Translations under genes and position numbers: made by a program
Notes under the pieces: generated by a model
What the model saw: the letters and a program-made list of their open reading frames with translations, nothing else
Told to the model about the DNA's origin: nothing
Database searches by the model: none
IMG/VR virus record: IMGVR_UViG_3300032307_000957
Direction: 5' to 3' (one strand)
Source: an uncultured virus (IMG/VR IMGVR_UViG_3300032307_000957)
Lineage: Duplodnaviria > Heunggongvirae > Uroviricota > Caudoviricetes
DNA length: 64,000 nt
In this document: positions 1 through 64,000 of the stretch, one piece after another
How the letters are laid out: each line of letters begins with the position of its first letter
Numbering within the stretch: the first letter of the stretch is position 1

Positions 1-1
1 A

Positions 2-553
2 AATATTCAATTATTTGATAGGTTCGATTGGAGTCATATTTCGGCAGAACAAAAATTATCTAAAAATTTTATTGAAAAACATTCAGATAAAATTGATTGG
101 TATAGAGTTTGTCAACGTCAAAAACTATCAGAATCATTTATAGAGAAGCATTCAGATAAAGTTTTTTGGTGCCAAATTTCTTGGTCACGAAAATTATCTT
201 TAAAATTTATAGAAAAACATTCAGATAAAGTTGATTGGGATGGAATTTTTTCTAATCAAAAATTACCAGAAAAGTTTATAGAAAAATTAATAGAAAAAGA
301 TATCGATTATTTTGATGAATGTATTTGGGGTTTGATTTCTCAATATCAAACTTTATCTGAAGAGTTTATAGAAAAACATTCAGATAAAATTGATTGGTGT
401 AATATTTCAGATTATCAAAAATTATCTGAAGAATTTATAAAAAAACATATAAATAAAATTGATATAGATTATTTAATGCAAAACAAAAATCTTTCTAAAA
501 AGTTAAAAAATCAAATCAAAAAAGAAATTAATTTATTGAAAGAAATAATATGA
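2..553 (+). CDS. Trp-repeat protein with KEII tail, 5' end outside window
   Basis: Frame open from position 2; QKLSEKFIEKHSDKxDW repeats; ends LLKEII. Confidence 0.85.
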   Translation, partial: NIQLFDRFDWSHISAEQKLSKNFIEKHSDKIDWYRVCQRQKLSESFIEKHSDKVFWCQISWSRKLSLKFIEKHSDKVDWDGIFSNQKLPEKFIEKLIEKDIDYFDECIWGLISQYQTLSEEFIEKHSDKIDWCNISDYQKLSEEFIKKHINKIDIDYLMQNKNLSKKLKNQIKKEINLLKEII

Positions 554-933
554 AAAAACATAATTTAGATTTAGAAAAAAATGAATACTCGGAAGAAGAA
601 TTAGAAAATAATATTAATTTATTTGATGAATGGGATTGGTTTTCTATTTCTAGATTTCAAAAGTTATCTGAAAAAATTATTGAAAAATATGCGGATAGAG
701 TTCATTGGCATTATATTTCTGGATTTCAAAAATTATCAGAAAAATTTATAGATAAATATTCAGATAAAATTAATTGGTTTTATATTTCTAAATCTCAAAA
801 ATTATCAGAACGCTTTATAAAAAAATATATAGATAAAATTGATATTGATTGGTTAATGGAAAACAAAAATCTTTCTAAAAGATTAAAGAATAAAATTAAA
901 AAAGAAATTAATTTATTGAAAGAAATTATATGA
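550..933 (+). CDS. Trp-repeat protein (KEII tail)
   Basis: HNLDL..YSEEELE N-terminus, W/ISxxQKLSE repeats, LLKEII. Confidence 0.85.
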   Translation: MKKHNLDLEKNEYSEEELENNINLFDEWDWFSISRFQKLSEKIIEKYADRVHWHYISGFQKLSEKFIDKYSDKINWFYISKSQKLSERFIKKYIDKIDIDWLMENKNLSKRLKNKIKKEINLLKEII

Positions 934-1314
934 AAAAACATAATTTAAATCTAATTAATAAAAAACATTCTGAAAGAGTATTGGAAAATAATATTGAATT
1001 GTTTAGCCAAACAGAATGGAATTGGGTTTCTATTTATCAGGTTTTATCTGAAGAATTCATAGAAAAACATTTAAACAAACTTGATTTGTTTTATGTTTCT
1101 GCATTTCAAAAATTATCAGAAAAATTTATTGAAAAGCATTCAGATAAACTTAATTGGGATAATATTTCTAAATTTCAAAAATTATCAGAACAATTTATAA
1201 AAAAACATATAAATAAAATTAATATTGAAGTTTTAATGATAAATGAAAAAAATATCTAAAAAAGTTAAAAATAAAATCAAAAAAGAAATTAATTTATTGA
1301 AAGAAATTATATGA
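930..1314 (+). pseudogene. Trp-repeat gene, frameshifted near 3' end
   Basis: Extra A in A7 run 1246-1252; tail KKEINLLKEII-TGA continues in another frame to 1314. Confidence 0.7.
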
Positions 1315-1766
1315 AAAATCATAAACTAGATTTAATTACTAAAAAGCATTCAGAAAAAACATTAGAAAAATATATAGAATACTTTAATTATGAAGATTGG
1401 ATATATATTTCTTCTGATCAAAAATTATCTGAAGAATTTATAGAAAAATATTCACATAAAATTGATTGGTATTGGATTTCTAAACGTAAGAATTTATCAG
1501 AAAAATTCATAGAAAAACATTCAGATAAAGTTATTTGGGGTTATATCTCTTATTCTCAAAAATTATCAGAACAATTTATAGAAAAATATTCAGATAAAAT
1601 TGATTGGTATTGGATTTCTCGGGCTCAAAAATTATCGGAAAAATTTATAAAAAAACATATTAATAAAATAAATATTGACTGTTTGTTAATGGAAAACGAA
1701 AATATTTCTGATAAATTAAAAAACAAAATAAATCAAGAAATAAAATCATTGACAGAAATAATTTGA
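1311..1766 (+). CDS. Trp-repeat protein (KEII tail)
   Basis: Same repeat; ends SLTEII. Confidence 0.85.
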   Translation: MKNHKLDLITKKHSEKTLEKYIEYFNYEDWIYISSDQKLSEEFIEKYSHKIDWYWISKRKNLSEKFIEKHSDKVIWGYISYSQKLSEQFIEKYSDKIDWYWISRAQKLSEKFIKKHINKINIDCLLMENENISDKLKNKINQEIKSLTEII

Positions 1767-1859
1767 AAAATAAACTTGACACACTGGGCATCTACTGATA
1801 TATACCCAGATGACAAAATCTCCAGGAGGAGATGGTCAATTAACCACGGAGAGTGATAT

Positions 1860-2885
1860 ATGGAAAATAAAAATAAAAAAATCGGTGTATTCATTGGAAG
1901 ATTTCAACCCATTCACAACGGACATCTTTCTGTAATAAAAACAATATTAGAAAATGTTGATAATCTAATTATAGTTCTTGGTTCTGACGCTACAGCTAAA
2001 ACTGTAAAAAATCCATGGAACTCCAAAGAAAGAGAAGACATGATTCGTTCATGTTTATCTAAAATTGATAATAAACATGTTCATTTTATACAAGTAAAAG
2101 ATTATCTTTATAATGATAACCTTTGGATTACTGAACTTCAATCAAAAATATCTTTAATTGATGATTCTGAAGATGCAGAAATTACCCTTTATGGACATGA
2201 TAAAGATAAATCAACTTTCTATCTTTCAATGTTTCCAAAATGGAACTTTATCGAAACAGGCTCCAAAGGATCAATTGACGCAACAAAAATCCGAGAGTTT
2301 TATTTTCATAAAGATAAAATTTCCCTTAAAAACTTTCTTCCAGAACCAGTTTGCAAAAAGCTTTTCGAAGAAATGGATACCGAAATTTATAATCAACTTT
2401 ATGATGAGTTTCATCATATTATAGATTATAAATCAAAATGGTCAGCTTCACCTTTCCCACCAACCTTTGTTACCGTAGATGCAGTTGTAATAAAGTCCGG
2501 CCATGTTTTGGTTGTGCGTAGAAAGGGAGAACTTGGAAAAGGTTTACTGGCTTTACCAGGTGGGTTCATAAATAAAGATGAATTTATTGAAGATGCTTGT
2601 CTTAGAGAGTTAAAAGAAGAAACAAGAATAAATCTTCCAAAAGATGAACTTAAAAAAAGAATTGTTGATAAAAATGTCTTTGATCATCCAAATAGATCAT
2701 TAAGAGGAAGAACAATAACACACGCTTATTGTATAAATCTTGGATTTGGAGAGTTGCCAAGAGTCAAAGGATCGGATGATGCTGAAAAAGCTTTTTGGAT
2801 GTCTCTTAGGGACGTTCAAAGAAATGAGGAAATGTTCTTTGAAGACCATTACCACATAATTACTCATTTTTGTGCGAAATACTAA
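1860..2885 (+). CDS. nadM: Bifunctional NMN adenylyltransferase / NUDIX hydrolase
   Basis: GRFQPIHNGH motif; NUDIX box PGGF..DE..EDACLRELKEET; DDA and FEDH motifs. Confidence 0.95.
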   Translation: MENKNKKIGVFIGRFQPIHNGHLSVIKTILENVDNLIIVLGSDATAKTVKNPWNSKEREDMIRSCLSKIDNKHVHFIQVKDYLYNDNLWITELQSKISLIDDSEDAEITLYGHDKDKSTFYLSMFPKWNFIETGSKGSIDATKIREFYFHKDKISLKNFLPEPVCKKLFEEMDTEIYNQLYDEFHHIIDYKSKWSASPFPPTFVTVDAVVIKSGHVLVVRRKGELGKGLLALPGGFINKDEFIEDACLRELKEETRINLPKDELKKRIVDKNVFDHPNRSLRGRTITHAYCINLGFGELPRVKGSDDAEKAFWMSLRDVQRNEEMFFEDHYHIITHFCAKY

Positions 2886-2934
2886 TCTAAAATAGTTGGA
2901 GAAACTAAAAAGATAATAATTCAAGGAGAATTGT

Positions 2935-4311
2935 ATGAATAATAATATAATATTAAAAGTTGATAGTTACAAAACATTACATGACAGAATTTACAAAAAA
3001 GGTACAGAATTCGTTTATTCTTACCTAGAAGCTAGAAAAGGTGCTAAATTTGATAATACAGTGTTCTTTGGCTTGCAAGCAATTTTAAAGAAACATTTTG
3101 TTGGACAAGTTGTTACAAAAGAAAAAATTGATCAAGCTGAAAAGTTTATAAATAAACATATTGGACCAAAAGCGTTTAATAGAAGTAACTGGGAATATAT
3201 TTTAGAAAAACATAATGGAAAATTGCCAATAATAATAAAGGCAGTTGCTGAAGGAACTTCTGTTCCAATAAATAATGTTTTAATGACAATAGAAAACACT
3301 GATCCAAATTGCTATTGGTTAACTAATTATATAGAAACTATACTTTTGCAAGTTTGGTATCCTACAACCGTAGCAACTCTTTCAAGGGAAAATAAAAAAA
3401 TAATAAATAAATCCTTAGAAGAAACCGGTGACGTTTCAGGTTTATCATTTAAGCTATGTGATTTTGGTAAAAGAGGTGTTTCTTCTTTAGAGACTGCCGG
3501 GTTTGGCGGAGCTGCCCATCTTGTTAACTTTATGGGAACAGACAATATAGAGGGCATTCTTTTTGCTCAAGAATATTACAATACAGATGATATGTTAGGA
3601 TTTTCAATTCCAGCATCCGAGCATTCCACAATTACATCTTGGGGCAAAGAAGGGGAATCTTCGGCAATGGCAAATATGCTTGAAGAATTTAAAGATTTCC
3701 CATTGATTGCATGCGTATCTGATTCTTGGGATATTTATAATGCTTGCGAGAAACTTTGGGGAGAAGAGCTAAAAGATAAAGTTATGAATTATAACGGAAC
3801 TTTAGTAATTCGTCCAGATTCTGGAAAACCAACAGAAGTTCTTCCAAGGATAATGAATATTTTAGGTGAAAAATTTGGATTTACAGTTAATGATAAGGGC
3901 TTTAAGGTACTTAATAAAGTAAGAGTAATCCAAGGTGATGGAATAGAGTGGGAGACAATACCAAAAATCATTAAATCTATCACTGAGACTGGTTGGTCAA
4001 TGGATAACTTAACTTTAGGTTCTGGTGGAGGTTTACTTCAAAAATTAAACCGTGATACTCAGAAATTTGCAATTAAATGTTCCGAAGCAATAATTGACGG
4101 GAATAAAGTTGAAGTTTTCAAAGACCCAGTTACCGATCCAGGAAAACAATCTAAAAAAGGAAGGTTACATCTTGTAAAAAGAAATAATGAGTTTGTAACT
4201 ACAAATGTCTTATTAGAAGATGAAAAAGATTATTTGGAAACTGTTTTCTTGAACGGTGATTTAGTAAAAGAGTTTACTTTTGAAGAAGTAAGAGAGAACG
4301 CAAAACTTTAA
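2935..4311 (+). CDS. nadV: Nicotinamide phosphoribosyltransferase (NAMPT)
   Basis: DSYK, DFGKRG, PASEHS, VSDSWD, RPDSG, IQGDG, GSGGGLLQ motifs. Confidence 0.95.
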   Translation: MNNNIILKVDSYKTLHDRIYKKGTEFVYSYLEARKGAKFDNTVFFGLQAILKKHFVGQVVTKEKIDQAEKFINKHIGPKAFNRSNWEYILEKHNGKLPIIIKAVAEGTSVPINNVLMTIENTDPNCYWLTNYIETILLQVWYPTTVATLSRENKKIINKSLEETGDVSGLSFKLCDFGKRGVSSLETAGFGGAAHLVNFMGTDNIEGILFAQEYYNTDDMLGFSIPASEHSTITSWGKEGESSAMANMLEEFKDFPLIACVSDSWDIYNACEKLWGEELKDKVMNYNGTLVIRPDSGKPTEVLPRIMNILGEKFGFTVNDKGFKVLNKVRVIQGDGIEWETIPKIIKSITETGWSMDNLTLGSGGGLLQKLNRDTQKFAIKCSEAIIDGNKVEVFKDPVTDPGKQSKKGRLHLVKRNNEFVTTNVLLEDEKDYLETVFLNGDLVKEFTFEEVRENAKL

Positions 4312-4329
4312 AAAAATAAAAGCAACGAT

Positions 4330-4358
4330 AAACCTATTGGTGAAAACCAATAGGTTTT
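4330..4358 (+). terminator. Perfect 12-bp hairpin with GAAA loop (terminator or start-regulating hairpin)
   Basis: AAACCTATTGGT-GAAA-ACCAATAGGTTT directly before the GTG at 4359. Confidence 0.6.
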
Positions 4359-5171
4359 GTGCTTTCAGAGACTCAAGTAAAAGAAATCATTGATAAATAT
4401 CAAAATAAACAATCTCAAAAATCAATAGCTAAAGAATATGGCCTTGATAAAGGCACTATAAAAAGATTATTATTAAAAAATAATATAAAAATAAGAACTT
4501 TATCAGAAGCAAGCAGAAAATATTCTTATAATGATAATATATTTGAAACAATAGATTCTCATGAAAAAGCTTATTGGTTAGGTTTCATTGCGGCAGATGG
4601 TTGTATTATAAATAATAGATTGGATATAGGTTTATCAATTAAAGATTACAATCATTTGGTTAAGTTTAAAGAGTTTGTCGAATCAAATGCACCCATAAGA
4701 ACCTATAAAGTTAAAAGCTATGATTGCTGTGAGTTTACAATTAATTCAAGAAAAATAATCAATGATTTATTTAATCTAAATATAACACCAAACAAATCTT
4801 TAAATTTAAAACCTCCAGATATAAGTGAAGAATTTTATTTTTCATTTATACTTGGTTTATTTGGTGGTGATGGAGGGTTCTGCGTTAACAATCAAAATAC
4901 ATTATCTTTATATTTTTGCGGAACATTAGAAATAAATAAGTTTATAGTTAATTTTCTTGATAAGAAGCTAAATATAAAAATAAACCTAAGAGAAGATAAA
5001 AGGCATAATAACCATTATCGTTTTTCAATTTCTAATAGAAAGAATATAATTAAAATAGCAGAAAGTATGTATTGTAATTTAAATATATTCTTGGAGAGAA
5101 AAAACAATATTTATAAGAATTATTTTATAATGAATCCAATGGAAAACTATAGAAAAAGAAAACGTTTTTAG
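4359..5171 (+). CDS. Free-standing LAGLIDADG homing endonuclease with N-terminal HTH
   Basis: YWLGFIAADGCI and FILGLFGGDGGF motifs. Confidence 0.85.
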   Translation: MLSETQVKEIIDKYQNKQSQKSIAKEYGLDKGTIKRLLLKNNIKIRTLSEASRKYSYNDNIFETIDSHEKAYWLGFIAADGCIINNRLDIGLSIKDYNHLVKFKEFVESNAPIRTYKVKSYDCCEFTINSRKIINDLFNLNITPNKSLNLKPPDISEEFYFSFILGLFGGDGGFCVNNQNTLSLYFCGTLEINKFIVNFLDKKLNIKINLREDKRHNNHYRFSISNRKNIIKIAESMYCNLNIFLERKNNIYKNYFIMNPMENYRKRKRF

Positions 5172-5214
5172 TTCAAGAAACAAGAGAGATGAAAGGAACA
5201 AAGTAATATTTAAT

Positions 5215-5829
5215 ATGAGAAAATATGAAATATCATTAATAGTGGCTCATTCTAAGAACCTTGTGATTGGTAAGGGGAATTCACTTCCATGGAAGTTAAA
5301 AGATGATTTATCTTGGTTTAAATCAATAACCCAAAACAAACCAATAATAATGGGATCAAAAACATTTGAATCCATAGGTAGAAAGCCGCTACCAAATAGA
5401 ATTAATGTAGTTCTTACAAAAAATATATTCGGTATAGATAATGATTTTGGTGAGTTGAATTATTCAGAATTTAATAATAATCAATTTGGTTCCTTCTCAG
5501 TTAGAAAATATGAGAAATTTAAAATTTCAACCGCCACTTCCTTGGAGTCTGCGCTAGATTATTTTGATGTTATGGATACAAGACATAATGAAATATTTAT
5601 AATTGGAGGAAGCAAATTATACAATTATTCAATTGATATAGTTGATAATATTTATCGTTCAGTAGTTGATTGTACTATTGATGGAGATGCTTATTTTCCA
5701 GAAATAAATGAAGATGATTGGGAAAAGCAAATTATAAATTCATTTGAAAAAAATGAAAGAAATGAATTTAGCTTTGAAGTTCAAAAATTAACAAGAAAAA
5801 AACATATATTATCTTCTATAATATCTTAG
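5215..5829 (+). CDS. folA: Dihydrofolate reductase
   Basis: VIGKGNSLPW, DLSWFK, IIMGSKTFESI, PLPNR, IIGG, GDAYFP; ~30-aa insertion. Confidence 0.93.
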   Translation: MRKYEISLIVAHSKNLVIGKGNSLPWKLKDDLSWFKSITQNKPIIMGSKTFESIGRKPLPNRINVVLTKNIFGIDNDFGELNYSEFNNNQFGSFSVRKYEKFKISTATSLESALDYFDVMDTRHNEIFIIGGSKLYNYSIDIVDNIYRSVVDCTIDGDAYFPEINEDDWEKQIINSFEKNERNEFSFEVQKLTRKKHILSSIIS

Positions 5830-6542
5830 TTTGTTAATTTTTCAAATATAATTGATAAGCTTTCTATTTCATTGGCTTTTTTAAATAGGGATATTCCGGG
5901 ATGTTTACCTTTAACATTTCCGCCAATATGTTCTTCTAAAACCGCTTTATAAATTTGACCATCTAATTTAAAGGTTTGGTATGATCCATAACCTTTTCCT
6001 CTTAATCTTTTTAAGAATATTTTTGCTAATAATTGTAATTTTTCATTTGGAACTTCTCTCATCCTTATGAATTCATTTTTAGAAATGCTATTGTTTTTCT
6101 TTTGAAAGTGTGGGTAATCTGGAGATTTGAAATTACCACCCCATTCTAAACCTAAGCTCAAGCCAATTTTACCAATTAAATTCCATAAATTGATATCGTT
6201 TGGCCAAGATGGTTTACCATTTTTATCCAAAACGGCAACATCAAAAGCCAAGCCTTGTTCATGAAGTGAAGTTCCAGGTTTGGCATTCGTTACTATAGGT
6301 CCTTCCGTTGTTCTTCCTTGGTTATATAAAGCTTCTTGTTGTTTTTTTGTTCTTAAGGTATCGGTGACAATTAAATTTATACCTTGCATTTTTGCTTGCT
6401 CAATTAATTTTTGAGCTAAACTTTGCAATTCTGGTTTTAAACCAGAAAAATTGCTTTTAATTGAACTTTTTGGTTCATCAGATTTCAAAAAACCCATAAT
6501 TCTGTCGAGAGACATTTCGGCAGGCATACAAAAATACCACAT
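5826..6542 (-). CDS. M15C-type peptidoglycan endopeptidase (endolysin-like)
   Basis: LRT..QQEALYNQGR, SLHEQGLAFD, EWGG, DYPHFQ; true start may be 6515. Confidence 0.85.
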   Translation of the reverse strand: MWYFCMPAEMSLDRIMGFLKSDEPKSSIKSNFSGLKPELQSLAQKLIEQAKMQGINLIVTDTLRTKKQQEALYNQGRTTEGPIVTNAKPGTSLHEQGLAFDVAVLDKNGKPSWPNDINLWNLIGKIGLSLGLEWGGNFKSPDYPHFQKKNNSISKNEFIRMREVPNEKLQLLAKIFLKRLRGKGYGSYQTFKLDGQIYKAVLEEHIGGNVKGKHPGISLFKKANEIESLSIIFEKLTN

Positions 6543-6543
6543 T

Positions 6544-6789
6544 ATGCAGAAAAACGCAGAAAAACCAAAACAGAAAGAATATTTTACAGTCGAATTAGAT
6601 GCTATGGTTCCAGCAACTTTAAGATTTAAAGTTCTAGCGGAATCTCCGGAAGAAGCTCTTAAAGTCTTTTTAAGAGAAGGTAATTTAATGGAAAAACCGC
6701 ATATAAAAACAATTAATAAAATGAAAAAAATATATGCTAGAGTTTATAATTTTGGCACAAACTTGTTAAGAACAGGAATACCTTATTAA
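6544..6789 (+). CDS. Hypothetical protein
   Basis: ORF abutting next gene (TAATG); start moved to ATG 6544 to avoid overlap. Confidence 0.6.
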   Translation: MQKNAEKPKQKEYFTVELDAMVPATLRFKVLAESPEEALKVFLREGNLMEKPHIKTINKMKKIYARVYNFGTNLLRTGIPY

Positions 6790-7382
6790 TGTCAATTGAA
6801 TATTACATAATAGATACTGAAACAACTGGGCTTAGTGAAATCACTAATGAAATAACTGAAATATCAATAATAAGATGTTCTGATAAAAATCAATTAAATA
6901 GATTCATTAAATGTGAACATCCAGAAACTGTAAATAAAAAAGCATTAGAAGTAACTGGAAGAACAATGCAAGATTTATTAAGGGGTGATCCTAAAGAATC
7001 TGTTGTTAAAGATTGCAATGATTTCTTTGAAAAAGATGGATTACAACCAGAAAATAGATGTATAGTTGGTCACAATATAGTTACATTTGATAAGAAGTTT
7101 TTGTTTGCTTTATGGGAAAAATGCGGTTTAATTTTCCCAGCCAATCTTTGGTTAGATACACTTTCATATATTAGCGCATATGCTAAAAGAGAAAACTTGC
7201 CAAAGAAAAGAATGAATTTGGTAGAATCTATGGTTGCATTGGATTTAAATCCAAAAACAAAAAATATACATACTGCAAAAATAGATTCTCAGAATAATTT
7301 TTATCTGTATCAGGGTCTTAAAAAGACCGGAATTCCTCAAGTGGAAATCATGAAAAGGTTTGCTCATTCGGAAAGAGAATAA
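6789..7382 (+). CDS. DEDDh 3'-5' exonuclease (DnaQ-like)
   Basis: IDTETTG, VGHNIVTFD, HTAKID motifs. Confidence 0.88.
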   Translation: MSIEYYIIDTETTGLSEITNEITEISIIRCSDKNQLNRFIKCEHPETVNKKALEVTGRTMQDLLRGDPKESVVKDCNDFFEKDGLQPENRCIVGHNIVTFDKKFLFALWEKCGLIFPANLWLDTLSYISAYAKRENLPKKRMNLVESMVALDLNPKTKNIHTAKIDSQNNFYLYQGLKKTGIPQVEIMKRFAHSERE

Positions 7383-7406
7383 TATATAATATTTTAGCAT
7401 ATTAAT

Positions 7407-7727
7407 ATGGCTAACTTATCTGAAAATTCAAAGCTAAACCTGACCCTTGGAAAGGTAGTAAGCATACTTGTATTTCTTGTAGGTACTAGCTTTACAGTTG
7501 GTATGACTTACCAAAGCATTATGCCAGATAGACAATTGCAACAAAAGCAAGCTGAAGAAATACAAGATATAAAAATTACTTTAGCAAGAGTAACTACTAT
7601 TTTGGAAAATATGCATGATAAGCAAGATATTACAAAAAGGGATATTCAAGCTTTACAGGAAAGAACTCAAGTAATGAATGCTGAAGTTCAAATAATAACT
7701 TCTTATGTAAAAGATAAAAAAAGATAA
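7407..7727 (+). CDS. Single-TM coiled-coil membrane protein (holin-like possible)
   Basis: Hydrophobic VVSILVFLVGTSFTVG followed by heptad-like region. Confidence 0.55.
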   Translation: MANLSENSKLNLTLGKVVSILVFLVGTSFTVGMTYQSIMPDRQLQQKQAEEIQDIKITLARVTTILENMHDKQDITKRDIQALQERTQVMNAEVQIITSYVKDKKR

Positions 7728-7733
7728 GAAATA

Positions 7734-8333
7734 ATGATGGAAGAAAAAAATATAATTAATTGGATACAAAATTCAATTAAAGAAAGAAACGCAAATGGTT
7801 TGATTTTGGACACATCAAAACAAGATGCATCCAATGAATTACTATTAAATATATGTAAAAAATCACATCAAAACATATATTGCGTATCTTCAAATAAAGA
7901 TTTTCATGAACATGATGTTACATTTAACATTTCGGAAAAACCATTATTTACAATAATTGAAGAAGCTAATAGAAATAACTTATTAACAATAAATTCTTAT
8001 AATTTTATAGATATTAATGTAACAAAGCCATGGCAAAATCATTGTTTTATTTGGGATTTATTACCATTTGGAGATTTTTTTTTAAAAGACATTTATTTTC
8101 TTCTTAAAAAAAATTACAACAAAGAACCTTATTATGAAGATTGTTTGTGGGCTTATCAAATGAATGATAAATTTAATAATATTTTATATTCCGAACAAGA
8201 TCCTTCAAAGAATTGGCATTGGTCAACTTTAAATATAAAACAAAAACAAATTATTGCAAATTTATATTCTAACATAAAAAATAATAAACATAAAAAGATT
8301 ACAGGAAAAATATATTATGGGACAGATATCTAA
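7734..8333 (+). CDS. Degenerate NAD synthetase (NadE)-like protein
   Basis: IINWIQNSIKERNANGLIL, ANRNNLLTINSYN, DLLPFGDFFLKDIY resemble NadE blocks; SGGxDS absent. Confidence 0.5.
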   Translation: MMEEKNIINWIQNSIKERNANGLILDTSKQDASNELLLNICKKSHQNIYCVSSNKDFHEHDVTFNISEKPLFTIIEEANRNNLLTINSYNFIDINVTKPWQNHCFIWDLLPFGDFFLKDIYFLLKKNYNKEPYYEDCLWAYQMNDKFNNILYSEQDPSKNWHWSTLNIKQKQIIANLYSNIKNNKHKKITGKIYYGTDI

Positions 8334-8868
8334 AGTTAGAGCAAAAATAAATACAGCTGCGGTTTTAGAAGATTCTTTTTCTATATTTACATTAGAAGCT
8401 TCCGGAGCTTATCCAACAAATGATTGGAGAATTTGGGAAGATTCTTATGGAAACAAAATATCAATAAAAAAACATTTGGTTGTAAGAAGAAATAAGATTT
8501 TATATGGAGATCCATATTCAAAATCAAATATTAAAAAAATATCAGCAATATCAAGTGTTTGCTCAATATTTTGTACTGATAATTTTTATTATTTTTTAAT
8601 GTTTGGTTTAGAAAGTTACAGATTAATACGGTACTGTATAAATGAAAAAAAATGGGAAAAGAATTTGCCACCCTTGACATTGCCGTTCAATGTGTTACTA
8701 ATGGTCTCAAACCAATTGAAGATCAGCGGATTATCTGAACTTGATTGTAACAAAAATATAAACAAAGAAAAAATTAAAAAAGCTTATATATCATCTTGGC
8801 CACCAAAGGAAGAAGATATATTAAAGTTAAACATAAAAATTGTAGAGGAACTAATAAGTGCAACATAA
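8317..8868 (+). CDS. Hypothetical protein
   Basis: 183-aa ORF in operon context. Confidence 0.65.
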   Translation: MGQISKVRAKINTAAVLEDSFSIFTLEASGAYPTNDWRIWEDSYGNKISIKKHLVVRRNKILYGDPYSKSNIKKISAISSVCSIFCTDNFYYFLMFGLESYRLIRYCINEKKWEKNLPPLTLPFNVLLMVSNQLKISGLSELDCNKNINKEKIKKAYISSWPPKEEDILKLNIKIVEELISAT

Positions 8869-9100
8869 ATACAAAAGAAAAGAAGATAAAGAAAATTATT
8901 TAGTATTAAGAGGTAAAGTTACTGCAGCCAGAGGTAATGGTAACTTCCTTGTAAAAGTAGAAGATTTTGAAGAACCAATTTCTTGCACTTTATCCGGCAA
9001 AATAAGAATAAACAATATAAGAGTTTGTGAAGGAGATTTTGTGACCGTAGAAGTTTCAGGTTACGATTCTTCAAAAGGTAGAATAACAAAAAGAGGTTAA
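8858..9100 (+). CDS. infA: Translation initiation factor IF-1
   Basis: GKV....GNGNFLV, CTLSGKIR.NNIRV..GD.V.VE.S.YD..KGRI. Confidence 0.9.
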   Translation: MQHKYKRKEDKENYLVLRGKVTAARGNGNFLVKVEDFEEPISCTLSGKIRINNIRVCEGDFVTVEVSGYDSSKGRITKRG

Positions 9101-9101
9101 T

Positions 9102-9572
9102 GTGAAAAATCCATTTTTATTAGGTAAGTTAAAAGAAATAAAAGGTTCTGCAGTAAGACCAAACTCATCAGACAATAGAACTATTGTTTTATTTTGCGAA
9201 AATAACGGTGATTTTGAGTCAGTTCCAAGGAATTTGGAATTTGAAAAAGCTTGGCCAAAAGCTAAAGAAATATATAGATCTTGGTGGAGAGGTCAACTTG
9301 GATTTAAAGGTGGCGAAATTAAAATAACCGATATTTTAAGTGATACACAATTAGCACATTTAGTTACATGTGTAAAAGATAATGATGAATTATTTTTTGA
9401 TAAAAAATATTTAGAGCAATGCTTTGATAAGCTGGGGAAACATTGTTCAATTAATAAAAGAAACGTTCATATAAATAAAATAGGTACAGATTCAGAATGG
9501 CAAGTAATATCAAATTTAATTGAAGAACATTTGCTGAAATCTGGCGTGAATGTTTTTGTTTATTCTGAGTGA
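9102..9572 (+). CDS. Macro-domain-like protein, diverged
   Basis: WPKAKEIYRSW, GEIKI, LAHL, VHINKIG, GVNVFVY pattern of stand-alone macrodomains. Confidence 0.55.
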   Translation: MKNPFLLGKLKEIKGSAVRPNSSDNRTIVLFCENNGDFESVPRNLEFEKAWPKAKEIYRSWWRGQLGFKGGEIKITDILSDTQLAHLVTCVKDNDELFFDKKYLEQCFDKLGKHCSINKRNVHINKIGTDSEWQVISNLIEEHLLKSGVNVFVYSE

Positions 9573-9617
9573 ATATTTATCACCCCAAAGGGTGTTATTT
9601 AACAAAGGAGAAAAATA

Positions 9618-9983
9618 ATGCGTAAAAACATATTTGATATTTTTGATTATTTTGACGATAATTTCTTTCCTTCATTCTATAATACAAAAAGTTTGAGGAG
9701 AGAAGTTTTTTCAATACCTACATTACCTACATTTAAAAAGGATGGTCAAAATCTAACTCTATCTTTAGAGGTACCAGGTTATGGTCCAGAAGATGTAGAT
9801 GTTGAAGTAAAGGATGGAAACTTGTTAGTTTCTTATGGTAAGAATAGTTTTTCAACTACTTTACCAAAAGAGGGGTTAGTTGATGAACTTACCGCCACAG
9901 TAAAACATGGTGTATTAACAGTTTCTATTCCAGCAAAAGAAACAAAACAATTAGAAACAAAGAAAATTAAAGTTTTGGGTTAA
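9618..9983 (+). CDS. Small heat-shock protein (Hsp20)
   Basis: LEVPGYGPEDVDV, ATVKHGVLTVSIP, terminal IKV; AAGGAG RBS. Confidence 0.88.
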   Translation: MRKNIFDIFDYFDDNFFPSFYNTKSLRREVFSIPTLPTFKKDGQNLTLSLEVPGYGPEDVDVEVKDGNLLVSYGKNSFSTTLPKEGLVDELTATVKHGVLTVSIPAKETKQLETKKIKVLG

Positions 9984-10711
9984 TATCCAAATCTAGATCT
10001 TTCTTCAAGATCTTTTTCTAAATCCGCAAGATCAATTCCAATAGGATCGATCTTATTTCTTGAAAGATTATAATGGCAACATAAGCCGTTATAATCTTTT
10101 GGTTTTTTAAGAACCGTTGTTAAAAACTCACCCTTTTCATTGCGAGGAAACTTCATTGGTAAATCCGGAAACAATCTGCAATAACCCCAAATCAAAGCTT
10201 TAAGCGAGTTCATTTGAGCTTCCGTTGGAAGATGCACCTTCATCTTAACCCCATGCACAACAGCCTCTGTGCTTTTATGTTCCGGAACTCTCCATTTCTT
10301 TCGGTCATGCTCATCATACCAATCTTCCTGTCCGGCTAAGGGTTGGTACGCTATTTCAATTCCTGAACCCAATATATTCAATCCTGGTCCTTGGCTGTAA
10401 CCCGCATGCTCAATTGGTAGGGCTTGATATATGGTAGCTCTGTTGTCTGGATTGCAATCATCATCTATGTAGAAGTTGGCTGAAAGACCTCTAGCAATTA
10501 ATCCATCATGCATATTTTTGGCTTTGTATGTAGCTGACCAATGCAAAGTTAATTGTTTTATATTTTTTTGCAATTCTTCAAAGTTTTTAACTTTATGTTT
10601 CATGAAGTTTTTTGGATGCTTTTCAAAGCTTAAACCACCTGGCTCATCCCATTTTATAACTTTGCAGCCGATATCAAAACTTTTATCCATTGCATATATT
10701 TTTGTATTCAT
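9980..10711 (-). CDS. N-acetylmuramoyl-L-alanine amidase (Amidase_2-like)
   Basis: LTLHWSAT, SANFYID, GIEI, TEAQ..SL, HYNL..KIDP. Confidence 0.75.
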   Translation of the reverse strand: MNTKIYAMDKSFDIGCKVIKWDEPGGLSFEKHPKNFMKHKVKNFEELQKNIKQLTLHWSATYKAKNMHDGLIARGLSANFYIDDDCNPDNRATIYQALPIEHAGYSQGPGLNILGSGIEIAYQPLAGQEDWYDEHDRKKWRVPEHKSTEAVVHGVKMKVHLPTEAQMNSLKALIWGYCRLFPDLPMKFPRNEKGEFLTTVLKKPKDYNGLCCHYNLSRNKIDPIGIDLADLEKDLEERSRFGY

Positions 10712-11457
10712 ATTGTTTTGTCTTTTTTTGAAAAATTTTCAGTAGCTTCTAACGGTCTTAAATTTTCTAAGGACCAACATTTTTTAAAATTATCATCATT
10801 GTAACTTGTAAAGACAAGCTTACTTTGTGGAATGATATGATCTATATTCCACTTTTTTTCTCCACCAATCTTATAAACGCCATAATTATCCCAATTCATC
10901 CAAGGTTCAAATTGTTTTTCTAAATGTTCCTTAAGTTGTAGAACCGTATATGGTAAATTTTTAAAAGAAGATTCTGATTTTTTTAACTTTTGCCTATTAA
11001 AAGCTTTGTATATAGACTTTCTTATATTTTCTTTTAATTTAAAGAATATATTTTCTTTTCTTAACTTTTTTCTTTTTTCATTTCTTGCTTTTTTAAATTC
11101 ATCAGAAGATCTATGATTTTTAGCATAAGCCAACCTTTCTTCACGGTTTTTTAAATAATTATTTTTTTGATAATCTGGATTTTTCAACCTTCTTTCTTTA
11201 CTTTTTAAATCAATAATCTCTTTATTTTTTTCATAATATTCTTTTTTTCTATTTTTAACTTTTTCTTGATTTTTTAAATTATATTCTTTTTGATATTTTT
11301 TTAACTTTTCACTTTTAGATAAATAAATTATTTTATCTCTTAACTTGCAACAGTCTATACATTCAGCTCGATACTTGCCAGTATTACTTCTAATATAGAA
11401 ATTATCTTTAGATAATTCTTTTCCAATTTTGCATTTATTGCAAATCTTTATAAGCAT
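10708..11457 (-). CDS. HNH homing endonuclease
   Basis: CNKC/CIDC zinc pairs, MNWDNYG, WNIDHIIP, NLRPL...NFSK; start reassigned to 11457. Confidence 0.85.
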   Translation of the reverse strand: MLIKICNKCKIGKELSKDNFYIRSNTGKYRAECIDCCKLRDKIIYLSKSEKLKKYQKEYNLKNQEKVKNRKKEYYEKNKEIIDLKSKERRLKNPDYQKNNYLKNREERLAYAKNHRSSDEFKKARNEKRKKLRKENIFFKLKENIRKSIYKAFNRQKLKKSESSFKNLPYTVLQLKEHLEKQFEPWMNWDNYGVYKIGGEKKWNIDHIIPQSKLVFTSYNDDNFKKCWSLENLRPLEATENFSKKDKTI

Positions 11458-11485
11458 ATTTTTATGAAATATTAGGCATAGAAGT

Positions 11486-12109
11486 ATGTCAAATCTATTT
11501 AAGCATCCAAAATATATAAAACCAGAAAATAAACAAATGAAGGTTGCAGATGCCGTTGAGCATTTCAAAAAGGCATATACAAAATTTATGGGGGTTGAGC
11601 CAACAAAGATTGCTCTTTGCATGATTGCCTCTCAATCGATTTTAGAGACAGGTTGGTTCAAAGCAGGACTGTACTGCTACAACTTCGGCAACACAAAATG
11701 CAACCCCAACAAACTTGAAGATGGAGAGTATTTCACAATGTTTCGTTGCTCCGAAGTTCTTAATGGAAAGGAAGTGTTCTTTGATCCTCCTCACTTTCAA
11801 ACAATCTTTCAAGCCTTCAAGTCACCAGAGGATGGGGCAAGGCATCATATTAAATTCTTGGCAACCAGAGAAAGATACAGGGAAGCTTGGTCAAAAATTA
11901 TAAATCATAAACCTGAAGAATATATTTTAGAACTAAGTAAAGCCGGATATTTCACGGCAAATTATAATTTATATAATAGGGTTTTCTTATCTATATATAA
12001 AAAACTGTTACCAACAATAGATCAACCGGATGAAATTTTCGATGAAAAAGAAGCAGAAAATAATTTACGTTTAGTTTCGGTTTCGATTAATAAAAACTTA
12101 AAAATCTAA
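11486..12109 (+). CDS. GH73/FlgJ-like glucosaminidase
   Basis: SQSILETGW, YNFGN.K, FQAFKS, AGYFTA. Confidence 0.75.
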   Translation: MSNLFKHPKYIKPENKQMKVADAVEHFKKAYTKFMGVEPTKIALCMIASQSILETGWFKAGLYCYNFGNTKCNPNKLEDGEYFTMFRCSEVLNGKEVFFDPPHFQTIFQAFKSPEDGARHHIKFLATRERYREAWSKIINHKPEEYILELSKAGYFTANYNLYNRVFLSIYKKLLPTIDQPDEIFDEKEAENNLRLVSVSINKNLKI

Positions 12110-12721
12110 AAAGTAATCTTTTTTAAACGAACAAGTTTCTCTTGGTGAACAATTATATATTGTACATATTTTAATGGCATCTTCTTTTGTTATACATCCA
12201 GGATTGAAAGTCATTGATGGAAACATGAAAGAAATATCATAAATATGATCTAACCCAATGAAATGACCAAGCTCATGAAGGGTTGTTTTATAAAGATCAG
12301 CAGTTTCATTTTTGAAGAAAACTATGTCTTGTTTTGATTTCGACCAATTATTATAAGCAACCCAATCATTTTTACCAATTAACATTTCTTTTGAAAAGTG
12401 ATACATATCTTTTCTATCAATGTTCCATATAAAATTGATTCCTTGATCATTTTTTATAATATATTTAAATTGACCTGGTTTATTTTGTTTTGTAAAAATA
12501 ACAAAAGACAATTTACCATTAGAAGAATATTCTATGGTTTTAATTGCTGCAACGATATATTGTTCTTGATATTCACTAAAGTCTTTATCTATATAAATAG
12601 ACAAAGGTGAAATAATTTTTGGTTTATTTAGTTGGTATGGTAATTTTACTTCTTTTTTATAGCAAGAATTTCCAAGGAGTAAAACGGTAATTATTATGAG
12701 AATCAACTTAAATAAGCTCAT
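12098..12721 (-). CDS. Matrixin-like zinc metallopeptidase, putative lipoprotein
   Basis: HELGHFIGLDH plus Met-turn SFMFP; signal peptide ending LGNSC. Confidence 0.8.
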   Translation of the reverse strand: MSLFKLILIIITVLLLGNSCYKKEVKLPYQLNKPKIISPLSIYIDKDFSEYQEQYIVAAIKTIEYSSNGKLSFVIFTKQNKPGQFKYIIKNDQGINFIWNIDRKDMYHFSKEMLIGKNDWVAYNNWSKSKQDIVFFKNETADLYKTTLHELGHFIGLDHIYDISFMFPSMTFNPGCITKEDAIKICTIYNCSPRETCSFKKDYFLDF

Positions 12722-12751
12722 AATAATATATCATGTTATTATCCGTAATAA

Positions 12752-13243
12752 TTATGTTATTATTTGTGACATTATTGAATTTCCTATATAATCATTTTCC
12801 TCTAAAATATTTATAATGGATAAATATTCTTCATATAAATATTTTTTTGTATTGGATAATTTTTTAATTATAGTGTATTTTTCTTTCCAAAAACTAAATA
12901 AGTATCTTATTTCTTCTTCAGTTAAGCTGTTATATATTTTGAAATAATAATCTTTATTTTTATATTTTATTTTTATTGATTTTTGCGGGTCAAAATCATA
13001 ATATGGGTAAGCTGGTTTAATAAAAATATTTGGATTAACATAATCTTCAAAACTTAAAAAACTTCTTTTAACGGGATTTTTTCCATTAATAAATTCAATA
13101 TTATCACAAAAACCAAAAAGACTTCCTTCATTATCTTCTTTTAATTTTGTTAAAATTGATTTTTTAATATCAATATCTTCATTTATTTCAACAAAAGAAA
13201 CTTTTGTTGTTTTTTGCGTCCATTTTTGGAAAAGTGCGTACAT
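12752..13243 (-). CDS. Hypothetical protein (tail variant MSQIIT)
   Basis: ORF in array. Confidence 0.65.
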   Translation of the reverse strand: MYALFQKWTQKTTKVSFVEINEDIDIKKSILTKLKEDNEGSLFGFCDNIEFINGKNPVKRSFLSFEDYVNPNIFIKPAYPYYDFDPQKSIKIKYKNKDYYFKIYNSLTEEEIRYLFSFWKEKYTIIKKLSNTKKYLYEEYLSIINILEENDYIGNSIMSQIIT

Positions 13244-13545
13244 TATATTATTTCCTTTAAGGTTTTTATTTCTTCTTTAGTTTTTTTTGAAATATCTTCA
13301 TTACATACTAATGAAAATATGTTTATTTTATTTATATTTTTTTTAATAAATTCTTCTGATAATTTTTGAGACAAAGAAATATTGATCCAATCAACTTTAT
13401 ATGAATATTTTTCTATAAATTCTTCTGATAGATTTTGGTAAGAAGAAATCCATCGCCAATCCCATTGGTCAAATAAATTAATATTATTTTCCAATTCTTT
13501 TTCCGAATATTTTTTACACATTAAATGCAAATTGTGCTTAGTCAT
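13243..13545 (-). CDS. Trp-repeat protein (KEII tail)
   Basis: Repeat motif; TLKEII. Confidence 0.85.
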   Translation of the reverse strand: MTKHNLHLMCKKYSEKELENNINLFDQWDWRWISSYQNLSEEFIEKYSYKVDWINISLSQKLSEEFIKKNINKINIFSLVCNEDISKKTKEEIKTLKEII

Positions 13546-14126
13546 ATAATTTCCTTTAAAGTTTCAATTTCTTTTTTAATTTTTTCTTTTAAATTTTCTG
13601 AAATATTTTTATTTTGCATTAAACAATCAATATTAATTTTATTAAAATATTTCATTATAAATTTTTCTGAAAGATTTTGATATCTAGAAATGAGATGCCA
13701 ATTAAGTTGATTGGAGTGTTTTTCTATAAACTTTTCTGATAATTTTTTATTACAAATAACAAAAGGAATATCCAATTTATTTAAATATTTTTCTATAAAT
13801 TTTTCAGATAAATTTTGATGCTTTGAAATCCAACCCCAATGAAGTTTATCTGAATGCTTCTCTATAAAATTTTCAGATAAATTTTGATATTGAGAAATAT
13901 AATACCAACTAATTTTATCTTGGTGTTTTTCAATAAATGATTCCGATAATTTTTGACTCCTTGAAATGTAGGCCCAATCAATTTTATCTAGATATTTCTC
14001 TATAAATGACTCTGATAATTTTTGATATGCAGAAATTAAAATCCAATCTTTTGAATCAAATAAATTAATATTTTTTTCTAATGTTTTCTCTGAATATTTT
14101 TTAGCAACCAGATCAATTTTATTCAT
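13542..14126 (-). CDS. Trp-repeat protein (KEII tail)
   Basis: About 6 repeats; TLKEII. Confidence 0.85.
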   Translation of the reverse strand: MNKIDLVAKKYSEKTLEKNINLFDSKDWILISAYQKLSESFIEKYLDKIDWAYISRSQKLSESFIEKHQDKISWYYISQYQNLSENFIEKHSDKLHWGWISKHQNLSEKFIEKYLNKLDIPFVICNKKLSEKFIEKHSNQLNWHLISRYQNLSEKFIMKYFNKINIDCLMQNKNISENLKEKIKKEIETLKEII

Positions 14127-14512
14127 ATAATTTCTTTCAATAAATCAATTTCTTTTTTAATTTCCTCAAAAAATGATCTTGAAATATATGGGTTATAGTT
14201 CATATTTTGAATTTCGATTTTTCTTATGTTTTTCTTTATAAAAGATTTTGATAAGTCTTGAGATTCGCTAATAATTTCCCAACAAACTACATCTGAATAT
14301 TTCTCTATAAATGATTCAGATAAAACCTGATAACCAGATATCGCATCCCAATCTAACTTATCTTGATATTTTTCCATGAATGATTCCGATAGGTCTTGAT
14401 AATAACAAATTTTCGACCAATCCTCTGTATTGAATAAATTAATACTTTTTTCAAGATCTTCTTCTTGATATTTTTTACTTTCTAAAAAGAAGTTATGTAT
14501 TATCATATTCAT
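14123..14512 (-). CDS. Trp-repeat protein (KEII tail)
   Basis: Repeat motif; LLKEII. Confidence 0.85.
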   Translation of the reverse strand: MNMIIHNFFLESKKYQEEDLEKSINLFNTEDWSKICYYQDLSESFMEKYQDKLDWDAISGYQVLSESFIEKYSDVVCWEIISESQDLSKSFIKKNIRKIEIQNMNYNPYISRSFFEEIKKEIDLLKEII

Positions 14513-14811
14513 ATAATTTCTTTCAATATTTTTATTTCTTGTTTAATTTCTTTTGAAATATATCGATTTGCCATTAAGCTTCTAATATCAATTTTATTTA
14601 TATTTTTTCTTATAAATTCTTCAGATAAACATTGATATTCGCTTATACAATCCCACCACAGTTCATCTGAATAATCCTCTATAATTTTTTCAGATAAATT
14701 TTGAAACCTAGAAACGCTAAACCAATCAAATTCATTAAATGACTTGATGTTTTCTATTAATTCTTTTTCAGAATAATTATTTACTCTTAAATCTAAACTG
14801 TGCTTTTTCAT
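14509..14811 (-). CDS. Trp-repeat protein (KEII tail)
   Basis: Repeat motif; ILKEII. Confidence 0.85.
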   Translation of the reverse strand: MKKHSLDLRVNNYSEKELIENIKSFNEFDWFSVSRFQNLSEKIIEDYSDELWWDCISEYQCLSEEFIRKNINKIDIRSLMANRYISKEIKQEIKILKEII

Positions 14812-15116
14812 ATAATTTCTTTCAATGACTGAATTGCATTTATTTGTTTCAAAATGGATTTTTCATCAATTTCATTATCAAAAAGAATTGGGTAAAGATT
14901 AAAATATAAGGGAAAACAATGCATTTCAATGTAAGTTTTGCGATTTAAATAATCATTGTATTTTATAATGTATTTATTTTTATTTTCTACTAAAAATAAT
15001 AGATTATCGCTCCAATCATTATCTACATTTAGATTTCCAACTGAATCAAATGAGTTTGATAATACCCAATACCGTTTACAAAAAATATTTTCACCAACTA
15101 AAATATAATCATCCAT
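14808..15116 (-). CDS. Hypothetical protein (KEII tail)
   Basis: Ends SLKEII. Confidence 0.7.
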   Translation of the reverse strand: MDDYILVGENIFCKRYWVLSNSFDSVGNLNVDNDWSDNLLFLVENKNKYIIKYNDYLNRKTYIEMHCFPLYFNLYPILFDNEIDEKSILKQINAIQSLKEII

Positions 15117-15973
15117 TATACTGCCACTGGAACCTTTATCTTTGGAAGTGGATTATATCCAGCAACAACAAAATCGTCAAGTGAATAAGAAAAAATATCT
15201 TTTGCTTGATTTAAAATCAGCTTTGGAGAATCTGGAGATTCGTTTCTTGATAAATATTCTTCCACGGCTTCCATTTGGTTCATATAAATATGAGCATTAT
15301 GAATGTTATGAATTAATTTATATGGTTTATATCCTGTTTGTTGACAAAGCATATAAATAAAAGCAGAGTAGAAAAATACGTTAGCAGATACACCGGGCAA
15401 CCAATCTCCAGATCTTTGAGTTAAAATGCCGGTCATTCTATCTTTGCTATCTATATTAATATAGAAGTTAAAGTGACAAGGTGGAAGAGCTACCTTATCT
15501 GAACAAACATCTTTTGCATTCCATAAATCCATCATGATTCTTCTGGAGTTTTTGTTTGTTTTTAATTCATTTACAATATAAGATACTTGATCAAATCCAC
15601 CTGGGTTTGTTTTTCTTAATAAATAATCTCCACCTTGGTGTCTCATTTGAAACCCATAAATTGGACCAAGTTCACCATCAGAGTATCCGTTTTTTTCCTC
15701 AAAGTCTTTATTTTTCCAAGCTGACCAAATCTTTGAACCCATAGCCTCAAGATCATTGACGTTTGTTGACCCAGAAAGCATCCACAATAATTCCGAAAAA
15801 ATAGATTTATATGCGTATTGTCTTTTTGTTGGCAAAGGAAAATATTCCGATATATCGTAAGAACATTGAACTCCAGTTAATGATCTGCATATGATTCCAG
15901 TTCTTGTTTGGTTATCGTCACCATTTGCAACAATTTCTTTTAAAGTTTCATCGTAATCATTTAATATATACAT
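15116..15973 (-). CDS. thyA: Thymidylate synthase
   Basis: RTG, ELLWMLSG, LGPIYGFQ, SRR, ALPPCH, QRSGD, AHIY motifs. Confidence 0.95.
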   Translation of the reverse strand: MYILNDYDETLKEIVANGDDNQTRTGIICRSLTGVQCSYDISEYFPLPTKRQYAYKSIFSELLWMLSGSTNVNDLEAMGSKIWSAWKNKDFEEKNGYSDGELGPIYGFQMRHQGGDYLLRKTNPGGFDQVSYIVNELKTNKNSRRIMMDLWNAKDVCSDKVALPPCHFNFYINIDSKDRMTGILTQRSGDWLPGVSANVFFYSAFIYMLCQQTGYKPYKLIHNIHNAHIYMNQMEAVEEYLSRNESPDSPKLILNQAKDIFSYSLDDFVVAGYNPLPKIKVPVAV

Positions 15974-16521
15974 TATAATATTATATCCTTCATTGAAATA
16001 TCGTCATCAGTTAATCCACAATATATTCTGTGAATATATAGTTTTCCATCAAAATCTTTTAAATGTGACCTTCTAAGTGGTGCGTATAAAGAACTTGTGT
16101 CGTAAAAATAATTTCTCATTTCTCCATTTTTACTTTTATGCTTATAATAAACAACATAAGATGTTGATTTGTTTTGATCAAAACTTGGAATGCCTTCCTT
16201 ATTATAAAGGCCACCTTCATTTACATAAAAATCAAAAGCATAACTTCCCCAAGGAACATTATTTGTACCACAAGCCGTACATTCATAAGTATCTCTTATT
16301 AACTCTAAATTGTTATTAGAAAGAAATTCTTGATACAATGGAGAATCGTTTCTTTTTGATCTAAGATAATATTTGTTATTATTTTTAATTAACCTATGTT
16401 CGTTGCATAATTTTACATTTTTTCTTAAAACAGTACATTCCTCGTAAGCTCTAGAATTTTTAACACCACATTTTGTACAAAAATTACATTTAACACCGTC
16501 AATTAACCAACTATGCTTCAT
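15973..16521 (-). CDS. Cys-rich hypothetical protein (tail MKDIIL)
   Basis: CxxC pairs; similar to 16562-16951. Confidence 0.7.
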   Translation of the reverse strand: MKHSWLIDGVKCNFCTKCGVKNSRAYEECTVLRKNVKLCNEHRLIKNNNKYYLRSKRNDSPLYQEFLSNNNLELIRDTYECTACGTNNVPWGSYAFDFYVNEGGLYNKEGIPSFDQNKSTSYVVYYKHKSKNGEMRNYFYDTSSLYAPLRRSHLKDFDGKLYIHRIYCGLTDDDISMKDIIL

Positions 16522-16561
16522 AAAAATATGATATAGTGGTACTTTACTCTCTCGACTAGAA

Positions 16562-16951
16562 TTACAATATAATATCTTTAATAGTGGCGTCGTCTTTTGA
16601 ATACATGCAGATTAAAGGGAATTTATCATCACTGTTAAATTTTGTTGTATAAAATCTATTTGTAACCCTATCTTCCTTTTGCTCTTTATAATAAACAAAA
16701 GGTATGTTATCAAGAGTATTCATTGTTTGTGTATTAAAAAATACACAATTACATTTTTTGCACTCAAAAGTATCTGGGCTAATATCGTGAAGATAATCTT
16801 CTATATTTTCTATTGATGAAATTTGTTTGTAGCTAAAATTAATAAAACAACCGTATCTTGTATTGCTGGGAGCGCTGCATTTTATGCAAAAATTATACCA
16901 AACACCATTATAATTAAAAACGTGTCCATTTTTTTCTTTATCTTTTTTCAT
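16562..16951 (-). CDS. Cys-rich hypothetical protein (tail IKDIIL)
   Basis: NFCxKC and xEC motifs shared with 15973-16521. Confidence 0.7.
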   Translation of the reverse strand: MKKDKEKNGHVFNYNGVWYNFCIKCSAPSNTRYGCFINFSYKQISSIENIEDYLHDISPDTFECKKCNCVFFNTQTMNTLDNIPFVYYKEQKEDRVTNRFYTTKFNSDDKFPLICMYSKDDATIKDIIL

Positions 16952-17223
16952 GAAATTATATCTTTTAAGCTTTTTATTTTATTAATTTCTTCTTGTAATT
17001 TTGAGAAGTCCGTTCCTAAAGGGAAATATTTAAATGTCATTGAAAATGAATTATAAAGTTTTTGAGAGCTGATTATATCTTCCTCTTCAATAAGAAATTG
17101 TTCATTTAAATTATAGGAAGGTATGAATTTTTCCGGAATATATCTTATAATATTAAAACCAGGATTATAAGCTATATGAATGTCATCTTTTGAATCGTAT
17201 GTTATTGCGTATATTTGTTTCAT
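16948..17223 (-). CDS. Hypothetical protein (tail LKDIIS)
   Basis: ORF in array. Confidence 0.7.
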   Translation of the reverse strand: MKQIYAITYDSKDDIHIAYNPGFNIIRYIPEKFIPSYNLNEQFLIEEEDIISSQKLYNSFSMTFKYFPLGTDFSKLQEEINKIKSLKDIIS

Positions 17224-17534
17224 ATAATTTCTTTTAAAGTTTCAATTTCTTTTTTTATTTTATATTTTAAATCTCCTGATAAGTTTTTGTTTCTCATTAA
17301 GCAATTTATATTTATTTTATTTATGTGTTTTCTTATGAATTCTTCAGATAAATTTTGATATTTAGAAATCCATTTCCAATATAATTTATCTGAATGTTTT
17401 TCTATGAAAGATTCAGATAATTTTTGCCAAAAAGAAATACAATACCAATCATCATTATTAAATAAATGACAATTATCTTTCAACTCTTTTTCAGAATATT
17501 TTATTATTCTTAAATCTAAATTATGTTTTTTCAT
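17220..17534 (-). CDS. Trp-repeat protein (KEII tail)
   Basis: Repeat motif. Confidence 0.85.
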   Translation of the reverse strand: MKKHNLDLRIIKYSEKELKDNCHLFNNDDWYCISFWQKLSESFIEKHSDKLYWKWISKYQNLSEEFIRKHINKININCLMRNKNLSGDLKYKIKKEIETLKEII

Positions 17535-17546
17535 ATAATTATTATT

Positions 17547-17834
17547 TTAAGTTATTATATCGTTTAAAGTTAAAAAGTTTTCTACTTCCGATTGTATATT
17601 ATTGAATTCATTTATTTTCAAGCAAAAAACTTTATTATGTTCGGTATGATAAATGAAGCCACTTGCAAAATTCATTAAAAATTCAACCTCATCATCTTCG
17701 CAAGTATAATGATATTTTATGTATTCAGGATCTAAAAATACATCACCATCAAAATGAATTCTATCCCAATTAGTACAAAGCAAAAGAGTTGAAAATATAT
17801 TATCACCTTTATATATAATAATGTTATCTTTCAT
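17547..17834 (-). CDS. Hypothetical protein (tail LNDIIT)
   Basis: ORF in array. Confidence 0.7.
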   Translation of the reverse strand: MKDNIIIYKGDNIFSTLLLCTNWDRIHFDGDVFLDPEYIKYHYTCEDDEVEFLMNFASGFIYHTEHNKVFCLKINEFNNIQSEVENFLTLNDIIT

Positions 17835-18130
17835 ATTATTTCTTTTAAAGTATTTATTTCGTTTTTAATTTCTTCGGAAATATTTTTATTGTAAATTAAA
17901 CATTTGAAATTAATTTTATTAATATGTTTTCTTATAAATGTTTCACTTAAATATTGAAAATAAGATATTTGATCCCAATCAACTTTATCTGAATATTTTT
18001 CTATAAAATTATCTGTCAAATATTGATAAGTAGAAATTTTTACCCAGTCCCAATCATCAAAGAAAATAATATTTTCTTCTATTTCTTTAATAGAATATCT
18101 ATTAATTACTAAATCTAAATTATGCTTCAT
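17831..18130 (-). CDS. Trp-repeat protein (KEII tail)
   Basis: Start set at MKHNLDL (ATGA overlap). Confidence 0.85.
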   Translation of the reverse strand: MKHNLDLVINRYSIKEIEENIIFFDDWDWVKISTYQYLTDNFIEKYSDKVDWDQISYFQYLSETFIRKHINKINFKCLIYNKNISEEIKNEINTLKEII

Positions 18131-18441
18131 ATAATTTCCATTAAACAAAATATTTCTTCAATTTCTTTTTTAAGATTTTCTAAATAATTTTGTGGTTCAT
18201 AATTAATATAAAAAATACCACCAATATCATTAAATAATATTTCATCTTCTTCAAATAAATAACCATATGGAAAGTTAATTTTTTCTGACATTTTAAATTC
18301 CATATTATAAAATAACGTCTTTAGACTGCTAAATTTGACGCTGAAATTCCCAATTGGACCTATATTTGATATAAATTGCAATTCGTAAAATGAATCATAA
18401 TGTTTATCCAAATAAATTATAAACTTTAAATTATTTCGCAT
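18127..18441 (-). CDS. Hypothetical protein (tail CLMEII)
   Basis: ORF in array; start uncertain. Confidence 0.65.
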   Translation of the reverse strand: MRNNLKFIIYLDKHYDSFYELQFISNIGPIGNFSVKFSSLKTLFYNMEFKMSEKINFPYGYLFEEDEILFNDIGGIFYINYEPQNYLENLKKEIEEIFCLMEII

Positions 18442-18707
18442 ATTAAATTCAATTCTTTTATTATATTCCAAACTTCTTTTGCGGTTGTAAATTCAATTGT
18501 TAAATAGCTGCATTCATCAATTTTGTATATCTTACCTATATTATAACCTACTGCCAAAGATTCTTTGCTATAAAACTTCACCCTATTATATTTAAGTAAA
18601 TTTTTAAACTCAGTAATGTTTTTTATTTGTTTAAAATCTGAAACGCCATACTTGTAACATACAATTTCCCAATAACCAAATTTATTCCTTAAACTCAAGA
18701 GTCTCAT
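18426..18707 (-). CDS. Hypothetical protein (tail LICEII)
   Basis: ORF in array. Confidence 0.7.
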   Translation of the reverse strand: MRLLSLRNKFGYWEIVCYKYGVSDFKQIKNITEFKNLLKYNRVKFYSKESLAVGYNIGKIYKIDECSYLTIEFTTAKEVWNIIKELNLICEII

Positions 18708-19336
18708 GATATGATTTCTTTTAATGTCCTTATTTTTTCAATATAATTCATTTCTCTTTTTATTTCTTTAAATAGTTTTTTTGTGTTTTTAATTGATTCG
18801 TCACATTCAAAATATATTGGAAATTTAATGGGATCAAAGGAGATAGAATAATCTACTTGCTCCTTCCAAGATGTATGATATTCATTTTTAAAAGAAAATC
18901 TAATATCACTATAGTTTTTATAAAAATTACTAAAAAACTCTTCTTCGTTCTCCCAATCTAAAATGCATGGATACTCTTTTCCGAATAAAGGGAAGGTATA
19001 AATATTTTCCTTGAAGTCATATATTAAAATAAAATATCTTTTCATATAATATCCTTTATTGTTTTTAATTTCTTCAAAAACGTAATCTATATCTTTTTCT
19101 TCTATTAAAAAATAATTATAATGATTTGGTAAGCTTTCTTTAATTTGTTCAAACTCATCTTTTGTCCAAAAATATATATTTTGTTTTTTAAATACTTTCT
19201 TTAAATCTTTTCTCCAAAATCCATCCATGACTTTATCATTAGCTCCCCACATACCATAATTATAATGAGCTTTAACTGACAAAATATAATCATATACAGT
19301 TTGCGTTCCATGTTCTGCCCAAAGTATATACTTCAT
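18704..19336 (-). CDS. Hypothetical protein, apparent frameshift fusion of two tailed genes
   Basis: Out-of-frame TIKDII-TGA/ATG junction at 19042-19066; ends LKEIIS. Confidence 0.65.
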   Translation of the reverse strand: MKYILWAEHGTQTVYDYILSVKAHYNYGMWGANDKVMDGFWRKDLKKVFKKQNIYFWTKDEFEQIKESLPNHYNYFLIEEKDIDYVFEEIKNNKGYYMKRYFILIYDFKENIYTFPLFGKEYPCILDWENEEEFFSNFYKNYSDIRFSFKNEYHTSWKEQVDYSISFDPIKFPIYFECDESIKNTKKLFKEIKREMNYIEKIRTLKEIIS

Positions 19337-21837
19337 ATTATATCATGTAAAGATAATATATTATATATTTCTTTTGAAAATTCATCTCTGAATCTAGAGT
19401 TGTTTTTAATGAATTCAAATTCTAAATATTCTTTTGATTTTGTTTTCTCATAAAACTTATGGCAATCTTTTACTTTTTGAATGAACTTGTTATTTTTAAT
19501 ATCAAAAAATCTGGAAGAAGTATAGCTGTTGTTTTTCAAAAGATAAACAATATCATCAGATCCAATATAGTAACGAATATAAGAAATCATATTATTTTTA
19601 ACCAATTATTTCCTTTAAATTACAAGCTTTACTGTACTCTTCCCAAAATAAATTAATATCATCAATAAACAATACGCATACTAAATTATCTTTCATTATA
19701 TGATTATTAATATATTTTTTACATTCTTGTATTGAAGTAAATCTTTTAGAATTTTTTTTGTGATATGAATAAAATAATTCAAAATATTCTAAAGAAAGGC
19801 AATCATCAATGACAATATAATATTCGCTCATATAATTTCTACTAGAAGTAATCTTCTTTTATATTCTTCCAAAACTTCTTCAAAATCACCATTCCAATCA
19901 ATTAAACTAATATCATCAAAAGAACCAATGCCAGTATTTTTAATAAAGAATTCTTCAGAGTAAAGTTCAACCTTTCCTTCTAAACACAATATTTTAAACT
20001 CTTTAGTTAAGAAAGTCATTTTAGATTCAAATTCATCTGGGTACATAAAAATTCGGTATTTTTTATTTAGATCTTTATTCCATTCGCTTACATATATTAC
20101 ACCATCTGGTAAATCACTGCTTTTTCTTGCCAAGTTAGTCATGAAATTATCTCCTGCAATAAACAAATCTCTTTCATTTCAGATATAATTGAATCCCAAT
20201 CACCATCTAAAACCAACCAATCTTGAATGCAACCAAACATATGCCAATGATTACCCAACTGATCTAGTTTGCAACTTCCATTTGGATTAAGATGATAGCC
20301 CTTTTCATGAGCGTCGTCAATAGCTTCTTTAAAAGATTGTAATTTTTGTTCATCACCTAATATTTTCATTAGTTCAGGATAATCAATTTCGTGAGAATAA
20401 TAGTTTTTAAAATAAACTATACTTAAACTATTATAACTTTTATCTTTAATTAATAACATCTTCATATTATTTCCGAAATGGTTATGAATTCTTGAATTGA
20501 ATCCCATGTTTTATTAGGTTCCATAACTTCAAAATAATAAAATAGTGAATTAGGATTATTAATCATTTCATATTCAATTACTTCTTGTGGAAACTCAAAA
20601 CGCTCTATCTTATCAAATAATCTCAAAAAACTATCCTTTTTACATAATTTTACATTTATAAAACCAAAATCCAAATTTAAAAAATAACCAACTTTAGTTT
20701 TTTCTAAAGCAAAATATTTTTTCATATAATTTCTTTCATTAATATTATGTTTTTTATATTTTTTTCTACATTATCATTTAATTCAATTAAAAAATAATCA
20801 TGGTTAAAAACTGGATCAGATAAAGATTTTTGAACAAACTCATCGCATTCAATTTCATTTAATATATAATCTTTTTCATTTAAATGAACTTTTTCTAAGG
20901 TTTCTTTTATATTTTCTACATCAAAGTCAATATCTCTATGTGCCGAAAAATAATCCTTAGAACATATTGTTGCATCTTTGTGTTCATAAGTAACATTATT
21001 TTTCTTAAGAATGGCCAACATTATATAATTCATATAATCTCCATCAATAAAATAAAACTATTCACAGAATCTTTAATGCTTTCAATTGCTTCATTTTTAT
21101 CAAATAAAACGTTTTCTATACCCATTTTTGTCAAAAGTTCCGTTACTTTATAAAAATCATTATCAATTAAGCTTACTCTTTTTATTATTGAGCAATTAAC
21201 TCCAGAATCCAAAAGCTTTAAATATTTCTCATCATTATTTGTGGCTAATCTAAAAAGTCCCTTATAAAAGTAAAACAAAATCATATTATGTCCTTAATAG
21301 TTAATATATCTTGTATATTTTTTATGGTAAAATCACATAATTTGATTGGTATTAATTTAATTTTTTTTGATTTTAGCAGGTTTATATTATAATCTAATGA
21401 TATCCAACTATCTATATCTTTTTCTTCAATTACAAATTTTTCTTTATTTTTAAAAACATAATTCATTGTATTTTGAAATCTTGTTGGTTCATTATGGTTA
21501 ATATCTATATCATCCCAAAATAAGTCACTAGTGCCGCAGATGGTTGTTATCAAACCTCTTTCTCCTTCATATATTCTCAAAATTAAATAATTCATATATT
21601 TTTATTGATTAACTATCATTCTATTATATCTCTTAATATGTATTTTTCTCGATATTCTTTCCACATTTCATCAACGTTATCATTAAATTCAATATAGAAA
21701 TGATGATTAGAGCAATTCTCGATCGGTTCAGTCATTTCGAAGCTATAATTTAAAAGGTAATATTTTAGCGCGTCATTAAAACAATCTTTGTTTAAATATA
21801 TAAGTTCATCACTAAGGCAAGGTATATATTTTTTCAT
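19333..21837 (-). other. Run of 9 small unrelated hypothetical genes, all with KEII-type tails (19333-19605, 19598-19831, 19828-20142, 20139-20465, 20462-20725, 20722-21033, 21030-21284, 21281-21595, 21616-21837)
   Basis: Tails LHDII, LKEIIG, LVEII, LQEIIS, ISEII, MKEII, LMEII, IKDII, LRDIIE; mostly ATGA overlaps. Confidence 0.75.
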
Positions 21838-22298
21838 AATCTATATAATCCTTTATAGAACAAATAACCTAACCAAATATTTAATGGAGTTTCTGATACT
21901 CCAAAAATTTTAGCAATATATTCATTTTTTGCTCCAATACTTTTTAAATGAAAAAGATGTTGTTCTGACATCAAAATCTGTCTAGCAAACATATTTGCCT
22001 CACTTTGTTTCTTTTTATCACCGGAGGTGAAATCTGTATCTTTAAAAGATTCTTCCGTATGAAGAAATAAATGACCAAGTTCATGAGCTATTGCATAATT
22101 TTGTCTCTCTTTGGTTTCTTTGGCATTTACACCTATAATTGGAATTCCATTTTCATAGCGTAAACTTCCGCTGTATTCTACATACTCTTTTTGTATACCG
22201 TTTTTCTTTATAAAATCATTTACATCAAAATAAGGATGTTTATTGTTTCTAATTTGGCTTGGTTTTTTACCGATATATTGTTTCCAATTATTATTCAT
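21834..22298 (-). CDS. ImmA/IrrE-family zinc metallopeptidase
   Basis: RQNYAIAHELGHLFLH ... EANMFARQILM. Confidence 0.85.
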   Translation of the reverse strand: MNNNWKQYIGKKPSQIRNNKHPYFDVNDFIKKNGIQKEYVEYSGSLRYENGIPIIGVNAKETKERQNYAIAHELGHLFLHTEESFKDTDFTSGDKKKQSEANMFARQILMSEQHLFHLKSIGAKNEYIAKIFGVSETPLNIWLGYLFYKGLYRL

Positions 22299-22660
22299 AT
22301 AATATTTCTTAGCGATAAGTAATTTTCAACTTCTTTTTTAATATAATCAAAATCTCCAAATATATTAATTATATTTTTGTCTTTATATTTTTCTTTATAT
22401 TTGTCTATTAAAAAATCTTCTTTTTCGCCAGAAATAATAAAAATTTTCAAATTTGATGAATCTTTTTTTGAAGCATTAAAATAAAAATTTTTCTTATATA
22501 ATTTCATTACAATTTCATTTCTTATGTCTTTTCCAAGATAATCAACCCAATAGTCATCATTTTCTATATCTATAGTTATAGGCGTTTTTAAAACAGATAA
22601 ATCTACTTGCATATAGATATTTCCGTTTTTATGAATAAATAGCAAAGCTGAACTAATCAT
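22295..22660 (-). CDS. Hypothetical protein (tail LRNII)
   Basis: ORF directly downstream of a promoter. Confidence 0.7.
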   Translation of the reverse strand: MISSALLFIHKNGNIYMQVDLSVLKTPITIDIENDDYWVDYLGKDIRNEIVMKLYKKNFYFNASKKDSSNLKIFIISGEKEDFLIDKYKEKYKDKNIINIFGDFDYIKKEVENYLSLRNII

Positions 22661-22665
22661 AAGAC

Positions 22666-22694
22666 ACTATACGACAGTTACTATGTGATGTCAA
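22666..22694 (-). promoter_or_regulatory. sigma70-type promoter, probably leaderless
   Basis: TTGACA-17nt-TATAGT; ATG 5 nt after the -10 box. Confidence 0.7.
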
Positions 22695-22701
22695 CGTTAA
22701 G

Positions 22702-22996
22702 TTAAATTATTTCTTTTAATTTTTTTATTTCTTCTTTGATTTCTTCGGAAATGTTTTTGTTCCACATTAACAAACGAACATTAATTTTATATATATTTCA
22801 TTATAAAACTTTCAGATAACTTTTGGTGTCGAGAAATCCAACACCAATCAAGTTTATCTGAATATTTTTCTATAAATTCTTCTGACAAATTTTGATAAAA
22901 TGAAATTGAATTCCAATCAAATTTATCAAAGAAATGAACGTTATCTTCTAATTCTTCTTCCGAATATTTATTCTTAATTAAATTATGTTTTTTCAC
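22702..22996 (-). pseudogene. Trp-repeat gene, frameshifted
   Basis: Stop at 22787 within a TA run; tail NISEEIKEEIKKLKEII-TAA in another frame to 22702. Confidence 0.7.
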
Positions 22997-23322
22997 ATTA
23001 TATCCTTTAATAATTTTAATTTCTCAATTTCTTCAATAATCTCTTCTTTAGTTCCTTCGAAGATATAATATTTATCCAATATAGTTTTTAATAAATAATT
23101 TTCAATTTCTTCTTTTGCCCTTTCTTCTACTCCGATATATTTTATGTATTCTTTATCGTTATAAGACTTTCCATCTCTTCTTTTTGAATTAAAACCATTA
23201 ATATTAATATTAATATGAATATGTAATGTTTCACCAAAACGATAAACATTCCTTTCTTCGTTTGAAGAACATTTAACATTTAAATAAAGATTTCCAGTTC
23301 CATTTACAACAAGAGCTATCAC
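22993..23322 (-). CDS. Hypothetical protein (tail LKDIM)
   Basis: ORF in array. Confidence 0.7.
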   Translation of the reverse strand: MIALVVNGTGNLYLNVKCSSNEERNVYRFGETLHIHINININGFNSKRRDGKSYNDKEYIKYIGVEERAKEEIENYLLKTILDKYYIFEGTKEEIIEEIEKLKLLKDIM

Positions 23323-23576
23323 TATATTATTTCCTTTAATTTAATTAATTGCTCAACTTCTTTAAGAATTTGCTTTTTTGATTTAAATGGTATAATTATA
23401 AATTCTACATCCGGATCCCAAAGAGGACTGTTAATCTCCTTTTCTGTACCCAAATGAAAATAACCATCCCTCAGACTTATTAACCAAGATTTACAAATAT
23501 ATCTTGGGTGAAGTTTTAAAAAAAGCTTTTCTTTTTTAAGATCTTTTTTATCAAAATCTTTATACATTTTAGTCAT
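23322..23576 (-). CDS. Hypothetical protein (KEII tail)
   Basis: Ends KLKEII. Confidence 0.7.
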   Translation of the reverse strand: MTKMYKDFDKKDLKKEKLFLKLHPRYICKSWLISLRDGYFHLGTEKEINSPLWDPDVEFIIIPFKSKKQILKEVEQLIKLKEII

Positions 23577-23680
23577 TCTATTATTTCCATTAAAGATTTA
23601 TACTTGTATAATTCGTTCACTATATTCTCAATTAAATTATCTTTATAAACACACTCTATTATAAAATATTTCTCCTTCAT
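23573..23680 (-). CDS. 35-aa mini-protein (tail LMEIIE), below ORF-track cutoff
   Basis: MKEKYFIIECVYKDNLIENIVNELYKYKSLMEIIE; ATGA overlaps on both sides. Confidence 0.6.
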   Translation of the reverse strand: MKEKYFIIECVYKDNLIENIVNELYKYKSLMEIIE

Positions 23681-24036
23681 ATTATTTCTCTTAAAGTTAT
23701 AATATCATTGATGTTTTTTATTATATTTTCTTTAAATTTATCTATATTTTCTTCAAATTTAAATAACAAAAAAGTATACCCATTATATTTTTCAGATAAT
23801 TCTTTGCATAAAACCAAACCTTCATCATAACTCATATTCTTAACGTAACAATCTCTTTCATTTGTTATTTTTATAAATGTTGATTTGATTTGTTTTTCAT
23901 CTATAAGTTCATTTCCTATTAATAACAAATCTTTAGCCCCAACCAAATTCATTATATAACCAATTTCACACACAAGTATCGTTATTTTAACTAACTCTTT
24001 ACGGAAATACAACACAATATATTCTTCTTCATTCAT
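23677..24036 (-). CDS. Hypothetical protein, EEYLIL family (tail LREII)
   Basis: SYDEGL..CKEL motif shared with 24431 and 24766. Confidence 0.75.
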   Translation of the reverse strand: MNEEEYIVLYFRKELVKITILVCEIGYIMNLVGAKDLLLIGNELIDEKQIKSTFIKITNERDCYVKNMSYDEGLVLCKELSEKYNGYTFLLFKFEENIDKFKENIIKNINDIITLREII

Positions 24037-24434
24037 ATTATTTCTTTCAATAAACCAATTTCTTTTTCAATTTTATCTTTAATTGAACTTGGGATTTTAT
24101 CATTTTTCATTAAATAATGAAATATAATTTTGTTTGAATTTTTTCTTATAAATTCTTCGGATAATTCTTGGCGAAAAGAAACTTCTCCCCAATGAACTTT
24201 ATCTGAATATTTTTCTATAAATGATTCAGATAAGGTTTGATATTTAGAAATGTCGACCCAAGTATGATTATTAAGCTTATCTGAATATTTATCAATGAAT
24301 TTACACGAAAGTCTTTGGCAAGCAAAAATATTTTCCCAATCCCAATCATCAAGATCATGAAGTTTTATTTTCTCTTCCAATTCTTTTTCCGAATATTTAA
24401 TATTTATTAGATCAAAATAACCATGATTAATCAT
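24033..24434 (-). CDS. Trp-repeat protein (KEII tail)
   Basis: Repeat motif. Confidence 0.85.
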   Translation of the reverse strand: MINHGYFDLINIKYSEKELEEKIKLHDLDDWDWENIFACQRLSCKFIDKYSDKLNNHTWVDISKYQTLSESFIEKYSDKVHWGEVSFRQELSEEFIRKNSNKIIFHYLMKNDKIPSSIKDKIEKEIGLLKEII

Positions 24435-24769
24435 ATAATTCCTTTAAATAATATAATTTCTTCCGCCAACTTTATTATCTCTTTAATATTTTCTGAGTAT
24501 TTCATCAATAAAAATTTGTGCGCTTCATAAGTTTCTTCCAATCTTGCGCATTCCTTTAATCCCTCTTCATACGAAAATTCTCTTACATAATCTTCCTTAT
24601 ATATTGCAATATGATGCATAACCAATATTATTGAAGACTCAGAAATCTCTAAATTAGAAATAAATACTAAATCATTTATCTCTTCAATTTCATGTTTTAA
24701 GTCACAAATGTATATTGTGTCATTATAACCTTCTTTAAAATATTGCAATATTAAATATTCTTCTTTCAT
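24431..24769 (-). CDS. Hypothetical protein, EEYLIL family (tail FKGII)
   Basis: SYEEGLKEC motif. Confidence 0.75.
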   Translation of the reverse strand: MKEEYLILQYFKEGYNDTIYICDLKHEIEEINDLVFISNLEISESSIILVMHHIAIYKEDYVREFSYEEGLKECARLEETYEAHKFLLMKYSENIKEIIKLAEEIILFKGII

Positions 24770-25095
24770 CCTATAATCTCTATTAAATTTAAAATTTCCA
24801 TTAGATTCTTGACAAGATTATTTGCATTATTTTCAAATTTCATCAAGAAAAACGTATATTTATGATGTATCCTCTCTAATTCTTTACATAATTTCAGACC
24901 ATCTTCATATGAAATTTGTCTTACAACGCTACCATATGCTTGAGGCGTTGTCAAGCTAAAAATTTCTCCAATAACATCATCATCATCAAAATCACTTCTT
25001 ATTACAACCCCTGCTCCACCGTTAAAGTTATACACTATTAAATTCGCGTAATTAATGTTTTTCGGACGGTATAATATCAAATATTCTTCTTTTAT
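24766..25095 (-). CDS. Hypothetical protein, EEYLIL family; expected start reads ATA
   Basis: In-frame IKEEYLILY upstream of the TTG start; tail LIEIIG. Confidence 0.6.
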   Translation of the reverse strand: MKEEYLILYRPKNINYANLIVYNFNGGAGVVIRSDFDDDDVIGEIFSLTTPQAYGSVVRQISYEDGLKLCKELERIHHKYTFFLMKFENNANNLVKNLMEILNLIEIIG

Positions 25096-25463
25096 ATTAT
25101 CTCTTTCAATAAATTAATTTCTTTCTTTATTTTTTCCGAAACTTTATCGTTTTTCATTAAATAATTAACGTTTAACTTATCTTTATGTTTTTCTATAAAT
25201 GAGTCAGATAACTTTTGAAACCTAGCTATACCATCCCAATAAATATTATCATAAGATTTTTCTATAAATTTTTCAGATAAATCTTGAAGACAAGAAATTC
25301 TATACCAATCCAATTTATCTGAATGTTTTTCTATAAATGATTCTGATAAATTCTGAGCAAATGAAATCCATACCCAATCAATTTCATCAAAAAAACGAAC
25401 ATTTTCTTCCAATTCTTTTTCTGAATATTTATTATCTATTAAATTTAATTTGTGATCTTTCAT
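25092..25463 (-). CDS. Trp-repeat protein (KEII tail)
   Basis: Repeat motif. Confidence 0.85.
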   Translation of the reverse strand: MKDHKLNLIDNKYSEKELEENVRFFDEIDWVWISFAQNLSESFIEKHSDKLDWYRISCLQDLSEKFIEKSYDNIYWDGIARFQKLSDSFIEKHKDKLNVNYLMKNDKVSEKIKKEINLLKEII

Positions 25464-25690
25464 ATTATTTCTATTAAATCTTTTATTTCTATTTTTATAT
25501 CTTCTGATATGTTTTTATTTTCAATTAACAACTCAATATCAATTTTATCTATATGTTTTCTTATAAATTCTTCCGATAAGTTTTGAGAGTAAGAAATTAA
25601 ATACCAATCAAATTCTTTAAATAATTTAATATTTTCTTCCAATTCTTCTTCCGAATATTTATTTTTAATTAAATTTAAATTATTCTTCAT
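25460..25690 (-). CDS. Trp-repeat protein, single repeat (tail LIEII)
   Basis: Repeat motif. Confidence 0.8.
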   Translation of the reverse strand: MKNNLNLIKNKYSEEELEENIKLFKEFDWYLISYSQNLSEEFIRKHIDKIDIELLIENKNISEDIKIEIKDLIEII

Positions 25691-26010
25691 TTTATTATAT
25701 CCATCATTGTTATCATTTTATCAATTTCTTTAATTATATCATCCACTTCCCCAACCAACACCTTAAATTCATCCCCAGGTTCCGATCTTAATTTAAATTC
25801 ATCCCGGGCCAATATTATCTCATCAAAATCCCGAACCTCGCTCTCCACCAATTCTCTCAAATTTATTTTTTTCCCGGAATATGCGTCCCCATATCCCCCT
25901 CCAATCACAATCTCCACATTATATACATTATTCAATTTTGATTCTTTTTCATTCATAATATATATGCTTATGTTGTCTTCCCATATATGCAGCAATATAT
26001 TCTTTATCAT
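25687..26010 (-). CDS. YNIL-family-like hypothetical protein (tail MMDIIK)
   Basis: NILL N-terminus; FKVLVGEVDDIIKEI C-terminus. Confidence 0.7.
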   Translation of the reverse strand: MIKNILLHIWEDNISIYIMNEKESKLNNVYNVEIVIGGGYGDAYSGKKINLRELVESEVRDFDEIILARDEFKLRSEPGDEFKVLVGEVDDIIKEIDKMITMMDIIK

Positions 26011-26306
26011 ATTATTTCTATTAATACTTTTAGCTCATTTTTCACATCTTCTGAAATATTTTCATTATCCATTAAACAACCAATATCAATTTTATTTATA
26101 TGTTTTTTTATAAATTTTTCGGATAAAGTTTGATTAATAGAAATATAATACCAAGAAACTTTATTTAAATGTTTTTCAATAAAATCTTCTGATAAAATTT
26201 GATAATAAGAAATAAAATTCTAATTAATTATGTCAAATAAATGAATATTAGCCTCCAACTCCTCTTCCGAATATTTGTTTTCAATTAAATCCAATTTATT
26301 TTTCAT
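26007..26306 (-). pseudogene. Trp-repeat gene with nonsense codon
   Basis: 100 codons MKNKLDLI...VLIEII; TAG at 26220-26222 where paralogs have Trp. Confidence 0.8.
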
Positions 26307-29300
26307 AATATTATTTCCATCAATCCTTTTATTTTTTTAATCTCCTCAATAATTCCCTTCATGCTTCCACTTAATATTCTAAAATCTTTTCCATTATCCC
26401 CATGAGTTATCACAATAGATTTTAATCCCCTTATATTTCCATCATGAGCCTTTATAACCTTTTCCATATCATGCCATCCTTTACGAACTCTATCAAAAAA
26501 TTTATCCCCTTTAATTTCGCTAATTCCCCAATTGCAATTATCCGTAGGATGAATAAATAATATCTCATCATTTGTTTTTTCATAAATTCCATTACCTTCC
26601 TTCCCCAAATAAATTAATACATTATATTTTTTCATATCACTTCCATTAATAATAATATCTCTTTTATCTCCCCAATTATCTCTTCCATACTTCCACTCAA
26701 TATCCTAAAACCTTTCTTATATCTATCTTTATATAATTCAATCTTTTTCTCAATTCCTTCCTTTTCTCCGCTGTTATAATGAATTATATCCCTTATGTTA
26801 AACCAATTAAGCTTCATATCATCCCAAAAGAATTCTCCATCAAGTTTATCAAAACCATAATTATCTCCAAATATATAATTTATTATCAAGATCTCTCTGT
26901 CCCTCTTTCTATAAAGACCATCCATTTCCTTACCAATATATATTAACACATTATATGTTTCTTTCATTTCAATCTCCCCAATATCCATCTTAAACTTCTG
27001 GGAATCCGAACCCCCTCAACCCATCCTTCCACAACCATTCTCTCTTTGTCAACCACATAACAACACTCCCCATAAACGCATCCCGCTATATGAACCAAAT
27101 CTCTCCTCAATCTCCCAATATCTTTCTCCCCCATCATATCTTCAAAATTATAATAATCGTCAAATAAATCCGGCATCCGCTCTTTCACCCTGTTAATCTT
27201 TTCTTCCCGATTCATATTATCTCCTTCAATAATAATATCCCTCTTATCTCCCCAATGATCTCTTCAATATCCCCAGATATTATTTTGTATTTAATAACAT
27301 CTCTAAATGATCCTATCTTTCTCTTATCTTCTTTCAATTCTTCCAAGCTTCTCTCCTCCAACTTAATCAACTCCCCCAATGAATTCTTTCCCCATAATGG
27401 ATCATTAAATTCTCCCGCTTCATCTAATTTATTAATCACAAATATTTTTGTATCAACATCTTTAATACTATCTAATATTAAATATATTCCACCATCATCT
27501 CTTAACTTCACTAATACATTATAATTATTCATATTATCTCCTGCAATAATAATATTTCTCGAATCTCCCCAATTATCTCTTCCATCTCCCCAGATATTAC
27601 TTTATATATTCCGTCATCCTCTTTAAAATGAAATTCATTATCAACTTCTCTCTTTCTCTTATCTTCTCTCAATTCTTCCAAATTCCGACCTTCCAATTTA
27701 ATCAATTCCTTCAATGATCCCCTTCCATATATAGAATCATTAAATTCCCCCAATTCATTCAATTCTTGGATCAACCAAATCTTTCCATAAAATTTTCCCA
27801 TATCTTCAAATCGATTCATAATCAAACAAACTTCCCCATTCATTCTTATCTTCACCAATATATTGTATTTCATATTATTTCAATTAAAGTTAATATTTCC
27901 CTTAATTCCCCCACAATATATTCTTCCCCACCAGAAAGCAACTTGTATCCTTCTTTTGTATAATAATTTAAATTCTTTAATAACCTTTCCTTGTCTTCAT
28001 AATTATGATAATTTAACATTTCCTTTATATCATGCCACCCTCCACGCATTCTCACTTTATCATAAAACCTCCCCGCTTCAATCTTGCTTATTCCATATTC
28101 AAATTTTCCATTTTTATTTCTCAATAATATCTCCTCATTGTCTTTATTAACCAAAATCAATACATCATAAACCTCAATCATATTATCTCCATTATTGTTA
28201 TTATTTCATTTATTTGATCTTTTATACTTTTAATGCTTCCGCTTATTATATTGTAACTACTCTCTTCCTCCATTATTTTCTTCTTTAATACCCTCAATTG
28301 TCCATTATGATTTATTAAAACCTTTTCTAAATCATACCATTTCTCTCTAACACCATCCCAAAACTTATCCCCCTCTATTCTTTCTATTCCAAATATACAC
28401 CCCTCTTCAGGATGTACCAATAACACTTCCTTGCCTATTTCCCCAATCTTAATCAAGATATTATATCTTTTCATATTATTTCCATCAAAGATAATATATT
28501 CCTTATTTCCTCAATAATATAATCTTCTCCACCGGAAAGCAATTTGTATTCTTTCTTCCTGTTATCTTCATCAATCAATTCCAAAAACCTTTCCTCTTTT
28601 CCATCATGAGAATTTAATATTTCTCTTAAGTCATGATAACTTCCCCACACCCTATCATATAATCTGTCCCCATCAATTTTGCTTATTCCTAATTTGCATT
28701 TTCCTTCTTCCGTTATAAATAATATCTCATCTGATTCCCTATCAATGAAAATTAATATATTATATCTTTTCATATTATCTCCCCCAATAATAATATATTC
28801 CCAATTTCCTCTATTATCTCCCCAATCTCTCCGCTCAGTATCTTGTACTTCCCATCCCTTTCCCCCACATAACTTTTCCTCTCTTTCACCTCCTCTTCCA
28901 ACTCCCAAAAACTTCTCTCCTCACCCACAATCAATTCTTTTAAAAATTCAATATCTATATTATCAATTATACTTGATCTTACATCGGTTCTGTAAAAGTT
29001 TTCTATAACATGCACCCTTTTATCATTCCTCACTTTAATTAATATGTTATATTTTCTCATATTATTTCTTTCAATAAGAATATTTCTTTTATTTCTTTAA
29101 TTATTTCTTCCTTTTTCCCCGAGATTATTTTGTATCGACCCCATGCTTCTCCTATCTCTTTTCTTCTCCACTCCATATCCTCTTCCAATTCTTCCAATCC
29201 TCTTTTCTCTCCCTCAATTATTCTTTTTAATTTTTCATCTATCAATGTATCTCCCGCCATGAATTCATCAAAATATAATTCATGAGAATATTTACCTCCA

Positions 29301-29741
29301 TCTCTTGTAATGTACATCTGCACATTATCATCATAACCATTGTTTTTATTATTATTTTTTATTCTAATTAATATATTGTATATCTTTTTCATAATACCGT
29401 TATCTTTCAAACTTTTTGTTTTTTTATTATTTTCAAACATTTTGAATATTTGAAGTTTATATTATTTCTCCCAATAAGAATATTTCTCGAATCTCCCCAA
29501 TTATCTCTTCCACGCTTCCAGATAAGATCTTATATTTTCCATTAATCTCTTTGCCTATTAATTTCCTCCACTCCATAGCCTCTTTCAATTCTTCCAAACT
29601 TCTTTTCTCTCCTTCAATTAATTCTTTTAATAAAAAATCATTTTCTTCATTATTTATATTTATTATATAATTTAAATTTTTCATAATAATTATTATGTCC
29701 TCTTTGCCCATAAAAATAAATATATTATATCTCTTTTCCAT
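26303..29741 (-). other. Tandem array of 10 YNIL-family paralogs (26303-26635, 26632-26967, 27212-27532, 27529-27873, 27870-28181, 28178-28474, 28471-28773, 28770-29060, 29057-29392, 29457-29741) plus one unrelated ORF (26964-27215)
   Basis: Shared Y[N/D][I/V]L[I/V] start and approximate [YF][KR][IL][LI]SG..EEIIxEI..I..L.EII end. Confidence 0.8.
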
Positions 29742-29769
29742 TTATATTTCTCCCCATTAAAATCCATCC

Positions 29770-29799
29770 ATTGTAACTCCATCCATTCCACAATGTCAA
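29770..29799 (-). promoter_or_regulatory. sigma70-type promoter heading the leftward array
   Basis: TTGACA-18nt-TACAAT on the minus strand upstream of 29741. Confidence 0.6.
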
Positions 29800-29883
29800 G
29801 TTCTTTCCTCCCTCCTAAATGATTGTAAAAAGAAATCAATATATGAACAAAGGAATATGTTATAATTTCAATTAATATAAGAT

Positions 29884-30058
29884 ATAGAATTATTTTTGCC
29901 ATAACTTATTAAATTTTGGTTATTATAAGATAATAACAGAGTCTGTATATTATATTGCTATAAGTGATTATTAAGATATGATTGTTTTTTAAGTTTTAAG
30001 TTTTTAATATAGAATTATAAGATGGAATTATAGAGTTATTTTTGCCATAAGTGATTAT
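29884..30058. repeat. AT-rich imperfect direct repeats
   Basis: ATAGA(A/G)TTATTTTTGCCATAA at 29884 and 30030; ATAAGTGATTAT twice. Confidence 0.6.
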
Positions 30059-30178
30059 ACGGGGGCCCGGCCGCTGCTCCCTCAACCATTCCAAACCTTT
30101 TCCAACTTTCCCCGCCCTATTCTTTTTGATAATCATGATCAATAAATAATACAATAAGAACGGAACAAAAGATAAAGC

Positions 30179-30616
30179 TTGCTTTTCTCTCCGATTCCTG
30201 TATCTTCTGAGGGTCGGAAGCGAAACGCGGAAGACAAGAGGGGTAACCCCTCCCGGTTCTCTAGTTCCTTTCAGTTATGAAGCATGAGCCTAAGGGGTCC
30301 GTTTGACCCGTTCGGAGCCGGTAAGGTGGTCCGATAGGCTAGAGGATAGGGGCCCGATTGGCCCGTCCGGAGTTAGTAAGACGGTCCGGGTTCTCGAAAC
30401 GATTCCTTGACAAGGGACCGAAAGCATGCTCTAAGTAACTGGTCGGGAGCGAAAAGCAACCGGAACAAGGGAGGGACAATCCTCCCGAGGTAAAAGGTTC
30501 TTTAACAATCCCTTATAATCTTCACTCCATGCCTTTTAATCCTTAATTGGAAAGGCAAGCTGTCCGAAAAAAAGACTGGACAAGGGGAGAGACCGGAGAT
30601 ATAAGAGGCGGGTCGG
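30179..30616 (+). promoter_or_regulatory. Three tandem promoter-like units with a shared GGTCGG start motif; boxA-like site
   Basis: TTGCTT-16-TATCTT, TTGACA-17-TCTAAG, TGGACA-17-TATAAG, each followed after 5 nt by GGTCGG; GTTCTTTAACAA at 30497. Confidence 0.55.
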
Positions 30617-31740
30617 AAAGGGTGAAACCTGAACGACCGGGATTGACAAGGTTCCGAATCATCATTAAAAGAATGTTGATTACCTAAGTTTCTTTTACAA
30701 TATGACCCTCATGCCCCTATAATGAAAAGACGCGAGTCTAATCAATAGGGCCCGGCTCCGGAAGGCCAGGTAATCTTACCAATTACCAGCCAATAATTCC
30801 CTAGCGTATGAGGTAAGCGGACCGAAGCTATCAGGGATAATCCCTAATAATTCCCCAGTCCCCCCATAAAGTAAGGTATCTTACTCGGGGCCGATACAGT
30901 CGGATAAGAAACCTAAACAGTTTCGAATGGTAGCCTCTCACGGCGCGGTGGAAGGAAGATAGAAAAGTGTAGGTTCGGCTTTCAAGGTTGCAGCGGGATA
31001 TGCCTTGAATTCTAATTAAACGACTCTTTTCCGGTTTGATGCCTGGATTAGTGACAAGTAACGGAGCGAGTAGTTTTAGAGGATTCTTTATTCGATACCG
31101 GATAAAGAATAGCTCGGAATGAAAGTGGATGAACGCACACTAACGTAACAGAAGGCTAGAAGGAAAGAGAAACGAAACGCTCGAAAGTTTCCCATGGTGC
31201 TGTAACTTGGCGGACGTAATATCCTAGCAGTTAACTAGGTGGTCATAAGTAAGAAACTTTCGAGGAGAAAAGATTAAGGTTGAGCGAGAAAGGAAACTTT
31301 CTCGTTCCCTTGAATCCAGAAAGAAAAAAAATAGTGAAGTGTTTTTTGTCTCATATCTTTCTGGATTCAAGGGAGCGTAAGCTCCACTTAAAAGAAAAAA
31401 AAGTAAAAGAAAAAAAGTAAAAGAAAAAAAAGTAAAAGTAAAAAACTCCCTACTAGTAAAAAAGTTCAAAAAAAGTATAGTAAAAAAGTTCAAAAGAGGT
31501 TGTGGGTAAACCTAGGAAACCCTCTCTATAACTTCAAAAGGTTTTAGTCTGAGTGTAATCATAACAATGTTCCGGGTTTTACCGGAAAGCTAAGGGATGA
31601 TAAATAAGCCTCTCGATAGGTTGTCCTATGCTAGAGGTTTCATGAGCGCAAGTCATGATGCGCATATTGAATAAATAATCATCCGATTACTGTATGGTTG
31701 CAAACAGAAAGTAATAAACTGATAATCCCGAGGGATTGCC
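30611..31740 (+). ncRNA. Candidate large structured non-coding RNA or leader (ends uncertain)
   Basis: No credible ORF; many stems including a perfect 19-bp and a perfect 12-bp inverted repeat. Confidence 0.45.
31391..31495 (+). repeat. A-rich tandem repeats
   Basis: AAAAGAAAAAAAGT about 3 times; TAGTAAAAAAGTTCAAAA twice. Confidence 0.6.
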
Positions 31741-31796
31741 CAAAGACGGAGAATCAGGTTACATTCAGACTAAAACTTTTCGAAAGGAAAAGAAAT

Positions 31797-32003
31797 ATGA
31801 AAACGAGCAAGTTTCAATACATGCGCAAGAGTGGTGAAGTGATCGAACAGAAAGCGGAAGCTACCATTATGCAAGAAGCTTTCGAAACCATCACGGAAAC
31901 TCAAGTCATGGAATATGACCCTTTCCAGAAAGAATCGAAAAGTCTGGAACATGTTGGAATGTTGGTTTCCGGAATCGAAATTCAGGAACCCCATTTCTTC
32001 TGA
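31797..32003 (+). CDS. Hypothetical protein
   Basis: ATG 31797 with AAAGGA upstream. Confidence 0.6.
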   Translation: MKTSKFQYMRKSGEVIEQKAEATIMQEAFETITETQVMEYDPFQKESKSLEHVGMLVSGIEIQEPHFF

Positions 32004-32051
32004 GAGTGTAAATAAGAATCTGATATAAACCTACACGGGAGAAAAGCAATC

Positions 32052-32255
32052 ATGAAGGTTTTCACTCTTGACAAGCTGAAGTTTTGGAGTAAAAAGAATC
32101 TCCTGAACGCAATCAAAAGGATGCAAGCTCAAGAATCTGATTACAATCAGGTTGCAATTCAAGATTTTTCTTACACTGGAAAAGTGGCAAGAAAGCGAGC
32201 AATCCAAGCAAGAAAGAATATGGTGGTTCTGGAAATTGCTCTTCAAGGAAAATAA
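32052..32255 (+). CDS. Hypothetical protein
   Basis: GGGAG RBS, ORF. Confidence 0.6.
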   Translation: MKVFTLDKLKFWSKKNLLNAIKRMQAQESDYNQVAIQDFSYTGKVARKRAIQARKNMVVLEIALQGK

Positions 32256-32263
32256 AGCTATAT

Positions 32264-32491
32264 ATGGAACAATCTAACTGGGATTGGAAAAAGGTTCAGA
32301 ATCTTATTGATTCGCCTCAAGTTTCCAGTAACCTACCTATCACCTACTCAATAAAAGTGAGTGATATTTACTGTCTGATTGTTCCGGATGAAAGCAAGCG
32401 GACGCGAGAAGATTATCGATCCTTTCAAGATGGTTTGTCGAAAGCTATAAAAGAAGGAAAGATAACAGGATTCAAAGTTCAAAAAGGGTAA
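32264..32491 (+). CDS. Short paralog of the 32625 winged-helix-like protein
   Basis: DIYCLIVPDESKRT...SFQ.GLS.A...GK.TGF shared. Confidence 0.7.
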   Translation: MEQSNWDWKKVQNLIDSPQVSSNLPITYSIKVSDIYCLIVPDESKRTREDYRSFQDGLSKAIKEGKITGFKVQKG

Positions 32492-32624
32492 TTGTTCTTT
32501 ATCTGTTCTTATGATATAAGGACAGAGATAAGCGCAATCACAATAAAAAGCGCTGGTTCGGTTGTTATGGAATGGTTCCATTCTAATTGAACCGTTTATG
32601 AAAACAATAATAGGAGTATATATT

Positions 32625-33143
32625 ATGGCACGTACGAGTCAGTGGAATTGGGAAAATGTTCAGGTAATCATCCAAGCAAACATGACCGCAAAGGGTCTCA
32701 CGTCCAAGGACATTTATTGTCTGGTCGTTCCGGATGAAAGCAAGCGGACGAAGGAGAATTATTCCTCCTTCCAGGTAGGCCTTTCGAATGCTCTCCGAGA
32801 CGGAAAGCTTACCGGATTCGAGACCAAGAAGGGTGTGGGCGGAGGGCTTTTCCGAGCCGGAGAAGTCCCGAAGTCCGAGAAGGGTTCCGATTTTCCGAGC
32901 TTCCCGACCAAGACTATCAAGGTCGGGGGAGTGGAAATGAAGATCAAGGCCGGAGGAGTATCTCTCAAGCATAACGGGGCTACTTTCTCTAAGCTCAGTC
33001 ATGCGGACGGATTCCGCAAGGCGGCCGAACTTCTGGTCCTGGACGGAGCCGAGGAAGCTCGGAGCTTGGAAGACTTGGTTGCCCTTGTCGAGGACAATAT
33101 GAGCAAGGTTCAGGCCGCGCTTTCGAGTCTCACGGCCGAGTAA
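32625..33143 (+). CDS. Winged-helix-like DNA-binding protein, GC-rich codons
   Basis: AGGAG RBS before ATG 32625; wing-like ETKKGVGGGLFR. Confidence 0.65.
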   Translation: MARTSQWNWENVQVIIQANMTAKGLTSKDIYCLVVPDESKRTKENYSSFQVGLSNALRDGKLTGFETKKGVGGGLFRAGEVPKSEKGSDFPSFPTKTIKVGGVEMKIKAGGVSLKHNGATFSKLSHADGFRKAAELLVLDGAEEARSLEDLVALVEDNMSKVQAALSSLTAE

Positions 33144-33215
33144 ACCCAAGTTCGAAAAACTGAATAAAAACGGAAACTTAAAAAATAGTTTCTTAACAAG
33201 TTAGGAAACGGAATT

Positions 33216-33282
33216 GGGGAATGTGGAAGCATTCCCCATTCGCTTCAGTGTATAACAATATTATATATTGAATCGAGTGAAA
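33216..33282 (+). repeat. Structured intergenic element, copy 1
   Basis: GGGAATG..CATTCCC hairpin plus long second hairpin; near-identical to 33692-33757. Confidence 0.75.
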
Positions 33283-33305
33283 TGGATTCCATACCAAAAT
33301 AAAAG

Positions 33306-33686
33306 GTGATAAAAATGGAAATGCAAAAACTTTTCAAGGCATTGTCTCAATTGTATGATGCCAGAAGTACGTTACATTCGGCTTTCACATGCAAGAGAAT
33401 CGAAAATAACTTTCGTGCGAAATATTCAAAGCAAGAAAGTTTTTATCACTTGATCAAAAAATATAAGAATAATGCGAAAAGTGCCAAAAACAATTTTGAT
33501 TGGCACATGAGCAACATTCAAAATATGATTGGTCAAGATGTATTCTCTTTCATGGAGAATTACAATCCGGCCGAAGTAAATAACAAAGACACAAGAGAAA
33601 AAATAATCGAACATATCCGTAACGTTCTGATGGATATTCGTGAATACATGACTCTTTGGGAAGCGGAAAACAATAAAGCTTTCTAA
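33306..33686 (+). CDS. Hypothetical protein
   Basis: ORF between the two repeat copies. Confidence 0.7.
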   Translation: MIKMEMQKLFKALSQLYDARSTLHSAFTCKRIENNFRAKYSKQESFYHLIKKYKNNAKSAKNNFDWHMSNIQNMIGQDVFSFMENYNPAEVNNKDTREKIIEHIRNVLMDIREYMTLWEAENNKAF

Positions 33687-33691
33687 AGTAA

Positions 33692-33757
33692 GGGAATGCA
33701 CAAGCATTCCCCATTCGCTTCAGCATATAACAAGATTATATATTGAATCGAGTGAAA
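33692..33757 (+). repeat. Structured intergenic element, copy 2
   Basis: Same two hairpins as copy 1. Confidence 0.75.
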
Positions 33758-33801
33758 AGAATTCCATTCTTCTAACAAAAACCTTTCAGGGTATAAGAAA
33801 A

Positions 33802-34176
33802 ATGAATAAATGTTACCTAAATCTAGTAATCAAAACATCTTCAAATCATCCTGAAATCATTTCTGCGGGGACTTGTTCAGAGAGTCCGGACGAGTTAGCT
33901 CCCTTTGGAAAAAAGGAATATGCCTGCATTACGGTAACTGATGGCAGTACATATGACGAAGCCTATAGAAAAATGATAAAGCATATCAATTCTAATAAGA
34001 ATTTGTATGCTTGGTTTTTGCATTTGATGGATGCACATATTTTCAAAGGATCTGATGATCCTGATGAAGTTGAGCTATTCAATTTCATTACCGAAGAAAA
34101 AGAAAAGAAAGAGGTATACGAAGAACTTTATGCAAGAACTGGTCTAGCGTATAATCAATTTGATTGTCATCAGTAA
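33802..34176 (+). CDS. Hypothetical protein
   Basis: ORF. Confidence 0.65.
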   Translation: MNKCYLNLVIKTSSNHPEIISAGTCSESPDELAPFGKKEYACITVTDGSTYDEAYRKMIKHINSNKNLYAWFLHLMDAHIFKGSDDPDEVELFNFITEEKEKKEVYEELYARTGLAYNQFDCHQ

Positions 34177-34222
34177 ATTCTGATAAATAAACAGATTCCA
34201 TTCTTTGTTTGGAAGGAAAAAT

Positions 34223-34441
34223 ATGGACAGAGAAATTGTTGAATGTTTATCTTGCGGACTGTATTATGGACGCAAGAAAGTTACCCATAATGATTATATA
34301 TTCCGAATATCTCTTTGTCCAGGTTGCGACCTTCCATTTATTGTGGGATATAAAGACTTGGACAGAAATAAGTATAACCTCTCCGAGTTGAGAGAAAAAG
34401 CTTATGGAGATATTAAGTTAAGCGGAAGGTGGGTTAGATAA
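34223..34441 (+). CDS. Zn-ribbon hypothetical protein
   Basis: CLSC...CPGC; AAGGA RBS. Confidence 0.6.
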   Translation: MDREIVECLSCGLYYGRKKVTHNDYIFRISLCPGCDLPFIVGYKDLDRNKYNLSELREKAYGDIKLSGRWVR

Positions 34442-34483
34442 TAAATAACCTTTCCAAACAAGAACCTTTCAAAGGATAAGAAA

Positions 34484-34792
34484 ATGAAAGCATCGGAGAT
34501 TTTGAGGGAAGCGGTTAAACTACCGTGGACTAAAAAACTACTAGCTAAAAATTCTGATAATCAGCTTGTTATGCCTCTCGACGAAAAAGCCATCTGTTTT
34601 TGTTCTGTTGGGAGAATTGATAAAGCAGGGCTCTGTAGAAAGTCTAAAGCATATAATTACTTAGCTAGAGCTATAGGGATAGAAAGCGAAAGCTATATTC
34701 CAGCTTGGAACGACGCCCCAGAACGCACCAAGGAACAAGTTGACGCGGCTTTTCTTGCAGCGGCCGAACTTGCAGAAAAAGAAGGAAACTAA
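34484..34792 (+). CDS. Hypothetical phage protein
   Basis: CFCSVG...WNDAPERTKEQV pattern. Confidence 0.7.
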   Translation: MKASEILREAVKLPWTKKLLAKNSDNQLVMPLDEKAICFCSVGRIDKAGLCRKSKAYNYLARAIGIESESYIPAWNDAPERTKEQVDAAFLAAAELAEKEGN

Positions 34793-34816
34793 TCATTCCT
34801 TGATATATAACTCTTT

Positions 34817-35533
34817 GTGAATAAAGAGATAAAGAAACAAAGAGTTATAGATTACCGGAAAAAACTCAAGATAAAATGCGTTCAATATAAAGGTGGGAAA
34901 TGTCAATTGTGCGGTTATGATAAGTGCATGCGAGCACTTACATTTCATCATATAGATCCCACTCAAAAAGAATTCGGAATATCTTCCCGGTTAAGAAAGT
35001 GGGAGATAATAAAACAAGAGCTTGACAAGTGCCAGTTATTGTGTCAAAACTGTCATTGTGAAGTTCATGAATTAGAGTTCAATAAAGAATCCAATCTCCA
35101 ATTCTTAAAAGAAAAACGCATAGATAAAGAAAAAAACTCAACCGAAGTTAAATGTGAACAATGCGATAAGTTGTTCATAAAACCAAATTCAAAGTTAAAG
35201 AGGAGAAACTTTTGTTCGGTTGAATGTAAAAAGGGATTCTTTAATACATGGCCAAAAGATGAAGAGTTAATTGAACTATTTAAGTCATGCACAATAAAAG
35301 AAATAAGTGTATTGCTTGGTAAGGGAGAGAAACTTATTCTGAATAAAAGAACGGGATTCTTCAAAGATGGAAGATTAAAGAAGAAAAAGAAAGCTTTCAA
35401 TATAGTTTGGCCAGATGATAAAGAATTGGAAAACTTATTGAAAGAAAAGACTTATAAAGAAGTTTCGAAACATATAGGTGTATCGATTCATTCTTTGTTT
35501 AATAGAATAAAGAAAAGAAACATTCCGATTTAG
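34817..35533 (+). CDS. HNH endonuclease overlapping tRNA-Asn
   Basis: GGKCQLCGY, LTFHHIDP, ELDKCQLLCQNCH; C-terminal HTH-like segments. Confidence 0.85.
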   Translation: MNKEIKKQRVIDYRKKLKIKCVQYKGGKCQLCGYDKCMRALTFHHIDPTQKEFGISSRLRKWEIIKQELDKCQLLCQNCHCEVHELEFNKESNLQFLKEKRIDKEKNSTEVKCEQCDKLFIKPNSKLKRRNFCSVECKKGFFNTWPKDEELIELFKSCTIKEISVLLGKGEKLILNKRTGFFKDGRLKKKKKAFNIVWPDDKELENLLKEKTYKEVSKHIGVSIHSLFNRIKKRNIPI

Positions 35534-35598
35534 CTCAGAGGAAGAGCGGCAAACTGTTAATTTGCGGGTCCTAGGTTCGATCCCTAGAGTCGGAGCCA
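35524..35598 (+). tRNA. tRNA-Asn(GUU)
   Basis: Acceptor TCCGATT/AGTCGGA, anticodon arm GCAAA-CTGTTAA-TTTGC, GGTTCGA, encoded CCA. Confidence 0.9.
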
Positions 35599-35629
35599 AT
35601 ATATAATTCCTTTAACATTAAGGATTCAT

Positions 35630-35869
35630 ATGACAAACATAAGCGTGGATCTTTATTCTCTTGCGATTGGAATTCAATCCAAGATTGAAAAAGAAGCTCA
35701 AGAAACAACTCCCGGAAACAAAAGAAACAATTTGCTTTTGATTGGTTCATCTTTGAGAAATTCGATTGAATCTTTCAAGGAAGGAATTGAAACCAAGGAA
35801 GAATTTGTTTCGAATTTCAAATATGAGATTGGACGTGCTCGCAAGCATGGAGTGAACATTCAGATTTAA
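35630..35869 (+). CDS. Hypothetical protein
   Basis: AAGGA RBS, ORF. Confidence 0.65.
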   Translation: MTNISVDLYSLAIGIQSKIEKEAQETTPGNKRNNLLLIGSSLRNSIESFKEGIETKEEFVSNFKYEIGRARKHGVNIQI

Positions 35870-36236
35870 CAAAAAGAAAATATATTAAAAACTTTCCGGG
35901 ATAATTGATTCATAATTAAAAACTATGCTTAATTTCCCGGCTTACCTGTAAAAAAGGTAAGTGCTCATAAACGCAATTCATTAAATTGGATTGGTTGTGA
36001 TAAGCTAGTTCACTTGGGCCAAGAGTGAATGAAATTTGAAAACAAACTGGACATATTGAATAAACGGTTTGAGTCCGCATATTTTGTTTACGTTTTAATG
36101 TTACTGGCAATAGAGATAAATGTAAGCGGGCACTGGGAGTTCCCGTAATTCATTTGTAATGGAGGAAGCTTAGGTTTCCATAGAAGTTATAAAGAAGACT
36201 CCATTTTCAACTATACCTAATATAGGAAAAACAAAA

Positions 36237-36416
36237 ATGTATAACATTAAGGTTTCTTTGAGGCGCAATGAAGCGGGAAACATTGAGGCTTATAGGCCCG
36301 ATGAAGATCTCATTATTGATACCTTTGACGGTGTTATGTGGCTTTCTTCCGTCTTCATGATGGAAGAAGACATCACGAAAGATGCAATCAGGATGTACTC
36401 CCAATATGATTGTTAA
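36237..36416 (+). CDS. 59-aa hypothetical protein (below track cutoff)
   Basis: MYNIKVSLRRNEAG...YSQYDC; AGGA upstream. Confidence 0.55.
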   Translation: MYNIKVSLRRNEAGNIEAYRPDEDLIIDTFDGVMWLSSVFMMEEDITKDAIRMYSQYDC

Positions 36417-36429
36417 TATTCTTTCATAA

Positions 36430-36473
36430 GTGTAGTGGATTTTTTATAGGTTCGACTCCTATATTACACGCCA
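36430..36473 (+). ncRNA. tRNA minihelix-like element (acceptor stem plus T arm only)
   Basis: GTGTAGT-GGATTTTTT-ATAGG-TTCGACT-CCTAT-ATTACAC-G-CCA. Confidence 0.6.
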
Positions 36474-36553
36474 TGTAAAAGATAACTTTAGGTGTATCTT
36501 AAATATCATCCTAGAGCTTTTACAGTTTTCCCTAAAATGGGTTAAGACATTTT

Positions 36554-36640
36554 GAGGGAATAATTGGGGGAGTACCGGCCCTGACTTCTAATCAGGTGTA
36601 CCGTAATTGGATTATGTGGGTTCGAATCCCTCCTTCCTCG
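36554..36640 (+). tRNA. Atypical tRNA-Arg(UCU) with long variable region
   Basis: CCTGA-CTTCTAA-TCAGG arm, GGGTTCGAATCCC T arm, irregular D arm. Confidence 0.6.
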
Positions 36641-36671
36641 CAAATATAAAATCTCTAAAAGAAAGCTTCAT

Positions 36672-36935
36672 ATGAAAGACTTAAGAACTCTTTTGCCTTC
36701 TTTCGCCAAAGAAGAACTCAAAAATGAAGTCTCCAAGAGATTAAAAGTTTTGATTGACAAACATGGTATTACCAATTACTATGGCGAAATCAAAACTTCC
36801 TTTCAAATTAACATTGGGATGGAATTAACGTATGATTACCCATACTTAAATGATATGTGTGATTATACAAAGTGGTACCGTGAAGCCTTCAAAGAAGCCT
36901 CTGATGAGGCAATTAAAAATAAGGAAATAAAATGA
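36672..36935 (+). CDS. Hypothetical protein
   Basis: ORF. Confidence 0.65.
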   Translation: MKDLRTLLPSFAKEELKNEVSKRLKVLIDKHGITNYYGEIKTSFQINIGMELTYDYPYLNDMCDYTKWYREAFKEASDEAIKNKEIK

Positions 36936-37294
36936 AAGCTACAATTACTAAAATATCTAGAGATGTAATTCACCTTTCAGATGGGTCAAAGATTTATTCT
37001 GATCATATACAGGATTGCTGCGAAAATCATTATTTGGATTTTTCCAATGAAGTAAATGATGGTAAACATTCCGACCTTTTGGGGATGGAGTTGGACCTTA
37101 GCGGAATCTTTTTCAATAAGGTTCCTGATTATGGAATTGAGTTTGTATCAAGTGATAAAAGAAAATTTGTTCGTATTCCTGGATATGGGTCCAATAATGG
37201 GTATTATGGTACAGATTTAACTCTAGTATTGGAAAAAAATGATGGCAGTAAAGTTACTTGGGATATTTCAGAATGCCAAGTAATTACTGATTGA
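36932..37294 (+). CDS. Hypothetical phage protein
   Basis: HIQDCCE and GSNNGYYG motifs. Confidence 0.7.
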   Translation: MKATITKISRDVIHLSDGSKIYSDHIQDCCENHYLDFSNEVNDGKHSDLLGMELDLSGIFFNKVPDYGIEFVSSDKRKFVRIPGYGSNNGYYGTDLTLVLEKNDGSKVTWDISECQVITD

Positions 37295-37300
37295 ATAATT

Positions 37301-37385
37301 GGGGAGTTGGTGGAATTTGGTAGACACAGCTGACTCAAAATCAGCCGCTATAAAAAGCGTAACGGTTCGAGTCCGTTACTCCCCA
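37301..37385 (+). tRNA. tRNA-Leu(CAA)
   Basis: GGGGAGT/ACTCCCC acceptor, GCTGA-CTCAAAA-TCAGC, long variable arm. Confidence 0.9.
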
Positions 37386-37490
37386 CTAGTATGATTCATT
37401 TATACTTGATGCATAAAAGGTAAAAGAATCATATGAAACCAATCAAAAACGTATTGTTTGGTTGTTCTTGATCTTAATGATACAAGAACA

Positions 37491-37565
37491 GACGTATATC
37501 TTCTAACGGTAAGGATATGGAGAAACTAATTCCAAGATGTTGGTTCGAACCCAACTATACGTCCA
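37491..37565 (+). ncRNA. tRNA-like element with non-canonical anticodon loop
   Basis: GACGTATA/TATACGTC stem, GTTGG-TTCGAAC-CCAAC, loop AAACTAA lacks U33. Confidence 0.55.
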
Positions 37566-37587
37566 AATTATAAAGAAAGGTTAAATT

Positions 37588-37860
37588 ATGAAATGCCATG
37601 AGCTTCGAGAAGAAATCTTAAATCAATCTTTTGAAAGAATCATTCAGTATATTAAAAATAACCACCAAACTGGAAAGGTTGAACTGAAGTTATCTATTAG
37701 TAATAGATATGAAATTCAGTTATACGACCTTGGAGATCATATTTCCTTGCTTGAAGAGGATTTTAATTCCTTGTGCAGGCAACTTGCTTTTGCAGGTTAT
37801 AATGTTGAAACTAACAGATATAACAAAAAAGCTTGCACATTTAAAATCAGCGGTTGGTAA
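37588..37860 (+). CDS. Hypothetical protein, GY..GW family
   Basis: ELR...GYNV...ISGW. Confidence 0.7.
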   Translation: MKCHELREEILNQSFERIIQYIKNNHQTGKVELKLSISNRYEIQLYDLGDHISLLEEDFNSLCRQLAFAGYNVETNRYNKKACTFKISGW

Positions 37861-38361
37861 TAAATAGAATAATTTCCTTTTAATTGATCATAAATAATAT
37901 GGTCAATGATAAAGGAATTCATTCAATTCCTTTAACTTTAATTATGGAGGTTGCCATGTGACGTAAAGTCATACATATATAAATCTTTGAAATGTTTATG
38001 ATTATTGATTATTGAGTTTGGTTTTTCTTTTGTCCTACATAACCTTTGTTTGGGGGTGTTCATCATGCGCTAATCTAATCCTTTTTTAATTTTTAACTTT
38101 TATTTTTAATTTTTAACTTTTATAGATATTGGTCAATTGCTTTTGGATTAACATTAATATAAATACAAACATGCGACTCTGAATATAGCGCCATTGGGGA
38201 GGCGCAATAACATAAATATACCCTGCAATATATTTGGGTTATAGTAAGTGGTATAAAGTCCATAAATAAAGGTTAAAGTAAAAATTAAAGGCTTATGGTC
38301 TTTTATCCTCCATAAATAATAAATGTTATGGAGGAGATAAAGATAATAATCTGAAAGGATA

Positions 38362-38760
38362 ATGAAAATGGAAATTAACTGGTCAAGATCGATAGAGATT
38401 ATTGGAGAAGAAGATCAACTTCACTCAGTAAAAATTAATCCATATCATATTGTATATATAGATAATCCTTCTGAGGAAGTAAAACTTTCTGCCGTTGTAA
38501 GAAATGGGTTAGCAATTCAATATATTCACAATCCTTCTGAGGAAGTTAAACTCGTGGCAGTTGTGCAAAACGGGAATGCAATTCAATACATTCATAATCC
38601 TTCCGAAGAAGTTATGAAGGCTGCTCTTTCGCAAGAACCTGATTGCATTCAGTATTTCAAACAATCTTGGAAGAAAAACATTAAATCCAAGACAAAGATG
38701 ACCGTAGAAGAAATTGAAGAGAAACTTGGATATAAAGTAGAAATTGTATCCGACAAGTAA
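38362..38760 (+). CDS. NPSEEV-repeat protein (DUF4116-like)
   Basis: IQYIHNPSEEV.L.AV repeats; tail MTVEEIEEKLGYKVEIVSDK. Confidence 0.8.
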   Translation: MKMEINWSRSIEIIGEEDQLHSVKINPYHIVYIDNPSEEVKLSAVVRNGLAIQYIHNPSEEVKLVAVVQNGNAIQYIHNPSEEVMKAALSQEPDCIQYFKQSWKKNIKSKTKMTVEEIEEKLGYKVEIVSDK

Positions 38761-38766
38761 AACAAA

Positions 38767-39027
38767 ATGAATCAAGATAACTTCAAAAAATTCTCCGACC
38801 AATATAAACTTGCATTGAAAGAGGTTGTGGGTAAGTATCCCGAAAAGTATGCTTACCATGAAGAAAAAAGAATTGAAGAAGTTGCGGGAAAAATTCTTGA
38901 ATCAATCGAAAAGCGTCCCCTTGGAGTTAATTATGGAGGAGACGCTTTCAAATTGACGGCAAAGAAATTGGGAATCAAACCAACAAGAAAAGCAATCTTT
39001 GAATACTTAGGGATTTTCCTCGGTTGA
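38767..39027 (+). CDS. Hypothetical protein
   Basis: ORF. Confidence 0.65.
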   Translation: MNQDNFKKFSDQYKLALKEVVGKYPEKYAYHEEKRIEEVAGKILESIEKRPLGVNYGGDAFKLTAKKLGIKPTRKAIFEYLGIFLG

Positions 39028-39066
39028 GGAAAGTTATCATAACAGAAAGGTAATTTGGTCAAGAGT

Positions 39067-39360
39067 ATGATTTCTTTGGATGAATTAAAAGAGTTAAGGT
39101 TTCAAAACTTTCTCGATGAAGTAGAAAATAGATTGATAGATTCAATTAGACTTTTACCCAGTGAATCACTTACTTTGAAAGTTTTGAAAGTAAAGTTGAA
39201 TGATTCTTGCGTTCAAGTATATACAAGACCTCAATCCTTTTATAAAGTAACATCAGATGAACTAAATAATTTAGTTAACATTCTGAAAGAAAAAGGTTAT
39301 TCAGTTGAAGTGAAAACTGATGAAAAAGGTGATTCAATATCCATTTCTGGATGGTTGTAA
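39067..39360 (+). CDS. Hypothetical protein, GY..GW family
   Basis: LKELRF...EKGYSV...ISGWL. Confidence 0.7.
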   Translation: MISLDELKELRFQNFLDEVENRLIDSIRLLPSESLTLKVLKVKLNDSCVQVYTRPQSFYKVTSDELNNLVNILKEKGYSVEVKTDEKGDSISISGWL

Positions 39361-39367
39361 AAAAATT

Positions 39368-39670
39368 ATGATGAACTTAGAACAATTAAAAGAATTAAGA
39401 TTTGAAAAGTTGATTCAAAAGATTGAGTCTTTGATCATTGAAAACCTAAACCTAAGCAGTATAGAAATAGGTTGCATTAAGAGAGAATCCTTTACAATCT
39501 TTCCAGGAAAGAAAAGCGGCGAAGGATTTGAAATTGATGAGAAAGAATATAAAAGACTAATTTCTTATCTAACTGAGGAAAAAGGTTATAGTTTATCAGA
39601 GAATAGAATGATTACAGAAGGTTATTCTTACATACTTAGAGTTTATGGTTGGGTTGAAAATTCGTTCTAA
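39368..39670 (+). CDS. Hypothetical protein, GY..GW family
   Basis: LKELRF...EKGYSL...VYGW. Confidence 0.7.
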   Translation: MMNLEQLKELRFEKLIQKIESLIIENLNLSSIEIGCIKRESFTIFPGKKSGEGFEIDEKEYKRLISYLTEEKGYSLSENRMITEGYSYILRVYGWVENSF

Positions 39671-39688
39671 ACAAAAAGGAGAATAATT

Positions 39689-39877
39689 ATGTTGGCGCTA
39701 TTTTTTAAGGTTGGTGGAGTGATTGCATTCACTTGGTTTGCTTGGGTGTTTGCGGCTGTTATTATTACGGTCTTTGGATTTCCGGCAGGGTTCATGATTG
39801 GTAGTTATACAATTGGTTATCCTTTTGTGGCTGCCGTGGTCATGTTTTACTTGACTTGCAAGCTTTCTGTGAGTTAA
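39689..39877 (+). CDS. Small two-TM membrane protein
   Basis: Hydrophobic throughout; AAGGAG RBS. Confidence 0.7.
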   Translation: MLALFFKVGGVIAFTWFAWVFAAVIITVFGFPAGFMIGSYTIGYPFVAAVVMFYLTCKLSVS

Positions 39878-39920
39878 CTTGATTGATTTAACTTGATCGA
39901 GTTGATAGATTACTTAACTT

Positions 39921-39960
39921 AAATAGCTTTAATTAGCTTTAATTAGCTTTAATTAGCTTA
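39921..39960 (+). repeat. 10-bp tandem repeat upstream of tRNA
   Basis: AAATAGCTTT AATTAGCTTT AATTAGCTTT AATTAGCTTA. Confidence 0.8.
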
Positions 39961-39962
39961 AA

Positions 39963-40036
39963 GGGCCTTTAACTCAATTGGTTAGAGTGTTCCGCTCATA
40001 ACGGAAAGGTTAACAGTTCGAGTCTGTTAGGGCCCA
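39963..40036 (+). tRNA. tRNA with CAU anticodon, likely Ile2
   Basis: GGGCCTT/AGGGCCC-A acceptor; TTCCG-CTCATAA-CGGAA. Confidence 0.85.
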
Positions 40037-40049
40037 CAAAAGGATACAT

Positions 40050-40334
40050 ATGGAAACAAATAATTCAAACAATGATTATCAATCTTTAATTGAAGAGATT
40101 GAAAGTGCGGATGATTCTGATGGAGAATTGTTTGCCCGGCTTGTGGCAAAAGGTTTGAGAATCTTGGAAGTGTCGGATATAGACTTGGCTAAAACTTTTT
40201 CTATTAGTCGGTATACGGTTCAAAGGTGGAAAGAAGGGGAAGCTAGTCCTATTCCTGCACTAAGAAAATATGTATATGCTTATCTGAAGTATCTTGCTAA
40301 ATTGAATTCTCTTGCCAAATCTAAATTGGTGTAA
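40050..40334 (+). CDS. XRE-type HTH protein
   Basis: SDIDLAKTFSISRYTVQRWKEGEASP. Confidence 0.75.
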   Translation: METNNSNNDYQSLIEEIESADDSDGELFARLVAKGLRILEVSDIDLAKTFSISRYTVQRWKEGEASPIPALRKYVYAYLKYLAKLNSLAKSKLV

Positions 40335-40335
40335 C

Positions 40336-40641
40336 ATGAAATACATAAGTTTGCGTGAGTTTACAATAAGTTTGGAAAAAGAACTTCCAATTGGAATTTG
40401 TTCCGAAGATAAATTGGAAAGTGTAATTCGTGAGCTTAAAGCTTGCTTATTGTATGTAGGTGATAAAGAGAGATATTCTTTTACTTTTAGGGACAGAGAA
40501 TATAGTTTCACTTTTGCAAAGCCGGCTCGTTGCCCTGATTGTAAAACCGTTGGAGACTTGCTATCCTTTAATAGGGATGAATCAAAAGAAGATTGTTATT
40601 CAGTTGATTTGGTAGAAACTGAAGTTGGAGATATTCTATGA
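40336..40641 (+). CDS. Hypothetical protein
   Basis: ORF, start reassigned. Confidence 0.6.
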   Translation: MKYISLREFTISLEKELPIGICSEDKLESVIRELKACLLYVGDKERYSFTFRDREYSFTFAKPARCPDCKTVGDLLSFNRDESKEDCYSVDLVETEVGDIL

Positions 40642-40755
40642 ATATCAAAGAAATTGAAACATACACAATCCGTTTTGATTATCTTAAAGAAGATGGTTAT
40701 TGGAAAAGAAACCAAGAAGTTGATATAACTCTTGTATCATATAATTGAGAAAAAT

Positions 40756-40914
40756 ATGAGCCGAACAATTAAAGGAAAGAAATCTCCCGGACATGAATAT
40801 TGGACAAACCGTCCTTTGAATTATTCGGGAGGGAATCCCGGGAAAGAAACCAAGAAACTCACCAATCGTATTGAAAGAAGAACTTTCAAACAAAAAAAGA
40901 TTGAAGAAGAATGA
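40756..40914 (+). CDS. Small basic hypothetical protein
   Basis: MSRTIKGKKSPGHEYW. Confidence 0.6.
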   Translation: MSRTIKGKKSPGHEYWTNRPLNYSGGNPGKETKKLTNRIERRTFKQKKIEEE

Positions 40915-41180
40915 AACAATTAAGATAACATAAATATCCCATTCAAGTCGTTACTCAAACTTATTTAGGTAAAGAGTGTGAATTAACAAAATTCACTATT
41001 CTGAATAACCAAAGTAAAGTAATCCTTGAAACGACATTATCCACTCATGGCCATAACCCTCTAGAGTTTTTGCAAAGTATATGTCTGGCAATCATCGAGG
41101 ATACTATTGACTTGCATACACCAGATAAAGATACCGAAGAAAGGGCTGCTTACCATAAAAAGCACGGCCATCCCTTATAA
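40911..41180 (+). pseudogene. ORF with in-frame TAA at codon 6
   Basis: ATGA-coupled start; TAA 40926-40928; frame then open to 41180. Confidence 0.55.
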
Positions 41181-41224
41181 TAACTTATTAAATTAAGTTT
41201 TCATAAAAAGATTGAAGAATAACA

Positions 41225-42375
41225 ATGGAACAAAAACACACTCGCATATCTTTCCCCAATTGGATTAAGATTGAAGATTGCAAGCAAGGATGTATTTATG
41301 CAATTCATGCCAGAAACTTCAAGGTTGGGTTTTTCCACAATGGAATTTTTTATGGAGTGAGATATAAGTGTGGCTCCAAGTTCATCGATAAAGAACTTCA
41401 TTGGGATTCCAAAGGAACGGCAAAACCTTATAAGGAATTGTTGGATGATCTAAATTTTCATCCCGAGAATAATTATAATGAATTGAAAGCAATTTTGGAA
41501 GCTACGGAAGTGGTTTTGGAAAGTTTGGAGATAAAATGAATAAAAGAGAAATTTTTGATCATGTGAAGAATCATTTGATTAAACAAGGAAAGCCATCTGT
41601 AATTCAAAATAAAAATAATTCAAAATTCGTTGAATTTAATTGTGCTTATAGAGGCACAAATGGAACTTCATGTGCAGTTGGATGTTTGATTAAAGATGAG
41701 TATTACTCTGAAGAACTTGAAGGTAGGTTAGTAGAAGCAGAAATTGTATGCCAAGCTTTAAGTAAATCAATTGGAAGAGAAATAAATAATGAAGATATTG
41801 AACTTCTTTTAGAGTTGCAAGAATTGCATGATGATGCTGCTAAAGATACTCAATATTGGGGTCATGTTATGGATGTTGGGTTGGATGAAATTGAGGAAAG
41901 ACATTTTCAATGAAACTAAGTAATCCATTTCGATTTTCAATAAGTCCTTACTTGGTGAGTTTTGGAATAAAGAATTTTTCGGTAATGATAAGATTTCCAT
42001 GGTCATATTCGCTTGATGAATTGAAACACATTCATTATTATATATTCTGTTACTCGGAAGCAAGCGATGGATATTTTGGAAGGTTATTGGGAGTAGAGTT
42101 CTATTTGATGAAAGAATGATATGAAAAATATAAGCGAATCAGAAGAGGTAAAAAAAGCTAGGGAGCGATTAGAAAAAACTGAATATAGAACTGGCAATCA
42201 GCTAGCTTTTATTTTTATATTTATAATCTGTTGCGAGGTTTTGTTTTTAATTTTCTCTATTATTGATAAGGTTTCAAAGTTAAACATTCCAAGAAATTTT
42301 ATGGAAATTATTCCAATATCATTGGTTGTTTTGTTTTTATTGGGACATTTGGTGGTTTCTAATTTCAAGAAATAA
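41225..42375 (+). other. Four hypothetical genes (41225-41539, 41536-41913, 41910-42119, 42121-42375)
   Basis: Coupled ORFs; 41536 has CAYRG..CAVGCLI; 42121 has two TM segments. Confidence 0.65.
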
Positions 42376-42406
42376 GAATTGATCTTAACTTAAAATTGTT
42401 ATATAT

Positions 42407-42810
42407 GGGCCCTTGGCGGAATTGGCAGACGCGACGGACTTCTAGGGTAAGAATGAGTAATTTTCATATACTTACCTAGCGGAGCTTCTCAATAGAAATA
42501 TTGAAGATAGAACTGGGAGAATTGCTGGGAAACCCTTAAGATATAGTTACCACAACATAATTGGAAACAATAAGTGTGAAGGTTTAAGAAAACTATATAT
42601 TGGGCAATCAGCAGCCGAGCCTCTTTGAAATGAGGAAGGTTCAGAGACTACTTGAGAATACAAGAATAAGTACCCGGCACCTTAACATATAAATATGAAG
42701 GTGATGATATAGTCCAGACCACAAATCATAAAATGATGTTTAAGAAATTAAATGTGGTAAGAAAATCCGTTGCCTTTACAGGCGTCCCGGTTCGACCCCG
42801 GGAGGGCCCA
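42407..42810 (+). tRNA. tRNA-Leu(UAA) split by a group I intron (exons 42407-42441 and 42762-42810)
   Basis: Joined exons give ACGGA-CTTAAAA-TCCGT and acceptor GGGCCCT/AGGGCCC-A. Confidence 0.9.
42442..42761 (+). mobile_element. Group I intron, 320 nt, no ORF
   Basis: Core AATTGCTGGGAAA, AATCAGCAG, GTTCAGAGACTA, GATATAGTCC; exon ends in U, intron ends in G. Confidence 0.9.
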
Positions 42811-42858
42811 CAAACATAAATGTGTTAAATTGAAATAAGTTAATTATAAGGATTCAAA

Positions 42859-43305
42859 ATGAAAAACATTATTATTCTGATTGGAAGTTTAATGATGATG
42901 GGATGTTATCCGGCAACGGAATGGGTTGTATCGGAAGATAATGATCCCGAGTTTATTGAAGCGGTAAAGAAAGCCAATGAAGCATGGTGCGAGCATAATG
43001 CAAAGCCATGTTTACCTTTCCGAATTGGAGATGATGCAAATATTATTTATCGGGTCACCGATGATAAAAGTTACATTGGTTTGACTTGGGTGGAAGCATT
43101 CCAAAGCAATAAAATCCTTATCAGTAGTTTGTGTCCAAAGATTTCATGGGCATGGACGATTGCTCATGAAATGGGGCATGCTTCAACAAACGTTCAAGGT
43201 CATGCAAATTCTAAAGGAGTAATGTCATCTGATGCTGTTCCTTATTCTGAAAGAGAAATACCTGTAATTACAAAAGAAGATTTGGATTTGGTGAACGGAG
43301 AATAA
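42859..43305 (+). CDS. Lipoprotein zinc metallopeptidase
   Basis: Lipobox-like MMGC; AHEMGHA.....GH; GVM turn. Confidence 0.7.
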   Translation: MKNIIILIGSLMMMGCYPATEWVVSEDNDPEFIEAVKKANEAWCEHNAKPCLPFRIGDDANIIYRVTDDKSYIGLTWVEAFQSNKILISSLCPKISWAWTIAHEMGHASTNVQGHANSKGVMSSDAVPYSEREIPVITKEDLDLVNGE

Positions 43306-43623
43306 ATATATGAAAGCAAATTATTATCTTTTGATTCCGGTTCATATTCCCGAAAAGGATTCGGGGGATAAAAAGGAAATTCAATCGAAAACTCCAAATG
43401 AAAATTATCGCAACAATTATGAAACAATCTTTGGAAAGAACAAGGTTGGTTCGGCATAATACATAAAAAGGAAATATGAAAGATTACATTGTTTACGTGG
43501 ACGGAAATCGGGTTGGAAAGATTAAGGCTGCAAACATGAATGCGGCGGAAAAGAAAGCAAAGTCCAAGTATCCAAAGGATAAAGATAAAATTTGGGTTGA
43601 ACCAACCGAGTTTTGAAAGTATT

Positions 43624-43992
43624 ATGGAAAATAAATATAAAAATGACGCGGAGTTATTTAAAGATATAACCAACAAAGCTTTATTGAGAAAACAAATTAG
43701 CGTAAATAATTACGCGGAAGATTTGTATGAAAAAATAAAGCATAACATTCGCTCATTGGCTAATGATGGCAAGGAGGTTATGTATTATGAATTCGACGAA
43801 TCTGATGAACTTAAAAAAGTATTTTTCGAGTATTTCAAAGTACAAGGTGTAACAATTTCTAAAAATGACCCAAGAATAAATAACAGACTGGAAGAGTTTG
43901 AAAGATTCTTCATTGGTTTTTTGGAAGGAAAAGGTTTTCGAGCGGGTAGAGCAGAACCGCGTCTAATTGGTAAAATCGTAATTCGTTGGTAA
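43624..43992 (+). CDS. Hypothetical protein, distant GY..GW family
   Basis: LEGKGF...IVIRW; start reassigned. Confidence 0.6.
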   Translation: MENKYKNDAELFKDITNKALLRKQISVNNYAEDLYEKIKHNIRSLANDGKEVMYYEFDESDELKKVFFEYFKVQGVTISKNDPRINNRLEEFERFFIGFLEGKGFRAGRAEPRLIGKIVIRW

Positions 43993-44057
43993 TGGTCTTT
44001 CATCCATCCTAATAATCCATTGGGATGGAAATTAAGCTCATAACAAAGGATAAATAA

Positions 44058-44417
44058 ATGCACTTAACTCAAATATCATTGATAAGATTCAGAAATAGAT
44101 TGTTCAGAATCAATCAAAATTCTTGGCCATATACAAATATTTCCTTCATGGATAATTTGATTCGAGACATTTATTTCTTGAATCGAATTTCCGGAGCAAA
44201 TCTAAATTGTCGTCAATGGACAATTGATACAATTAGAAATTATGAAGTGAATAGATTGATTAGTAATGGCGAAAGATTCATTCAAAGATTTCTAGAATTG
44301 GAATCTGAATTGAATGCCGAATATGATTCTGCAAATTACAGAAATCGTGATGGTTCTATAGCTAATAGAATTAGAGATCATTATGGTGCATTACCATATA
44401 TGAATGAGGTTATATGA
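44058..44417 (+). CDS. Hypothetical protein
   Basis: AAGGA RBS; ends MNEVI. Confidence 0.65.
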   Translation: MHLTQISLIRFRNRLFRINQNSWPYTNISFMDNLIRDIYFLNRISGANLNCRQWTIDTIRNYEVNRLISNGERFIQRFLELESELNAEYDSANYRNRDGSIANRIRDHYGALPYMNEVI

Positions 44418-44938
44418 AAACTTTCACACAAAAACAAAACTTGATTCGTAAAGCTATTGATATAGCTTACGCGAAACATTCGAAACAAACAAGAAAAGCA
44501 TCAAGTGATCCATACATTAACCATCCAATCATGGTAAGTTACACGGTATCAAATTTCAAGAAGTCCAAGAATATTCATGAATTGATTATTGCGGCAATTC
44601 TTCATGATACATTGGAGGACACAAATTTGAAACCTGAGTATATCACGAAGCATTTTGGAAAACTTGTTTCATCTTTGGTATTCGAGTTGACGGATGATAA
44701 GGACAGAATCAAATCTGAAGGCAAGGTAGAGTATCAAAAAAGTAAGTGGGTTGGTTTGAGTTCTTATGGTTTGTATATCAAGTTGTGCGATAGATTGTGT
44801 AATGTTCTTGATAATCCAAAACCTGAATATAAATTGAACACAATTCAAATATTGAAACATTTGAAACAAAAGAGAAAATTAAGTGGATCGCACAAAGCGG
44901 TGATTGTTGAGATTGAGAAAGCGTGTGAAGGAATTTAA
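44414..44938 (+). CDS. HD-domain hydrolase, small alarmone hydrolase/Mesh1-like
   Basis: H..QTRK...PYINHP, AAILHDTLEDT, ELTDDK, IKLCDRLCN. Confidence 0.88.
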   Translation: MKTFTQKQNLIRKAIDIAYAKHSKQTRKASSDPYINHPIMVSYTVSNFKKSKNIHELIIAAILHDTLEDTNLKPEYITKHFGKLVSSLVFELTDDKDRIKSEGKVEYQKSKWVGLSSYGLYIKLCDRLCNVLDNPKPEYKLNTIQILKHLKQKRKLSGSHKAVIVEIEKACEGI

Positions 44939-44941
44939 TTT

Positions 44942-45268
44942 ATGATTAGACATAACTTAGATTTAGAAGTCAGACATAAATTAGATTTAAGGAATAAAAG
45001 ATATTCCGAAAAAGAATTGGAAGATAATTGTCATTTATTTGATAAAGTTGATTGGTATGATATTTCTGAATTTCAAGAGTTATCTGGAAAATTTATTGAA
45101 AAACATTCAGGTAAAGTTAGTTGGGGAGGTATTTCTTTTTGTCAAAAATTATCAGATAATTTCATTAAAAAACATATAGAAAAAATTGATATTTATTGGT
45201 TATTAGGAAATGAAAATATTTCTGAAAAAACTAAAGAAGAAATTAAGACTTTAAAAGAAATCATATAA
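44942..45268 (+). CDS. Trp-repeat protein (KEII tail)
   Basis: Duplicated RHxLDL N-terminus; TLKEII. Confidence 0.85.
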   Translation: MIRHNLDLEVRHKLDLRNKRYSEKELEDNCHLFDKVDWYDISEFQELSGKFIEKHSGKVSWGGISFCQKLSDNFIKKHIEKIDIYWLLGNENISEKTKEEIKTLKEII

Positions 45269-45269
45269 T

Positions 45270-46418
45270 ATGATTAGAAACCAGATTGATGAAGATTTTC
45301 ATCCGGACGATTGGCCGATTCCAAGAGAATGGGATTCATATTCAAAAGATGAGTTATTTTTTCTTGGGTTAAATGAAGCTAGAATTATGAAATATTGCGG
45401 AATGGGAGGAGAGAAAGAATCCAATTATTCCAAGGCGGAGTGGAAGTTTATTTTGGAGTGCAGGAAGATTGGCTTGAAGTTCTTTAAAAGACAGACCACA
45501 ATGGCTTTATATGGATTAAAATCATAAGAGGAAATGAGAGTTATTATGACTGATGATATGGATTTTAGTTGGCTTAGGTTTACAATCACAAAAACATCTG
45601 ACCCTAATCTTTCCAAATATTTAAGTGTTCCAATGAATTATTTCAAAATCAGAAAGTTGGTTAAAAAATCAATTGAAGATGGTTTTGATGATACTTCTGT
45701 GTTTTGCACTGACTTTCTTAGGGTATATATGGATATTCCTTTTATTTCAAAAGGAAAAAGGATTGACGAATCAATAGATAATGTTTATCTTAGTGAAGAA
45801 TTTTTTTATAAGCTAGGAAAAGATGATGAAAGCATCAAACATGATCTTGAATGCCTTGGAGGGGTTGATGGCGCTATCTTTATTTTGAAGGTCCTATGTG
45901 CAAAGGGGAATCCGCATACGCTATCAAGCGCAATTGAGTTTTTGCAAAAACTATAATTGTAAAAAAAAAGAATATTGGATTAAAATTATTCAATAAAAAA
46001 CAAAACTGAAAGATAAAACATGGGCACACGTTCAACAATTGCGGTTAAAGATGGGAATAATATCACTTGGGTTTATTGTCATTGGGATGGTTATTTAGAT
46101 CATAATGGCAAGCTGCTATTTGAAAATTATAATAGTAAAGAAAAGGCTCTCCAATTAGTTAGTCACGGGAATATGTCTTCACTTGGAAAAACAATTGGAG
46201 AAAAGATTGACTTTAACAAGGTTCCTCCTGACCATGAAGGGTGCATTTTTTATTGTAGAGATAGGGGTGAAAACCTTCAAATTCAAAAATGTTTTCTTGT
46301 GTATGAGATTGAAAAAGAAAAATACAATTATGTATTTGATTGCGGAGAGAATAGGTGGCTTTTCTTTATTGGGGAAAATCATCATAATTTGCAAGACTTA
46401 GAGTCGACCTTAAAGTAA
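45270..46418 (+). other. Three hypothetical genes (45270-45527, 45534-45956, 46020-46418)
   Basis: 46020 has MGTRS...YCHWDGY, a recurrent phage motif. Confidence 0.65.
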
Positions 46419-46457
46419 ATAAATTAAATTGTAAGCATATAACTTAACTTAAAATTC

Positions 46458-46818
46458 GGGACATTAGCTCAGTTGGTAGAGCTGCGGACTTTTGAAAAAA
46501 TAGAAGCGCATCATAGCAATATGGTGATGAAAATCTCGCTATATGCTGGAAACCCCTAAAGCTATTGGTACGTGTAAACGTAACAATTCAATAGATGTAA
46601 CAATGGGCAATCAGCAGGAAACTTTGAAAAAAGGCTCCTCAGAGACTTGTATAAGTAAAATTATACTTTATGAATGGTAACATTTGTAAACACGCGAGAC
46701 TCCCTTTATAGGGATGATGATATAGTCCAGACCACAACATTACAATAATGTAATGATTTATGAAAGTAAATGTGGTAAAGTAATCCGTAGGTCGTCCGTT
46801 CGAACCGGACATGTCCCA
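46458..46818 (+). tRNA. tRNA-Lys(UUU) split by a group I intron (exons 46458-46492 and 46781-46818)
   Basis: Joined exons give GCGGA-CTTTTAA-TCCGT and acceptor GGGACAT/ATGTCCC-A. Confidence 0.88.
46493..46780 (+). mobile_element. Group I intron, 288 nt, no ORF
   Basis: TATGCTGGAAA, AATCAGCAGG, CTCAGAGACT, GATATAGTCC; P1 CTTTT/AGAAG with U-G at 46492; terminal G. Confidence 0.88.
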
Positions 46819-46844
46819 CAAATATAAAAACGAAAGTTAAAAGA

Positions 46845-47090
46845 ATGATTCATAAAAAAAGAATTTTGGACATGAAACTTGGAATGATTCATGAGCCAAT
46901 AAATTCGGAAGAAAATATTCAATGGAATAAAGGAATCCGAGCTTGCATGGTTTCATACATTCAAGGATTGTTTCGAGATAAAGAAATTTCGATTGAAGAG
47001 TATCGAGAATTGGAAAAGATTATTCATGAAGAATATATTCCGAATAACGAACGAGGAATTGAATTGATGAATAATTTGAGGAAGAAGTAA
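46845..47090 (+). CDS. Hypothetical protein
   Basis: ORF. Confidence 0.6.
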   Translation: MIHKKRILDMKLGMIHEPINSEENIQWNKGIRACMVSYIQGLFRDKEISIEEYRELEKIIHEEYIPNNERGIELMNNLRKK

Positions 47091-47097
47091 AGATATT

Positions 47098-47403
47098 ATG
47101 GAATACACAGGATTTGACTTAAAGAAACTTTCGTATTATAACGAAGAATAATATAATGATCTTTGCGAGTTTTTAAACAAAGATACATCTTGCATTAGGG
47201 TTTATGATTTTTATTCGGTTGAAGAAAAATTCAGAAAATATTTTCCCTTTTGCGGCGGAGATGAGGATTGGTTTATTATTGTTCCGAAAGAATCTACTTA
47301 TAAAGATAGATTAGAGATTTTAATTAATTCATACTCATATTCTTATGAAGATTGTGATAAGTATGCTTTTGAAGAAGTTATTGTTATGATCCTTGATCAT
47401 TAA
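47098..47403 (+). pseudogene. ORF with in-frame TAA at codon 18
   Basis: ATG 47098; TAA 47149-47151; same frame open to 47403. Confidence 0.55.
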
Positions 47404-47526
47404 TTCCAAAGGTTGGTAATATGGCAAAATCAATTCATTGTAAATGTACTCAATCATATACATGCAAATACTGCGTAGATAACAGAAAACCATATTTTTT
47501 CACACATTAAATAAAAAGAGATAAAA

Positions 47527-47988
47527 ATGAAAACAAAAGTAAGCTTCAGATTGAAATCTGGTAAGTATGTTATCAGCGACATTTGTTATGTCATCAAAGA
47601 TGATGATCGGAATGATCTGATTAATTATTATTATCAAAGTGAATTTTTCACCAAAGGTCTTGATAAACCTTATTATTTTAAGGGGATGATTTTTTGGGAA
47701 GGTAAAACCAAGTGGGGAGATGGTTGTTATTCTTTGAAAAACAAAGAAACAAATGAATCTTATGATGTTCCGGTTGATTCCGGTTACATTGGAATTATTT
47801 GTTTGGATGGAAACGAAGATAAGCTTAAATCAATTGATAAAGAGCTTTCGAATGTTTTTGAATTTGAGGAAGATTTCATTGTAACATATGATGGAACAAA
47901 CTTTTCTTTTGGACAATATGAAGTTTCTACCGACTTTGATTCGGAAGAAGACTATGAAGATGAAGAATGGTTCTTCGAAGAAGAATAG
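47527..47988 (+). CDS. Hypothetical protein with acidic tail
   Basis: SGKYVISDICY, TKWGDGCY, VDSGYIG. Confidence 0.7.
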   Translation: MKTKVSFRLKSGKYVISDICYVIKDDDRNDLINYYYQSEFFTKGLDKPYYFKGMIFWEGKTKWGDGCYSLKNKETNESYDVPVDSGYIGIICLDGNEDKLKSIDKELSNVFEFEEDFIVTYDGTNFSFGQYEVSTDFDSEEDYEDEEWFFEEE

Positions 47989-48020
47989 AAAGCACTGATT
48001 AAATAGAATAACAAAACATT

Positions 48021-48449
48021 ATGAAGAAAATTAAAAAAGCAATATTTTTGGATATTGACGGTGTGTTAAAACCATTTGGGCAAAAAGACTTAAGCAAAGT
48101 TTGCGTTAAAAATCTTCATGATGTTTTGGTTGCAACCGGAGCTTTTGTAATTATCAGCTCCGATTGGAGAATTGGTGGAATTGGAATCGGTTCGGACTTG
48201 CATAAAAAGCTATTGCAGGCTGATGGTGGTTCGATTTTTAATCGAATCATTGGCGCAACCGACATTAATGATAAATCCAGAAGAGATCAAATTAATGACT
48301 TCATGGTCAATAATGGAGATATTTTTGATATTGATCATAAGATTGTGGTTATTGATGATGATTCGGATGTTGGAGATATTGTTACAGCACCTTCGCTTGG
48401 ATTTACATCTGATTGTGCGGATAGAGTTTTGAAATGGCTTGAGGATTAA
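48021..48449 (+). CDS. HAD-superfamily phosphatase (RNA-repair-associated type)
   Basis: IFLDIDGVL, ISSDWR, VVIDDD. Confidence 0.8.
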   Translation: MKKIKKAIFLDIDGVLKPFGQKDLSKVCVKNLHDVLVATGAFVIISSDWRIGGIGIGSDLHKKLLQADGGSIFNRIIGATDINDKSRRDQINDFMVNNGDIFDIDHKIVVIDDDSDVGDIVTAPSLGFTSDCADRVLKWLED

Positions 48450-48469
48450 ATGTTAGAAGGAATAAAGAG

Positions 48470-49220
48470 ATGAAGTATAATTATGATGGTGCTGTAAGAG
48501 CAATTGAAAAAGAAGATTTAGTTGTAGGAAATGTTGTAAGAATGGTTCATGAAAATGGATTGTTTTCCGCTCCATTTTCCGATTGCATTATTTCAAAAAT
48601 CGAAGATGATGAAGTTTATTTGAATCGTCCAGGTTTTTCTAATAAACTTTACATGGAACAATTTTCTGCTCTTATTTCTAATCTAGTTCTTTCTGATAAA
48701 TGGATGTTGGTTTTGGAAGCATCTGGAAAACCATATAATTGTAAAAACCTACAGAAATATTAAATAACCTGTAATTTACATATACAATCATTTAAAAAAT
48801 ATGCACATCACAAATAATACGTACATTAGTTATAGTGGAAATCTTCCTATTGAAATCCAGAATCATCCTGGTTTCAAGTTTTTGGTTCTGTTAACCTCTG
48901 ATAGTTACAATCAAAATATTCCAGTATCTAGAGATGATGAAGATTTGAATTTGGTTTATAAACAAATTGACCCTCAAAGTAATAATTTGGATTTTTTGAG
49001 AAACACCGTTGATTTGTTAAATGTCATGGGTTGCATGAATAAATTAGTAAGTTTGAGAGACCATATGCCAAAAGAATGGCTGGACGGGGCAACTAGAGAC
49101 AAATATAGGTACGTTCGTCGTTCCGGAGTATTTGCACTTATTATTTCTGAAGTTAACACATACATCGAAAAGAAAAACAATTTTAAGAGACTTTCTTTGA
49201 AGTGGTTTTCTTCTATTTAA
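48470..49220 (+). other. Two hypothetical genes (48470-48763, 48801-49220)
   Basis: ORFs in co-directional run. Confidence 0.6.
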
Positions 49221-49239
49221 TTATTTATAAAGGATTTAT

Positions 49240-49549
49240 ATGTACGATTTTTTAATTTTATATTCAGCTTTTGTGACGTTGTTCTTGTTTGTAGTTTGGG
49301 CATACATGCGCGTTGATGTTAAGTTATACAAAACATACAAAAGCATGTATGAAAAGATTAAAAAACAGAACCGAAATGAAGTTAAAAGAATTGAAAGAAT
49401 CTATCAGTATTCTTAATGATGTTCCAGAAGATAATGTAGATGAATTTGTGGAAAATAACTACAATAATGTTCTTGCAAAAGAATACTCTAAACAAAAAGA
49501 AGAATTGTGGTTGTTAAACCACGTTGTACTTACTAAGAAAAATAAGTAA
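49240..49549 (+). pseudogene. Membrane-anchored coiled-coil gene, probable frameshift
   Basis: TM-encoding frame from ATG 49240 joins the 49549-ending frame if one A is removed from A6 at 49360-49365. Confidence 0.45.
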
Positions 49550-49582
49550 TCAAACTTATAAACAAATATAGCAAAAAACAGG

Positions 49583-49610
49583 TTGACAAGTCAAAAGAAT
49601 GTGATAGAGT
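49583..49610 (+). promoter_or_regulatory. sigma70-type promoter for tRNA-Ile2/tilS
   Basis: TTGACA-16nt-TAGAGT with TGn extension. Confidence 0.6.
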
Positions 49611-49647
49611 GAATGTGTTGAAGGGGAAACGAAAGAATCCCTTATAA

Positions 49648-49721
49648 GGGCCTCTAACTCAATTGGTCAGAGTATTCCGCTCATAACGGAAAGGTTCTCG
49701 GTTCGAGCCCGAGGGGGCCCA
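49648..49721 (+). tRNA. tRNA-Ile2(CAU)
   Basis: GGGCCTC/GGGGCCC-A; TTCCG-CTCATAA-CGGAA; directly upstream of tilS. Confidence 0.9.
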
Positions 49722-49760
49722 CATTAATTAAATTTAAAACTTATAAACATTAATTTTATT

Positions 49761-50465
49761 ATGTCAAAAACAAAAAGTTCCCACCCAAAATCATTGAGAA
49801 AGACGGTTTCCGACAACCTTAAGAAAGCAAATGTTAAAGGTAAACATTTGCTTATTGGAGTTTCCGGAGGTTCGGATTCCATGGCTTTATTGCATGTTTT
49901 GTCGGGTTTAAGGGAGAGTCTAGGGTTTAGCTTGTCGGCCGTTGGAGTGCATCATGGTTTGCGGCCGGAAGCTCAATTAGAGCTTGACATAGCGTCAAAG
50001 CTGGCCGAGGAACGTTCCGTTGATTGGTATCAAAAAAACATCAAATTGGAACCCGGTGGTAACATTCAAGAGAGAGCAAGGGAAGCCAGATACTCTGCAA
50101 TTAGAGAATTGCAAGAAGAAATCAAAGCAGACTATATTGTAATGGCCCACCATATGGAGGACAGAGCTGAAACAATCTTAATGAGAATCATTAAGGGTTC
50201 TGTTTATCAAAATATTGAGAATGTTATGCCTCTTTTAACTGACCATGGTGTTTTAAGACCAATGATTACAGCTTATAAAAGAGATGTAGTGCTTCATATT
50301 GAGAGGAAACAAGTTCCTTATATGGATGATCCAAGTAACTTTTTAACCGAGAAGTATTTCAGAGTAAAAGTTCGTCAGGAATTGATTCCTTATCTTAAGG
50401 ATATTAATCCAAACATTATTGATGCAATGTGTAAACTTTCCGATTCTCTATCTAATATAAAGTAA
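49761..50465 (+). CDS. tilS: tRNA(Ile)-lysidine synthetase, catalytic domain only
   Basis: VSGGSDSMAL, VHHGLR, AREARY, AHHMEDRAET, RP, DDPSN. Confidence 0.93.
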   Translation: MSKTKSSHPKSLRKTVSDNLKKANVKGKHLLIGVSGGSDSMALLHVLSGLRESLGFSLSAVGVHHGLRPEAQLELDIASKLAEERSVDWYQKNIKLEPGGNIQERAREARYSAIRELQEEIKADYIVMAHHMEDRAETILMRIIKGSVYQNIENVMPLLTDHGVLRPMITAYKRDVVLHIERKQVPYMDDPSNFLTEKYFRVKVRQELIPYLKDINPNIIDAMCKLSDSLSNIK

Positions 50466-50467
50466 TT

Positions 50468-51096
50468 ATGAATAAGGTTATTGATGATAAGCATTTAAGT
50501 ATGGTAAATAAGATCATTGAAGCGAGGAAATCAATTGAAGGATTTGCTTTAGGTGATTTTGTTGAGTTTAAAAATACAACGAGAAGAATTTCTAATATTA
50601 TGTCTGGAAGGGTTCAGACTTCGGATTTGAATGATGGTTCTTACCATATTTTTAGAAGTGGGTATGCTTCATTTTCCGGTGGTTTATATTCTTCATTAGA
50701 AAATGAAAAGTTGGAATTAACGAAAGAAATTACATTTGGTTCTTTTTGGATTTTCTATCATGGAAATGTAGAGGCTCATAACGGAATTGATATTTTGGTT
50801 CCTTGTAAAGTTTGGAAAGTAAACGCTGAAGCTCATTGTTTTAAGTATATTTGGGAGTAAATATGATTAAATTTAAAAAATTTACAATTGAAGATGAAAC
50901 TTTTTATCAATTAGACGTTGATGAAAACATTTCATTTCAAATATATAAAGAGGATTCTTGTCATTTTGCCGCAAGAATTGTTGGAGAAGTGTTTTTCACA
51001 AGCCATAGCCTTGAAGAAACGGAAGGTTTAGTTTTAAATTTTCTTAGGAATATAGCTAAAATTGTTAACGAAAAGGATAATGAAAATGAAAATTGA
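50468..51096 (+). other. Two hypothetical genes (50468-50860, 50863-51096)
   Basis: ORFs in co-directional run. Confidence 0.65.
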
Positions 51097-51619
51097 TTGG
51101 TCAAAATCCAAAGAGATTATTGGAGAAGAAGAGCAGCTTGCTTGTATAAAAAGGGATATTCGTAACATATATAATATTGTATATATGGACAATCCTTCTG
51201 AGAAAGTGCAGCTTCTTGTTGTTAGTTTAGATTCTACTAATATTCGTTCTATTCATAACCCTTCTGAGAAAGTTCAACTTCTTTCTATTAGTGTGGATTC
51301 TAATAACATTCGTTATATTCACAACGCAACTGAGAATGTAAAGTTAGCTGCCGTAAGTAAATCTGGAGATTCAATTAAATGGATTTATAACCCTTCGGAG
51401 GAAGTACAGCTTGCCGCTGTAAAGAATCACGGTTCTGCAATTGAATATATTCATAATCCTTCTGAAGAAGTTATGAAGGCTGCTCTTTTACAAGACCCTA
51501 ATTGCATTCAGTATTTTAAACAATCTTGGAAGAAAAATATTAAATCTAAGAAGAAAATGACTGTAGAAGAGATTGAAAAAGAATTAGGATATAAAGTAGA
51601 AATTGTTTCTGATAAATGA
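51080..51619 (+). CDS. NPSEEV-repeat protein (DUF4116-like)
   Basis: Repeats; tail MTVEEIEKELGYKVEIVSDK. Confidence 0.8.
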   Translation: MKMKIDWSKSKEIIGEEEQLACIKRDIRNIYNIVYMDNPSEKVQLLVVSLDSTNIRSIHNPSEKVQLLSISVDSNNIRYIHNATENVKLAAVSKSGDSIKWIYNPSEEVQLAAVKNHGSAIEYIHNPSEEVMKAALLQDPNCIQYFKQSWKKNIKSKKKMTVEEIEKELGYKVEIVSDK

Positions 51620-51655
51620 ATTGTTAAATATATATAAATACATTTAAGAAGGATA

Positions 51656-52246
51656 ATGAAAATGGAAATTGATTGGTCAACAATAAAAGAGTTTGTTGGA
51701 GAAGAAGAACAGCTTAAAGCTATTGAGAAAGATTGGGATAATATCCAATTTATGGATAATCCTTCGGAAAAAGTACAACTTGCAGCCGTTGAAAGAAGTA
51801 GTCATGCAATTGAACTTATTCATAATCCATATGAGAGTGTGCAACTTGTTGCCGCGGAAACGGACGGATCGGTAATTCAATACATTCATAATCCTTCGGA
51901 TAGAGTTAAGCTTGCTGCATTAAAGCACAATGGAAATGCAATTCAATGGATTCATAACCCTTCAAAGGAAATGAAACTTGCCGCAGTAAATAATAACGGT
52001 GGTGCAATTAGATATATTCATAATCCTTCAGAGGAAGTACAGCTTGCGGCAGTAAAGAATAATAGTAATGCAATTAAATTTATTCATAATCCTTCGGAAG
52101 AAGTTATGAACGCAGCAATTTTGAAAGGATCTTATTGTATTTCTCGCTTCAAGAAATTTTGGAGAAAGAATACCAAGAAGAAAATGACCGTTGAGGAAAT
52201 TGAAAAGGAACTTGGATATAAAGTAGAAATTATATCCGATAAGTAA
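51656..52246 (+). CDS. NPSEEV-repeat protein (DUF4116-like)
   Basis: Repeats; tail MTVEEIEKELGYKVEIISDK. Confidence 0.8.
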   Translation: MKMEIDWSTIKEFVGEEEQLKAIEKDWDNIQFMDNPSEKVQLAAVERSSHAIELIHNPYESVQLVAAETDGSVIQYIHNPSDRVKLAALKHNGNAIQWIHNPSKEMKLAAVNNNGGAIRYIHNPSEEVQLAAVKNNSNAIKFIHNPSEEVMNAAILKGSYCISRFKKFWRKNTKKKMTVEEIEKELGYKVEIISDK

Positions 52247-52273
52247 AAATTCTTACAAAGAAAGATAAATAAA

Positions 52274-52678
52274 ATGATATTCGTATGTGGTAAGTTTTCA
52301 GATTATTTTTGCGAATATAAGCCAAAATTTGACATCAAGAACAAGCTAAAACAAAGCGTGGTGAAAGTTGTTTCTTTTGGTGAATTTGGACGCTCCAATG
52401 GAAAGTTAGAAAACGTCACCGTTTCTGATTATTGCAAGATTGATGGTCAAAATATTGGTCATCTATCGATAAGTGTAATTCCTACACAAATGACTATCGA
52501 TGCAATTCAAAGAGAAATTTGCGTTTATGATGCTGGTGGAGTTTATTTCAATATCATTGTAAATGATAGAGGTAGAGCCAATCTTCATTGGAAGTATAAC
52601 TCAATTCTTGGCGGAAGATTTCTTGGAGAAATTTCGGATTTTAAAGATATATTGGATAATATTAAAAATGAATCATAA
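52274..52678 (+). CDS. Hypothetical protein
   Basis: ORF. Confidence 0.65.
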   Translation: MIFVCGKFSDYFCEYKPKFDIKNKLKQSVVKVVSFGEFGRSNGKLENVTVSDYCKIDGQNIGHLSISVIPTQMTIDAIQREICVYDAGGVYFNIIVNDRGRANLHWKYNSILGGRFLGEISDFKDILDNIKNES

Positions 52679-53035
52679 TCTAGATTTTTCTATGAATAAA
52701 TATATTGAAAAAGAATTAGAAGATAATATTATTTTTTTGATGAAAGTGATTGGAAGAAAATTTCTTGGTCACAAAAATTATCAGAAGAATTTATCGAGAA
52801 ACATTCAGATAAAGTTTATTGGCTATGGATTTCTTCATACCAAGAATTGTCTGAAGAATTTATTGAGAAACATTCAGATAAAGTTTATTGGGTAAATATT
52901 TCTGGACGTCAAAAATTATCAGAAGAATTTATTGAGAAACATAAAGATAAAATAAAAATTGATCTTTTAATTCATAATAAAAATATTTCCAATAAAACCA
53001 AAGAAGAAATAATAACTTTGATGGAAATTATATGA
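52668..53035 (+). pseudogene. Trp-repeat gene, frameshifted
   Basis: MNHNLDF... frame restored by adding one T to T7 at 52732-52738; ends LMEII. Confidence 0.75.
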
Positions 53036-53403
53036 CACACAATTTAGATTTAATGAATAATAAATATTCAGAAAAAGAATTAGAAGAAAATGTTAATTCA
53101 TTTAATATTAATGATTGGTATTTCATTTCTTGTTGTCAAAAATTATCCGAAGAATTTATAGAAAAACACTTAGATCAAGTTTATTGGCATTTGATATCTG
53201 AGTATCAAACATTATCTGAAGAATTTATTGAGAAACATTTTGATAAATTGCATAGAGATGCAATTTCTATATTTCAGAAATTATCAGAAGAATTTATAAG
53301 AAAACATGCAAAAAAACTTAATATTCACTGGATATTAGGTGGAAATGAAAGTGTATCTGAAGAGTTCAAACAAGAAATAAGAACCTTGAAAGAAATCATA
53401 TGA
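53032..53403 (+). CDS. Trp-repeat protein (KEII tail)
   Basis: Repeat motif. Confidence 0.85.
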   Translation: MTHNLDLMNNKYSEKELEENVNSFNINDWYFISCCQKLSEEFIEKHLDQVYWHLISEYQTLSEEFIEKHFDKLHRDAISIFQKLSEEFIRKHAKKLNIHWILGGNESVSEEFKQEIRTLKEII

Positions 53404-53780
53404 AACACAATTTAGATTTAAGTCGTATAAAATATTCCCAAGAAGAGTTGGAAGAAAAAAATCATTTATTTACTCAAATTGAGTGGCATTACATTTCAAT
53501 TTATCAAAGTTTAACAGAAAATTTTATTGAAAAACATTCAGATAAATTAATTTGGGATGATATTTCTGTTTACCAACAGTTATCAGATGAATTTATAGAA
53601 AAATACATAGTTAAAGTTAACTGGTATTATATTTGTTTATTTCAATCTTTGTCTGAAGAATTTATAAGAAAACATATAAATAAAATGGATGTTGGTTGGT
53701 TAATTCATAATATGAAAATATCTCAAGAATTAAGATTAAAAATTAAAAAAGAATTTAATTTATTAAAAGAAATTATATGA
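53400..53780 (+). CDS. Trp-repeat protein (KEII tail)
   Basis: Repeat motif. Confidence 0.85.
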   Translation: MKHNLDLSRIKYSQEELEEKNHLFTQIEWHYISIYQSLTENFIEKHSDKLIWDDISVYQQLSDEFIEKYIVKVNWYYICLFQSLSEEFIRKHINKMDVGWLIHNMKISQELRLKIKKEFNLLKEII

Positions 53781-54306
53781 AAAAACTATACAATGTAACA
53801 ATCATTCACTCCGAAAATGATTTTATAAAATGTCAAAAATTAGCTCTAGCTTCATCAATTAAGGATGCAGCAATTGTTGCATGTCAAGATGATAAAATCT
53901 ATGGAGTTTTAAATGAATCGGATCATAATTTTCCTTACAATTTTAAGATTGGAAATTATGAGATTTTTGTAAAAGAACAAGATTTCAACTTTATTGAAGG
54001 TAACTAATGTATAAAAACTATGATATTTTTGTTGAACTTGGACCTGAACAACTAAAGCATAGAAGAGTTGTTTGTGCCGCAATTTACAACAAAAACACAA
54101 AACACATAATTCTTGGACCAAGGCATTTTCATTGCTTTAAACAAGTTGAAGATAATCCCGCAGATTATGAACAAGGCTTTGTTGACCAATATATGCACTT
54201 CTTAACAAGAGAAGAAGCTTTTATTTTGGCAACCGAAAAGAATCAGATTATCAAAAAGACTGGTTCATCCACTTCTAAAACGCTATTTAGCGAAGATATT
54301 TATTGA
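53777..54306 (+). other. Two hypothetical genes (53777-54007, 54007-54306)
   Basis: Second has VVCAAI...GPRH...QGFVD...FLTREEA. Confidence 0.65.
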
Positions 54307-54319
54307 AAGGAATTTAAAA

Positions 54320-54934
54320 ATGAAACTAACCGAAAAAGAGATTAAGATCGTTAATTATTTGAATGGTAAGAAAAGTGTTGCTTGGGAAGAACTTGCTCAG
54401 TTTTCCAAGGACCCACAGTCTGTAAAGATTAAAACTGTTAAGAGATCAATTCTTGATATTAAAAGAAAGTATGAAGAATCCACCATGGAAAATCCATTTA
54501 AAGATGTTGTATTTTATTCTTTAGCTCAGAGTCATAAAGAATCTGAACCAAAGCCTGAACGTAAGGAACAGAAGATGGTTATGGTTAAAGTTACAGAAGC
54601 TGGTAATATTACAAAAGCTAATGAACATAGCGTTCACGCTGATTTTAAGAAGTGCTCTCTTGGTTTCAAGAGGGTTATTTCCAAATATGGAACCCATAAT
54701 CTTAATGATCCTGAATGGGATATGTTTTGTTATTTCTATGAAAACCCAGGAAAAATCATATCGCTATCGGAGATTCGTGATAAGGTAATGTTCACTAAGT
54801 TTGGGTCAAAACTTCCTCCAAGATGGTTTGATTCAATTCTGAGAGTGGTTAATAATCTAAGAAAGAATGTTCCTGGTCTTAAGAATAGGCTATTGACAAT
54901 TAAAGGCGAAGAAACAAGTTATATTTTCCAGTGA
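54320..54934 (+). CDS. Putative transcription regulator with winged-helix domains
   Basis: LNDPEWDMF.YFYENPGKIIS..EI...VNNLRK resembles OmpR-type C-terminal domain. Confidence 0.55.
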   Translation: MKLTEKEIKIVNYLNGKKSVAWEELAQFSKDPQSVKIKTVKRSILDIKRKYEESTMENPFKDVVFYSLAQSHKESEPKPERKEQKMVMVKVTEAGNITKANEHSVHADFKKCSLGFKRVISKYGTHNLNDPEWDMFCYFYENPGKIISLSEIRDKVMFTKFGSKLPPRWFDSILRVVNNLRKNVPGLKNRLLTIKGEETSYIFQ

Positions 54935-54941
54935 AAAACAT

Positions 54942-56361
54942 ATGATTTATACATTAAATAAAAGAAAATCCTCTCTATATACGCCAAAGAATAAACCACC
55001 AGCTTTAATGGGTTATAAATCTAAAGAACAGGATATTTGGGATTGGACAATAGATTTATATTCAAACCAAGATATTTATGAAGAACCCTTAGATGATGAA
55101 GTTTTTAGTAACCTAGAAGAAATAAAGAAAGTAAATAGTGTGATTTTAAATATCACCAAATTCTTTCTAACCACTATTATTTTCGTAATTATTATTATGG
55201 TTTTTTTGCTGCTGGATAAAAGTTAAAATTATGAATAAGAAGAATACTAAATTCGTTATTGATGATTACATTGTTGAACGAGAGAATTCTCGTTCCAGAT
55301 TTGAGAGGAAAAAGAAGTACAAGAAAGACTCTTATAAGAAGGATAGAAAGTTCAGCAACAATTGGTGAAATTATGGAATTATCAATTAAAGAAGGTTCCG
55401 TTTATTGTGGTGAATATGAGGTTTTGTATAGAAATAATCAAAATCAATTCTGCGTTAATAATTTCATTCACGTTGATTGTATAAAGCCATGTGGTTCTAT
55501 TGGTAAGTTTTTGGAATATGTTTTCATTTGGTTGAAAAACTCGCACGATGAAGTCATGAAAAAATTCAATTGGGACCCCTATAATGAAGGTGAATATTTG
55601 GTTGTAGGATATTCCGATATATTTGGTGGCGGAATTTTATCTTCATGCGATGAATTTAATGCTCACCGTATTAAAAAGAGCCTTTTGCCATATTATGTCG
55701 ATATTAAAATCATGAAGAACTCAAATGAAAACTTGAAGAAAATTCATGATGAATTGTTGGATTTTGAAAATAAGAAGCATGGATAATATGGTAAATGATT
55801 ATGAAAATCAAAGATTTAATATCGGAGCTAAACAAGTTCGACCAAGAAGATGAAGTTATGATACTGGATGGGTATAATGGTGGCGGCAACCCAAGAGAGA
55901 TTAATCTTGGACCAAAACAAATTTCCATTAAAGAAGATTTCATTGAAAATTGTGCGGACTGTGAAGAATTTGATGTAAATTCAAAAGTTGTTATTTTGGG
56001 ATTTGGTTGTTATTAATATATTAAAGAAAGGTAATTAAAAATGGGAAAGCAAGTAGTATTTAAGGTTATAGTTTTATGTGATAATTTTGTAATTAACGTT
56101 CAAAATTTTGAAAAATGTCTTGATAAAGATAGTTTGAAAGATGATTATCTAGATATAATTCAGTCTGTTATTGATAAGTATGAAAACAACGGAGTAACTA
56201 TTGATACTTCCGGTGAAGAAAATGACAATTTCTTAATTGAAGAATTTGAATTTCCAGATGTTTGTACTAAAAAAGAATTAAATTCCGTTATGAAAACTGC
56301 TATTAAATTTTTGGATGATTTGTTTTCCAGCTTTTCTAAAGCCGGCTATACAACAAATTAA
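54942..56361 (+). other. Hypothetical genes (54942-55226 with C-terminal TM, 55231-55368, 55373-55786, 55795-56016, 56041-56361)
   Basis: Co-directional ORFs; track ORF 55259 reinterpreted as two genes. Confidence 0.6.
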
Positions 56362-56363
56362 AA

Positions 56364-56621
56364 ATGTTAATAGATATCATTCAACAAGGACACAGAACAA
56401 TAACGCTTCTCGGTAGTAATGATATGTATGTAAATTACTATTGTTGGCAAAATGTAAAAAAAGGAAATTCAAGTAACTGGAAACATAGATCTGGCGAAAG
56501 ATGGCCGGTCGTTTTGTCTTATGAATGGGATTATGATTTAATCTTAATACCTTCATCTTTCCAATTTAAGGTTGCCGAAGAAATGTTTCAAGAATATATG
56601 TTGTTGAAAGAAATTATTTAA
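56364..56621 (+). CDS. Hypothetical protein (KEII tail)
   Basis: Ends LLKEII-TAA. Confidence 0.7.
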   Translation: MLIDIIQQGHRTITLLGSNDMYVNYYCWQNVKKGNSSNWKHRSGERWPVVLSYEWDYDLILIPSSFQFKVAEEMFQEYMLLKEII

Positions 56622-56622
56622 T

Positions 56623-56886
56623 ATGACAAAAGTTACATTTATAAACAAAATGTTTATTGTCGGAGATTTTGAAGGAATTGATAATAATAGACATAAAGTT
56701 TTTAAACACTACCTTTTAAGGGATTTGTTTAAAGGATATATTAGACCGTTTTCAATATTTCCTTTAATTACATTAGTTAATATTGACTACATAGTATGTA
56801 TTGATCCAAAATATACATACAAAGAATGCAACCATATGATAGAAGAAGTTATGAGTGAATTGCTCCTTCTTAAGGAAATAATTTAA
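56623..56886 (+). CDS. Hypothetical protein (KEII tail)
   Basis: Ends LLKEII-TAA. Confidence 0.7.
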   Translation: MTKVTFINKMFIVGDFEGIDNNRHKVFKHYLLRDLFKGYIRPFSIFPLITLVNIDYIVCIDPKYTYKECNHMIEEVMSELLLLKEII

Positions 56887-57191
56887 TGTCAAAAAACATA
56901 ACACTAAAAACAAACATAGAGATAATTCTAAATACAAAAACTAAAGAGTTTATTGATTTTGGAACGCATGGAGAATATAAAACTTATGAAAAAGAGGTTT
57001 GTGTAACTATTGAAGATTTAAAGTTTGATAGATCCAAATATAATGTTTCTGATATTTCATCTGTTAAGATGCCCTTTGTAACATTTGAGAGTTGCATTCT
57101 TCCATTTGTTCAAAATATACCTTACCGTGTTAATAGTGACAATATTTGGTATGGTGATATGGCTAAGTTTATTGTTGATAATTTTCTATAA
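56886..57191 (+). CDS. Hypothetical protein
   Basis: ORF. Confidence 0.65.
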   Translation: MSKNITLKTNIEIILNTKTKEFIDFGTHGEYKTYEKEVCVTIEDLKFDRSKYNVSDISSVKMPFVTFESCILPFVQNIPYRVNSDNIWYGDMAKFIVDNFL

Positions 57192-57202
57192 AGGAGTTAA
57201 TT

Positions 57203-57553
57203 ATGTATAAGTATATTGTTTTATTTGCAATGATGATGATGGGTTGCTCTTCTACCCAGGTTAATCCTGAAACCCCAAAACCTGATAATGAAAAGGAAGT
57301 TGTGACAAAGGAAGAGGATAGTACATTTAAGAATTATGTTTATGATCGTTTGGTTTCAGTAAAGCTTAAGATTGAAGAGCTTCTGGATGATCCAAAGCTG
57401 TTCAGTAAGGAAAGGTTTTCTTCTATTAGTGATAGAATTAAGCTTTTGGATTCTCTGGAAGAATACAGGAATGTTCTGGGTGACAAGATTATGTTGCTTG
57501 TTGCCGAAATCAAATTGAAGTTTGAAGAGTTAAAGGTTAGGTATAATTCATGA
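57203..57553 (+). CDS. Putative lipoprotein
   Basis: Signal ending MMGC; AAGGAG RBS. Confidence 0.7.
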   Translation: MYKYIVLFAMMMMGCSSTQVNPETPKPDNEKEVVTKEEDSTFKNYVYDRLVSVKLKIEELLDDPKLFSKERFSSISDRIKLLDSLEEYRNVLGDKIMLLVAEIKLKFEELKVRYNS

Positions 57554-58128
57554 AAACAAAGAAAAAAAATAGATTCAATAAAGGAACAAAACTTACATAT
57601 AAAGATGGTTCAAAATGGCTAATTAAACAAGAATGCTTAAGATTAATATCCGAAGATATATCTAAGTCATTATTGGATCAATTTAATAGTGCTATTTGTA
57701 AACCTAATGAAAAATTATTTCAAGATTTTATAAATGAATATAATTTTGTACCGTGGTTCATCTTTAATGTAAAAATTAGCCAACAATTCATTCAAAAAAA
57801 CATATCAATTTTTGATAAAAAATGTTGGGATGCCATCTCTTTATATCAGGAAATGTCAATGTCTTTCATAAATAACAATATAAGTAAATTAAATATTGAA
57901 TATTTAATGTATAATCATAATCTATCTAAAAAAGATAAGATGAAAATATATAGTACATTCTTTAAACAAAAAAATAAAAAGTTCAACAATACACCAAAAA
58001 CAATTAAATTCAAGAATAAATTCTTTAGAGTAAATGACAGAATTGTTTCAATAAATTATTTCTGCAATAGAATTGCTCAATGGAACTATTTTTCTAACAA
58101 TTTTAATTTCAGTGAATTATACTTCTAA
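57550..58128 (+). CDS. Divergent Trp-repeat-like protein
   Basis: WDAISLYQEMSMSFI..NISKLNI; no KEII tail. Confidence 0.6.
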   Translation: MKTKKKNRFNKGTKLTYKDGSKWLIKQECLRLISEDISKSLLDQFNSAICKPNEKLFQDFINEYNFVPWFIFNVKISQQFIQKNISIFDKKCWDAISLYQEMSMSFINNNISKLNIEYLMYNHNLSKKDKMKIYSTFFKQKNKKFNNTPKTIKFKNKFFRVNDRIVSINYFCNRIAQWNYFSNNFNFSELYF

Positions 58129-58158
58129 ATGTAATTTTTTTTAAAAAGGAATAAAATT

Positions 58159-60453
58159 ATGAAATTCAACAAGAATCTTACAAATCACATTGCAAATCTT
58201 GGCTCAATGCAATTATTTATGGATGCCGAACCCACAAAGTCTCCGGATGTTGTTTTTGGTTCAAATTATGGGGAGAGGGAATCTTTCCTTATGGTATCCA
58301 TGGAAGTTATGAAAGATGAGGATGATAAGGAATTTGGCATAAAATGTTATGTTGAAACGGCAAATGAAAAGAAGGAAGAGGTTTTGCCATTGCATTCAAG
58401 CGCGAAGTCTGTTAAGGATTGGTTCGAAAACAATATCATGGACTTTGGTTTTATTCGTTCTTGGGTAAAGGTTGAAAAGGTTTAATTATGACGCTTTTAA
58501 ATATTGATTGGGAAAAGAATCCAACTAGTAGATTTACAAAAATTGAAGTTTATGAACACATAAAGGAAATTCTACCTTCTTATAACATTGATCCTAAACA
58601 CTTAGATTCTCATAACTTTATTTGCGGATATAGATTTTTTCCAGCGGGGCCTAATAGGCACTATAAAAAGAAAATAACTGTAGCTTTGGCTAATTACGAA
58701 TTTCATTGTACTGATTGTAATTTTTCCATTCATCTAACTGTAACAGATATAAACAATAAATCTTCTAATCTTGAAATTGAAGAAGTTGAGTATGACAAAA
58801 AAGAAATCTCAATCTATGCAAAAACAATACATAGCACTATGTTTTCTTTATCCTCTTTAGATTCTAATCTAAAAACCAATGAAGAGTATTATCAAAGTGA
58901 TATAAACAACTTGAAGAAACATCCATCAATAAAAAACTTCCCAGGTTTTCAAATTCCTAATCCCCAAATTGATTATGTGGTATTGGTAAAAAAACAAATT
59001 AAAGAAATGAATTTAGAATTCAATTCATTAAGAATGACATGTGCAGAAGCTAAAAAATTAAATTTAACAAAAACCTTTTTTCAAAAATAAATAAAATGAA
59101 GCAAGAACACATATATGTTGTTTACAACAAAAACAATGAAATAATTTTCATTCACTTTTCAAAAAGGAATAGGTTTGATTCATTTTTAATCCAAGCAATG
59201 GATAACTTTTCCGAAAAAACAAAAGGTGTTGGGTGGTTGAGTTTTTGTCCAAAACAAGAAATTGATGAAAACTCTGCCCACACAATGCTTGGTAGAAAAA
59301 TCCAAATAAAAAACAATACAGCTTATGTCACGTAGAATACCAAATTCTTTGATTGCAATAGCAAAAGAAGAAAGAAGATTGAAAAAGGGTCATTTATCAA
59401 AAGATGAAGATCCAAGTAAAATAGATTTTTACTTGGAATGTCTTCAAAGATTGAAGGTTTGGTACTTGGAAAGGTTAAAGAAAGATGACTAGAGATTACA
59501 ATAACGCAGAAACGATCAATAAAATAAAAAAACAATTAGAATTAGATTTGTATGATTTTTCAGTAACCAAATCAAAAAATTCAATAAATGATTGCTTAAT
59601 ATTCGATGCAAACAAAGAAAGCCAGTTTGGTTTTTTACATGAAACAATATCTTTTTCAATTCAAATTTACAAAAACGATAGAAATGCAGAAATAAGAGAA
59701 ATAACAAATTTAAAATATAAAGTATTATTTATTGACAAAGAAATATTTAATTCAAATGAAAACTATACTTTGCCATATGATTCGTATTCTTTATACGACA
59801 CACTCGAAGTATATAGAAAAACATTCAGGCAAATGGTTCATTCAACATTAAACTTTTTAGACTTAAAGGTAAGTATATCATGAAAACAATTGAAATGACC
59901 GAAGAAGAATACCAAGATCTCGTTGATGATTATTGCGGAGTTTGCTTATCATGCGAAGAAATTGCAGATAATGTAGAGCCGGATGCCACAAATTACAAAT
60001 GCGATTCTTGCGGAAAGAATACTGTATTTGGTATTGAAGAAGCTCTTATTATGGGAAATATCGATATTACTTAATCAGTATAAATATATGACAAAAGGAA
60101 CGGATAAAGATACCAATTTAGAAATTTTAGTTAATGCATTTTATAAATCTGCCAATAATATTGACGATATAAAATCCAGAATAATGGAATCATTTGATTT
60201 TTTCAATGAAATTAATGGAAAACAATATTATGTACCTCTATTTAACCTTAGAGAGTCTTTAAGTGATGTTTCCAGGGAAGATTTTGATGAAGCAATAAAT
60301 GATCTTAGAAGAGATTGGATATTAACTTTAAGCCCAGCAGAAGGTTTGCATGAAAAAATACCAGAACACATATTAAATGCTGGTATTATAGAACAATCAA
60401 ATAATCTTGTTTATGCAGCAAGAAGAGCAACTTATGATGATGAAGAGGATTGA
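58159..60453 (+). other. Hypothetical genes (58159-58485, 58488-59090, 59096-59335, 59325-59492, 59485-59883, 59880-60074 Zn ribbon, 60088-60453)
   Basis: Co-directional ORFs; 59880 has CLSC..VEPDA..YKCDSCG. Confidence 0.6.
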
Positions 60454-60459
60454 AATAAT

Positions 60460-60768
60460 ATGAAATGGAATCTTTGGTTGGATGATCAAATAAACGACCC
60501 AGATGCTGAAAATAGATGGACTCCGGAAAATTATGTTGGTGCGGAATCTTCCGATGCAGCAATTCATTTAGTGCAAAAGTTTGGTCCACCTGAATTAATG
60601 GATCTTGACCATGATTTGGGAGAAGGTGATGATGCAATGATTTTTTTAAAATGGTTGTCGGATAATTATTATGACCAAATTCCAGGTTATGTTGTTCATT
60701 CTTCAAATCCTGTAGGAAGAAAAAACATAATATCATTTATGGAATCTTGGAGAAAGAGCATTTATTAG
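60460..60768 (+). CDS. Cyclic-phosphate-processing receiver domain protein
   Basis: LWLDD...R.TP, LDHDLG, VHSSNPVG. Confidence 0.8.
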   Translation: MKWNLWLDDQINDPDAENRWTPENYVGAESSDAAIHLVQKFGPPELMDLDHDLGEGDDAMIFLKWLSDNYYDQIPGYVVHSSNPVGRKNIISFMESWRKSIY

Positions 60769-61065
60769 ATGCACAGTCTAGACCTTGTACGAACACAATA
60801 TTCAGAAGAAGAGTTAGAAGATAACGTTCATTTTTTTGTTAAAAATGATTGGTGGTTTATTTGTTTTTGCCAAGATTTATCAGAGAATTTTATAGAAAAA
60901 CATGCGGATAAGGTAAATTGGATTTACATTTCAGAAAAGCAATCTTTATCAGAAGGGTTTATAAAAAGACATATTGAAAAAATTAATATTGAAATTTTAA
61001 TGTATAATGATAGAATTTCTGAAGAAATAAAAAAAGAAATAAAAACATTAAAAGAAATTATATGA
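60769..61065 (+). CDS. Trp-repeat protein (KEII tail)
   Basis: Repeat motif. Confidence 0.85.
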   Translation: MHSLDLVRTQYSEEELEDNVHFFVKNDWWFICFCQDLSENFIEKHADKVNWIYISEKQSLSEGFIKRHIEKINIEILMYNDRISEEIKKEIKTLKEII

Positions 61066-61502
61066 ACCAACACAATTTAGAATTAATTAAAAAACAATAT
61101 TCCGAAAAAGAATTAGAGCAAAATATCAATTTATTTGATGATCGAGATTGGCACTCAATTTCAATTTTCCAAAAACTATCAGAAAAATTTATTGATAAAT
61201 ATTCAGGTAGGATTAATTGGGATTGGGTTGCTTCAGAACAAGAATTATCAGAACTTTTTATAAAAAAACATGCGGATAAGGTTAATTGGTATCACGTTTC
61301 AATTTACCAAAAGCTATCAGAAGAATTTATTGAAAAATATTCCGATAAGCTTGATTGGTTATATATTTCTGAATTTCAAAAATTATCTGAAAAATTTATA
61401 AAAAAACATATAGATAAAATTAACATTAATTTTTTAATGATTAATAATAAAATTTCAAAAAAAATAAAAAAAGAAATTAAATCACTAAAGGAAATTATAT
61501 GA
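61062..61502 (+). CDS. Trp-repeat protein (KEII tail)
   Basis: Repeat motif. Confidence 0.85.
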   Translation: MNQHNLELIKKQYSEKELEQNINLFDDRDWHSISIFQKLSEKFIDKYSGRINWDWVASEQELSELFIKKHADKVNWYHVSIYQKLSEEFIEKYSDKLDWLYISEFQKLSEKFIKKHIDKININFLMINNKISKKIKKEIKSLKEII

Positions 61503-62032
61503 AAAACACAATTGCTCTTCTAACAATTATTGTCACCATAGGTTGTTCAAACTCAACATCAGAAGCTGACATTGAATATAATAAATCCGTTCAACAAAAA
61601 GAACATAAAATAAATGAACTTAATGATAAAGTTTTCAATCTAAAGGACGAAATTATTAGATTGAAAAATGAATACAACTCTATTCCTCAAAATGAATTAA
61701 TTCAACTTAATTCATCCATTGAAAGCAAAAAATCCGAACTTGCCAATCTTCAAAATAATATTGCAACCAACAAGGCTGAATTGGAAGCCAATCCAAAACA
61801 TAGATATGTTATTAAGTTTGAACTAAAACAGTCCAGATTTTCTCTTGATATTGGTCAGCATATGAAGGATAGTATGAATGCCGCTGAATTCGAACTACCT
61901 GTTGATAAGGAATTCTATGATAGCGTTCATGTTGGTCAAGAGTTGGTTGATAAGTTTAGAACAGGATCATTATTAATCAACGGTTCGTTTTCAAAATGGA
62001 AAGTAACCGTTCTTCAAAAGAAAGTAAAATAA
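61499..62032 (+). CDS. Coiled-coil lipoprotein
   Basis: Lipobox TIGC; coiled coil; PVDKEFYD C-terminal domain. Confidence 0.7.
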   Translation: MKNTIALLTIIVTIGCSNSTSEADIEYNKSVQQKEHKINELNDKVFNLKDEIIRLKNEYNSIPQNELIQLNSSIESKKSELANLQNNIATNKAELEANPKHRYVIKFELKQSRFSLDIGQHMKDSMNAAEFELPVDKEFYDSVHVGQELVDKFRTGSLLINGSFSKWKVTVLQKKVK

Positions 62033-62284
62033 ATGAAATTACGTTATGCAATTGTTTATGACGGTCATGTACCAGATGTATTGAAAGAATTCGACCCGAA
62101 TTTTTCAATAAAACATTTAGCTTTTAGAAATGTCAAAAGATCTCACTTTGACACCAAAGAAGAGGCTGAAAGTTTTCTTAATATTATAAAAGAAAATCTT
62201 GAGAATAAACTTGGCATGAAAAACCCCCATATAATGCAAATCAGTTGTTATGATCATGGCGAATCAATCGGAACATGCTTTTAA
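62033..62284 (+). CDS. Hypothetical protein
   Basis: ORF. Confidence 0.6.
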   Translation: MKLRYAIVYDGHVPDVLKEFDPNFSIKHLAFRNVKRSHFDTKEEAESFLNIIKENLENKLGMKNPHIMQISCYDHGESIGTCF

Positions 62285-62293
62285 GGAGTTTTT

Positions 62294-62731
62294 ATGAAGT
62301 GTTTATGCTGCCACATTGATAATTTAAAAAAAGAAGATTTTCTTAAAGAAGAACAATATCTTGTTGGTAGATATACTGTAATATTTACCTTTAATTACAA
62401 AGATAGTTATATGTGCAAGGTTTGTGAATCATATAGCGTTAATTATAACGATTTAGAGCAAGTTGAAATTTTGGTTGCAAAATTCTTATTGGATAATGTG
62501 GCATTTTTTGACCCTAACGCATTTCGTTTTATTAGAAAGGCTGCTGGGTTTAGTGCAGAATTTTTGCAAGAAAAGCTTGGTCTTGAAACCAAAGACGCTA
62601 TTAAAAAGATTGAAAGACAAGAATCAATACCAGAAAACATATGGTTTGGTTTAGATTCATGCTTTGAAGAGTTCCTAAAGAAGAAAAACATAAAAACAAA
62701 TCTTATCAAACCTAAGCTTCTTACTGATTGA
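62294..62731 (+). CDS. MqsA-like zinc finger plus HTH protein
   Basis: MKCLCC...CKVCE...FRFIRKAAGFSAEFLQEKLG. Confidence 0.65.
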   Translation: MKCLCCHIDNLKKEDFLKEEQYLVGRYTVIFTFNYKDSYMCKVCESYSVNYNDLEQVEILVAKFLLDNVAFFDPNAFRFIRKAAGFSAEFLQEKLGLETKDAIKKIERQESIPENIWFGLDSCFEEFLKKKNIKTNLIKPKLLTD

Positions 62732-62737
62732 AATAAT

Positions 62738-63004
62738 ATGTTTTGTTCAGCACTTGTTTATTTTAATAATTTACATAGCATTTGTATACTAAGTCTTCCA
62801 AACAAAGCAGATGTAAAGTATACAGATATTAAATTCATTGATAAATATCAGTTTATAAATGAAACTTTCTGTTTCCCAGAGTATATATTTCACAGCATTA
62901 TATTTTCACCTATTATAACTCAAATATATAAAATAGAAGGCAAAACAAAAGAAGAGGTTTGGTTGAAAATTCAGGATTTTTTGGTTATTAAAGAAATAAT
63001 TTAA
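62738..63004 (+). CDS. Hypothetical protein (KEII tail)
   Basis: Ends VIKEII-TAA. Confidence 0.7.
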   Translation: MFCSALVYFNNLHSICILSLPNKADVKYTDIKFIDKYQFINETFCFPEYIFHSIIFSPIITQIYKIEGKTKEEVWLKIQDFLVIKEII

Positions 63005-63005
63005 T

Positions 63006-63347
63006 ATGTTTGATTTAAAAGAATACGAAGAAAATATAGTTAAATTAGAATACTTAAATAAGTATTTTATTTCTTTTAAAGACCATTGTTGCGAAATAAT
63101 GACATACATATTAAGCGAATTTTATGTGGACTATTTGTATATTACAATTGCTCAATTAGATCCACTTGTAATACATAAAAGTAAGTATATTATATTTAAT
63201 GTTCACGGTTCTGACTTGAAAAGTCTTTCTGGGACTCCTTATGAATATAATGGCGAAAACAAAGCATGTTTTCCTTATGATCTATTATTTGATGAAAATT
63301 GGAAAGAAACAGTAAAAAGAGATGCTTTAATTAAAAGCATAATATAG
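63006..63347 (+). CDS. Hypothetical protein (tail IKSII)
   Basis: ORF. Confidence 0.65.
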   Translation: MFDLKEYEENIVKLEYLNKYFISFKDHCCEIMTYILSEFYVDYLYITIAQLDPLVIHKSKYIIFNVHGSDLKSLSGTPYEYNGENKACFPYDLLFDENWKETVKRDALIKSII

Positions 63348-63366
63348 AAAGAAAGGTAATTTAAAA

Positions 63367-63594
63367 ATGGCAAACCACGCAGAATATAAACAAATAAACG
63401 GAGCTGATTTTTCAAAAATTCACAACATTGAATTTGTAGAAGGAAAGATTAGAGCAGAAGTTTCTATTGGAACCTTAGATTATATTTGGTTTGATTCGGT
63501 TGATGAATTAAATGGTTTTATAAACAAAATGAAATATGTTCAAGCAAAAAATGAACTTCTGGTTGATAATTTCATCAAGGATTTAAATAAATAA
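63367..63594 (+). CDS. Hypothetical protein
   Basis: AAAGG RBS, ORF. Confidence 0.6.
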   Translation: MANHAEYKQINGADFSKIHNIEFVEGKIRAEVSIGTLDYIWFDSVDELNGFINKMKYVQAKNELLVDNFIKDLNK

Positions 63595-63743
63595 AAGAAT
63601 TATAAATTATTACCAAAAATACAGGTAAATCTTCAACTTCTTACTGTATGAGATTGGTTGATGCTTTAATTGATGATTAGCAATATAGTTAAAGGGAGAA
63701 AGTAGGGTTAAAGCTGGACGGCGCTAGAGGGTGGGGAAGTGGC

Positions 63744-63772
63744 TTGCGGCCCCTTCCCTGGTCTGCTATGTT
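63744..63772 (+). promoter_or_regulatory. Promoter-like site in a GC-rich island
   Basis: TTGCGG-17nt-TATGTT with TGn extension. Confidence 0.45.
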
Positions 63773-63885
63773 CGGAGCGCTCAGAAGGCTAGCAGGGAGC
63801 GAGCAATCGGGCCCTAAGTCTCCGGTCCTTTCCGGTTCCGTGAGTAAAGAAACAAATTATCATTTTATATAATTAAAGGGAAAAC

Positions 63886-64000
63886 ATGGCAAAAATCACA
63901 ACAAAAGAATTAAAGAATAATATTGTTCAATGGATTAAAAGGGAAGAGATTTATAATGATCTTAAAGAATATTATTATGGATGTGGTGAATTTTCTAAAT
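63886..64000 (+). CDS. Hypothetical protein, 3' end outside window
   Basis: AAGGG RBS; MAKITTKELK... Confidence 0.55.
   Translation, partial: MAKITTKELKNNIVQWIKREEIYNDLKEYYYGCGEFSK

Follow-up and report, generated by a model that had tools for sequence, protein, structure and literature searches.

A C-terminal acidic-Ile-Ile tail on unrelated proteins of a phage lineage: a candidate clade-specific peptide tag

The analysed stretch of viral DNA (64 kb, here called the window) contains many genes whose products end in the same few residues. ORFs were called mechanically as a greedy, non-overlapping set of the longest ATG/GTG/TTG ORFs, with uncertain starts and some possibly spurious members. 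A strict tail, [ED]II or [ED]IIx directly before the stop codon, was found in 50 of the 147 ORFs of at least 60 aa. Near-variants end nine further ORFs (SQIIT, RNII, KDIM, KGII, MEVI and KSII, and the doubtful NEVI, GDIL and SSIIS of DHFR), and five additional tails lie in frames left out of the greedy set. Tails occur on about a third of the genes. They lie on both strands, as an earlier reading made from the letters alone (the sequence-only reading) had reported, and its count of about 60 tailed ORFs was correct.

The minus-strand array has an untailed matrixin-like Zn peptidase at its 3' end (12098..12721; Pfam PF00413, E 1.7e-6). Towards higher coordinates come a near-variant (12752..13243, MSQIIT), four tailed genes of the Trp-repeat family A (13243..13545, TLKEII, with TAA in a TAATG junction; 13542..14126, 194 aa, TLKEII, phrog_3532 E 9.5e-70; 14123..14512, LLKEII, and 14509..14811, ILKEII, both ATGA) and an orphan body (14808..15116, SLKEII, ATGA). 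Thymidylate synthase (thyA, 15116..15973; Pfam PF00303, E 1e-79) sits untailed inside the array, next to two tailed Cys-rich bodies with TAA stops (15973..16521, MKDIIL; 16562..16951, IKDIIL, the latter 40 nt from the next gene). Tailed orphans (16948..17223, LKDIIS, ATGA; 17547..17834, LNDIIT, TAA) then alternate with family A genes (17220..17534 and 17831..18148, both TLKEII with ATGA), followed by orphans at 18127..18471 (CLMEII, ATGA) and 18426..18707 (LICEII, TAA). The tailed 210-aa ORF at 18704..19336 (LKEIIS) contains an out-of-frame relic tail (19042-19086) and may therefore be a fused pair. Nine tailed orphans follow, one with TAA (19598..19831, LKEIIG) and the others with ATGA (19333..19605, SLHDII; 19828..20166, LLVEII; 20139..20507, LQEIIS; 20462..20725, TISEII; 20722..21033, LMKEII; 21030..21284, LLMEII; 21281..21595, TIKDII; 21616..21837, LRDIIE), and then an untailed M78/IrrE-like Zn peptidase, also inside the array (21834..22298; Pfam PF06114, E 5.7e-15).

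The same strand continues with a near-variant (22295..22660, SLRNII, ATGA) and a relic tail frame outside the greedy set (22702..22797, EEIKKLKEII), located behind an apparently frameshifted family A gene (22787-22996). Next are a near-variant (22993..23322, LLKDIM), a tailed orphan (23322..23576, KLKEII, TAG) and a 43-codon open frame outside the greedy set (23573..23704, SLMEIIE). Family C genes (23677..24036, TLREII, ATGA; 24431..24769, near-variant LFKGII; 24766..25080, LIEIIG, ATGA) are interspersed with or followed by tailed family A genes (24033..24434, LLKEII, ATGA; 25092..25463, LLKEII, TAA; 25460..25690, DLIEII, ATGA). The remainder is a family B array, whose first gene is at 29457..29741 (LLGEII, TAA) and which includes 29057..29440 (LLKEII), 28770..29060 (LLLGEII, outside the greedy set), 28471..28908 (SLMEII, its TTG start probably too far upstream), 28178..28474 (TIMEII), 27870..28181 (TLIEII), 27529..27873 (LLQEII, the folded representative), 27212..27532 (LLKEII), the near-variant 26632..26988 (LLMEVI), 26303..26635 (LMEIIL) and 25687..26010 (MMDIIK). 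Within it lie an untailed ORF (26964..27215) and, in the gap 26011-26302, a 71-codon open frame outside the greedy set (26004..26219, VLIEII). Between 12.7 and 29.7 kb, the sequence-only reading had named thyA, the M78/IrrE-like peptidase and 26964-27215 as the untailed exceptions, to which only the frameshifted 22787-22996 has to be added.

On the plus strand, tailed family A genes open the window (2..553, LLKEII, 5' end beyond the window, and 550..933, 127 aa, LLKEII, both with ATGA overlaps; 1311..1766, SLTEII, TGA with no start codon at the stop), and a relic tail frame outside the greedy set (1243..1314, KKEINLLKEII) lies behind an apparently frameshifted family A gene (930-1259). Others of this family are located at 44942..45268 (TLKEII, TAA), 52847..53035 (a fragment, TLMEII), 53032..53403 (TLKEII), 53400..53780 (LLKEII), 60769..61065 (TLKEII) and 61062..61502 (SLKEII). 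Tailed orphans with TAA stops were found at 56364..56621 and 56623..56886 (both LLKEII) and at 62738..63004 (VIKEII), with a near-variant at 63006..63347 (LIKSII). A tRNA with a CAT anticodon (49648..49722) adjoins a TilS (lysidine synthetase) N-domain protein (49761..50465; TIGR02432, 145.6 bits, cut-off 93.6), and might possibly decode AUA, the codon (ATA) with which every ATGA-coupled tail closes.

A related phage contig, G001 (115.6 kb), carries the tail on 46 of its 173 ORFs. Taken with the window, 96 of 320 ORFs are tailed, against 0.84 expected from composition. Inside the proteins, [ED]II was found at 73 of 52,638 sites (0.0014), equal to the composition expectation. In the window, the DNA word GAWATWATATGA was counted 27 times versus 0.23 expected from shuffles (0/100 shuffles reach 27), and in G001 it was found 27 times forward, 0 reverse and 0 in the control. 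The tail is far above chance, and the comparison with composition-matched frequencies proposed by the sequence-only reading brought no refutation.

When the last 12 aa were trimmed before BLAST, the 96 tails of the window and G001 were spread over 43 of 247 clusters. In the window, 18 of the 21 family A members (loose pattern), all 10 of family B and all three of family C are tailed, together with 26 singletons. Tail-masked HMMs revealed no link between the families. AF2 modelled family A as an all-alpha Trp-repeat solenoid (ORF 550..933, pLDDT 95.7) and family B as an alpha/beta domain (ORF 27529..27873, pLDDT 88, pTM 0.82), and the two predicted folds matched neither each other nor known structures. 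At least two confidently predicted, unlike folds are capped by the tail. In G001 it is also present on two enzymes of known families, an M78 peptidase (VDEII) and a nucleotidyltransferase (ILKEII), in agreement with the earlier view that the bodies are unrelated. Nevertheless, paralogues make up many of the tailed genes (the family A cluster alone holds 47 of the 96), and some of the conservation is accordingly due to shared descent.

The tail shares nucleotides with the ATGA stop-start overlap, and could be a generic by-product of it. In the window, 36 of the 50 strict tails are at such overlaps, so that an RNA constraint is real for those 36. The other 14 have no overlap, including those at 16562, 17547, 56364 and 62738 that the sequence-only reading had singled out. 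Tails were equally intact without the overlap (14 strict of 17) and with it (36 strict of 41), and 16 tails have one additional residue, which places the motif 3 nt farther from the ATG. No tails were found at 68 ATGA overlaps of other AT-rich viral loci (GC below 0.32, 1019 ORFs), at 44 of family A relatives from other lineages or at 52 of the sister phage G005 (218 kb), and 10 records with TerL 38-63% identical gave 0 motif matches. Among the 111 ATGA-ending ORFs of the window and G001, 53 depart from an exact [ED]II ending, nine of them with -IIx, and the 71 with two hydrophobic last residues comprise 62 II, 4 IL, 4 VI and 1 IV. TTA (Leu) as last codon is equally fit for an ATGA overlap.

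Codon use in the tail follows that of the genome: ATT 33, ATA 20 and ATC 2 at codon -2 (genome 54/39/7%), GAA 46 and GAG 5 at codon -3 (85/15%), and AAA 32 and AAG 6 at codon -4 (80/20%), the last indicating no bias towards a stronger Shine-Dalgarno sequence; an AGGA/GGAG/GAGG core is present in only 7 of 29 tail junctions. For the 28 tails that belong to neither family A nor family B, information is concentrated at codon positions 1 and 2, and codon -4 is free to vary. The by-product explanation is ruled out by the absence of tails at the 68 and 52 overlaps elsewhere, the 14/50 without overlap and the synonymous variation. The tail is separable from the overlap and, judging from these sequence comparisons, is conserved as a peptide and not as a DNA signal. 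This agrees with the selection on the peptide favoured by the sequence-only reading, whose proposed codon comparison, with third-position synonymous variation present and tails extending beyond ATGA overlaps, did not refute it. The codons GAW ATW ATA TGA supply the A of the next ATG, which makes the tail dual-coded, and stop-start coupling neither needs the tail nor accounts for it.

Homologues of three body types outside the clade lack the tail, indicating that it was acquired. Trp-repeat ORFs in other viral loci were untailed (0/33); short-form family A proteins were tailed in 24 of 25 cases and long-form ones, most of which carry PF24703, in 0 of 95. The G001 nucleotidyltransferase differs in its tail from all 66 full-length homologues, and the M78 peptidase is untailed in the window. 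By these sequence comparisons the tail is specific to the clade: a single narrow clade of phages with genomes of roughly 400 kb would have put the tag on some 30% of its ORFs, for the most part genes for small orphan proteins that stand in long arrays with translational coupling.

The tag motif would be hydrophobic(-5)-x-[E/D](-3)-I(-2)-I(-1)-COOH; in most cases E(-9) and, at -8, a hydrophobic residue come before it. It would make up the final turn of an amphipathic helix at the C-terminus. The "acidic amphipathic helix" of the sequence-only reading was upheld as to amphipathicity (hydrophobic moment 0.43 in tailed versus 0.27 in untailed ORFs, p 3e-15), whereas acidity is confined to tails other than those of family A (net charge over the final 18 aa: +1.4 in family A, -1.4 in the rest). 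In both predicted folds the tail is the last turn of a long terminal helix modelled with high confidence, and no low-confidence linker precedes it. A purely structural role is therefore possible, since this helix is confidently predicted as part of each fold. That differently folded bodies share a strict Ile-Ile and an invariant acidic residue is best accounted for by one common reader acting in trans, and the tail resembles an address label fixed to proteins whose shapes are unrelated. As a whole, a clade-specific, peptide-selected C-terminal tag with a shared reader is our best explanation, with about an even chance of being right.

A proteolytic or remodelling machine is our preferred, still tentative, candidate for the reader; the tail would then be a degron, or a tether through which a Clp-type or AAA+ machine receives the tagged protein or the target bound to it. 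Two ClpP homologues, a PAN/Cdc48-like AAA protein and a pair made up of an AAA and a VWA-like protein are encoded in G001, though not in the 64-kb window. RING fingers (Pfam E 1e-11) are present on relatives of the Trp-repeat proteins in other viruses, and a member of the Trp-repeat family with an F-box is reported from an entomopoxvirus (PMC7728225). The ClpP/AAA+ genes and RING fingers leave the protease-adaptor or degron idea a viable candidate. A reader serving capsid loading or localisation seems improbable, and one of some further kind equally so. Among known systems, the sequence-only reading had compared the tail with that of SspB, a likeness that is not supported because the tail closes a packed helix in both models: SspB has a flexible docking tail, whereas the phage tail would be the final turn of a packed helix in the predicted folds.

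Open reading frames were called mechanically, as the longest ATG, GTG or TTG frames retained in a greedy non-overlapping set of at least 60 aa. The strict form of the C-terminal tail ([ED]II or [ED]IIx before the stop codon) was found on 50 of the 147 ORFs of the window, and near-variants such as SQIIT, KDIM or MEVI on 9 more. Five extra tails lie in frames outside the greedy set, including that of the gene 28770-29060 from family B, one of the tailed paralogue families, and two relic tails behind the frameshifted genes 930-1259 and 22787-22996 of family A, the Trp-repeat proteins. These two family A genes (930-1314 and 22702-22996) are apparently frameshifted, with a body that stops early and a KEII tail in another frame, which could reflect decay or sequencing error. 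The tail is present on almost every gene of the minus strand between 29.7 and 12.7 kb. The sequence-only reading had listed thyA, the M78 peptidase and the ORF at 26964-27215 as the exceptions in this array; all three were found again, but one frameshifted family A gene without a tail has to be added to them.

The tail is far more frequent than chance would allow, with 96 tail endings against 0.84 expected from composition in the 320 ORFs of the window and G001, a related phage contig, in counts that are inflated by paralogy and come from 64 kb of the window's genome and 27% of the related genome. Inside proteins the tripeptide [ED]II occurred at 73 of 52,638 sites, which is the composition rate, and the DNA word GAWATWATATGA had 27 copies in the window against 0.23 in shuffles. 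The consensus of the 79 exact tails among the 320 ORFs, with positions counted back from the C-terminus, consists of Glu at -9 (55/79), hydrophobic residues at -8 (96%) and -5 (99%, Leu in 68), any residue at -4 with Lys in 56, Glu or Asp at -3 (71 and 8, respectively) and two isoleucines, giving a non-polar Ile-Ile-COOH end.

An IMG/VR search with family A as the query returned 38 loci, among which the tail was carried only by G001 (115,645 bp) and by L020, a contig overlapping it in content. G001 is 27% complete by CheckV, which implies a genome of about 400 kb. Its family A genes are ~65-80% identical to those of the window, and 46 of its 173 ORFs are tailed, a figure that includes one native ClpP-homologue end (..IIDDIIE) not to be counted. 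In a large protein collection, the 120 best family A proteins consisted of 25 short forms (<=160 aa), of which 24 have the tail, and 95 long forms, none of which has it; several contigs, the longest of 171,650 bp, contributed the tailed proteins, indicating that the clade has been seen repeatedly. Outside the window family B was found only in near-identical relatives, as eight proteins from other records which all end in the tail or in the family's MEVI variant, and no homologue was found for the ORF at 18704-19336.

The window DNA is AT-rich (23-37% GC) and its gene content is that of a very large phage, with genes for NadM/NUDIX, NAMPT, DHFR, thymidylate synthase, IF-1, Hsp20, M78 peptidase, a PP-loop/TilS protein and a LAGLIDADG endonuclease, five or six tRNAs and one group I intron. 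No close relative was found among deposited phages, the best match being an uncultured 642-kb phage with 65% identity over 8% of a 7.7-kb query. The LAGLIDADG homing-endonuclease-like ORF (4359-5171; Pfam E 3.7e-7) is located between the NAMPT and DHFR genes, and the group I intron (42464-42725; Rfam RF00028, 65 bits, full length) between the ORFs 42121-42375 and 42859-43305. A tRNA-Ser with the unusual anticodon ACT (37492-37564) was called by ARAGORN and not by Rfam at gathering score, and a tRNA at 36566-36640 was found by Rfam and missed by ARAGORN. The region at ~29900-33300 has a higher GC content (35-37%) and few ORFs; transcription diverges and the cumulative GC skew is at its minimum there, and no Rfam family was found in it. 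Its role could be that of an origin, a terminus or a control region. Three DUF4116-repeat proteins (38362-38760, 51062-51619 and 51656-52246) share a distinct C-terminal end of their own, ..KKMTVEEIEKELGYKVEI(V/I)SDK, which is a family-level tail separate from the EII tag.

The bodies under the tail had been described as unrelated, and both structure models and sequence profiles suggest that they are. The AF2 model of family A is an all-alpha solenoid of nine helices (pLDDT 95.7), and that of family B a compact alpha/beta domain with six strands (pLDDT 88, pTM 0.82), two different predicted folds. Foldseek against the PDB gave no usable match (best E 1.2 for family B and 1.3 for family A), nor did further fold searches (VIA wide, best Z 4.4; BFVD, best E 0.18; ESM Atlas, best feature score 0.75). 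When the last 12 aa were trimmed, the 96 tails fell into 43 of 247 BLAST clusters. Tail-masked profiles joined no families: an HMM of family B without its last 10 aa found no other ORF, and for its C-terminal module only the 10 seeds scored above the shuffle maximum of 16 bits. Family A corresponds to phrog_3532, of unannotated function (3/3 tested proteins, E 6e-29 to 9.5e-70), and its tandem units of ~23 aa (W..IS..Q.LSE.FI) are visible in the alignment. In PHROGs, 8 of the 54 scanned proteins matched, all to phrog_3532, and the other 46, which are not Trp-repeat relatives, matched no family. No Pfam domain, RING or F-box included, was found on any tailed protein of the window.

Outside the clade, Trp-repeat relatives end in DUF7666, in RING fingers (two ORFs of locus L013 and one of L029 from the family A search, Pfam E down to 1e-11) or just past an N.N[IL]S.E.K helix. 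PMC7728225 reports an F-box on an entomopoxvirus protein of the Trp-repeat family. The Trp-repeat ORF 9812-10684 of locus L025, an 18%-GC virus record, starts with ..LPSEIIYIILKKL and resembles an F-box by eye; Pfam found no F-box in it at E 0.01 or better. Two enzymes of G001 carry the tail, namely an M78 peptidase (..VDEII; Pfam 4.5e-16) and a PolyA_pol-type nucleotidyltransferase (..ILKEII). Among the 150 best representatives of the nucleotidyltransferase homologues, 66 were full-length-like and none was tailed. The M78 peptidase lies inside the tail array in both phages; that of the window has no tail and is distant from that of G001 (38% identity over 52 residues). From these comparisons we conclude that the tail was acquired by its bodies.

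In both AF2 models the tail is the final turn of a long, high-confidence helix (residues 110-126 in family A, 97-113 in family B). The blocks before the last residues have pLDDT values of 97 and 94 in family A and 97 and 93 in family B, the helix is contiguous with the fold, and only the last 4-7 residues fall to pLDDT 60-81. Neither model has a low-confidence linker, and the floppy docking tether of the SspB kind suggested by the sequence-only reading is not supported by them. The modelled helices would suit a purely structural cap, that is, a hydrophobic helix end that packs on its own body and has no partner, with many of the orphans (tailed singletons) being hyper-divergent paralogues whose doubly constrained end is the last part to remain recognisable. 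The orphans are indeed all small (median 112 aa), and the N.N[IL]S.E.K helix is already at the same place in family A relatives elsewhere. The last 18 residues are also strongly amphipathic (hydrophobic moment 0.43 in tailed and 0.27 in untailed proteins, p 3e-15), with a single hydrophobic stripe formed by positions -12, -8, -5, -2 and -1. This helix had been described as acidic, which is correct outside family A (net charge -1.4) but not in family A, where it is basic (+1.4); it is amphipathic in both. An end that packs into a core, however, would take Leu, Val, Phe or Met, as positions -5 and -8 do, while Ile-Ile occupies -2 and -1 in 62 of the 71 ATGA-ending ORFs whose last two residues are both hydrophobic. 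Nor does helix stability call for an acidic residue three positions before the C-terminal end of a helix, and here that residue is invariant. Moreover, the same ending is found on the alpha solenoid, the alpha/beta domain, the M78 peptidase and the nucleotidyltransferase, and the families remain unlinked by tail-masked profiles. A cap without a partner is therefore a rather unlikely explanation, and the strict Ile-Ile and the invariant acidic residue on apparently unrelated folds argue for a shared reader, which would act in trans and bind the tail whatever the fold.

The DNA under the tail, TTR AAR GAA ATW ATA TGA, sets the next ATG over the stop codon behind an A/G-rich stretch, so that the peptide could be a translated ribosome-binding site. 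In that case GAWATWATATGA would be a clade-specific initiation or coupling element, perhaps read by phage initiation factors, and the peptide its mere translation. ATGA overlaps, in which the stop TGA shares nucleotides with the ATG of the next gene, underlie 36 of the 50 strict tails of the window and 55 of the 76 exact tails of the window and related loci; ATA is the last codon in 55 of the 55 coupled tails counted, and the lineage encodes IF-1 (window) as well as IF-3 and S21 (G001). Against this, the overlap is missing from 14 of the 50 window tails, and among the 76 exact tails 21 are not on ATGA (four are on TAATG) and six have no ATG within 25 nt. In 16 tails an extra residue puts the word 3 nt further from the ATG. 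The persistence of the tail without overlap and with an extra residue, which had been noted from the sequence, was thus confirmed.

The codons point the same way. Ile at -2 is encoded by ATT in 33 cases, ATA in 20 and ATC in 2 (genome usage 54/39/7%), and ATG never stands in place of ATH; Glu at -3 is GAA in 46 and GAG in 5 (genome 85/15%). Lys at -4 is AAA in 32 and AAG in 6, which follows genome usage (80/20%) and therefore reveals no push to a stronger AAGGA; nor is AAG enriched at coupled tails (6/38 vs 4/16). For the 28 tails that belong to neither family A nor family B, the information is at codon positions 1 and 2, with codon -4 free (AAA, ATG, TGC, CAT, GTA, TCG, AGA, ACG, AAT, CAG). 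Tail codons therefore vary synonymously, with variation confined to third positions and at genome codon frequencies, as expected from the selection on the peptide that the sequence-only reading favoured. The preference for Ile-Ile likewise counts against a translated ribosome-binding site, since Leu (TTA) or Phe would be equally good for an AT-rich overlap. Tails without overlap are as intact as those with it (14/17 and 36/41 strict, respectively), which argues against a signal at the RNA level only. Tail junctions have the 4-nt ATGA or TAATG overlap of coupled junctions but not their Shine-Dalgarno core: AGGA, GGAG or GAGG was found 5-17 nt before the downstream ATG in 7 of 29 tail junctions and in 6 of 10 other coupled junctions, and spacers are variable where the genes are not overlapped.

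Overlaps elsewhere lack the peptide. A metagenome scan with a 20-mer of the junction yielded 117 single-match, unrelated loci, which were used as controls only, and a scan with a 29-mer gave no match. At the ATGA overlaps of other viral and metagenome loci (GC <0.32, 1019 ORFs) [ED]II was found in 0 of 68 cases, with one ORF having it in all. The tail was also absent from the 44 ATGA overlaps of family-A-bearing loci of other lineages and from the 52 overlaps of a 218-kb sister phage (TerL 45% identical), which have no common ending whatever, and the 12-mer was absent from ten records with TerL 38-63% identical. Within the window and G001, 53 of the 111 ATGA-ending ORFs do not end exactly in [ED]II, 9 of these 53 ending in -IIx. 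The non-overlapped tails, the third-position variation and the three sets of controls leave a conserved sequence that the junction alone does not explain, and coupling fails as the whole explanation of the tail. From the controls, the separability of tail and overlap, the codons, the specificity, the lack of decay and the few Shine-Dalgarno cores we therefore conclude that selection acts on the peptide, with which the coupling signal shares nucleotides; that the peptide is only the translation of an RNA-level signal is improbable.

Because of the overlap at all ATGA junctions of the window and G001, the second codon of the gene that follows always starts with A. The many N-termini in MK, MN, MT and MI are explained by this fixed A, a DNA-level constraint on the next protein and not a motif. 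With regard to the ATA codon, which makes up 39% of the Ile codons here, a gene for an Ile2 or Met tRNA with a CAT anticodon (49648-49722) lies 38 nt upstream of a gene with a TilS (lysidine synthetase) N-domain (49761-50465; 145.6 bits, cut-off 93.6), and the pair looks like a candidate AUA-decoding module. Recoding of the stop codon is needless, as the frames are open under table 11, and tmRNA mimicry as the origin of the tail was rejected, given that no tmRNA was found in the window or in G001.

The arrangement of the arrays raises the possibility that the junction is a recombination site which shuffles small genes as cassettes, with each newcomer joined, in frame, to the final codons of the gene that it displaces and the tail tolerated as a by-product. 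Many copies of the junction followed by the family A start (..GAAATWATATGAAAAAACATAATTT) exist, several tailed genes of other families lie directly upstream of a family A gene, turnover is visible in the relic tails and frameshifted copies, and in the G001 enzymes the tail replaces the usual C-terminus of the family at about the same length. However, the genes in a row at 18.1-21.8 kb, none of them from family A, and those of the family B array are tailed without a family A neighbour, and differences between junctions at synonymous sites and in codon -4 indicate that the junction DNA is not being homogenised. A neutral scar should also decay where there is no coupling, but 14 of 17 such tails are still strict. 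We consequently assign a low probability to a scar.

Returning to the shared reader, we consider the chances that the tail is a trans-acting tag to be about even. A reader engaged in proteolysis or remodelling is a tentative possibility, while a role in capsid loading or localisation has only a slim chance, and so has any other kind of reader. Non-polar C-termini serve as degradation signals, and a ClpP with an AAA+ partner would be one candidate reader in G001. Its ClpP gene (38304-38921) is near-canonical (PRK00277 222 bits, below the 249 cut-off; Pfam 8.6e-58), and there is a second, short ClpP-like gene at 18133-18714. A PAN/Cdc48-like AAA ATPase gene adjoins the S21 gene, and IF-3, peptide deformylase, trigger factor and DnaJ are also encoded, the translation and proteostasis genes being located at 57176-58474, 58474-58728, 63847-64386, 64386-64895, 74429-75643 and 88870-89835; this kit is unusually full. 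The other candidate would be a pair formed by an AAA and a DUF2201 (VWA-like) protein, also present in G001. VWA metal sites grip acidic residues, and that of the VWA-like partner could hold the invariant acidic residue of the tail. IrrE-type peptidases, for their part, cut off C-terminal helices. In the 64-kb window no ClpP or PAN/Cdc48-like AAA was found, and ClpX was found neither there nor in G001. ClpP and ClpS are noted in some jumbo phages in a review (PMC7824862).

A complex prediction of family A with family B, bearing on tail-tail binding, scored 0.01 against a mark of 0.32, which speaks neither for nor against it. The IxI motif of small heat-shock proteins, considered because the window encodes Hsp20, was rejected by eye, the tail being E-I-I with Lys usually at -4 and not I-x-I. 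In its fullest form the shared-reader proposal is a ~400-kb phage clade with its own address system, a hydrophobic-x-E/D-I-I-COOH end on about one third of its genes, on any fold, that a phage-encoded machine would read for the timed destruction, remodelling or delivery of the whole class of host-takeover proteins, or of the host targets bound by them; this we consider unlikely.

Cells use short terminal tags, such as degrons and loading peptides, to route many proteins to one machine. We know of no phage in which such a tag is encoded genetically throughout the genome, and none was described in the literature searched. Should the tail have a reader, a pull-down with a synthetic peptide would be a handle on ~50 orphan proteins per genome at once and would offer insight into the control of the early proteome by a huge phage. 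The tail is also a clean example of dual coding, with a peptide motif and a stop-start overlap on the same 12 nucleotides that can be separated statistically. Stop-start coupling by ATGA is known, e.g. from the trp operon and the early gene clusters of T4, and the tailed arrays resemble it in their length and near absence of gaps, 36 of the 50 window tails ending in ATA-TGA. They differ in the peptide itself, which is absent from control overlaps (0/68, 0/44 and 0/52), is not exactly [ED]II in 53 of the 111 ATGA-ending ORFs here, and persists on uncoupled genes.

Encapsulin cargo carries C-terminal loading peptides, and the capsid-targeting sequence of T4 is N-terminal and cleaved. Like these, the tail is a short terminal peptide on unrelated proteins; the common binding site that they have is here hypothetical. 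The consensus is another one, the T4 signal sits at the opposite end and is removed, and no capsid, scaffold or other structural gene was found in the 64-kb window, near the tail arrays or elsewhere. The ankyrin/PRANC proteins of poxviruses are repeat adaptors with a constant C-terminal module; to our knowledge, bacteria have no SCF or RING pathway. The combination of a variable repeat body with a constant end is shared with PRANC proteins and with the entomopoxvirus Trp-repeat F-box proteins of PMC7728225, family A being itself a Trp-repeat family with relatives that carry RING or DUF7666. In contrast to PRANC, the constant end comprises 5-9 residues and not a domain of 40, and it is also found on non-repeat proteins and enzymes.

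The C-terminal signals of AAA+ proteases include ssrA, which ends in ..LAA-COOH, and the ClpX-binding peptide at the C-terminus of SspB. Unlike these, the tail is genetically encoded on ~30% of the ORFs, neither added by tmRNA nor restricted to one adaptor, it has another sequence, and in the models it ends a packed helix and not a disordered linker; the link to a protease is one that we infer. What it shares with them is that a short non-polar C-terminal peptide with a free carboxylate can mark many proteins, in a lineage whose related phage encodes ClpP and AAA+ proteins.

Follow-up and report, generated by a model that had tools for sequence, protein, structure and literature searches.

Phage T7 has the A1-A3 promoters and a boxA (the boxA being unconfirmed by our literature search), and its leader is a few hundred bases long. 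The leaders of bacterial rRNA operons combine a boxB-boxA-boxC array with Nus factors, and processing stems frame the mature RNA. GOLLD, which is often found near tRNA islands, and ROOL are typified by covariation-supported pseudoknots and a protein-free nanocage. The early precursor of T7, of ~7000 nt, is described in a passage of PMC3867540 as containing five RNase III sites, and the same source gives ~11 bp as the minimal and 22 bp as the ideal substrate of the enzyme. In PMC4807359 it is reported that boxA, together with NusB/NusG, lifts the Rho repression exerted via a long non-coding 5' UTR. Orphan ncRNAs of the phages ICP1, K and PA5oct are described, in passages of PMC7567579, PMC9241854 and PMC7318152, as demonstrated by RNA-seq. 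In the PeSLs of T4-type phages, a sigma70 promoter is joined to a short terminator stem, and they occur in many copies.

The window considered here, that is the whole stretch of DNA that was analysed, is the 64-kb start of a 74.7-kb virus record with an estimated completeness of 32%, whose gene content includes NAD salvage, thymidylate synthase and HNH genes, tRNAs and a group I intron. For positions 30611-31740 an original prediction had proposed a highly structured RNA of ~1.1 kb. On balance, our analysis favors reading the stretch as a long untranslated leader of an early operon, which would be protected by antitermination, undergo RNase III-type processing and frame an uncatalogued RNA of ~200 nt. 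Its layout would seem to work most like the T7 early region, the rRNA leaders and the SPO1 takeover module, and the features of T7- or rrn-type leaders found in it are the promoter consensus matches at 30126, 30643 and 30694, a boxA-like element at 30497-30508 and stems of 22 and 28 bp. As in T7, several host-type promoter-like sites are followed by long stems before and between small first genes; unlike in T7, the leader would span 1.1-1.6 kb, the stem encloses a 196-nt branched fold rather than a short loop, sequence similarity is absent and cleavage is predicted from the stems alone. The likeness to the rRNA leader lies in a boxA-like 12-mer situated 3' of hairpins and promoters, a long untranslated RNA and a stem framing a folded RNA, but the framed RNA is here only ~200 nt, belongs to no known family, and the boxA lies 5' of the best promoter. 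The SPO1 module, as cited in PMC3896407, is alike in that strong host promoters are followed by a cluster of small first genes, together with RNase III and terminator features; it differs in that no terminal repeat is shown here (the contig being 32% complete), no protein homology was found, and SPO1 has no known kilobase-sized structured leader.

Genes switch direction at this locus, running leftward from 29741 and rightward from 31797, and between the two arms the GC content climbs from ~0.2 to 0.45-0.57, with the minimum of the cumulative GC skew located there as well. The segment 29903-31223 comprises 1321 nt without an ORF of at least 60 aa, the longest such gap of the 74.7-kb contig, the second being 501. 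This bears out the earlier remark that the span has no credible ORF: the sole longer one (31224-31493, minus strand, 89 aa) runs antisense to the A tract and is down to 51 aa in the relative L077. We infer the early status of the region from its promoters, its small genes without assigned role and its higher GC. Over the left-arm paralog array at 26000-30000 the GC skew falls as low as -0.75, an extreme strand asymmetry. The first tRNA, a tRNA-Asn at 35524, lies 3.8 kb downstream of the stretch with several genes between, and its 5' end is overlapped by the HNH endonuclease gene 34817-35533. Further along, the tRNA at 36566-36640 was detected with an Rfam model (34.7 bits) and missed by ARAGORN, and a truncated tRNA-like T-arm stretch lies immediately upstream of it at ~36428-36474. 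The group I intron at 42464-42725 (Rfam, 65 bits) occupies a gap without long ORFs and is possibly inside a tRNA gene. A dense tRNA cluster was also seen in another genome (G001, L058:13111-14241), where a 129-nt tRNA match at 13523-13651 may contain an insertion.

Table 1. Features of the locus and the first rightward genes, in window coordinates
Feature	Coordinates	Strand	Remarks
Sigma70-like promoter facing the left arm of small genes, TTGACA-18-TACAAT	29770-29799	-	consensus match only
GC-rich palindromic spot	30060-30073		GC jump from ~0.2 to 0.45-0.55; minimum of cumulative GC skew
P0, promoter-like, TTGATA-18-TACAAT, 10/12	30126-30155	+	consensus match only
Hairpin-rich non-coding segment upstream of the predicted span	30200-30640	+	z -3.4 on +, -3.1 on -
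P1, promoter-like (doubtful), perfect -35, poor -10	30407-30435	+	read from sequence, absent from promoter scans
rRNA-type boxA-like element	30497-30508	+	only exact pattern match in the window
P2, promoter-like, TTGACA-17-TAAAAG	30643-30671	+	promoter scan; within the predicted span
P3, promoter-like, TTTACA-18-TATAAT, 11/12	30694-30723	+	scan; within the predicted span; predicted start ~30730
Non-coding core, few strain differences, weak fold	30730-31300	+	has 7-bp, 9-bp and 12-bp helices
Stem TTCAAGG/CCTTGAA	30981 / 31003	+	present in sequence
Stem ATTCTTTAT/ATAAAGAAT	31083 / 31102	+	present in sequence
Long-range stem CTCGAAAGTTTC/GAAACTTTCGAG	31180 / 31253	+	present in sequence
Three abutting hairpins	31282-31385	+	z -8.7
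GAAA-capped hairpin	31285	+	present in sequence
Perfect 19-bp repeat	31306-31324 / 31356-31374	+	22 bp if one G-U is counted
GGAGC-GTAA-GCTCC hairpin	31372	+	present in sequence
A-rich repeat linker	31389-31496	+	A tracts repeating every 10-15 nt
Weak hairpin	31496-31530		z -1.5; T runs follow on the minus strand
Clamped module, ~250 nt (252)	31533-31784	+	28-bp closing stem, 196-nt multibranched fold inside
First rightward gene, 68 aa	31797-32003	+	AGGAAAAG at 31785-31792, immediately 3' of the closing stem
Two long intergenic hairpins before gene 32625	32500-32600	+	z -4.7
Double-hairpin cassette, copy 1	33217-33292	+	z -5.5; intergenic, 76 nt, before gene 33306
Double-hairpin cassette, copy 2	33692-33767	+	z -5.9; 89% identical, before gene 33802

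The predicted span had been described as lying downstream of tandem promoters, but P2 and P3 sit inside it. P1 and P2 have TTGACAAGGnnCCGAA in common, and GACAAG occurs 5 times against 0.3 expected. Three helices at 30208-30353 that converge on the P3 spacer were considered and dismissed, helix counts there being at shuffle level. The boxA-like 12-mer was found with an rRNA-type boxA pattern, a match to which 12 of 3000 shuffles of 30050-31800 also contain, and is identical in 11 of 12 positions to the rrnB boxA as given by a primer in PMC2176067. Given that it lies 3' of P0 (30126) and of the doubtful P1 (30407) and 5' of P2 and P3, only transcripts initiated at P0 or P1 would bear it. A scan for intrinsic-type terminators called none on the plus strand in 29700-33400; on the minus strand, the weak hairpin at 31496-31530 could possibly form an antisense terminator, without a call by the scan.

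Every stem listed by the original prediction was found in the sequence, and 30611-31600 as a whole folds with a z of -4.7, which none of 20 shuffles equaled. This stem richness is, however, uneven. On the plus strand 30730-31170 (z +0.6) and 31170-31300 (-0.1) fold at chance level, whereas 31170-31390 and 31533-31784 exceed shuffles with z of -6.0 and -7.4, respectively, and the inner 31561-31757 folded by itself still gives -4.3. Thus, of the continuous ~1.1-kb RNA that had been envisaged, the 3' parts stand as structured while the span does not fold as one uniform RNA, and its 3' limit of 31740 bisects the 28-bp stem that ends at 31784. The two long stems of 31303-31377 (22 bp) and 31533-31784 (28 bp) both score 53, as compared to 38 for the next stem of the 74.7-kb contig and to a mean of 29 and a maximum of 43 for the top stems of 300 shuffles. 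In the weakly folding 30730-31300, helices of 7 and 8 bp show no excess (7 against 7.9 and 3 against 2.1 in shuffles), but there are 3 helices of at least 9 bp against 0.5 expected, a number seen in 1 of 60 shuffles. The 12-bp helix pairs 31180-31191 with 31253-31264 and is purely Watson-Crick, like the 19-bp repeat.

The block at 31282-31385 is composed of an 11-bp hairpin with a GAAA loop, a 19-22-bp stem with a variable loop and a 5-bp GTAA hairpin. In L077 both arms of the 19-bp repeat are unchanged, the loop varies and still forms an inner helix, and the A-rich linker that follows is 31 nt shorter. Group II introns are typified by a domain V with the catalytic triad and a 2-nt bulge, by domains D1-D4, which have models of their own, and by a 5' GUGYG. 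A candidate domain V at 31282-31307 attained 16 bits with a plastid D5 model against a cut-off of 61 (E 4.8), and given this score and a hairpin without a bulge we rejected it; the other group II families gave no match at E <= 10.

Comparisons of the stretch were made with strain-level relatives. L077, which covers 31104-32184, is the only real match among 13 metagenome pattern hits. Further contigs came from 13 metagenomic runs, among which no RNA dataset is listed; those containing most of the stretch are labeled aquatic, freshwater or plain metagenome. Of the 13, 8 were examined, all as DNA contigs, and 7 of the 8 furnished usable contigs, X11 being empty. Against X3, 30705-31330 differs in 5 of 626 nt and the downstream sequence in 50 of 1327 (p 1e-4, or ~0.002 once 20 changes in the clamped module, an assumed number, are removed). 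The X3 changes T30630A and G30704A weaken helices upstream. This low divergence is one of the grounds on which 30730-31390 might be regarded as a stand-alone large ornate ncRNA of ~600-650 nt, extending from P3 to the triple hairpin, with the 3' module as a second RNA; it would then function in the manner of GOLLD and ROOL, or of the abundant ncRNAs known from ICP1, phage K and PA5oct. P3, with 11 of 12 consensus positions, lies immediately 5' of the core, and in pseudoknotted RNAs the minimum-free-energy signal can be weak. The likeness to GOLLD and ROOL extends to the setting, a large phage region devoid of genes and rich in stems, in an arm that also carries tRNA genes, and the size and the variable linker recall both families as presented in PMC12286853. 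The stretch differs from the two in a 5' half that folds at chance, in a distance of 3.8 kb to the nearest tRNA, in a linker dividing modules that strains separate, and in lacking broad conservation. Two PA5oct ncRNAs are placed, in part of PMC7318152, within the early terminal repeat, and the orphan ncRNAs of ICP1 (~800 nt), phage K (lnc001/lnc002) and PA5oct (ncRNA001/002) likewise occupy a kilobase gene-free gap of a large lytic phage without a family match, although those are known by RNA-seq and the present stretch from sequence alone. Several findings nevertheless make us regard the stand-alone RNA as a rather doubtful alternative. The excess of conservation in the core is missing in L077 (3 of 221 against 7 of 340, p 0.75), the strain relatives showed no compensatory change there, folding of 30730-31170 is at shuffle level, and no terminator was called at 31390. 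Furthermore, the stretch matches neither the GOLLD nor the ROOL model. Known ornate RNAs are conserved far past the strain level, whereas neither three distant clade members nor the collection scans yielded a homolog. It should be noted that this alternative is compatible with the leader reading if the core is excised as a stable RNA.

The family searches agree with the original prediction in having no match to GOLLD or ROOL. The GOLLD model (RF02032) gave nothing at gathering score or at E <= 10, and a GOLLD search of G000 scored 13 candidates with 0 matches (controls in 5 of 14 genomes, none above the cut-off); the ROOL model (RF03087) had no match in the contig in a search run without a positive control. 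The Rfam check suggested at the outset covered the window, L077 and, at E <= 10, the segment 29700-32200; it yielded no catalogued family, only sub-threshold generic hairpin matches. Searches with blastn against phages and plasmids returned a single 33-nt match at E 0.5 and nothing else, and DNA pattern scans gave either 0 hits or hits of which 0 of 6, 1 of 13 (L077), 0 of 9 and 0 of 39 were real. Four proteins had no tblastn match in phages. Of five locus scans with the neighboring proteins, four found no relative and the other recovered 3 distant phages (42-51% amino acid identity), which have no DNA similarity to the stretch or to the 32625 gene. We found no literature on this phage or motif; the RNA lists in the supplements of phage ncRNA surveys could include the element.

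A 22-nt segment of the core, 30887-30908, is identical to L128:2997-3018, where it lies exactly antisense to codons 2-9 of a conserved protein gene, which adjoins a capsid-like gene in small phages. The match recurs in 15 of 15 loci of one family, the other 14 of which have near-identical flanks, and similarity ends at 22 nt; Rfam searches on 12 of the 15 loci gave no match. X3 and X4 differ from the window at 30897. Given the protein-antisense position, the 22-nt limit and the near-identical flanks, we counted the loci as a single match, which is probably due to chance.

The clamped module at 31533-31784, whose closing stem of 28 bp includes 3 G-U pairs and 1 mismatch, keeps its pairing between strains. 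Between the window and L077, 72 of its 75 pairs are the same, 2 have changed on both sides, 1 has gone from G-U to G-C (31553/31764) and 0 are broken. Only 5 of the 38 differing columns are paired, as against 150 of 257 columns overall, but the consensus structure was derived from this same two-row alignment and the changes are clustered, so that the p value of this contrast is overstated. The compensatory changes in L077 are neighbors, 31619/31626 going from G-C to C-G and 31620/31625 from G-C to A-U. Low-depth single contigs show two of the changes separately, X10 having that at 31620/31625 by itself and X13 that at 31764. L077, X3, X12 and X13 have a different sequence in the tip, 31724-31751, on a stem that is retained, and L077 refolds into the same branches as the window; T31659G breaks one terminal pair of a fold predicted from the window only. 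The covariation check recommended for the RNA yielded pair-preserving changes between strains, but it draws on a single full relative and on a few contigs of low depth, and with two rows the shuffle control of the covariation tool (128 of 500) is uninformative. Template switching in DNA palindromes can likewise yield paired changes. Taken with the G-U pairs, the pair-preserving strain changes support structure at the level of RNA, on the plus strand, for the 3' parts, and the sequence evidence argues that 31533-31784 is a real structured RNA module outside the catalogued families.

This module is small and has sharp borders. Its right edge, 31784, directly adjoins the ribosome-binding site of the first gene, and on its left X4 carries an unrelated 185 nt between 31528 and 31533, while X6, X10, X12 and X13 run into unlike sequence at 31530-31533. 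The loose end of X13 resembles the end of the gene 34205-34441, suggesting that some strains may have a gene at the module border. As strains insert DNA directly 5' of 31533, the module is separable from what precedes it. It is single-copy in the contig, and a covariance model built from two sequences over 31589-31760 recovered, in 843 kb, nothing beyond those two. A TTG-start extension of the first gene from 31698, open in both the window and L077, was rejected as coding since X4 and X12 lack one nucleotide at 31792-31796, which puts it out of frame. The gene itself (31797) has 5 substitutions in L077 with an identical protein, which has no relative beyond its own cluster.

Comparable folds recur between the first genes. 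In L077 a second clamped module, of ~165 nt (L077:897-1059, 27-bp clamp, z -6.1), lies between genes 1 and 2, with a 4-nt repeat on its flanks and arms unlike those of the main module; the window is without it at 32024, and X4, X6 and X9 break at 32025-32028. Three of the four downstream intergenic stretches tested fold with z of -4.7 to -5.9. No sigma70 promoter was called in the 33217 and 33692 cassettes. Short repeats such as AACCTTTCA..GG.TAAGAAAATG also occur 5' of the genes 33802 and 34484. The 75-aa gene 32264-32491 is paralogous to the N-terminal portion of the 172-aa, GC-rich gene 32625-33143 (111 nt, 75% identical); only 3 outside relatives (61-66% identical to the 32625 protein) and no family match were found. 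The ~165-nt module, flanked by a 4-nt repeat and present in L077 but not in the window, the 185 nt inserted where the main module starts and the repeated cassettes, both the 76-nt one in the window and a hairpin cassette in the relative G003, raise the question of whether early genes are shuffled by the clamped modules, acting as small cassettes of a mobile or recombination type (MITE-like or PeSL-like), with their folds resulting from terminal inverted repeats. PeSLs of T4-type phages, which mediate such shuffling according to a passage of PMC2839356, are comparable as intergenic stem-loop cassettes in variable regions, at points of gene gain and loss. However, the stems here are longer, mostly single-copy and without a called promoter. 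PeSL membership was rejected for both kinds of element, the main module being single-copy and the two-copy cassette lacking a called promoter. As 31533-31784 has arms unlike those of the L077 module, these arms contain G-U wobbles and the inner helices are preserved too, we consider cassettes a very improbable explanation of the folds.

G003 (406 kb, 95% complete, 42% identity in one marker) offers a more distant comparison. It has no DNA similarity to the stretch, but its matching arm starts below a gene-poor stretch of ~2.4 kb, the flanking genes of which are not clearly divergent. In 400 kb scanned, 6 stems score at least 40, and all of them map to the matching arm, on its sense strand, with 3-8 G-U pairs each. 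The gene-poor stretch itself (8600-6201) folds patchily, with 3 of 16 windows at z <= -3, and a boxA was not found in the matching region. The counterpart of the pyrimidine-rich flank is at L024:8050-8460, and a long hairpin cassette rich in G-U pairs occurs twice (L024:4413-4468 and 1890-1945), at gene starts in the matching arm.

The similar flank and gene-poor stretch of G003, together with the skew minimum and strand switch beside a GC-rich palindromic spot, could also point to a role of the DNA itself, as a replication origin or a genome end or packaging site, in which the palindromes would form cruciforms or be bound by proteins, and the A tracts, with their 10-15-nt repeat, would be bent or unwinding DNA. 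The purely Watson-Crick 12- and 19-bp repeats would suit this, as would the about equal folding of the two strands (-6.0 on plus and -7.5 on minus for 31170-31390; -7.4 and -6.5 for 31533-31784). We think such a role quite unlikely, for the plus strand is favored by G-U pairs (the non-Watson-Crick positions of the long stems are 4 G-U on plus and 1 A-C that becomes G-U on minus) and by GNRA loops (4 of 18 tetraloops on plus, 0 of 14 on minus). In addition, a multibranched insert preserved between strains is unexpected for a cruciform, the A-tract length varies by 31 nt, similar stems lie between genes, and the skew tracks gene direction. Contig breaks and lower depth left of ~30000 in X3 and X4 were not counted toward a genome end.

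Under the leader reading, host sigma70 polymerase would initiate at P0-P3, and transcripts from P0 or P1 would load Nus factors at boxA, shielding 1.3-1.6 kb of untranslated RNA from Rho. With no rightward intrinsic terminator called, the polymerase would be expected to read into gene 31797. Cutting of the untranslated start of the early message by a host enzyme is likely: RNase III would cleave the 22- and 28-bp stems, leaving a protected 5' end beside the ribosome-binding site of gene 31797, a free insert of ~200 nt and an upstream piece of ~600 nt. The enzyme would be that of the host, given that no RNase III gene was found in 4 phage records (control detected in 8 of 14). The branched fold of the insert would be under selection, most likely as a stabilizing or protein-binding RNA. 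Processing accounts neither for the low divergence of 30705-31330 from X3 nor for the length of the leader.

Leaders with processing stems are already known from T7-like and SPO1-like phages; what would be new is a leader of 1.1-1.6 kb and a 28-bp stem around a branched RNA conserved between strains, and if the leader merely processes and stabilizes, the addition is a modest one. More speculatively, and with decidedly less confidence than in the leader as such, the first transcript may resemble a pre-rRNA, being a boxA-protected ncRNA precursor that is cut at its stems to release two RNAs of new families, one ornate and ~600 nt long, the other branched and ~200 nt long. If this were true, strains would gain and lose extra stem-clamped RNAs in the manner of genes, and the earliest products of the phage would be RNA decoys aimed at RNases or Nus factors of the host or at its RNA-sensing defenses. 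A leader with clamped modules that vary between strains suggests that structured RNAs may be among the first-wave products of large phages.

Follow-up and report, generated by a model that had tools for sequence, protein, structure and literature searches.

The 64,000-nt stretch of uncultured virus DNA analyzed here (the window) contains, at 46458-46818, a tRNA-Lys(UUU) gene interrupted by a group I intron. This locus raises the question of whether the intron is a working ribozyme or a relic, where it came from, given that a second tRNA gene in the same window is also interrupted, and whether it does anything for the phage. The intron is real and probably active, and the locus as a whole is best explained by a self-splicing intron that is a selfish but harmless passenger of the tRNA-Lys gene, a reading to which we assign a probability of roughly 0.87.

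A tRNA-Lys gene interrupted within the anticodon

The gene consists of the following parts:

46458-46492, plus strand: exon 1, tRNA-Lys(UUU) positions 1-35, from the sequence (GGGACAT...GCGGACUUU); acceptor 5' strand 46458-64, D arm 46467-82, anticodon stem 5' strand 46484-88, loop bases C32 U33 U34 U35
46493-46780, plus strand: group I intron, 288 nt (Rfam RF00028, MFE fold, ORF list)
46781-46818, plus strand: exon 2, tRNA-Lys(UUU) positions 36-73, from the sequence (UAAUCCGU...AUGUCCC-A); U36 A37 A38, anticodon stem 3' strand 46784-88, T arm 46794-810, acceptor 3' strand 46811-17, discriminator A46818

The insertion site lies inside the anticodon, between U35 and U36, and joining of the exons restores a 7-nt loop, CUUUUAA, with the anticodon UUU. 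ARAGORN identifies the product spliced in silico as tRNA-Lys(ttt) with perfect cloverleaf stems; CCA is not encoded in exon 2. The model proposed in the earlier note, that is, a tRNA-Lys(UUU) gene with a group I intron at position 35/36 and splice sites at 46492/46781, holds with every element in place, and the P1 pairing CTTTT/AGAAG, the U-G splice pair at 46492 and the restored loop can all be read in the sequence. With default settings, ARAGORN misses the gene; with introns allowed, it detects the gene but misplaces the intron, calling a tRNA-Gln(ttg) i(39,286).

The junction is delineated by DNA of related phages. Six intronless IMG/VR tRNA-Lys genes (L177-L182), to which the 5' half of the window tRNA-Lys is identical, share a 30-nt stretch of exon 1 and run directly through the predicted junction into the anticodon arm of exon 2. 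In a 154-nt DNA contig from another genome (run X2), the stretch matching 46457-46492 is followed directly by the one matching 46781-46819, with precisely the 288 nt of the intron left out. The intron is also retained in related phages from other studies: a second X2 contig covers 46002-46933 with 39 differences to the window, 35 of which are listed, 31 upstream (46043-46432) and 4 in the intron. Two of these four are changes between G.U and A-U within P2 and P8, and the P8 pair survives an A>G change at 46710 in relatives.

A complete group I core

In a search of 701 nt, the Rfam model RF00028 (Intron_gpI) matches 46464-46751 with 52.1 bits (E 2.6e-12), only 2 bits above the gathering score of 50. 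Rfam scans of the full 64-kb window and of a 34-kb stretch did not report the Lys intron because of speed filters. The 361-nt precursor has a minimum free energy (MFE) of -105.8 kcal/mol, compared to -76.5 +/- 5.6 in 100 shuffles, none of which is as stable (z -5.22). The model score and the folding energy both lie well outside chance expectation. Folded without constraints, the precursor forms the acceptor stem, the anticodon stem spanning the intron, P1, P2, P3, P4, P5a/b, P6, P7.1, P7.2, P8 and P9, such that the pseudoknotted P7 is the sole core helix missing, and all core helices can be written with standard pairs. The elements, with support that includes an alignment of 31 family introns (A2), are as follows:

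46489-46506, plus strand: P1, CUUU/U (46489-93, the slash marking the splice site) with the internal guide AGAAG (46502-06); sequence, MFE fold
46509-15 / 46520-26, plus strand: P2 hairpin, GCAA tetraloop; MFE fold, 7/7 pairs covary in A2
46534-46539, plus strand: P3 5' strand, UCUCGC, pairing with 46694-46699; compensatory changes at 6/6 pairs of the homologous helix in 24 relatives
46544-49 / 46611-16, plus strand: P4; 99.5% paired, 4 covarying pairs, MFE fold
46554-56 / 46605-07, plus strand: P5; written pairs, MFE fold
46562-94, plus strand: lineage-specific P5a/P5b extension capped by a GUAA loop; MFE fold
46617-46638, plus strand: P6, GAAA loop; Rfam alignment, MFE fold
46642-46647, plus strand: P7 5' strand, G-A-GACU with a bulged A, pairing with 46724-46728; 5/5 pairs invariant in 31 family introns
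46649-46687, plus strand: two extra P7.1/P7.2-like hairpins between P7 and P3', the second with a GUAA loop; Rfam insertion, MFE fold, A2
46694-46699, plus strand: P3 3' strand, GCGAGA; written pairs, MFE fold
46701-46714, plus strand: P8 hairpin; written pairs, MFE fold
46716-46728, plus strand: J8/7 and P7 3' strand, within a 21-mer conserved family-wide
46731-46776, plus strand: P9 three-way element, with P9 46731-35/46772-76, P9a 46738-55 and P9b 46757-70 (GAAA loop)
46780, plus strand: omega G, the terminal intron base, at the 3' splice site; sequence

The hallmarks of a group I intron are thus present: the RF00028 score, the U.G pair in P1 together with a terminal G, and P3-P8 and P4-P6 domains with a P3/P7 pseudoknot. 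P7 is presumably the guanosine-binding helix, which would form the pseudoknot with P3. U46492.G46503, the only wobble in P1, marks the 5' splice site. Points of weakness are the length of P1, no more than 5 bp, and a P10 of about 2 bp. A G precedes the 3' splice site in all classified family members, this G being a requirement of the classifying script.

Across the 31 introns, 82.4% of the cells are paired, compared to 68.4% in shuffles (0 of 500 reach the observed value) and 32-38% when partners are slid; P9b is 97.4% paired, with covariation at 5/5 pairs in A2. From 24 short relatives, RNAalifold independently predicted P2, P3, P4, P5, P8 and P9/P9a/P9b, with compensatory changes at 23 of the 36 pairs. 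In A2, P3 is only 36.8% and P8 72.7% paired, the window sequence being out of register there because of its insertion, and the support for these two helices comes from the window's own pairs and the separate 24-sequence alignment. P7.1/P7.2-like hairpins are typical of subgroup IA; the window copy has such hairpins, and most of its relatives lack both these and the extra P5a/b hairpins. No sense-strand ORF longer than 45 aa is present in the Lys intron, and neither the list of intron ORFs nor the family search of neighboring ORFs yielded an endonuclease gene inside or beside it.

The intron family in phage and bacterial tRNA genes

To the author of the earlier note, no Lys example was known, but the loci found here do not bear out a rarity of Lys introns. 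Besides the window gene, introns of this family interrupt 19 distinct tRNA-Lys(UUU) genes of phages, 12 at position 34/35 and 7 at 35/36; in all 19, the wobble-forming guide G faces the last exon U, that is, the guide shifts with the splice position. The window intron lies one base downstream of 34/35, the more frequent of the two Lys sites, and its guide is shifted correspondingly. Lys(UUU) is the interrupted tRNA in 23 of the 39 IMG/VR loci matched by one 3'-junction pattern. The same pattern matches in 52 bacterial species genomes, with Lys(UUU) interrupted in 20 of these (mostly Rhodothermales) and Lys(CUU) in 5 more, and bacterial Arg(UCU) genes hold the family as well. Leu, Arg, Asn and Thr tRNAs are also hosts, dozens of phage tRNA genes with introns are among the loci found, and in L030, L049 and L054, three intron-bearing tRNA genes are in one 1.6-kb array. 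The family is widespread yet little described and colonizes many phage and bacterial tRNA genes.

Some of these introns encode endonucleases. PD-(D/E)XK ORFs (PF11645, E 1e-18 to 1e-31) are present in all five long Lys members (L007, L040, L042, L048 and L056) and in the Asn member L029; L013 contains an HNH ORF and L037 a LAGLIDADG ORF. The ORF of L040 is similar (E 4e-6) to PDB 2ost, which is titled only 'Putative endonuclease' and which we take to be I-Ssp6803I, the endonuclease of the Synechocystis tRNA-fMet intron. In sharing PF11645 ORFs, the long Lys and Asn family members resemble that fMet intron with its PD-(D/E)XK endonuclease, from which the window Lys intron differs in lacking both such an ORF and an adjoining endonuclease gene. 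The relatives encode homing endonucleases and may have moved among tRNA isoacceptors; in the window copy, the endonuclease gene has been lost or was never present.

Family members were classified by anchoring on the P9 3' strand, with a check of P1 and confirmation by ARAGORN; this procedure superseded an enumeration of all U/G pairs, which produced mostly spurious models. Wrong picks of the classifier were dropped by eye ('tRNA-Stop' L030/L049/L054; 'Glu' L047/L055; 'Asn 33/34' L035, L219 and L221; 'Pyl' L195 and L228). Left unclassified were L014 (by eye Leu(UAG)), L016 (no tRNA found), L020, L022, which is truncated at a contig end, and three loci that look Thr(UGU)-like by eye (L038, L047 and L055); among the 52 bacterial loci, 9 were left unclassified. 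The P3-P4 motif CTATATGCTGGAAAC was rejected as a family marker: of the IMG/VR loci containing it, which number at least 118, most are not tRNA genes but protein-gene introns, with tRNA-Lys represented only by L084 (by eye) and L174.

Relation to the co-resident tRNA-Leu(UAA) intron

The sister case in the window is the following gene:

42407-42810, plus strand: tRNA-Leu(UAA), split at position 34/35 by a group I intron of 320 nt (42442-42761)

The Leu intron scores 65 bits in Rfam, and the gene is detected by intron-enabled ARAGORN, the spliced product being tRNA-Leu(taa). The earlier note had named two strings as shared by the two introns and taken them to imply spread between tRNAs. Both strings are present in both introns, with GATATAGTCCAGACC at 46719-46733 in the Lys intron and at 42706-42720 in the Leu intron. 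The strings are conserved family-wide, however, and therefore their sharing proves nothing about this particular pair; the 21-mer occurs exactly in 16 IMG/VR loci, with Arg, Leu and Lys as host tRNAs. What speaks for a connection is instead the affinity of the 3' third of the Lys intron to the Leu intron and the branching of the latter beside the Lys clade.

A recent origin inside this genome, by transposition of the tRNA-Leu(UAA) intron into tRNA-Lys or the reverse, would account for several observations. Over its 3' third, the Lys intron resembles the Leu intron of the window best (61/66 aligned bases, compared to 56/66 for the next best), the P9/P9b variant AAAUGUGG is common to the two window introns and absent in the other 29 introns of A2, and the Leu intron is placed beside the Lys clade (SH-aLRT 99), apart from three other Leu(UAA) introns. 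The 5' two-thirds of the Lys intron, however, are nearest to other Lys introns (107/131 for L006; 76/88 for Rhodothermales), the other members of its 23-row clade (SH-aLRT 98) are Lys introns without exception, and the two window genes have an overall mean column identity of only 72%. Gene conversion at the 3' end between co-resident introns fits this pattern at least as well. We regard a recent transposition as rather unlikely, albeit the strongest of the competing explanations. The tree is a quick one, from 216 columns and with long branches flagged, and global pairwise identities of the introns are not discriminating.

Splicing and the nature of the intron

The splicing pathway that we infer is drawn from standard group I chemistry. 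C32-U35 and the first intron base would pair with the guide AGAAG to form P1; free guanosine bound in P7 would attack the bond 3' of U35 (46492), the position marked by the U.G wobble; the guanosine site would then be occupied by the terminal G46780; and U35 would attack before U36 (46781). With P10 limited to about 2 bp, it would be chiefly the anticodon stem GCGGA/UCCGU that keeps the exons together during the second step. The outcome would be the loop CUUUUAA, with the tRNA completed by RNase P and CCA addition. The reading of the intron as a selfish passenger is likewise inferred.

An intron that splices might have been co-opted by the phage, gating or timing the supply of tRNA-Lys(UUU), or shielding the gene or its precursor from PrrC-like anticodon nucleases or from nucleases of competing phages that target tRNA genes. 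The circumstances that point in this direction are the dependence of the window's copy of tRNA-Lys(UUU) on splicing, an ORF at 48021-48449, 1.2 kb downstream, that matches PF18143 (E 1.5e-12), a HAD domain found in RNA-repair proteins of the 'Swiss Army Knife' type, and the endonucleases of the relatives, which presumably cut intronless alleles. We nevertheless consider co-option unlikely, and the splicing-gated supply that the earlier note offered as a speculative benefit, tRNA-Lys(UUU) being the target of PrrC, finds no support here. No link is seen between the intron and any defense system, the mature tRNA would still be a nuclease target, and no RNA ligase or kinase was found among the 129 window ORFs compared to Pfam, the largest ORFs being compared to PHROGs only. 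In 20 bacterial species genomes, the family interrupts ordinary tRNA-Lys genes of the chromosome, and it is also present in Leu, Arg, Asn and Thr tRNAs, a distribution that fits opportunistic spread.

Slightly less probable still is decay, whereby the intron would be a non-splicing relic and the tRNA-Lys gene a pseudogene. The marginal Rfam score and the lineage-specific insertions at 46562-94 and 46649-87, which could in principle disturb folding, are compatible with decay, as is the absence of an endonuclease ORF, owing to which this copy is no longer mobile by homing. Against this, none of the core elements (all helices, U.G pair, terminal G, J8/7 and P7 sequences) is damaged, and they agree with the family consensus, while the exons form a perfect cloverleaf. 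Furthermore, of the listed differences to the related phage, 31 fall in the upstream gene but just 4 (at most 8 of the contig's 39) in the gene plus intron, and two of these four preserve helix pairs.

The weakest alternative, splicing at other sites to give a different tRNA, such as the Gln(UUG) returned by intron-enabled ARAGORN, merits hardly any credence: that model places the intron by a rule for protein-spliced introns, ends it with U46781 rather than G and has no U.G pair at the 5' splice site, whereas the 46492/46781 junction is shown by the intronless homologs and the DNA contig, and the 5' exon matches tRNA-Lys genes of Serratia phages at 90.7%.

Comparison with known introns

The 21 site classes of bacterial tRNA introns comprise four classical ones (Leu.3Ug, Arg.5Ug, fMet.2Ug and Ile2.5Ug, all IC3) and 17 new ones, from a survey of bacterial and archaeal genomes, phages not included (Williams 2020, 10.1101/2020.01.27.920355). 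By our own mapping, the window site would be Lys.4Ug in this notation. The window intron resembles those bacterial tRNA introns in its anticodon-loop site, the U at -1 in the P1 wobble, the terminal G and the small ribozyme. To the cyanobacterial and plastid tRNA-Leu(UAA) intron (U34/A35), the likeness, which is deduced via the family, lies in the kind of element and in exons that pair in the anticodon stem; L010, L017, L030 and the window Leu gene have their introns at this classical site. The window intron differs from the cyanobacterial and plastid one in its Lys host, its location one base 3' (35/36) and the extra P5a/b and P7.1/P7.2-like hairpins. Kinship with subgroup IC3 may be indicated by the family's occupancy of the classical Leu 34/35 site, a BLAST match to an Arg(CCU) 36/37 intron and GNRA loops on P2 and P9b, but the P7.1/P7.2-like hairpins of the window copy are of a kind typical of subgroup IA.

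Among phage introns, the P4-P5 region of the window (46540-46618) is 82.7% identical to the DNA-polymerase intron of the Thomasclavelia phages TR-TP1 and TR-TP2. Unlike the window intron, introns in phage protein genes interrupt ORFs, are often accompanied by HNH genes and lack the P9 element of the tRNA family (ACCACA...UGUGGU). In BLAST searches of cultured phages, no full-length match to a Lys intron was found, and megablast of window positions 1-20000 against INPHARED gave no match.

A 2014 review notes that, for all the tRNA genes that phages carry, every phage intron recorded up to then lies in a protein-coding gene. Within the openly accessible literature, with the site table of 10.1101/2020.01.27.920355 outside this scope, no genuine group I intron is described in a tRNA-Lys or in any phage tRNA. 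The only published claim, that of Mohanta 2017 (PMC5733544), is about insertions of 22-49 nt in cyanobacterial tRNAs; we do not count these as group I introns, given that such lengths are far too short for ribozymes. According to the authors of tRNAscan-SE, group I introns were not among the targets for which the program was designed. Standard tools miss intron-bearing tRNAs, and therefore phage tRNA repertoires, and inferences on codon use, are undercounted.

We tentatively suggest, at somewhat less than even odds, that tRNA group I introns have in phage tRNA arrays a major reservoir and shuttle that has gone unnoticed, with hops among isoacceptors (Lys, Asn, Thr, Arg and Leu), one-base slides and passage between phages and chromosomes. 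The hops could occur via homing driven by endonucleases, via reverse splicing wherever an anticodon loop offers a U, or via both, and a slide within the UUU anticodon via a matched change of the guide and the terminal G. The window Lys intron groups with chromosomal Lys introns of Rhodothermales and other Bacteroidota, and such a phage-bacterium link would offer a concrete path by which tRNA introns came to be so sporadically distributed. If phage arrays do act as a reservoir, the confinement of phage introns to protein-coding genes would be an annotation artefact. Introns of one family at the neighboring sites 34/35 and 35/36, with co-varying guides, are natural pairs for the study of splice-site choice and change.

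Unrecognized introns of the family are present in cultured phages as well, although in host tRNAs other than Lys, namely, tRNA-Leu(UAA) of Agrobacterium phage Atu_ph07 and tRNA-Arg(CCU) of Microcoleus phage My-WqHQDG (71-77% identity in BLAST). Intron-enabled ARAGORN calls the former Leu(taa) and the latter Arg(cct), with introns of 278 and 213 nt, respectively. The tRNA-Leu of Atu_ph07 is unannotated, with a 'hypothetical protein' CDS overlapping its 3' end, and the My-WqHQDG gene is annotated merely as a 286-nt tRNA-Arg.

The split tRNA-Lys(UUU) gene and its group I intron

A sequence of 288 nt divides the tRNA gene at 46458–46818, whose halves together make up a perfect cloverleaf; CCA is not encoded. 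The Rfam Intron_gpI model matches the intervening sequence with 52.1 bits against a gathering score of 50 (E = 2.6e-12, 701 nt searched), a match that is lost in scans of 64 kb and 34 kb due to the Rfam speed filters. Standard pairs suffice to draw all canonical group I elements, and G46780 is the terminal G.

Elements of the tRNA-Lys(UUU) gene (arrow, splice site)
46458–46492: exon 1, read from the sequence; acceptor strand GGGACAU, D arm, anticodon-stem strand GCGGA, loop C32 U33 U34 U35
46493–46780: group I intron
P1: CUUU↓U / AGAAG, with U46492·G46503 as the sole wobble
P2: GCAA loop
P3: UCUCGC / GCGAGA
P4, followed by P5 with a P5a/P5b extension: GUAA cap
P6: GAAA loop
P7: bulged A; forms the pseudoknot with P3
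Between P7 and P3': two extra hairpins
P8: helix present
P9: three-way, with a GAAA loop on P9b
46781–46818: exon 2, read from the sequence; U36 A37 A38, UCCGU, T arm, AUGUCCC, discriminator A

When the 361-nt precursor is folded thermodynamically without constraints (−105.8 kcal/mol, z = −5.22, with none of 100 shuffles as stable), the acceptor stem, the anticodon stem spanning the intron and all intron helices except the pseudoknotted P7 form.

Four independent lines agree on the 46492/46781 junction. It is the only site pair that yields a U·G wobble at −1, a G at the intron end and a 7-nt loop; the product spliced in silico is called tRNA-Lys(ttt) by ARAGORN; six intronless IMG/VR loci, identical to the window over 30 nt of exon 1, continue directly into the exon 2 sequence, with the same anticodon arm; and, among the contigs of four other metagenome runs, a 154-nt DNA contig aligns to 46457–46492 and 46781–46819, skipping exactly 288 nt. 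The latter comes from an intronless tRNA-Lys gene in a different genome, that is, a joint at the DNA level and not a splicing product. The alternative call of the ARAGORN intron model, Gln(ttg) with i(39,286), was dismissed because its placement rule is that of protein-spliced introns.

Conservation of the intron structure

When 31 ORF-less introns aligned with MAFFT are scored against the core structure of the window's Lys intron, 82.4% of the positions are paired, compared to 68.4% in shuffles (none of 500 as high) and 32–38% with slid partners. Two-sided changes are numerous in P2, P4 and P9b, with no variation in P7 or P9; P3 and P8 of the window are out of register in this alignment due to its insertion. 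For 24 short relatives, RNAalifold independently predicted P2, P3, P4, P5, P8, P9, P9a and P9b, with compensatory changes in 23 of 36 pairs, including all six of P3.

The intron is also retained in metagenomes from other studies, namely, in a 1027-nt contig of run X2, which covers 46002–46933 with 39 differences, and in runs X5 and X6 from a third study. Of the 39 X2 differences, 35 are listed: the upstream ORF region (46043–46432) accounts for 31 of these, the intron for four and the exons for none; at 46524, G>A converts a G·U pair of P2 to A-U, and at 46710, A>G converts an A-U pair of P8 to G·U. Such a distribution of differences is in keeping with a working ribozyme under selection.

Related introns in phage and bacterial tRNA genes

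The co-resident tRNA-Leu(UAA) gene (42407–42810), missed by default ARAGORN, contains a 320-nt group I intron (42442–42761; Rfam, 65 bits) at the classical 34/35 site, again with an insertion between P7 and P3'. The earlier note reported strings shared by the two introns. These are indeed present in both, but a 21-mer common to them, which spans J8/7, the 3' strand of P7 and the start of P9, is exact in 16 IMG/VR loci, hosted, as judged by ARAGORN and by eye, by tRNA-Arg(UCU) (6), Leu(UAA) (5), Lys(UUU) (3) and probably Leu(UAG) (1), with no tRNA found in one. A second pattern, which joins the P9 element to a following xTAATC and is biased towards NNU anticodons, matched 39 IMG/VR loci: 23 Lys(UUU), nine Asn(GUU) and another cut by the contig end, two Thr(UGU), and four unclassified.

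The same pattern applied to bacteria, with one genome per species, matched 52 genomes, 43 of them classifiable.

Host tRNAs of family introns in bacterial genomes
Lys(UUU), 34/35: 20 genomes, most from Rhodothermales and other Bacteroidota; several of the genes lie on complete chromosomes
Arg(UCU), 34/35: 17 genomes, Chloroflexota, Desulfonema magnum and Salinibacter relatives
Lys(CUU), 35/36: 5 genomes, Christensenella, Acidobacteriota and an alphaproteobacterium
Ambiguous host tRNA: 1 genome

The group I intron in tRNA-Lys(UUU), for which the earlier note knew no precedent, is thus real and well formed but not rare: apart from these 20 bacterial genomes, the pooled IMG/VR sets contain 19 other distinct phage tRNA-Lys(UUU) precursors. 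The intron lies at 34/35 in 12 of these and at 35/36, as in the window, in seven, and the guide sequence follows the site, with xGAG(U) for the U34 wobble and GAAG, GGAG or similar for the U35 wobble. No full-length match to a Lys intron was found among cultured phages. Agrobacterium phage Atu_ph07 (MF403008.1, ~112890–113251) has a tRNA-Leu(UAA) gene, missing from its annotation, that is split by a 278-nt group I intron, and a 286-nt feature annotated as 'tRNA-Arg' in Microcoleus phage My-WqHQDG is a CCU tRNA with a 213-nt intron.

Several further loci were observed. In many species of Rhodothermales and other Bacteroidota, the chromosomal tRNA-Lys(UUU) gene (within L183–L234) contains an intron of 315–349 nt at 34/35. 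In six phage tRNA-Arg(UCU) genes (L002–L004, L008, L009 and L015), the intron follows U33 and precedes U34, which gives the family a third insertion position. One phage array (L030, L049 and L054, ~56–1600) packs three intron-bearing genes into 1.6 kb: Arg(UCU) 34/35 (205 nt), Leu(UAA) 34/35 (237 nt) and Lys(UUU) 35/36 (198 nt). Another phage tRNA-Lys(UUU), L084 from IMG/VR, with the site at 34/35 by eye, shares the P3-P4 motif of the window's intron and has a different P9. The 'hypothetical protein' CDS AUZ94936.1 of Atu_ph07 overlaps the 3' end of the intron-bearing tRNA-Leu(UAA).

According to a passage in Hausner et al. 2014 (PMC3984707), all phage introns known by then were in protein-coding genes, although phage tRNA genes are many. 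In a survey of 81,441 assemblies of bacteria and archaea, Williams 2020 (bioRxiv 10.1101/2020.01.27.920355) located 5292 tRNA genes split by introns, raising the number of tRNA intron site classes from 4 to 21; Lys sites are likely to be among these classes because our own bacterial scan finds Lys introns. No papers citing this preprint were found in the literature searched. The 'tRNA-Lys group I introns' of PMC5733544 are, in the relevant passage, insertions of 22–49 nt, which cannot be ribozymes; no other such claim was found. The kind of intron is already known; the wider interest lies in the phage reservoir of tRNA introns to which this new member draws attention.

Origin of the Lys intron and of its 35/36 site

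A quick maximum-likelihood tree of 66 introns, built on 216 columns and with long branches flagged, places the Lys intron of the window in a 23-row clade (SH-aLRT 98) whose other members are all Lys introns: those of the phage loci L006 and L012, 19 Rhodothermales/Bacteroidota Lys(UUU) introns and one bacterial Lys(CUU) intron. The window's Leu intron is the sister of this clade (SH-aLRT 99) and not of the three other Leu(UAA) introns. On this tree, the host-tRNA labels require 15 changes by anticodon and 17 by anticodon and site (minimum, 7).

The spread between tRNAs proposed in the earlier note holds in part: the 3' third of the Lys intron is closest to the co-resident Leu intron (61/66), but its 5' two-thirds are closest to other Lys introns (L006, 107/131). 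Because the two portions have different nearest relatives, the intron reads as a Lys-lineage element whose 3' end was apparently homogenised with the neighbouring Leu intron. Transposition between the Leu and Lys introns within this genome, in either direction, could draw on the same 3' similarity and the sister position of the Leu intron but, given the Lys affinity of the 5' two-thirds, appears unlikely.

The 35/36 site of this putative Lys-lineage intron sits inside a clade that is mostly 34/35. The intron might have slid by one base within the U run, with the guide and terminal G changed to match (L006, ...CUU↓U...AAGAG...GGUAAG↓UUAA; window, ...CUUU↓U...AGAAG...GGUAAAG↓UAA). Alternatively, it could descend from a Lys(CUU)-type intron, for which 35/36 is the only possible site, a single G-to-A change in the guide being sufficient to retarget it to UUU.

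Mobility and function

The window's Lys intron contains no ORF, the longest on the sense strand being 45 aa, and there is no nuclease gene among the neighbouring ORFs. Of nine long family members inspected (606–844 nt), six encode PD-(D/E)XK endonucleases (PF11645), one of these being an Asn intron and the other five making up the whole set of long Lys introns; the remaining three contain an HNH ORF, a LAGLIDADG ORF and nothing recognisable, respectively. The endonuclease ORF of L040, a family locus, matches PDB 2ost, which we take to be the tRNA-fMet intron endonuclease I-Ssp6803I.

The best-supported reading is that the Lys intron is an active, selfish but harmless passenger, predicted from its sequence to self-splice. 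The speculation that splicing gates the supply of tRNA-Lys(UUU) in relation to PrrC has no support: the family is equally common in ordinary bacterial chromosomal tRNA genes and mature tRNA-Lys would still be a nuclease target, the only RNA-repair hint nearby being an ORF in the tRNA array (48021–48449) with the HAD domain of 'Swiss Army Knife' RNA-repair proteins (HAD_SAK_2, PF18143, E = 1.5e-12).

The phage and its tRNA array

The window is part of a large uncultivated phage and encodes (PHROGs) NAD salvage, thymidylate synthase, dihydrofolate reductase and an endolysin, along with dozens of small ORFs; a megablast of positions 1–20000 found no near match among 50,697 phage records. The tRNAs form a loose array at ~35–50 kb. 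The CAU tRNA and the PP-loop ATPase directly following it look like a phage tRNA-Ile2 with its own TilS-like lysidine synthetase, and the HNH ORF is possibly a free-standing homing endonuclease of the array.

Other features of the window
8858–9100: 80-aa ORF similar to translation initiation factor IF-1 (PF01176, E = 2e-18)
9618–9983: small heat-shock protein ORF
34817–35533: HNH endonuclease ORF (PHROG, E = 2e-23), its end reaching 10 nt into tRNA-Asn(GUU) at 35524–35598
36566–36640: weak tRNA, 34.7 bits in Rfam, with no ARAGORN call
37492–37564: tRNA-Ser with the odd anticodon ACU, called by ARAGORN and absent from the Rfam output
44414–44938: ORF within the array with an HD_4 domain (PF13328, E = 5e-11)
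49648–49722: tRNA with anticodon CAU
49761–50465: 234-aa PP-loop ATPase ORF (PF01171, E = 8e-40)
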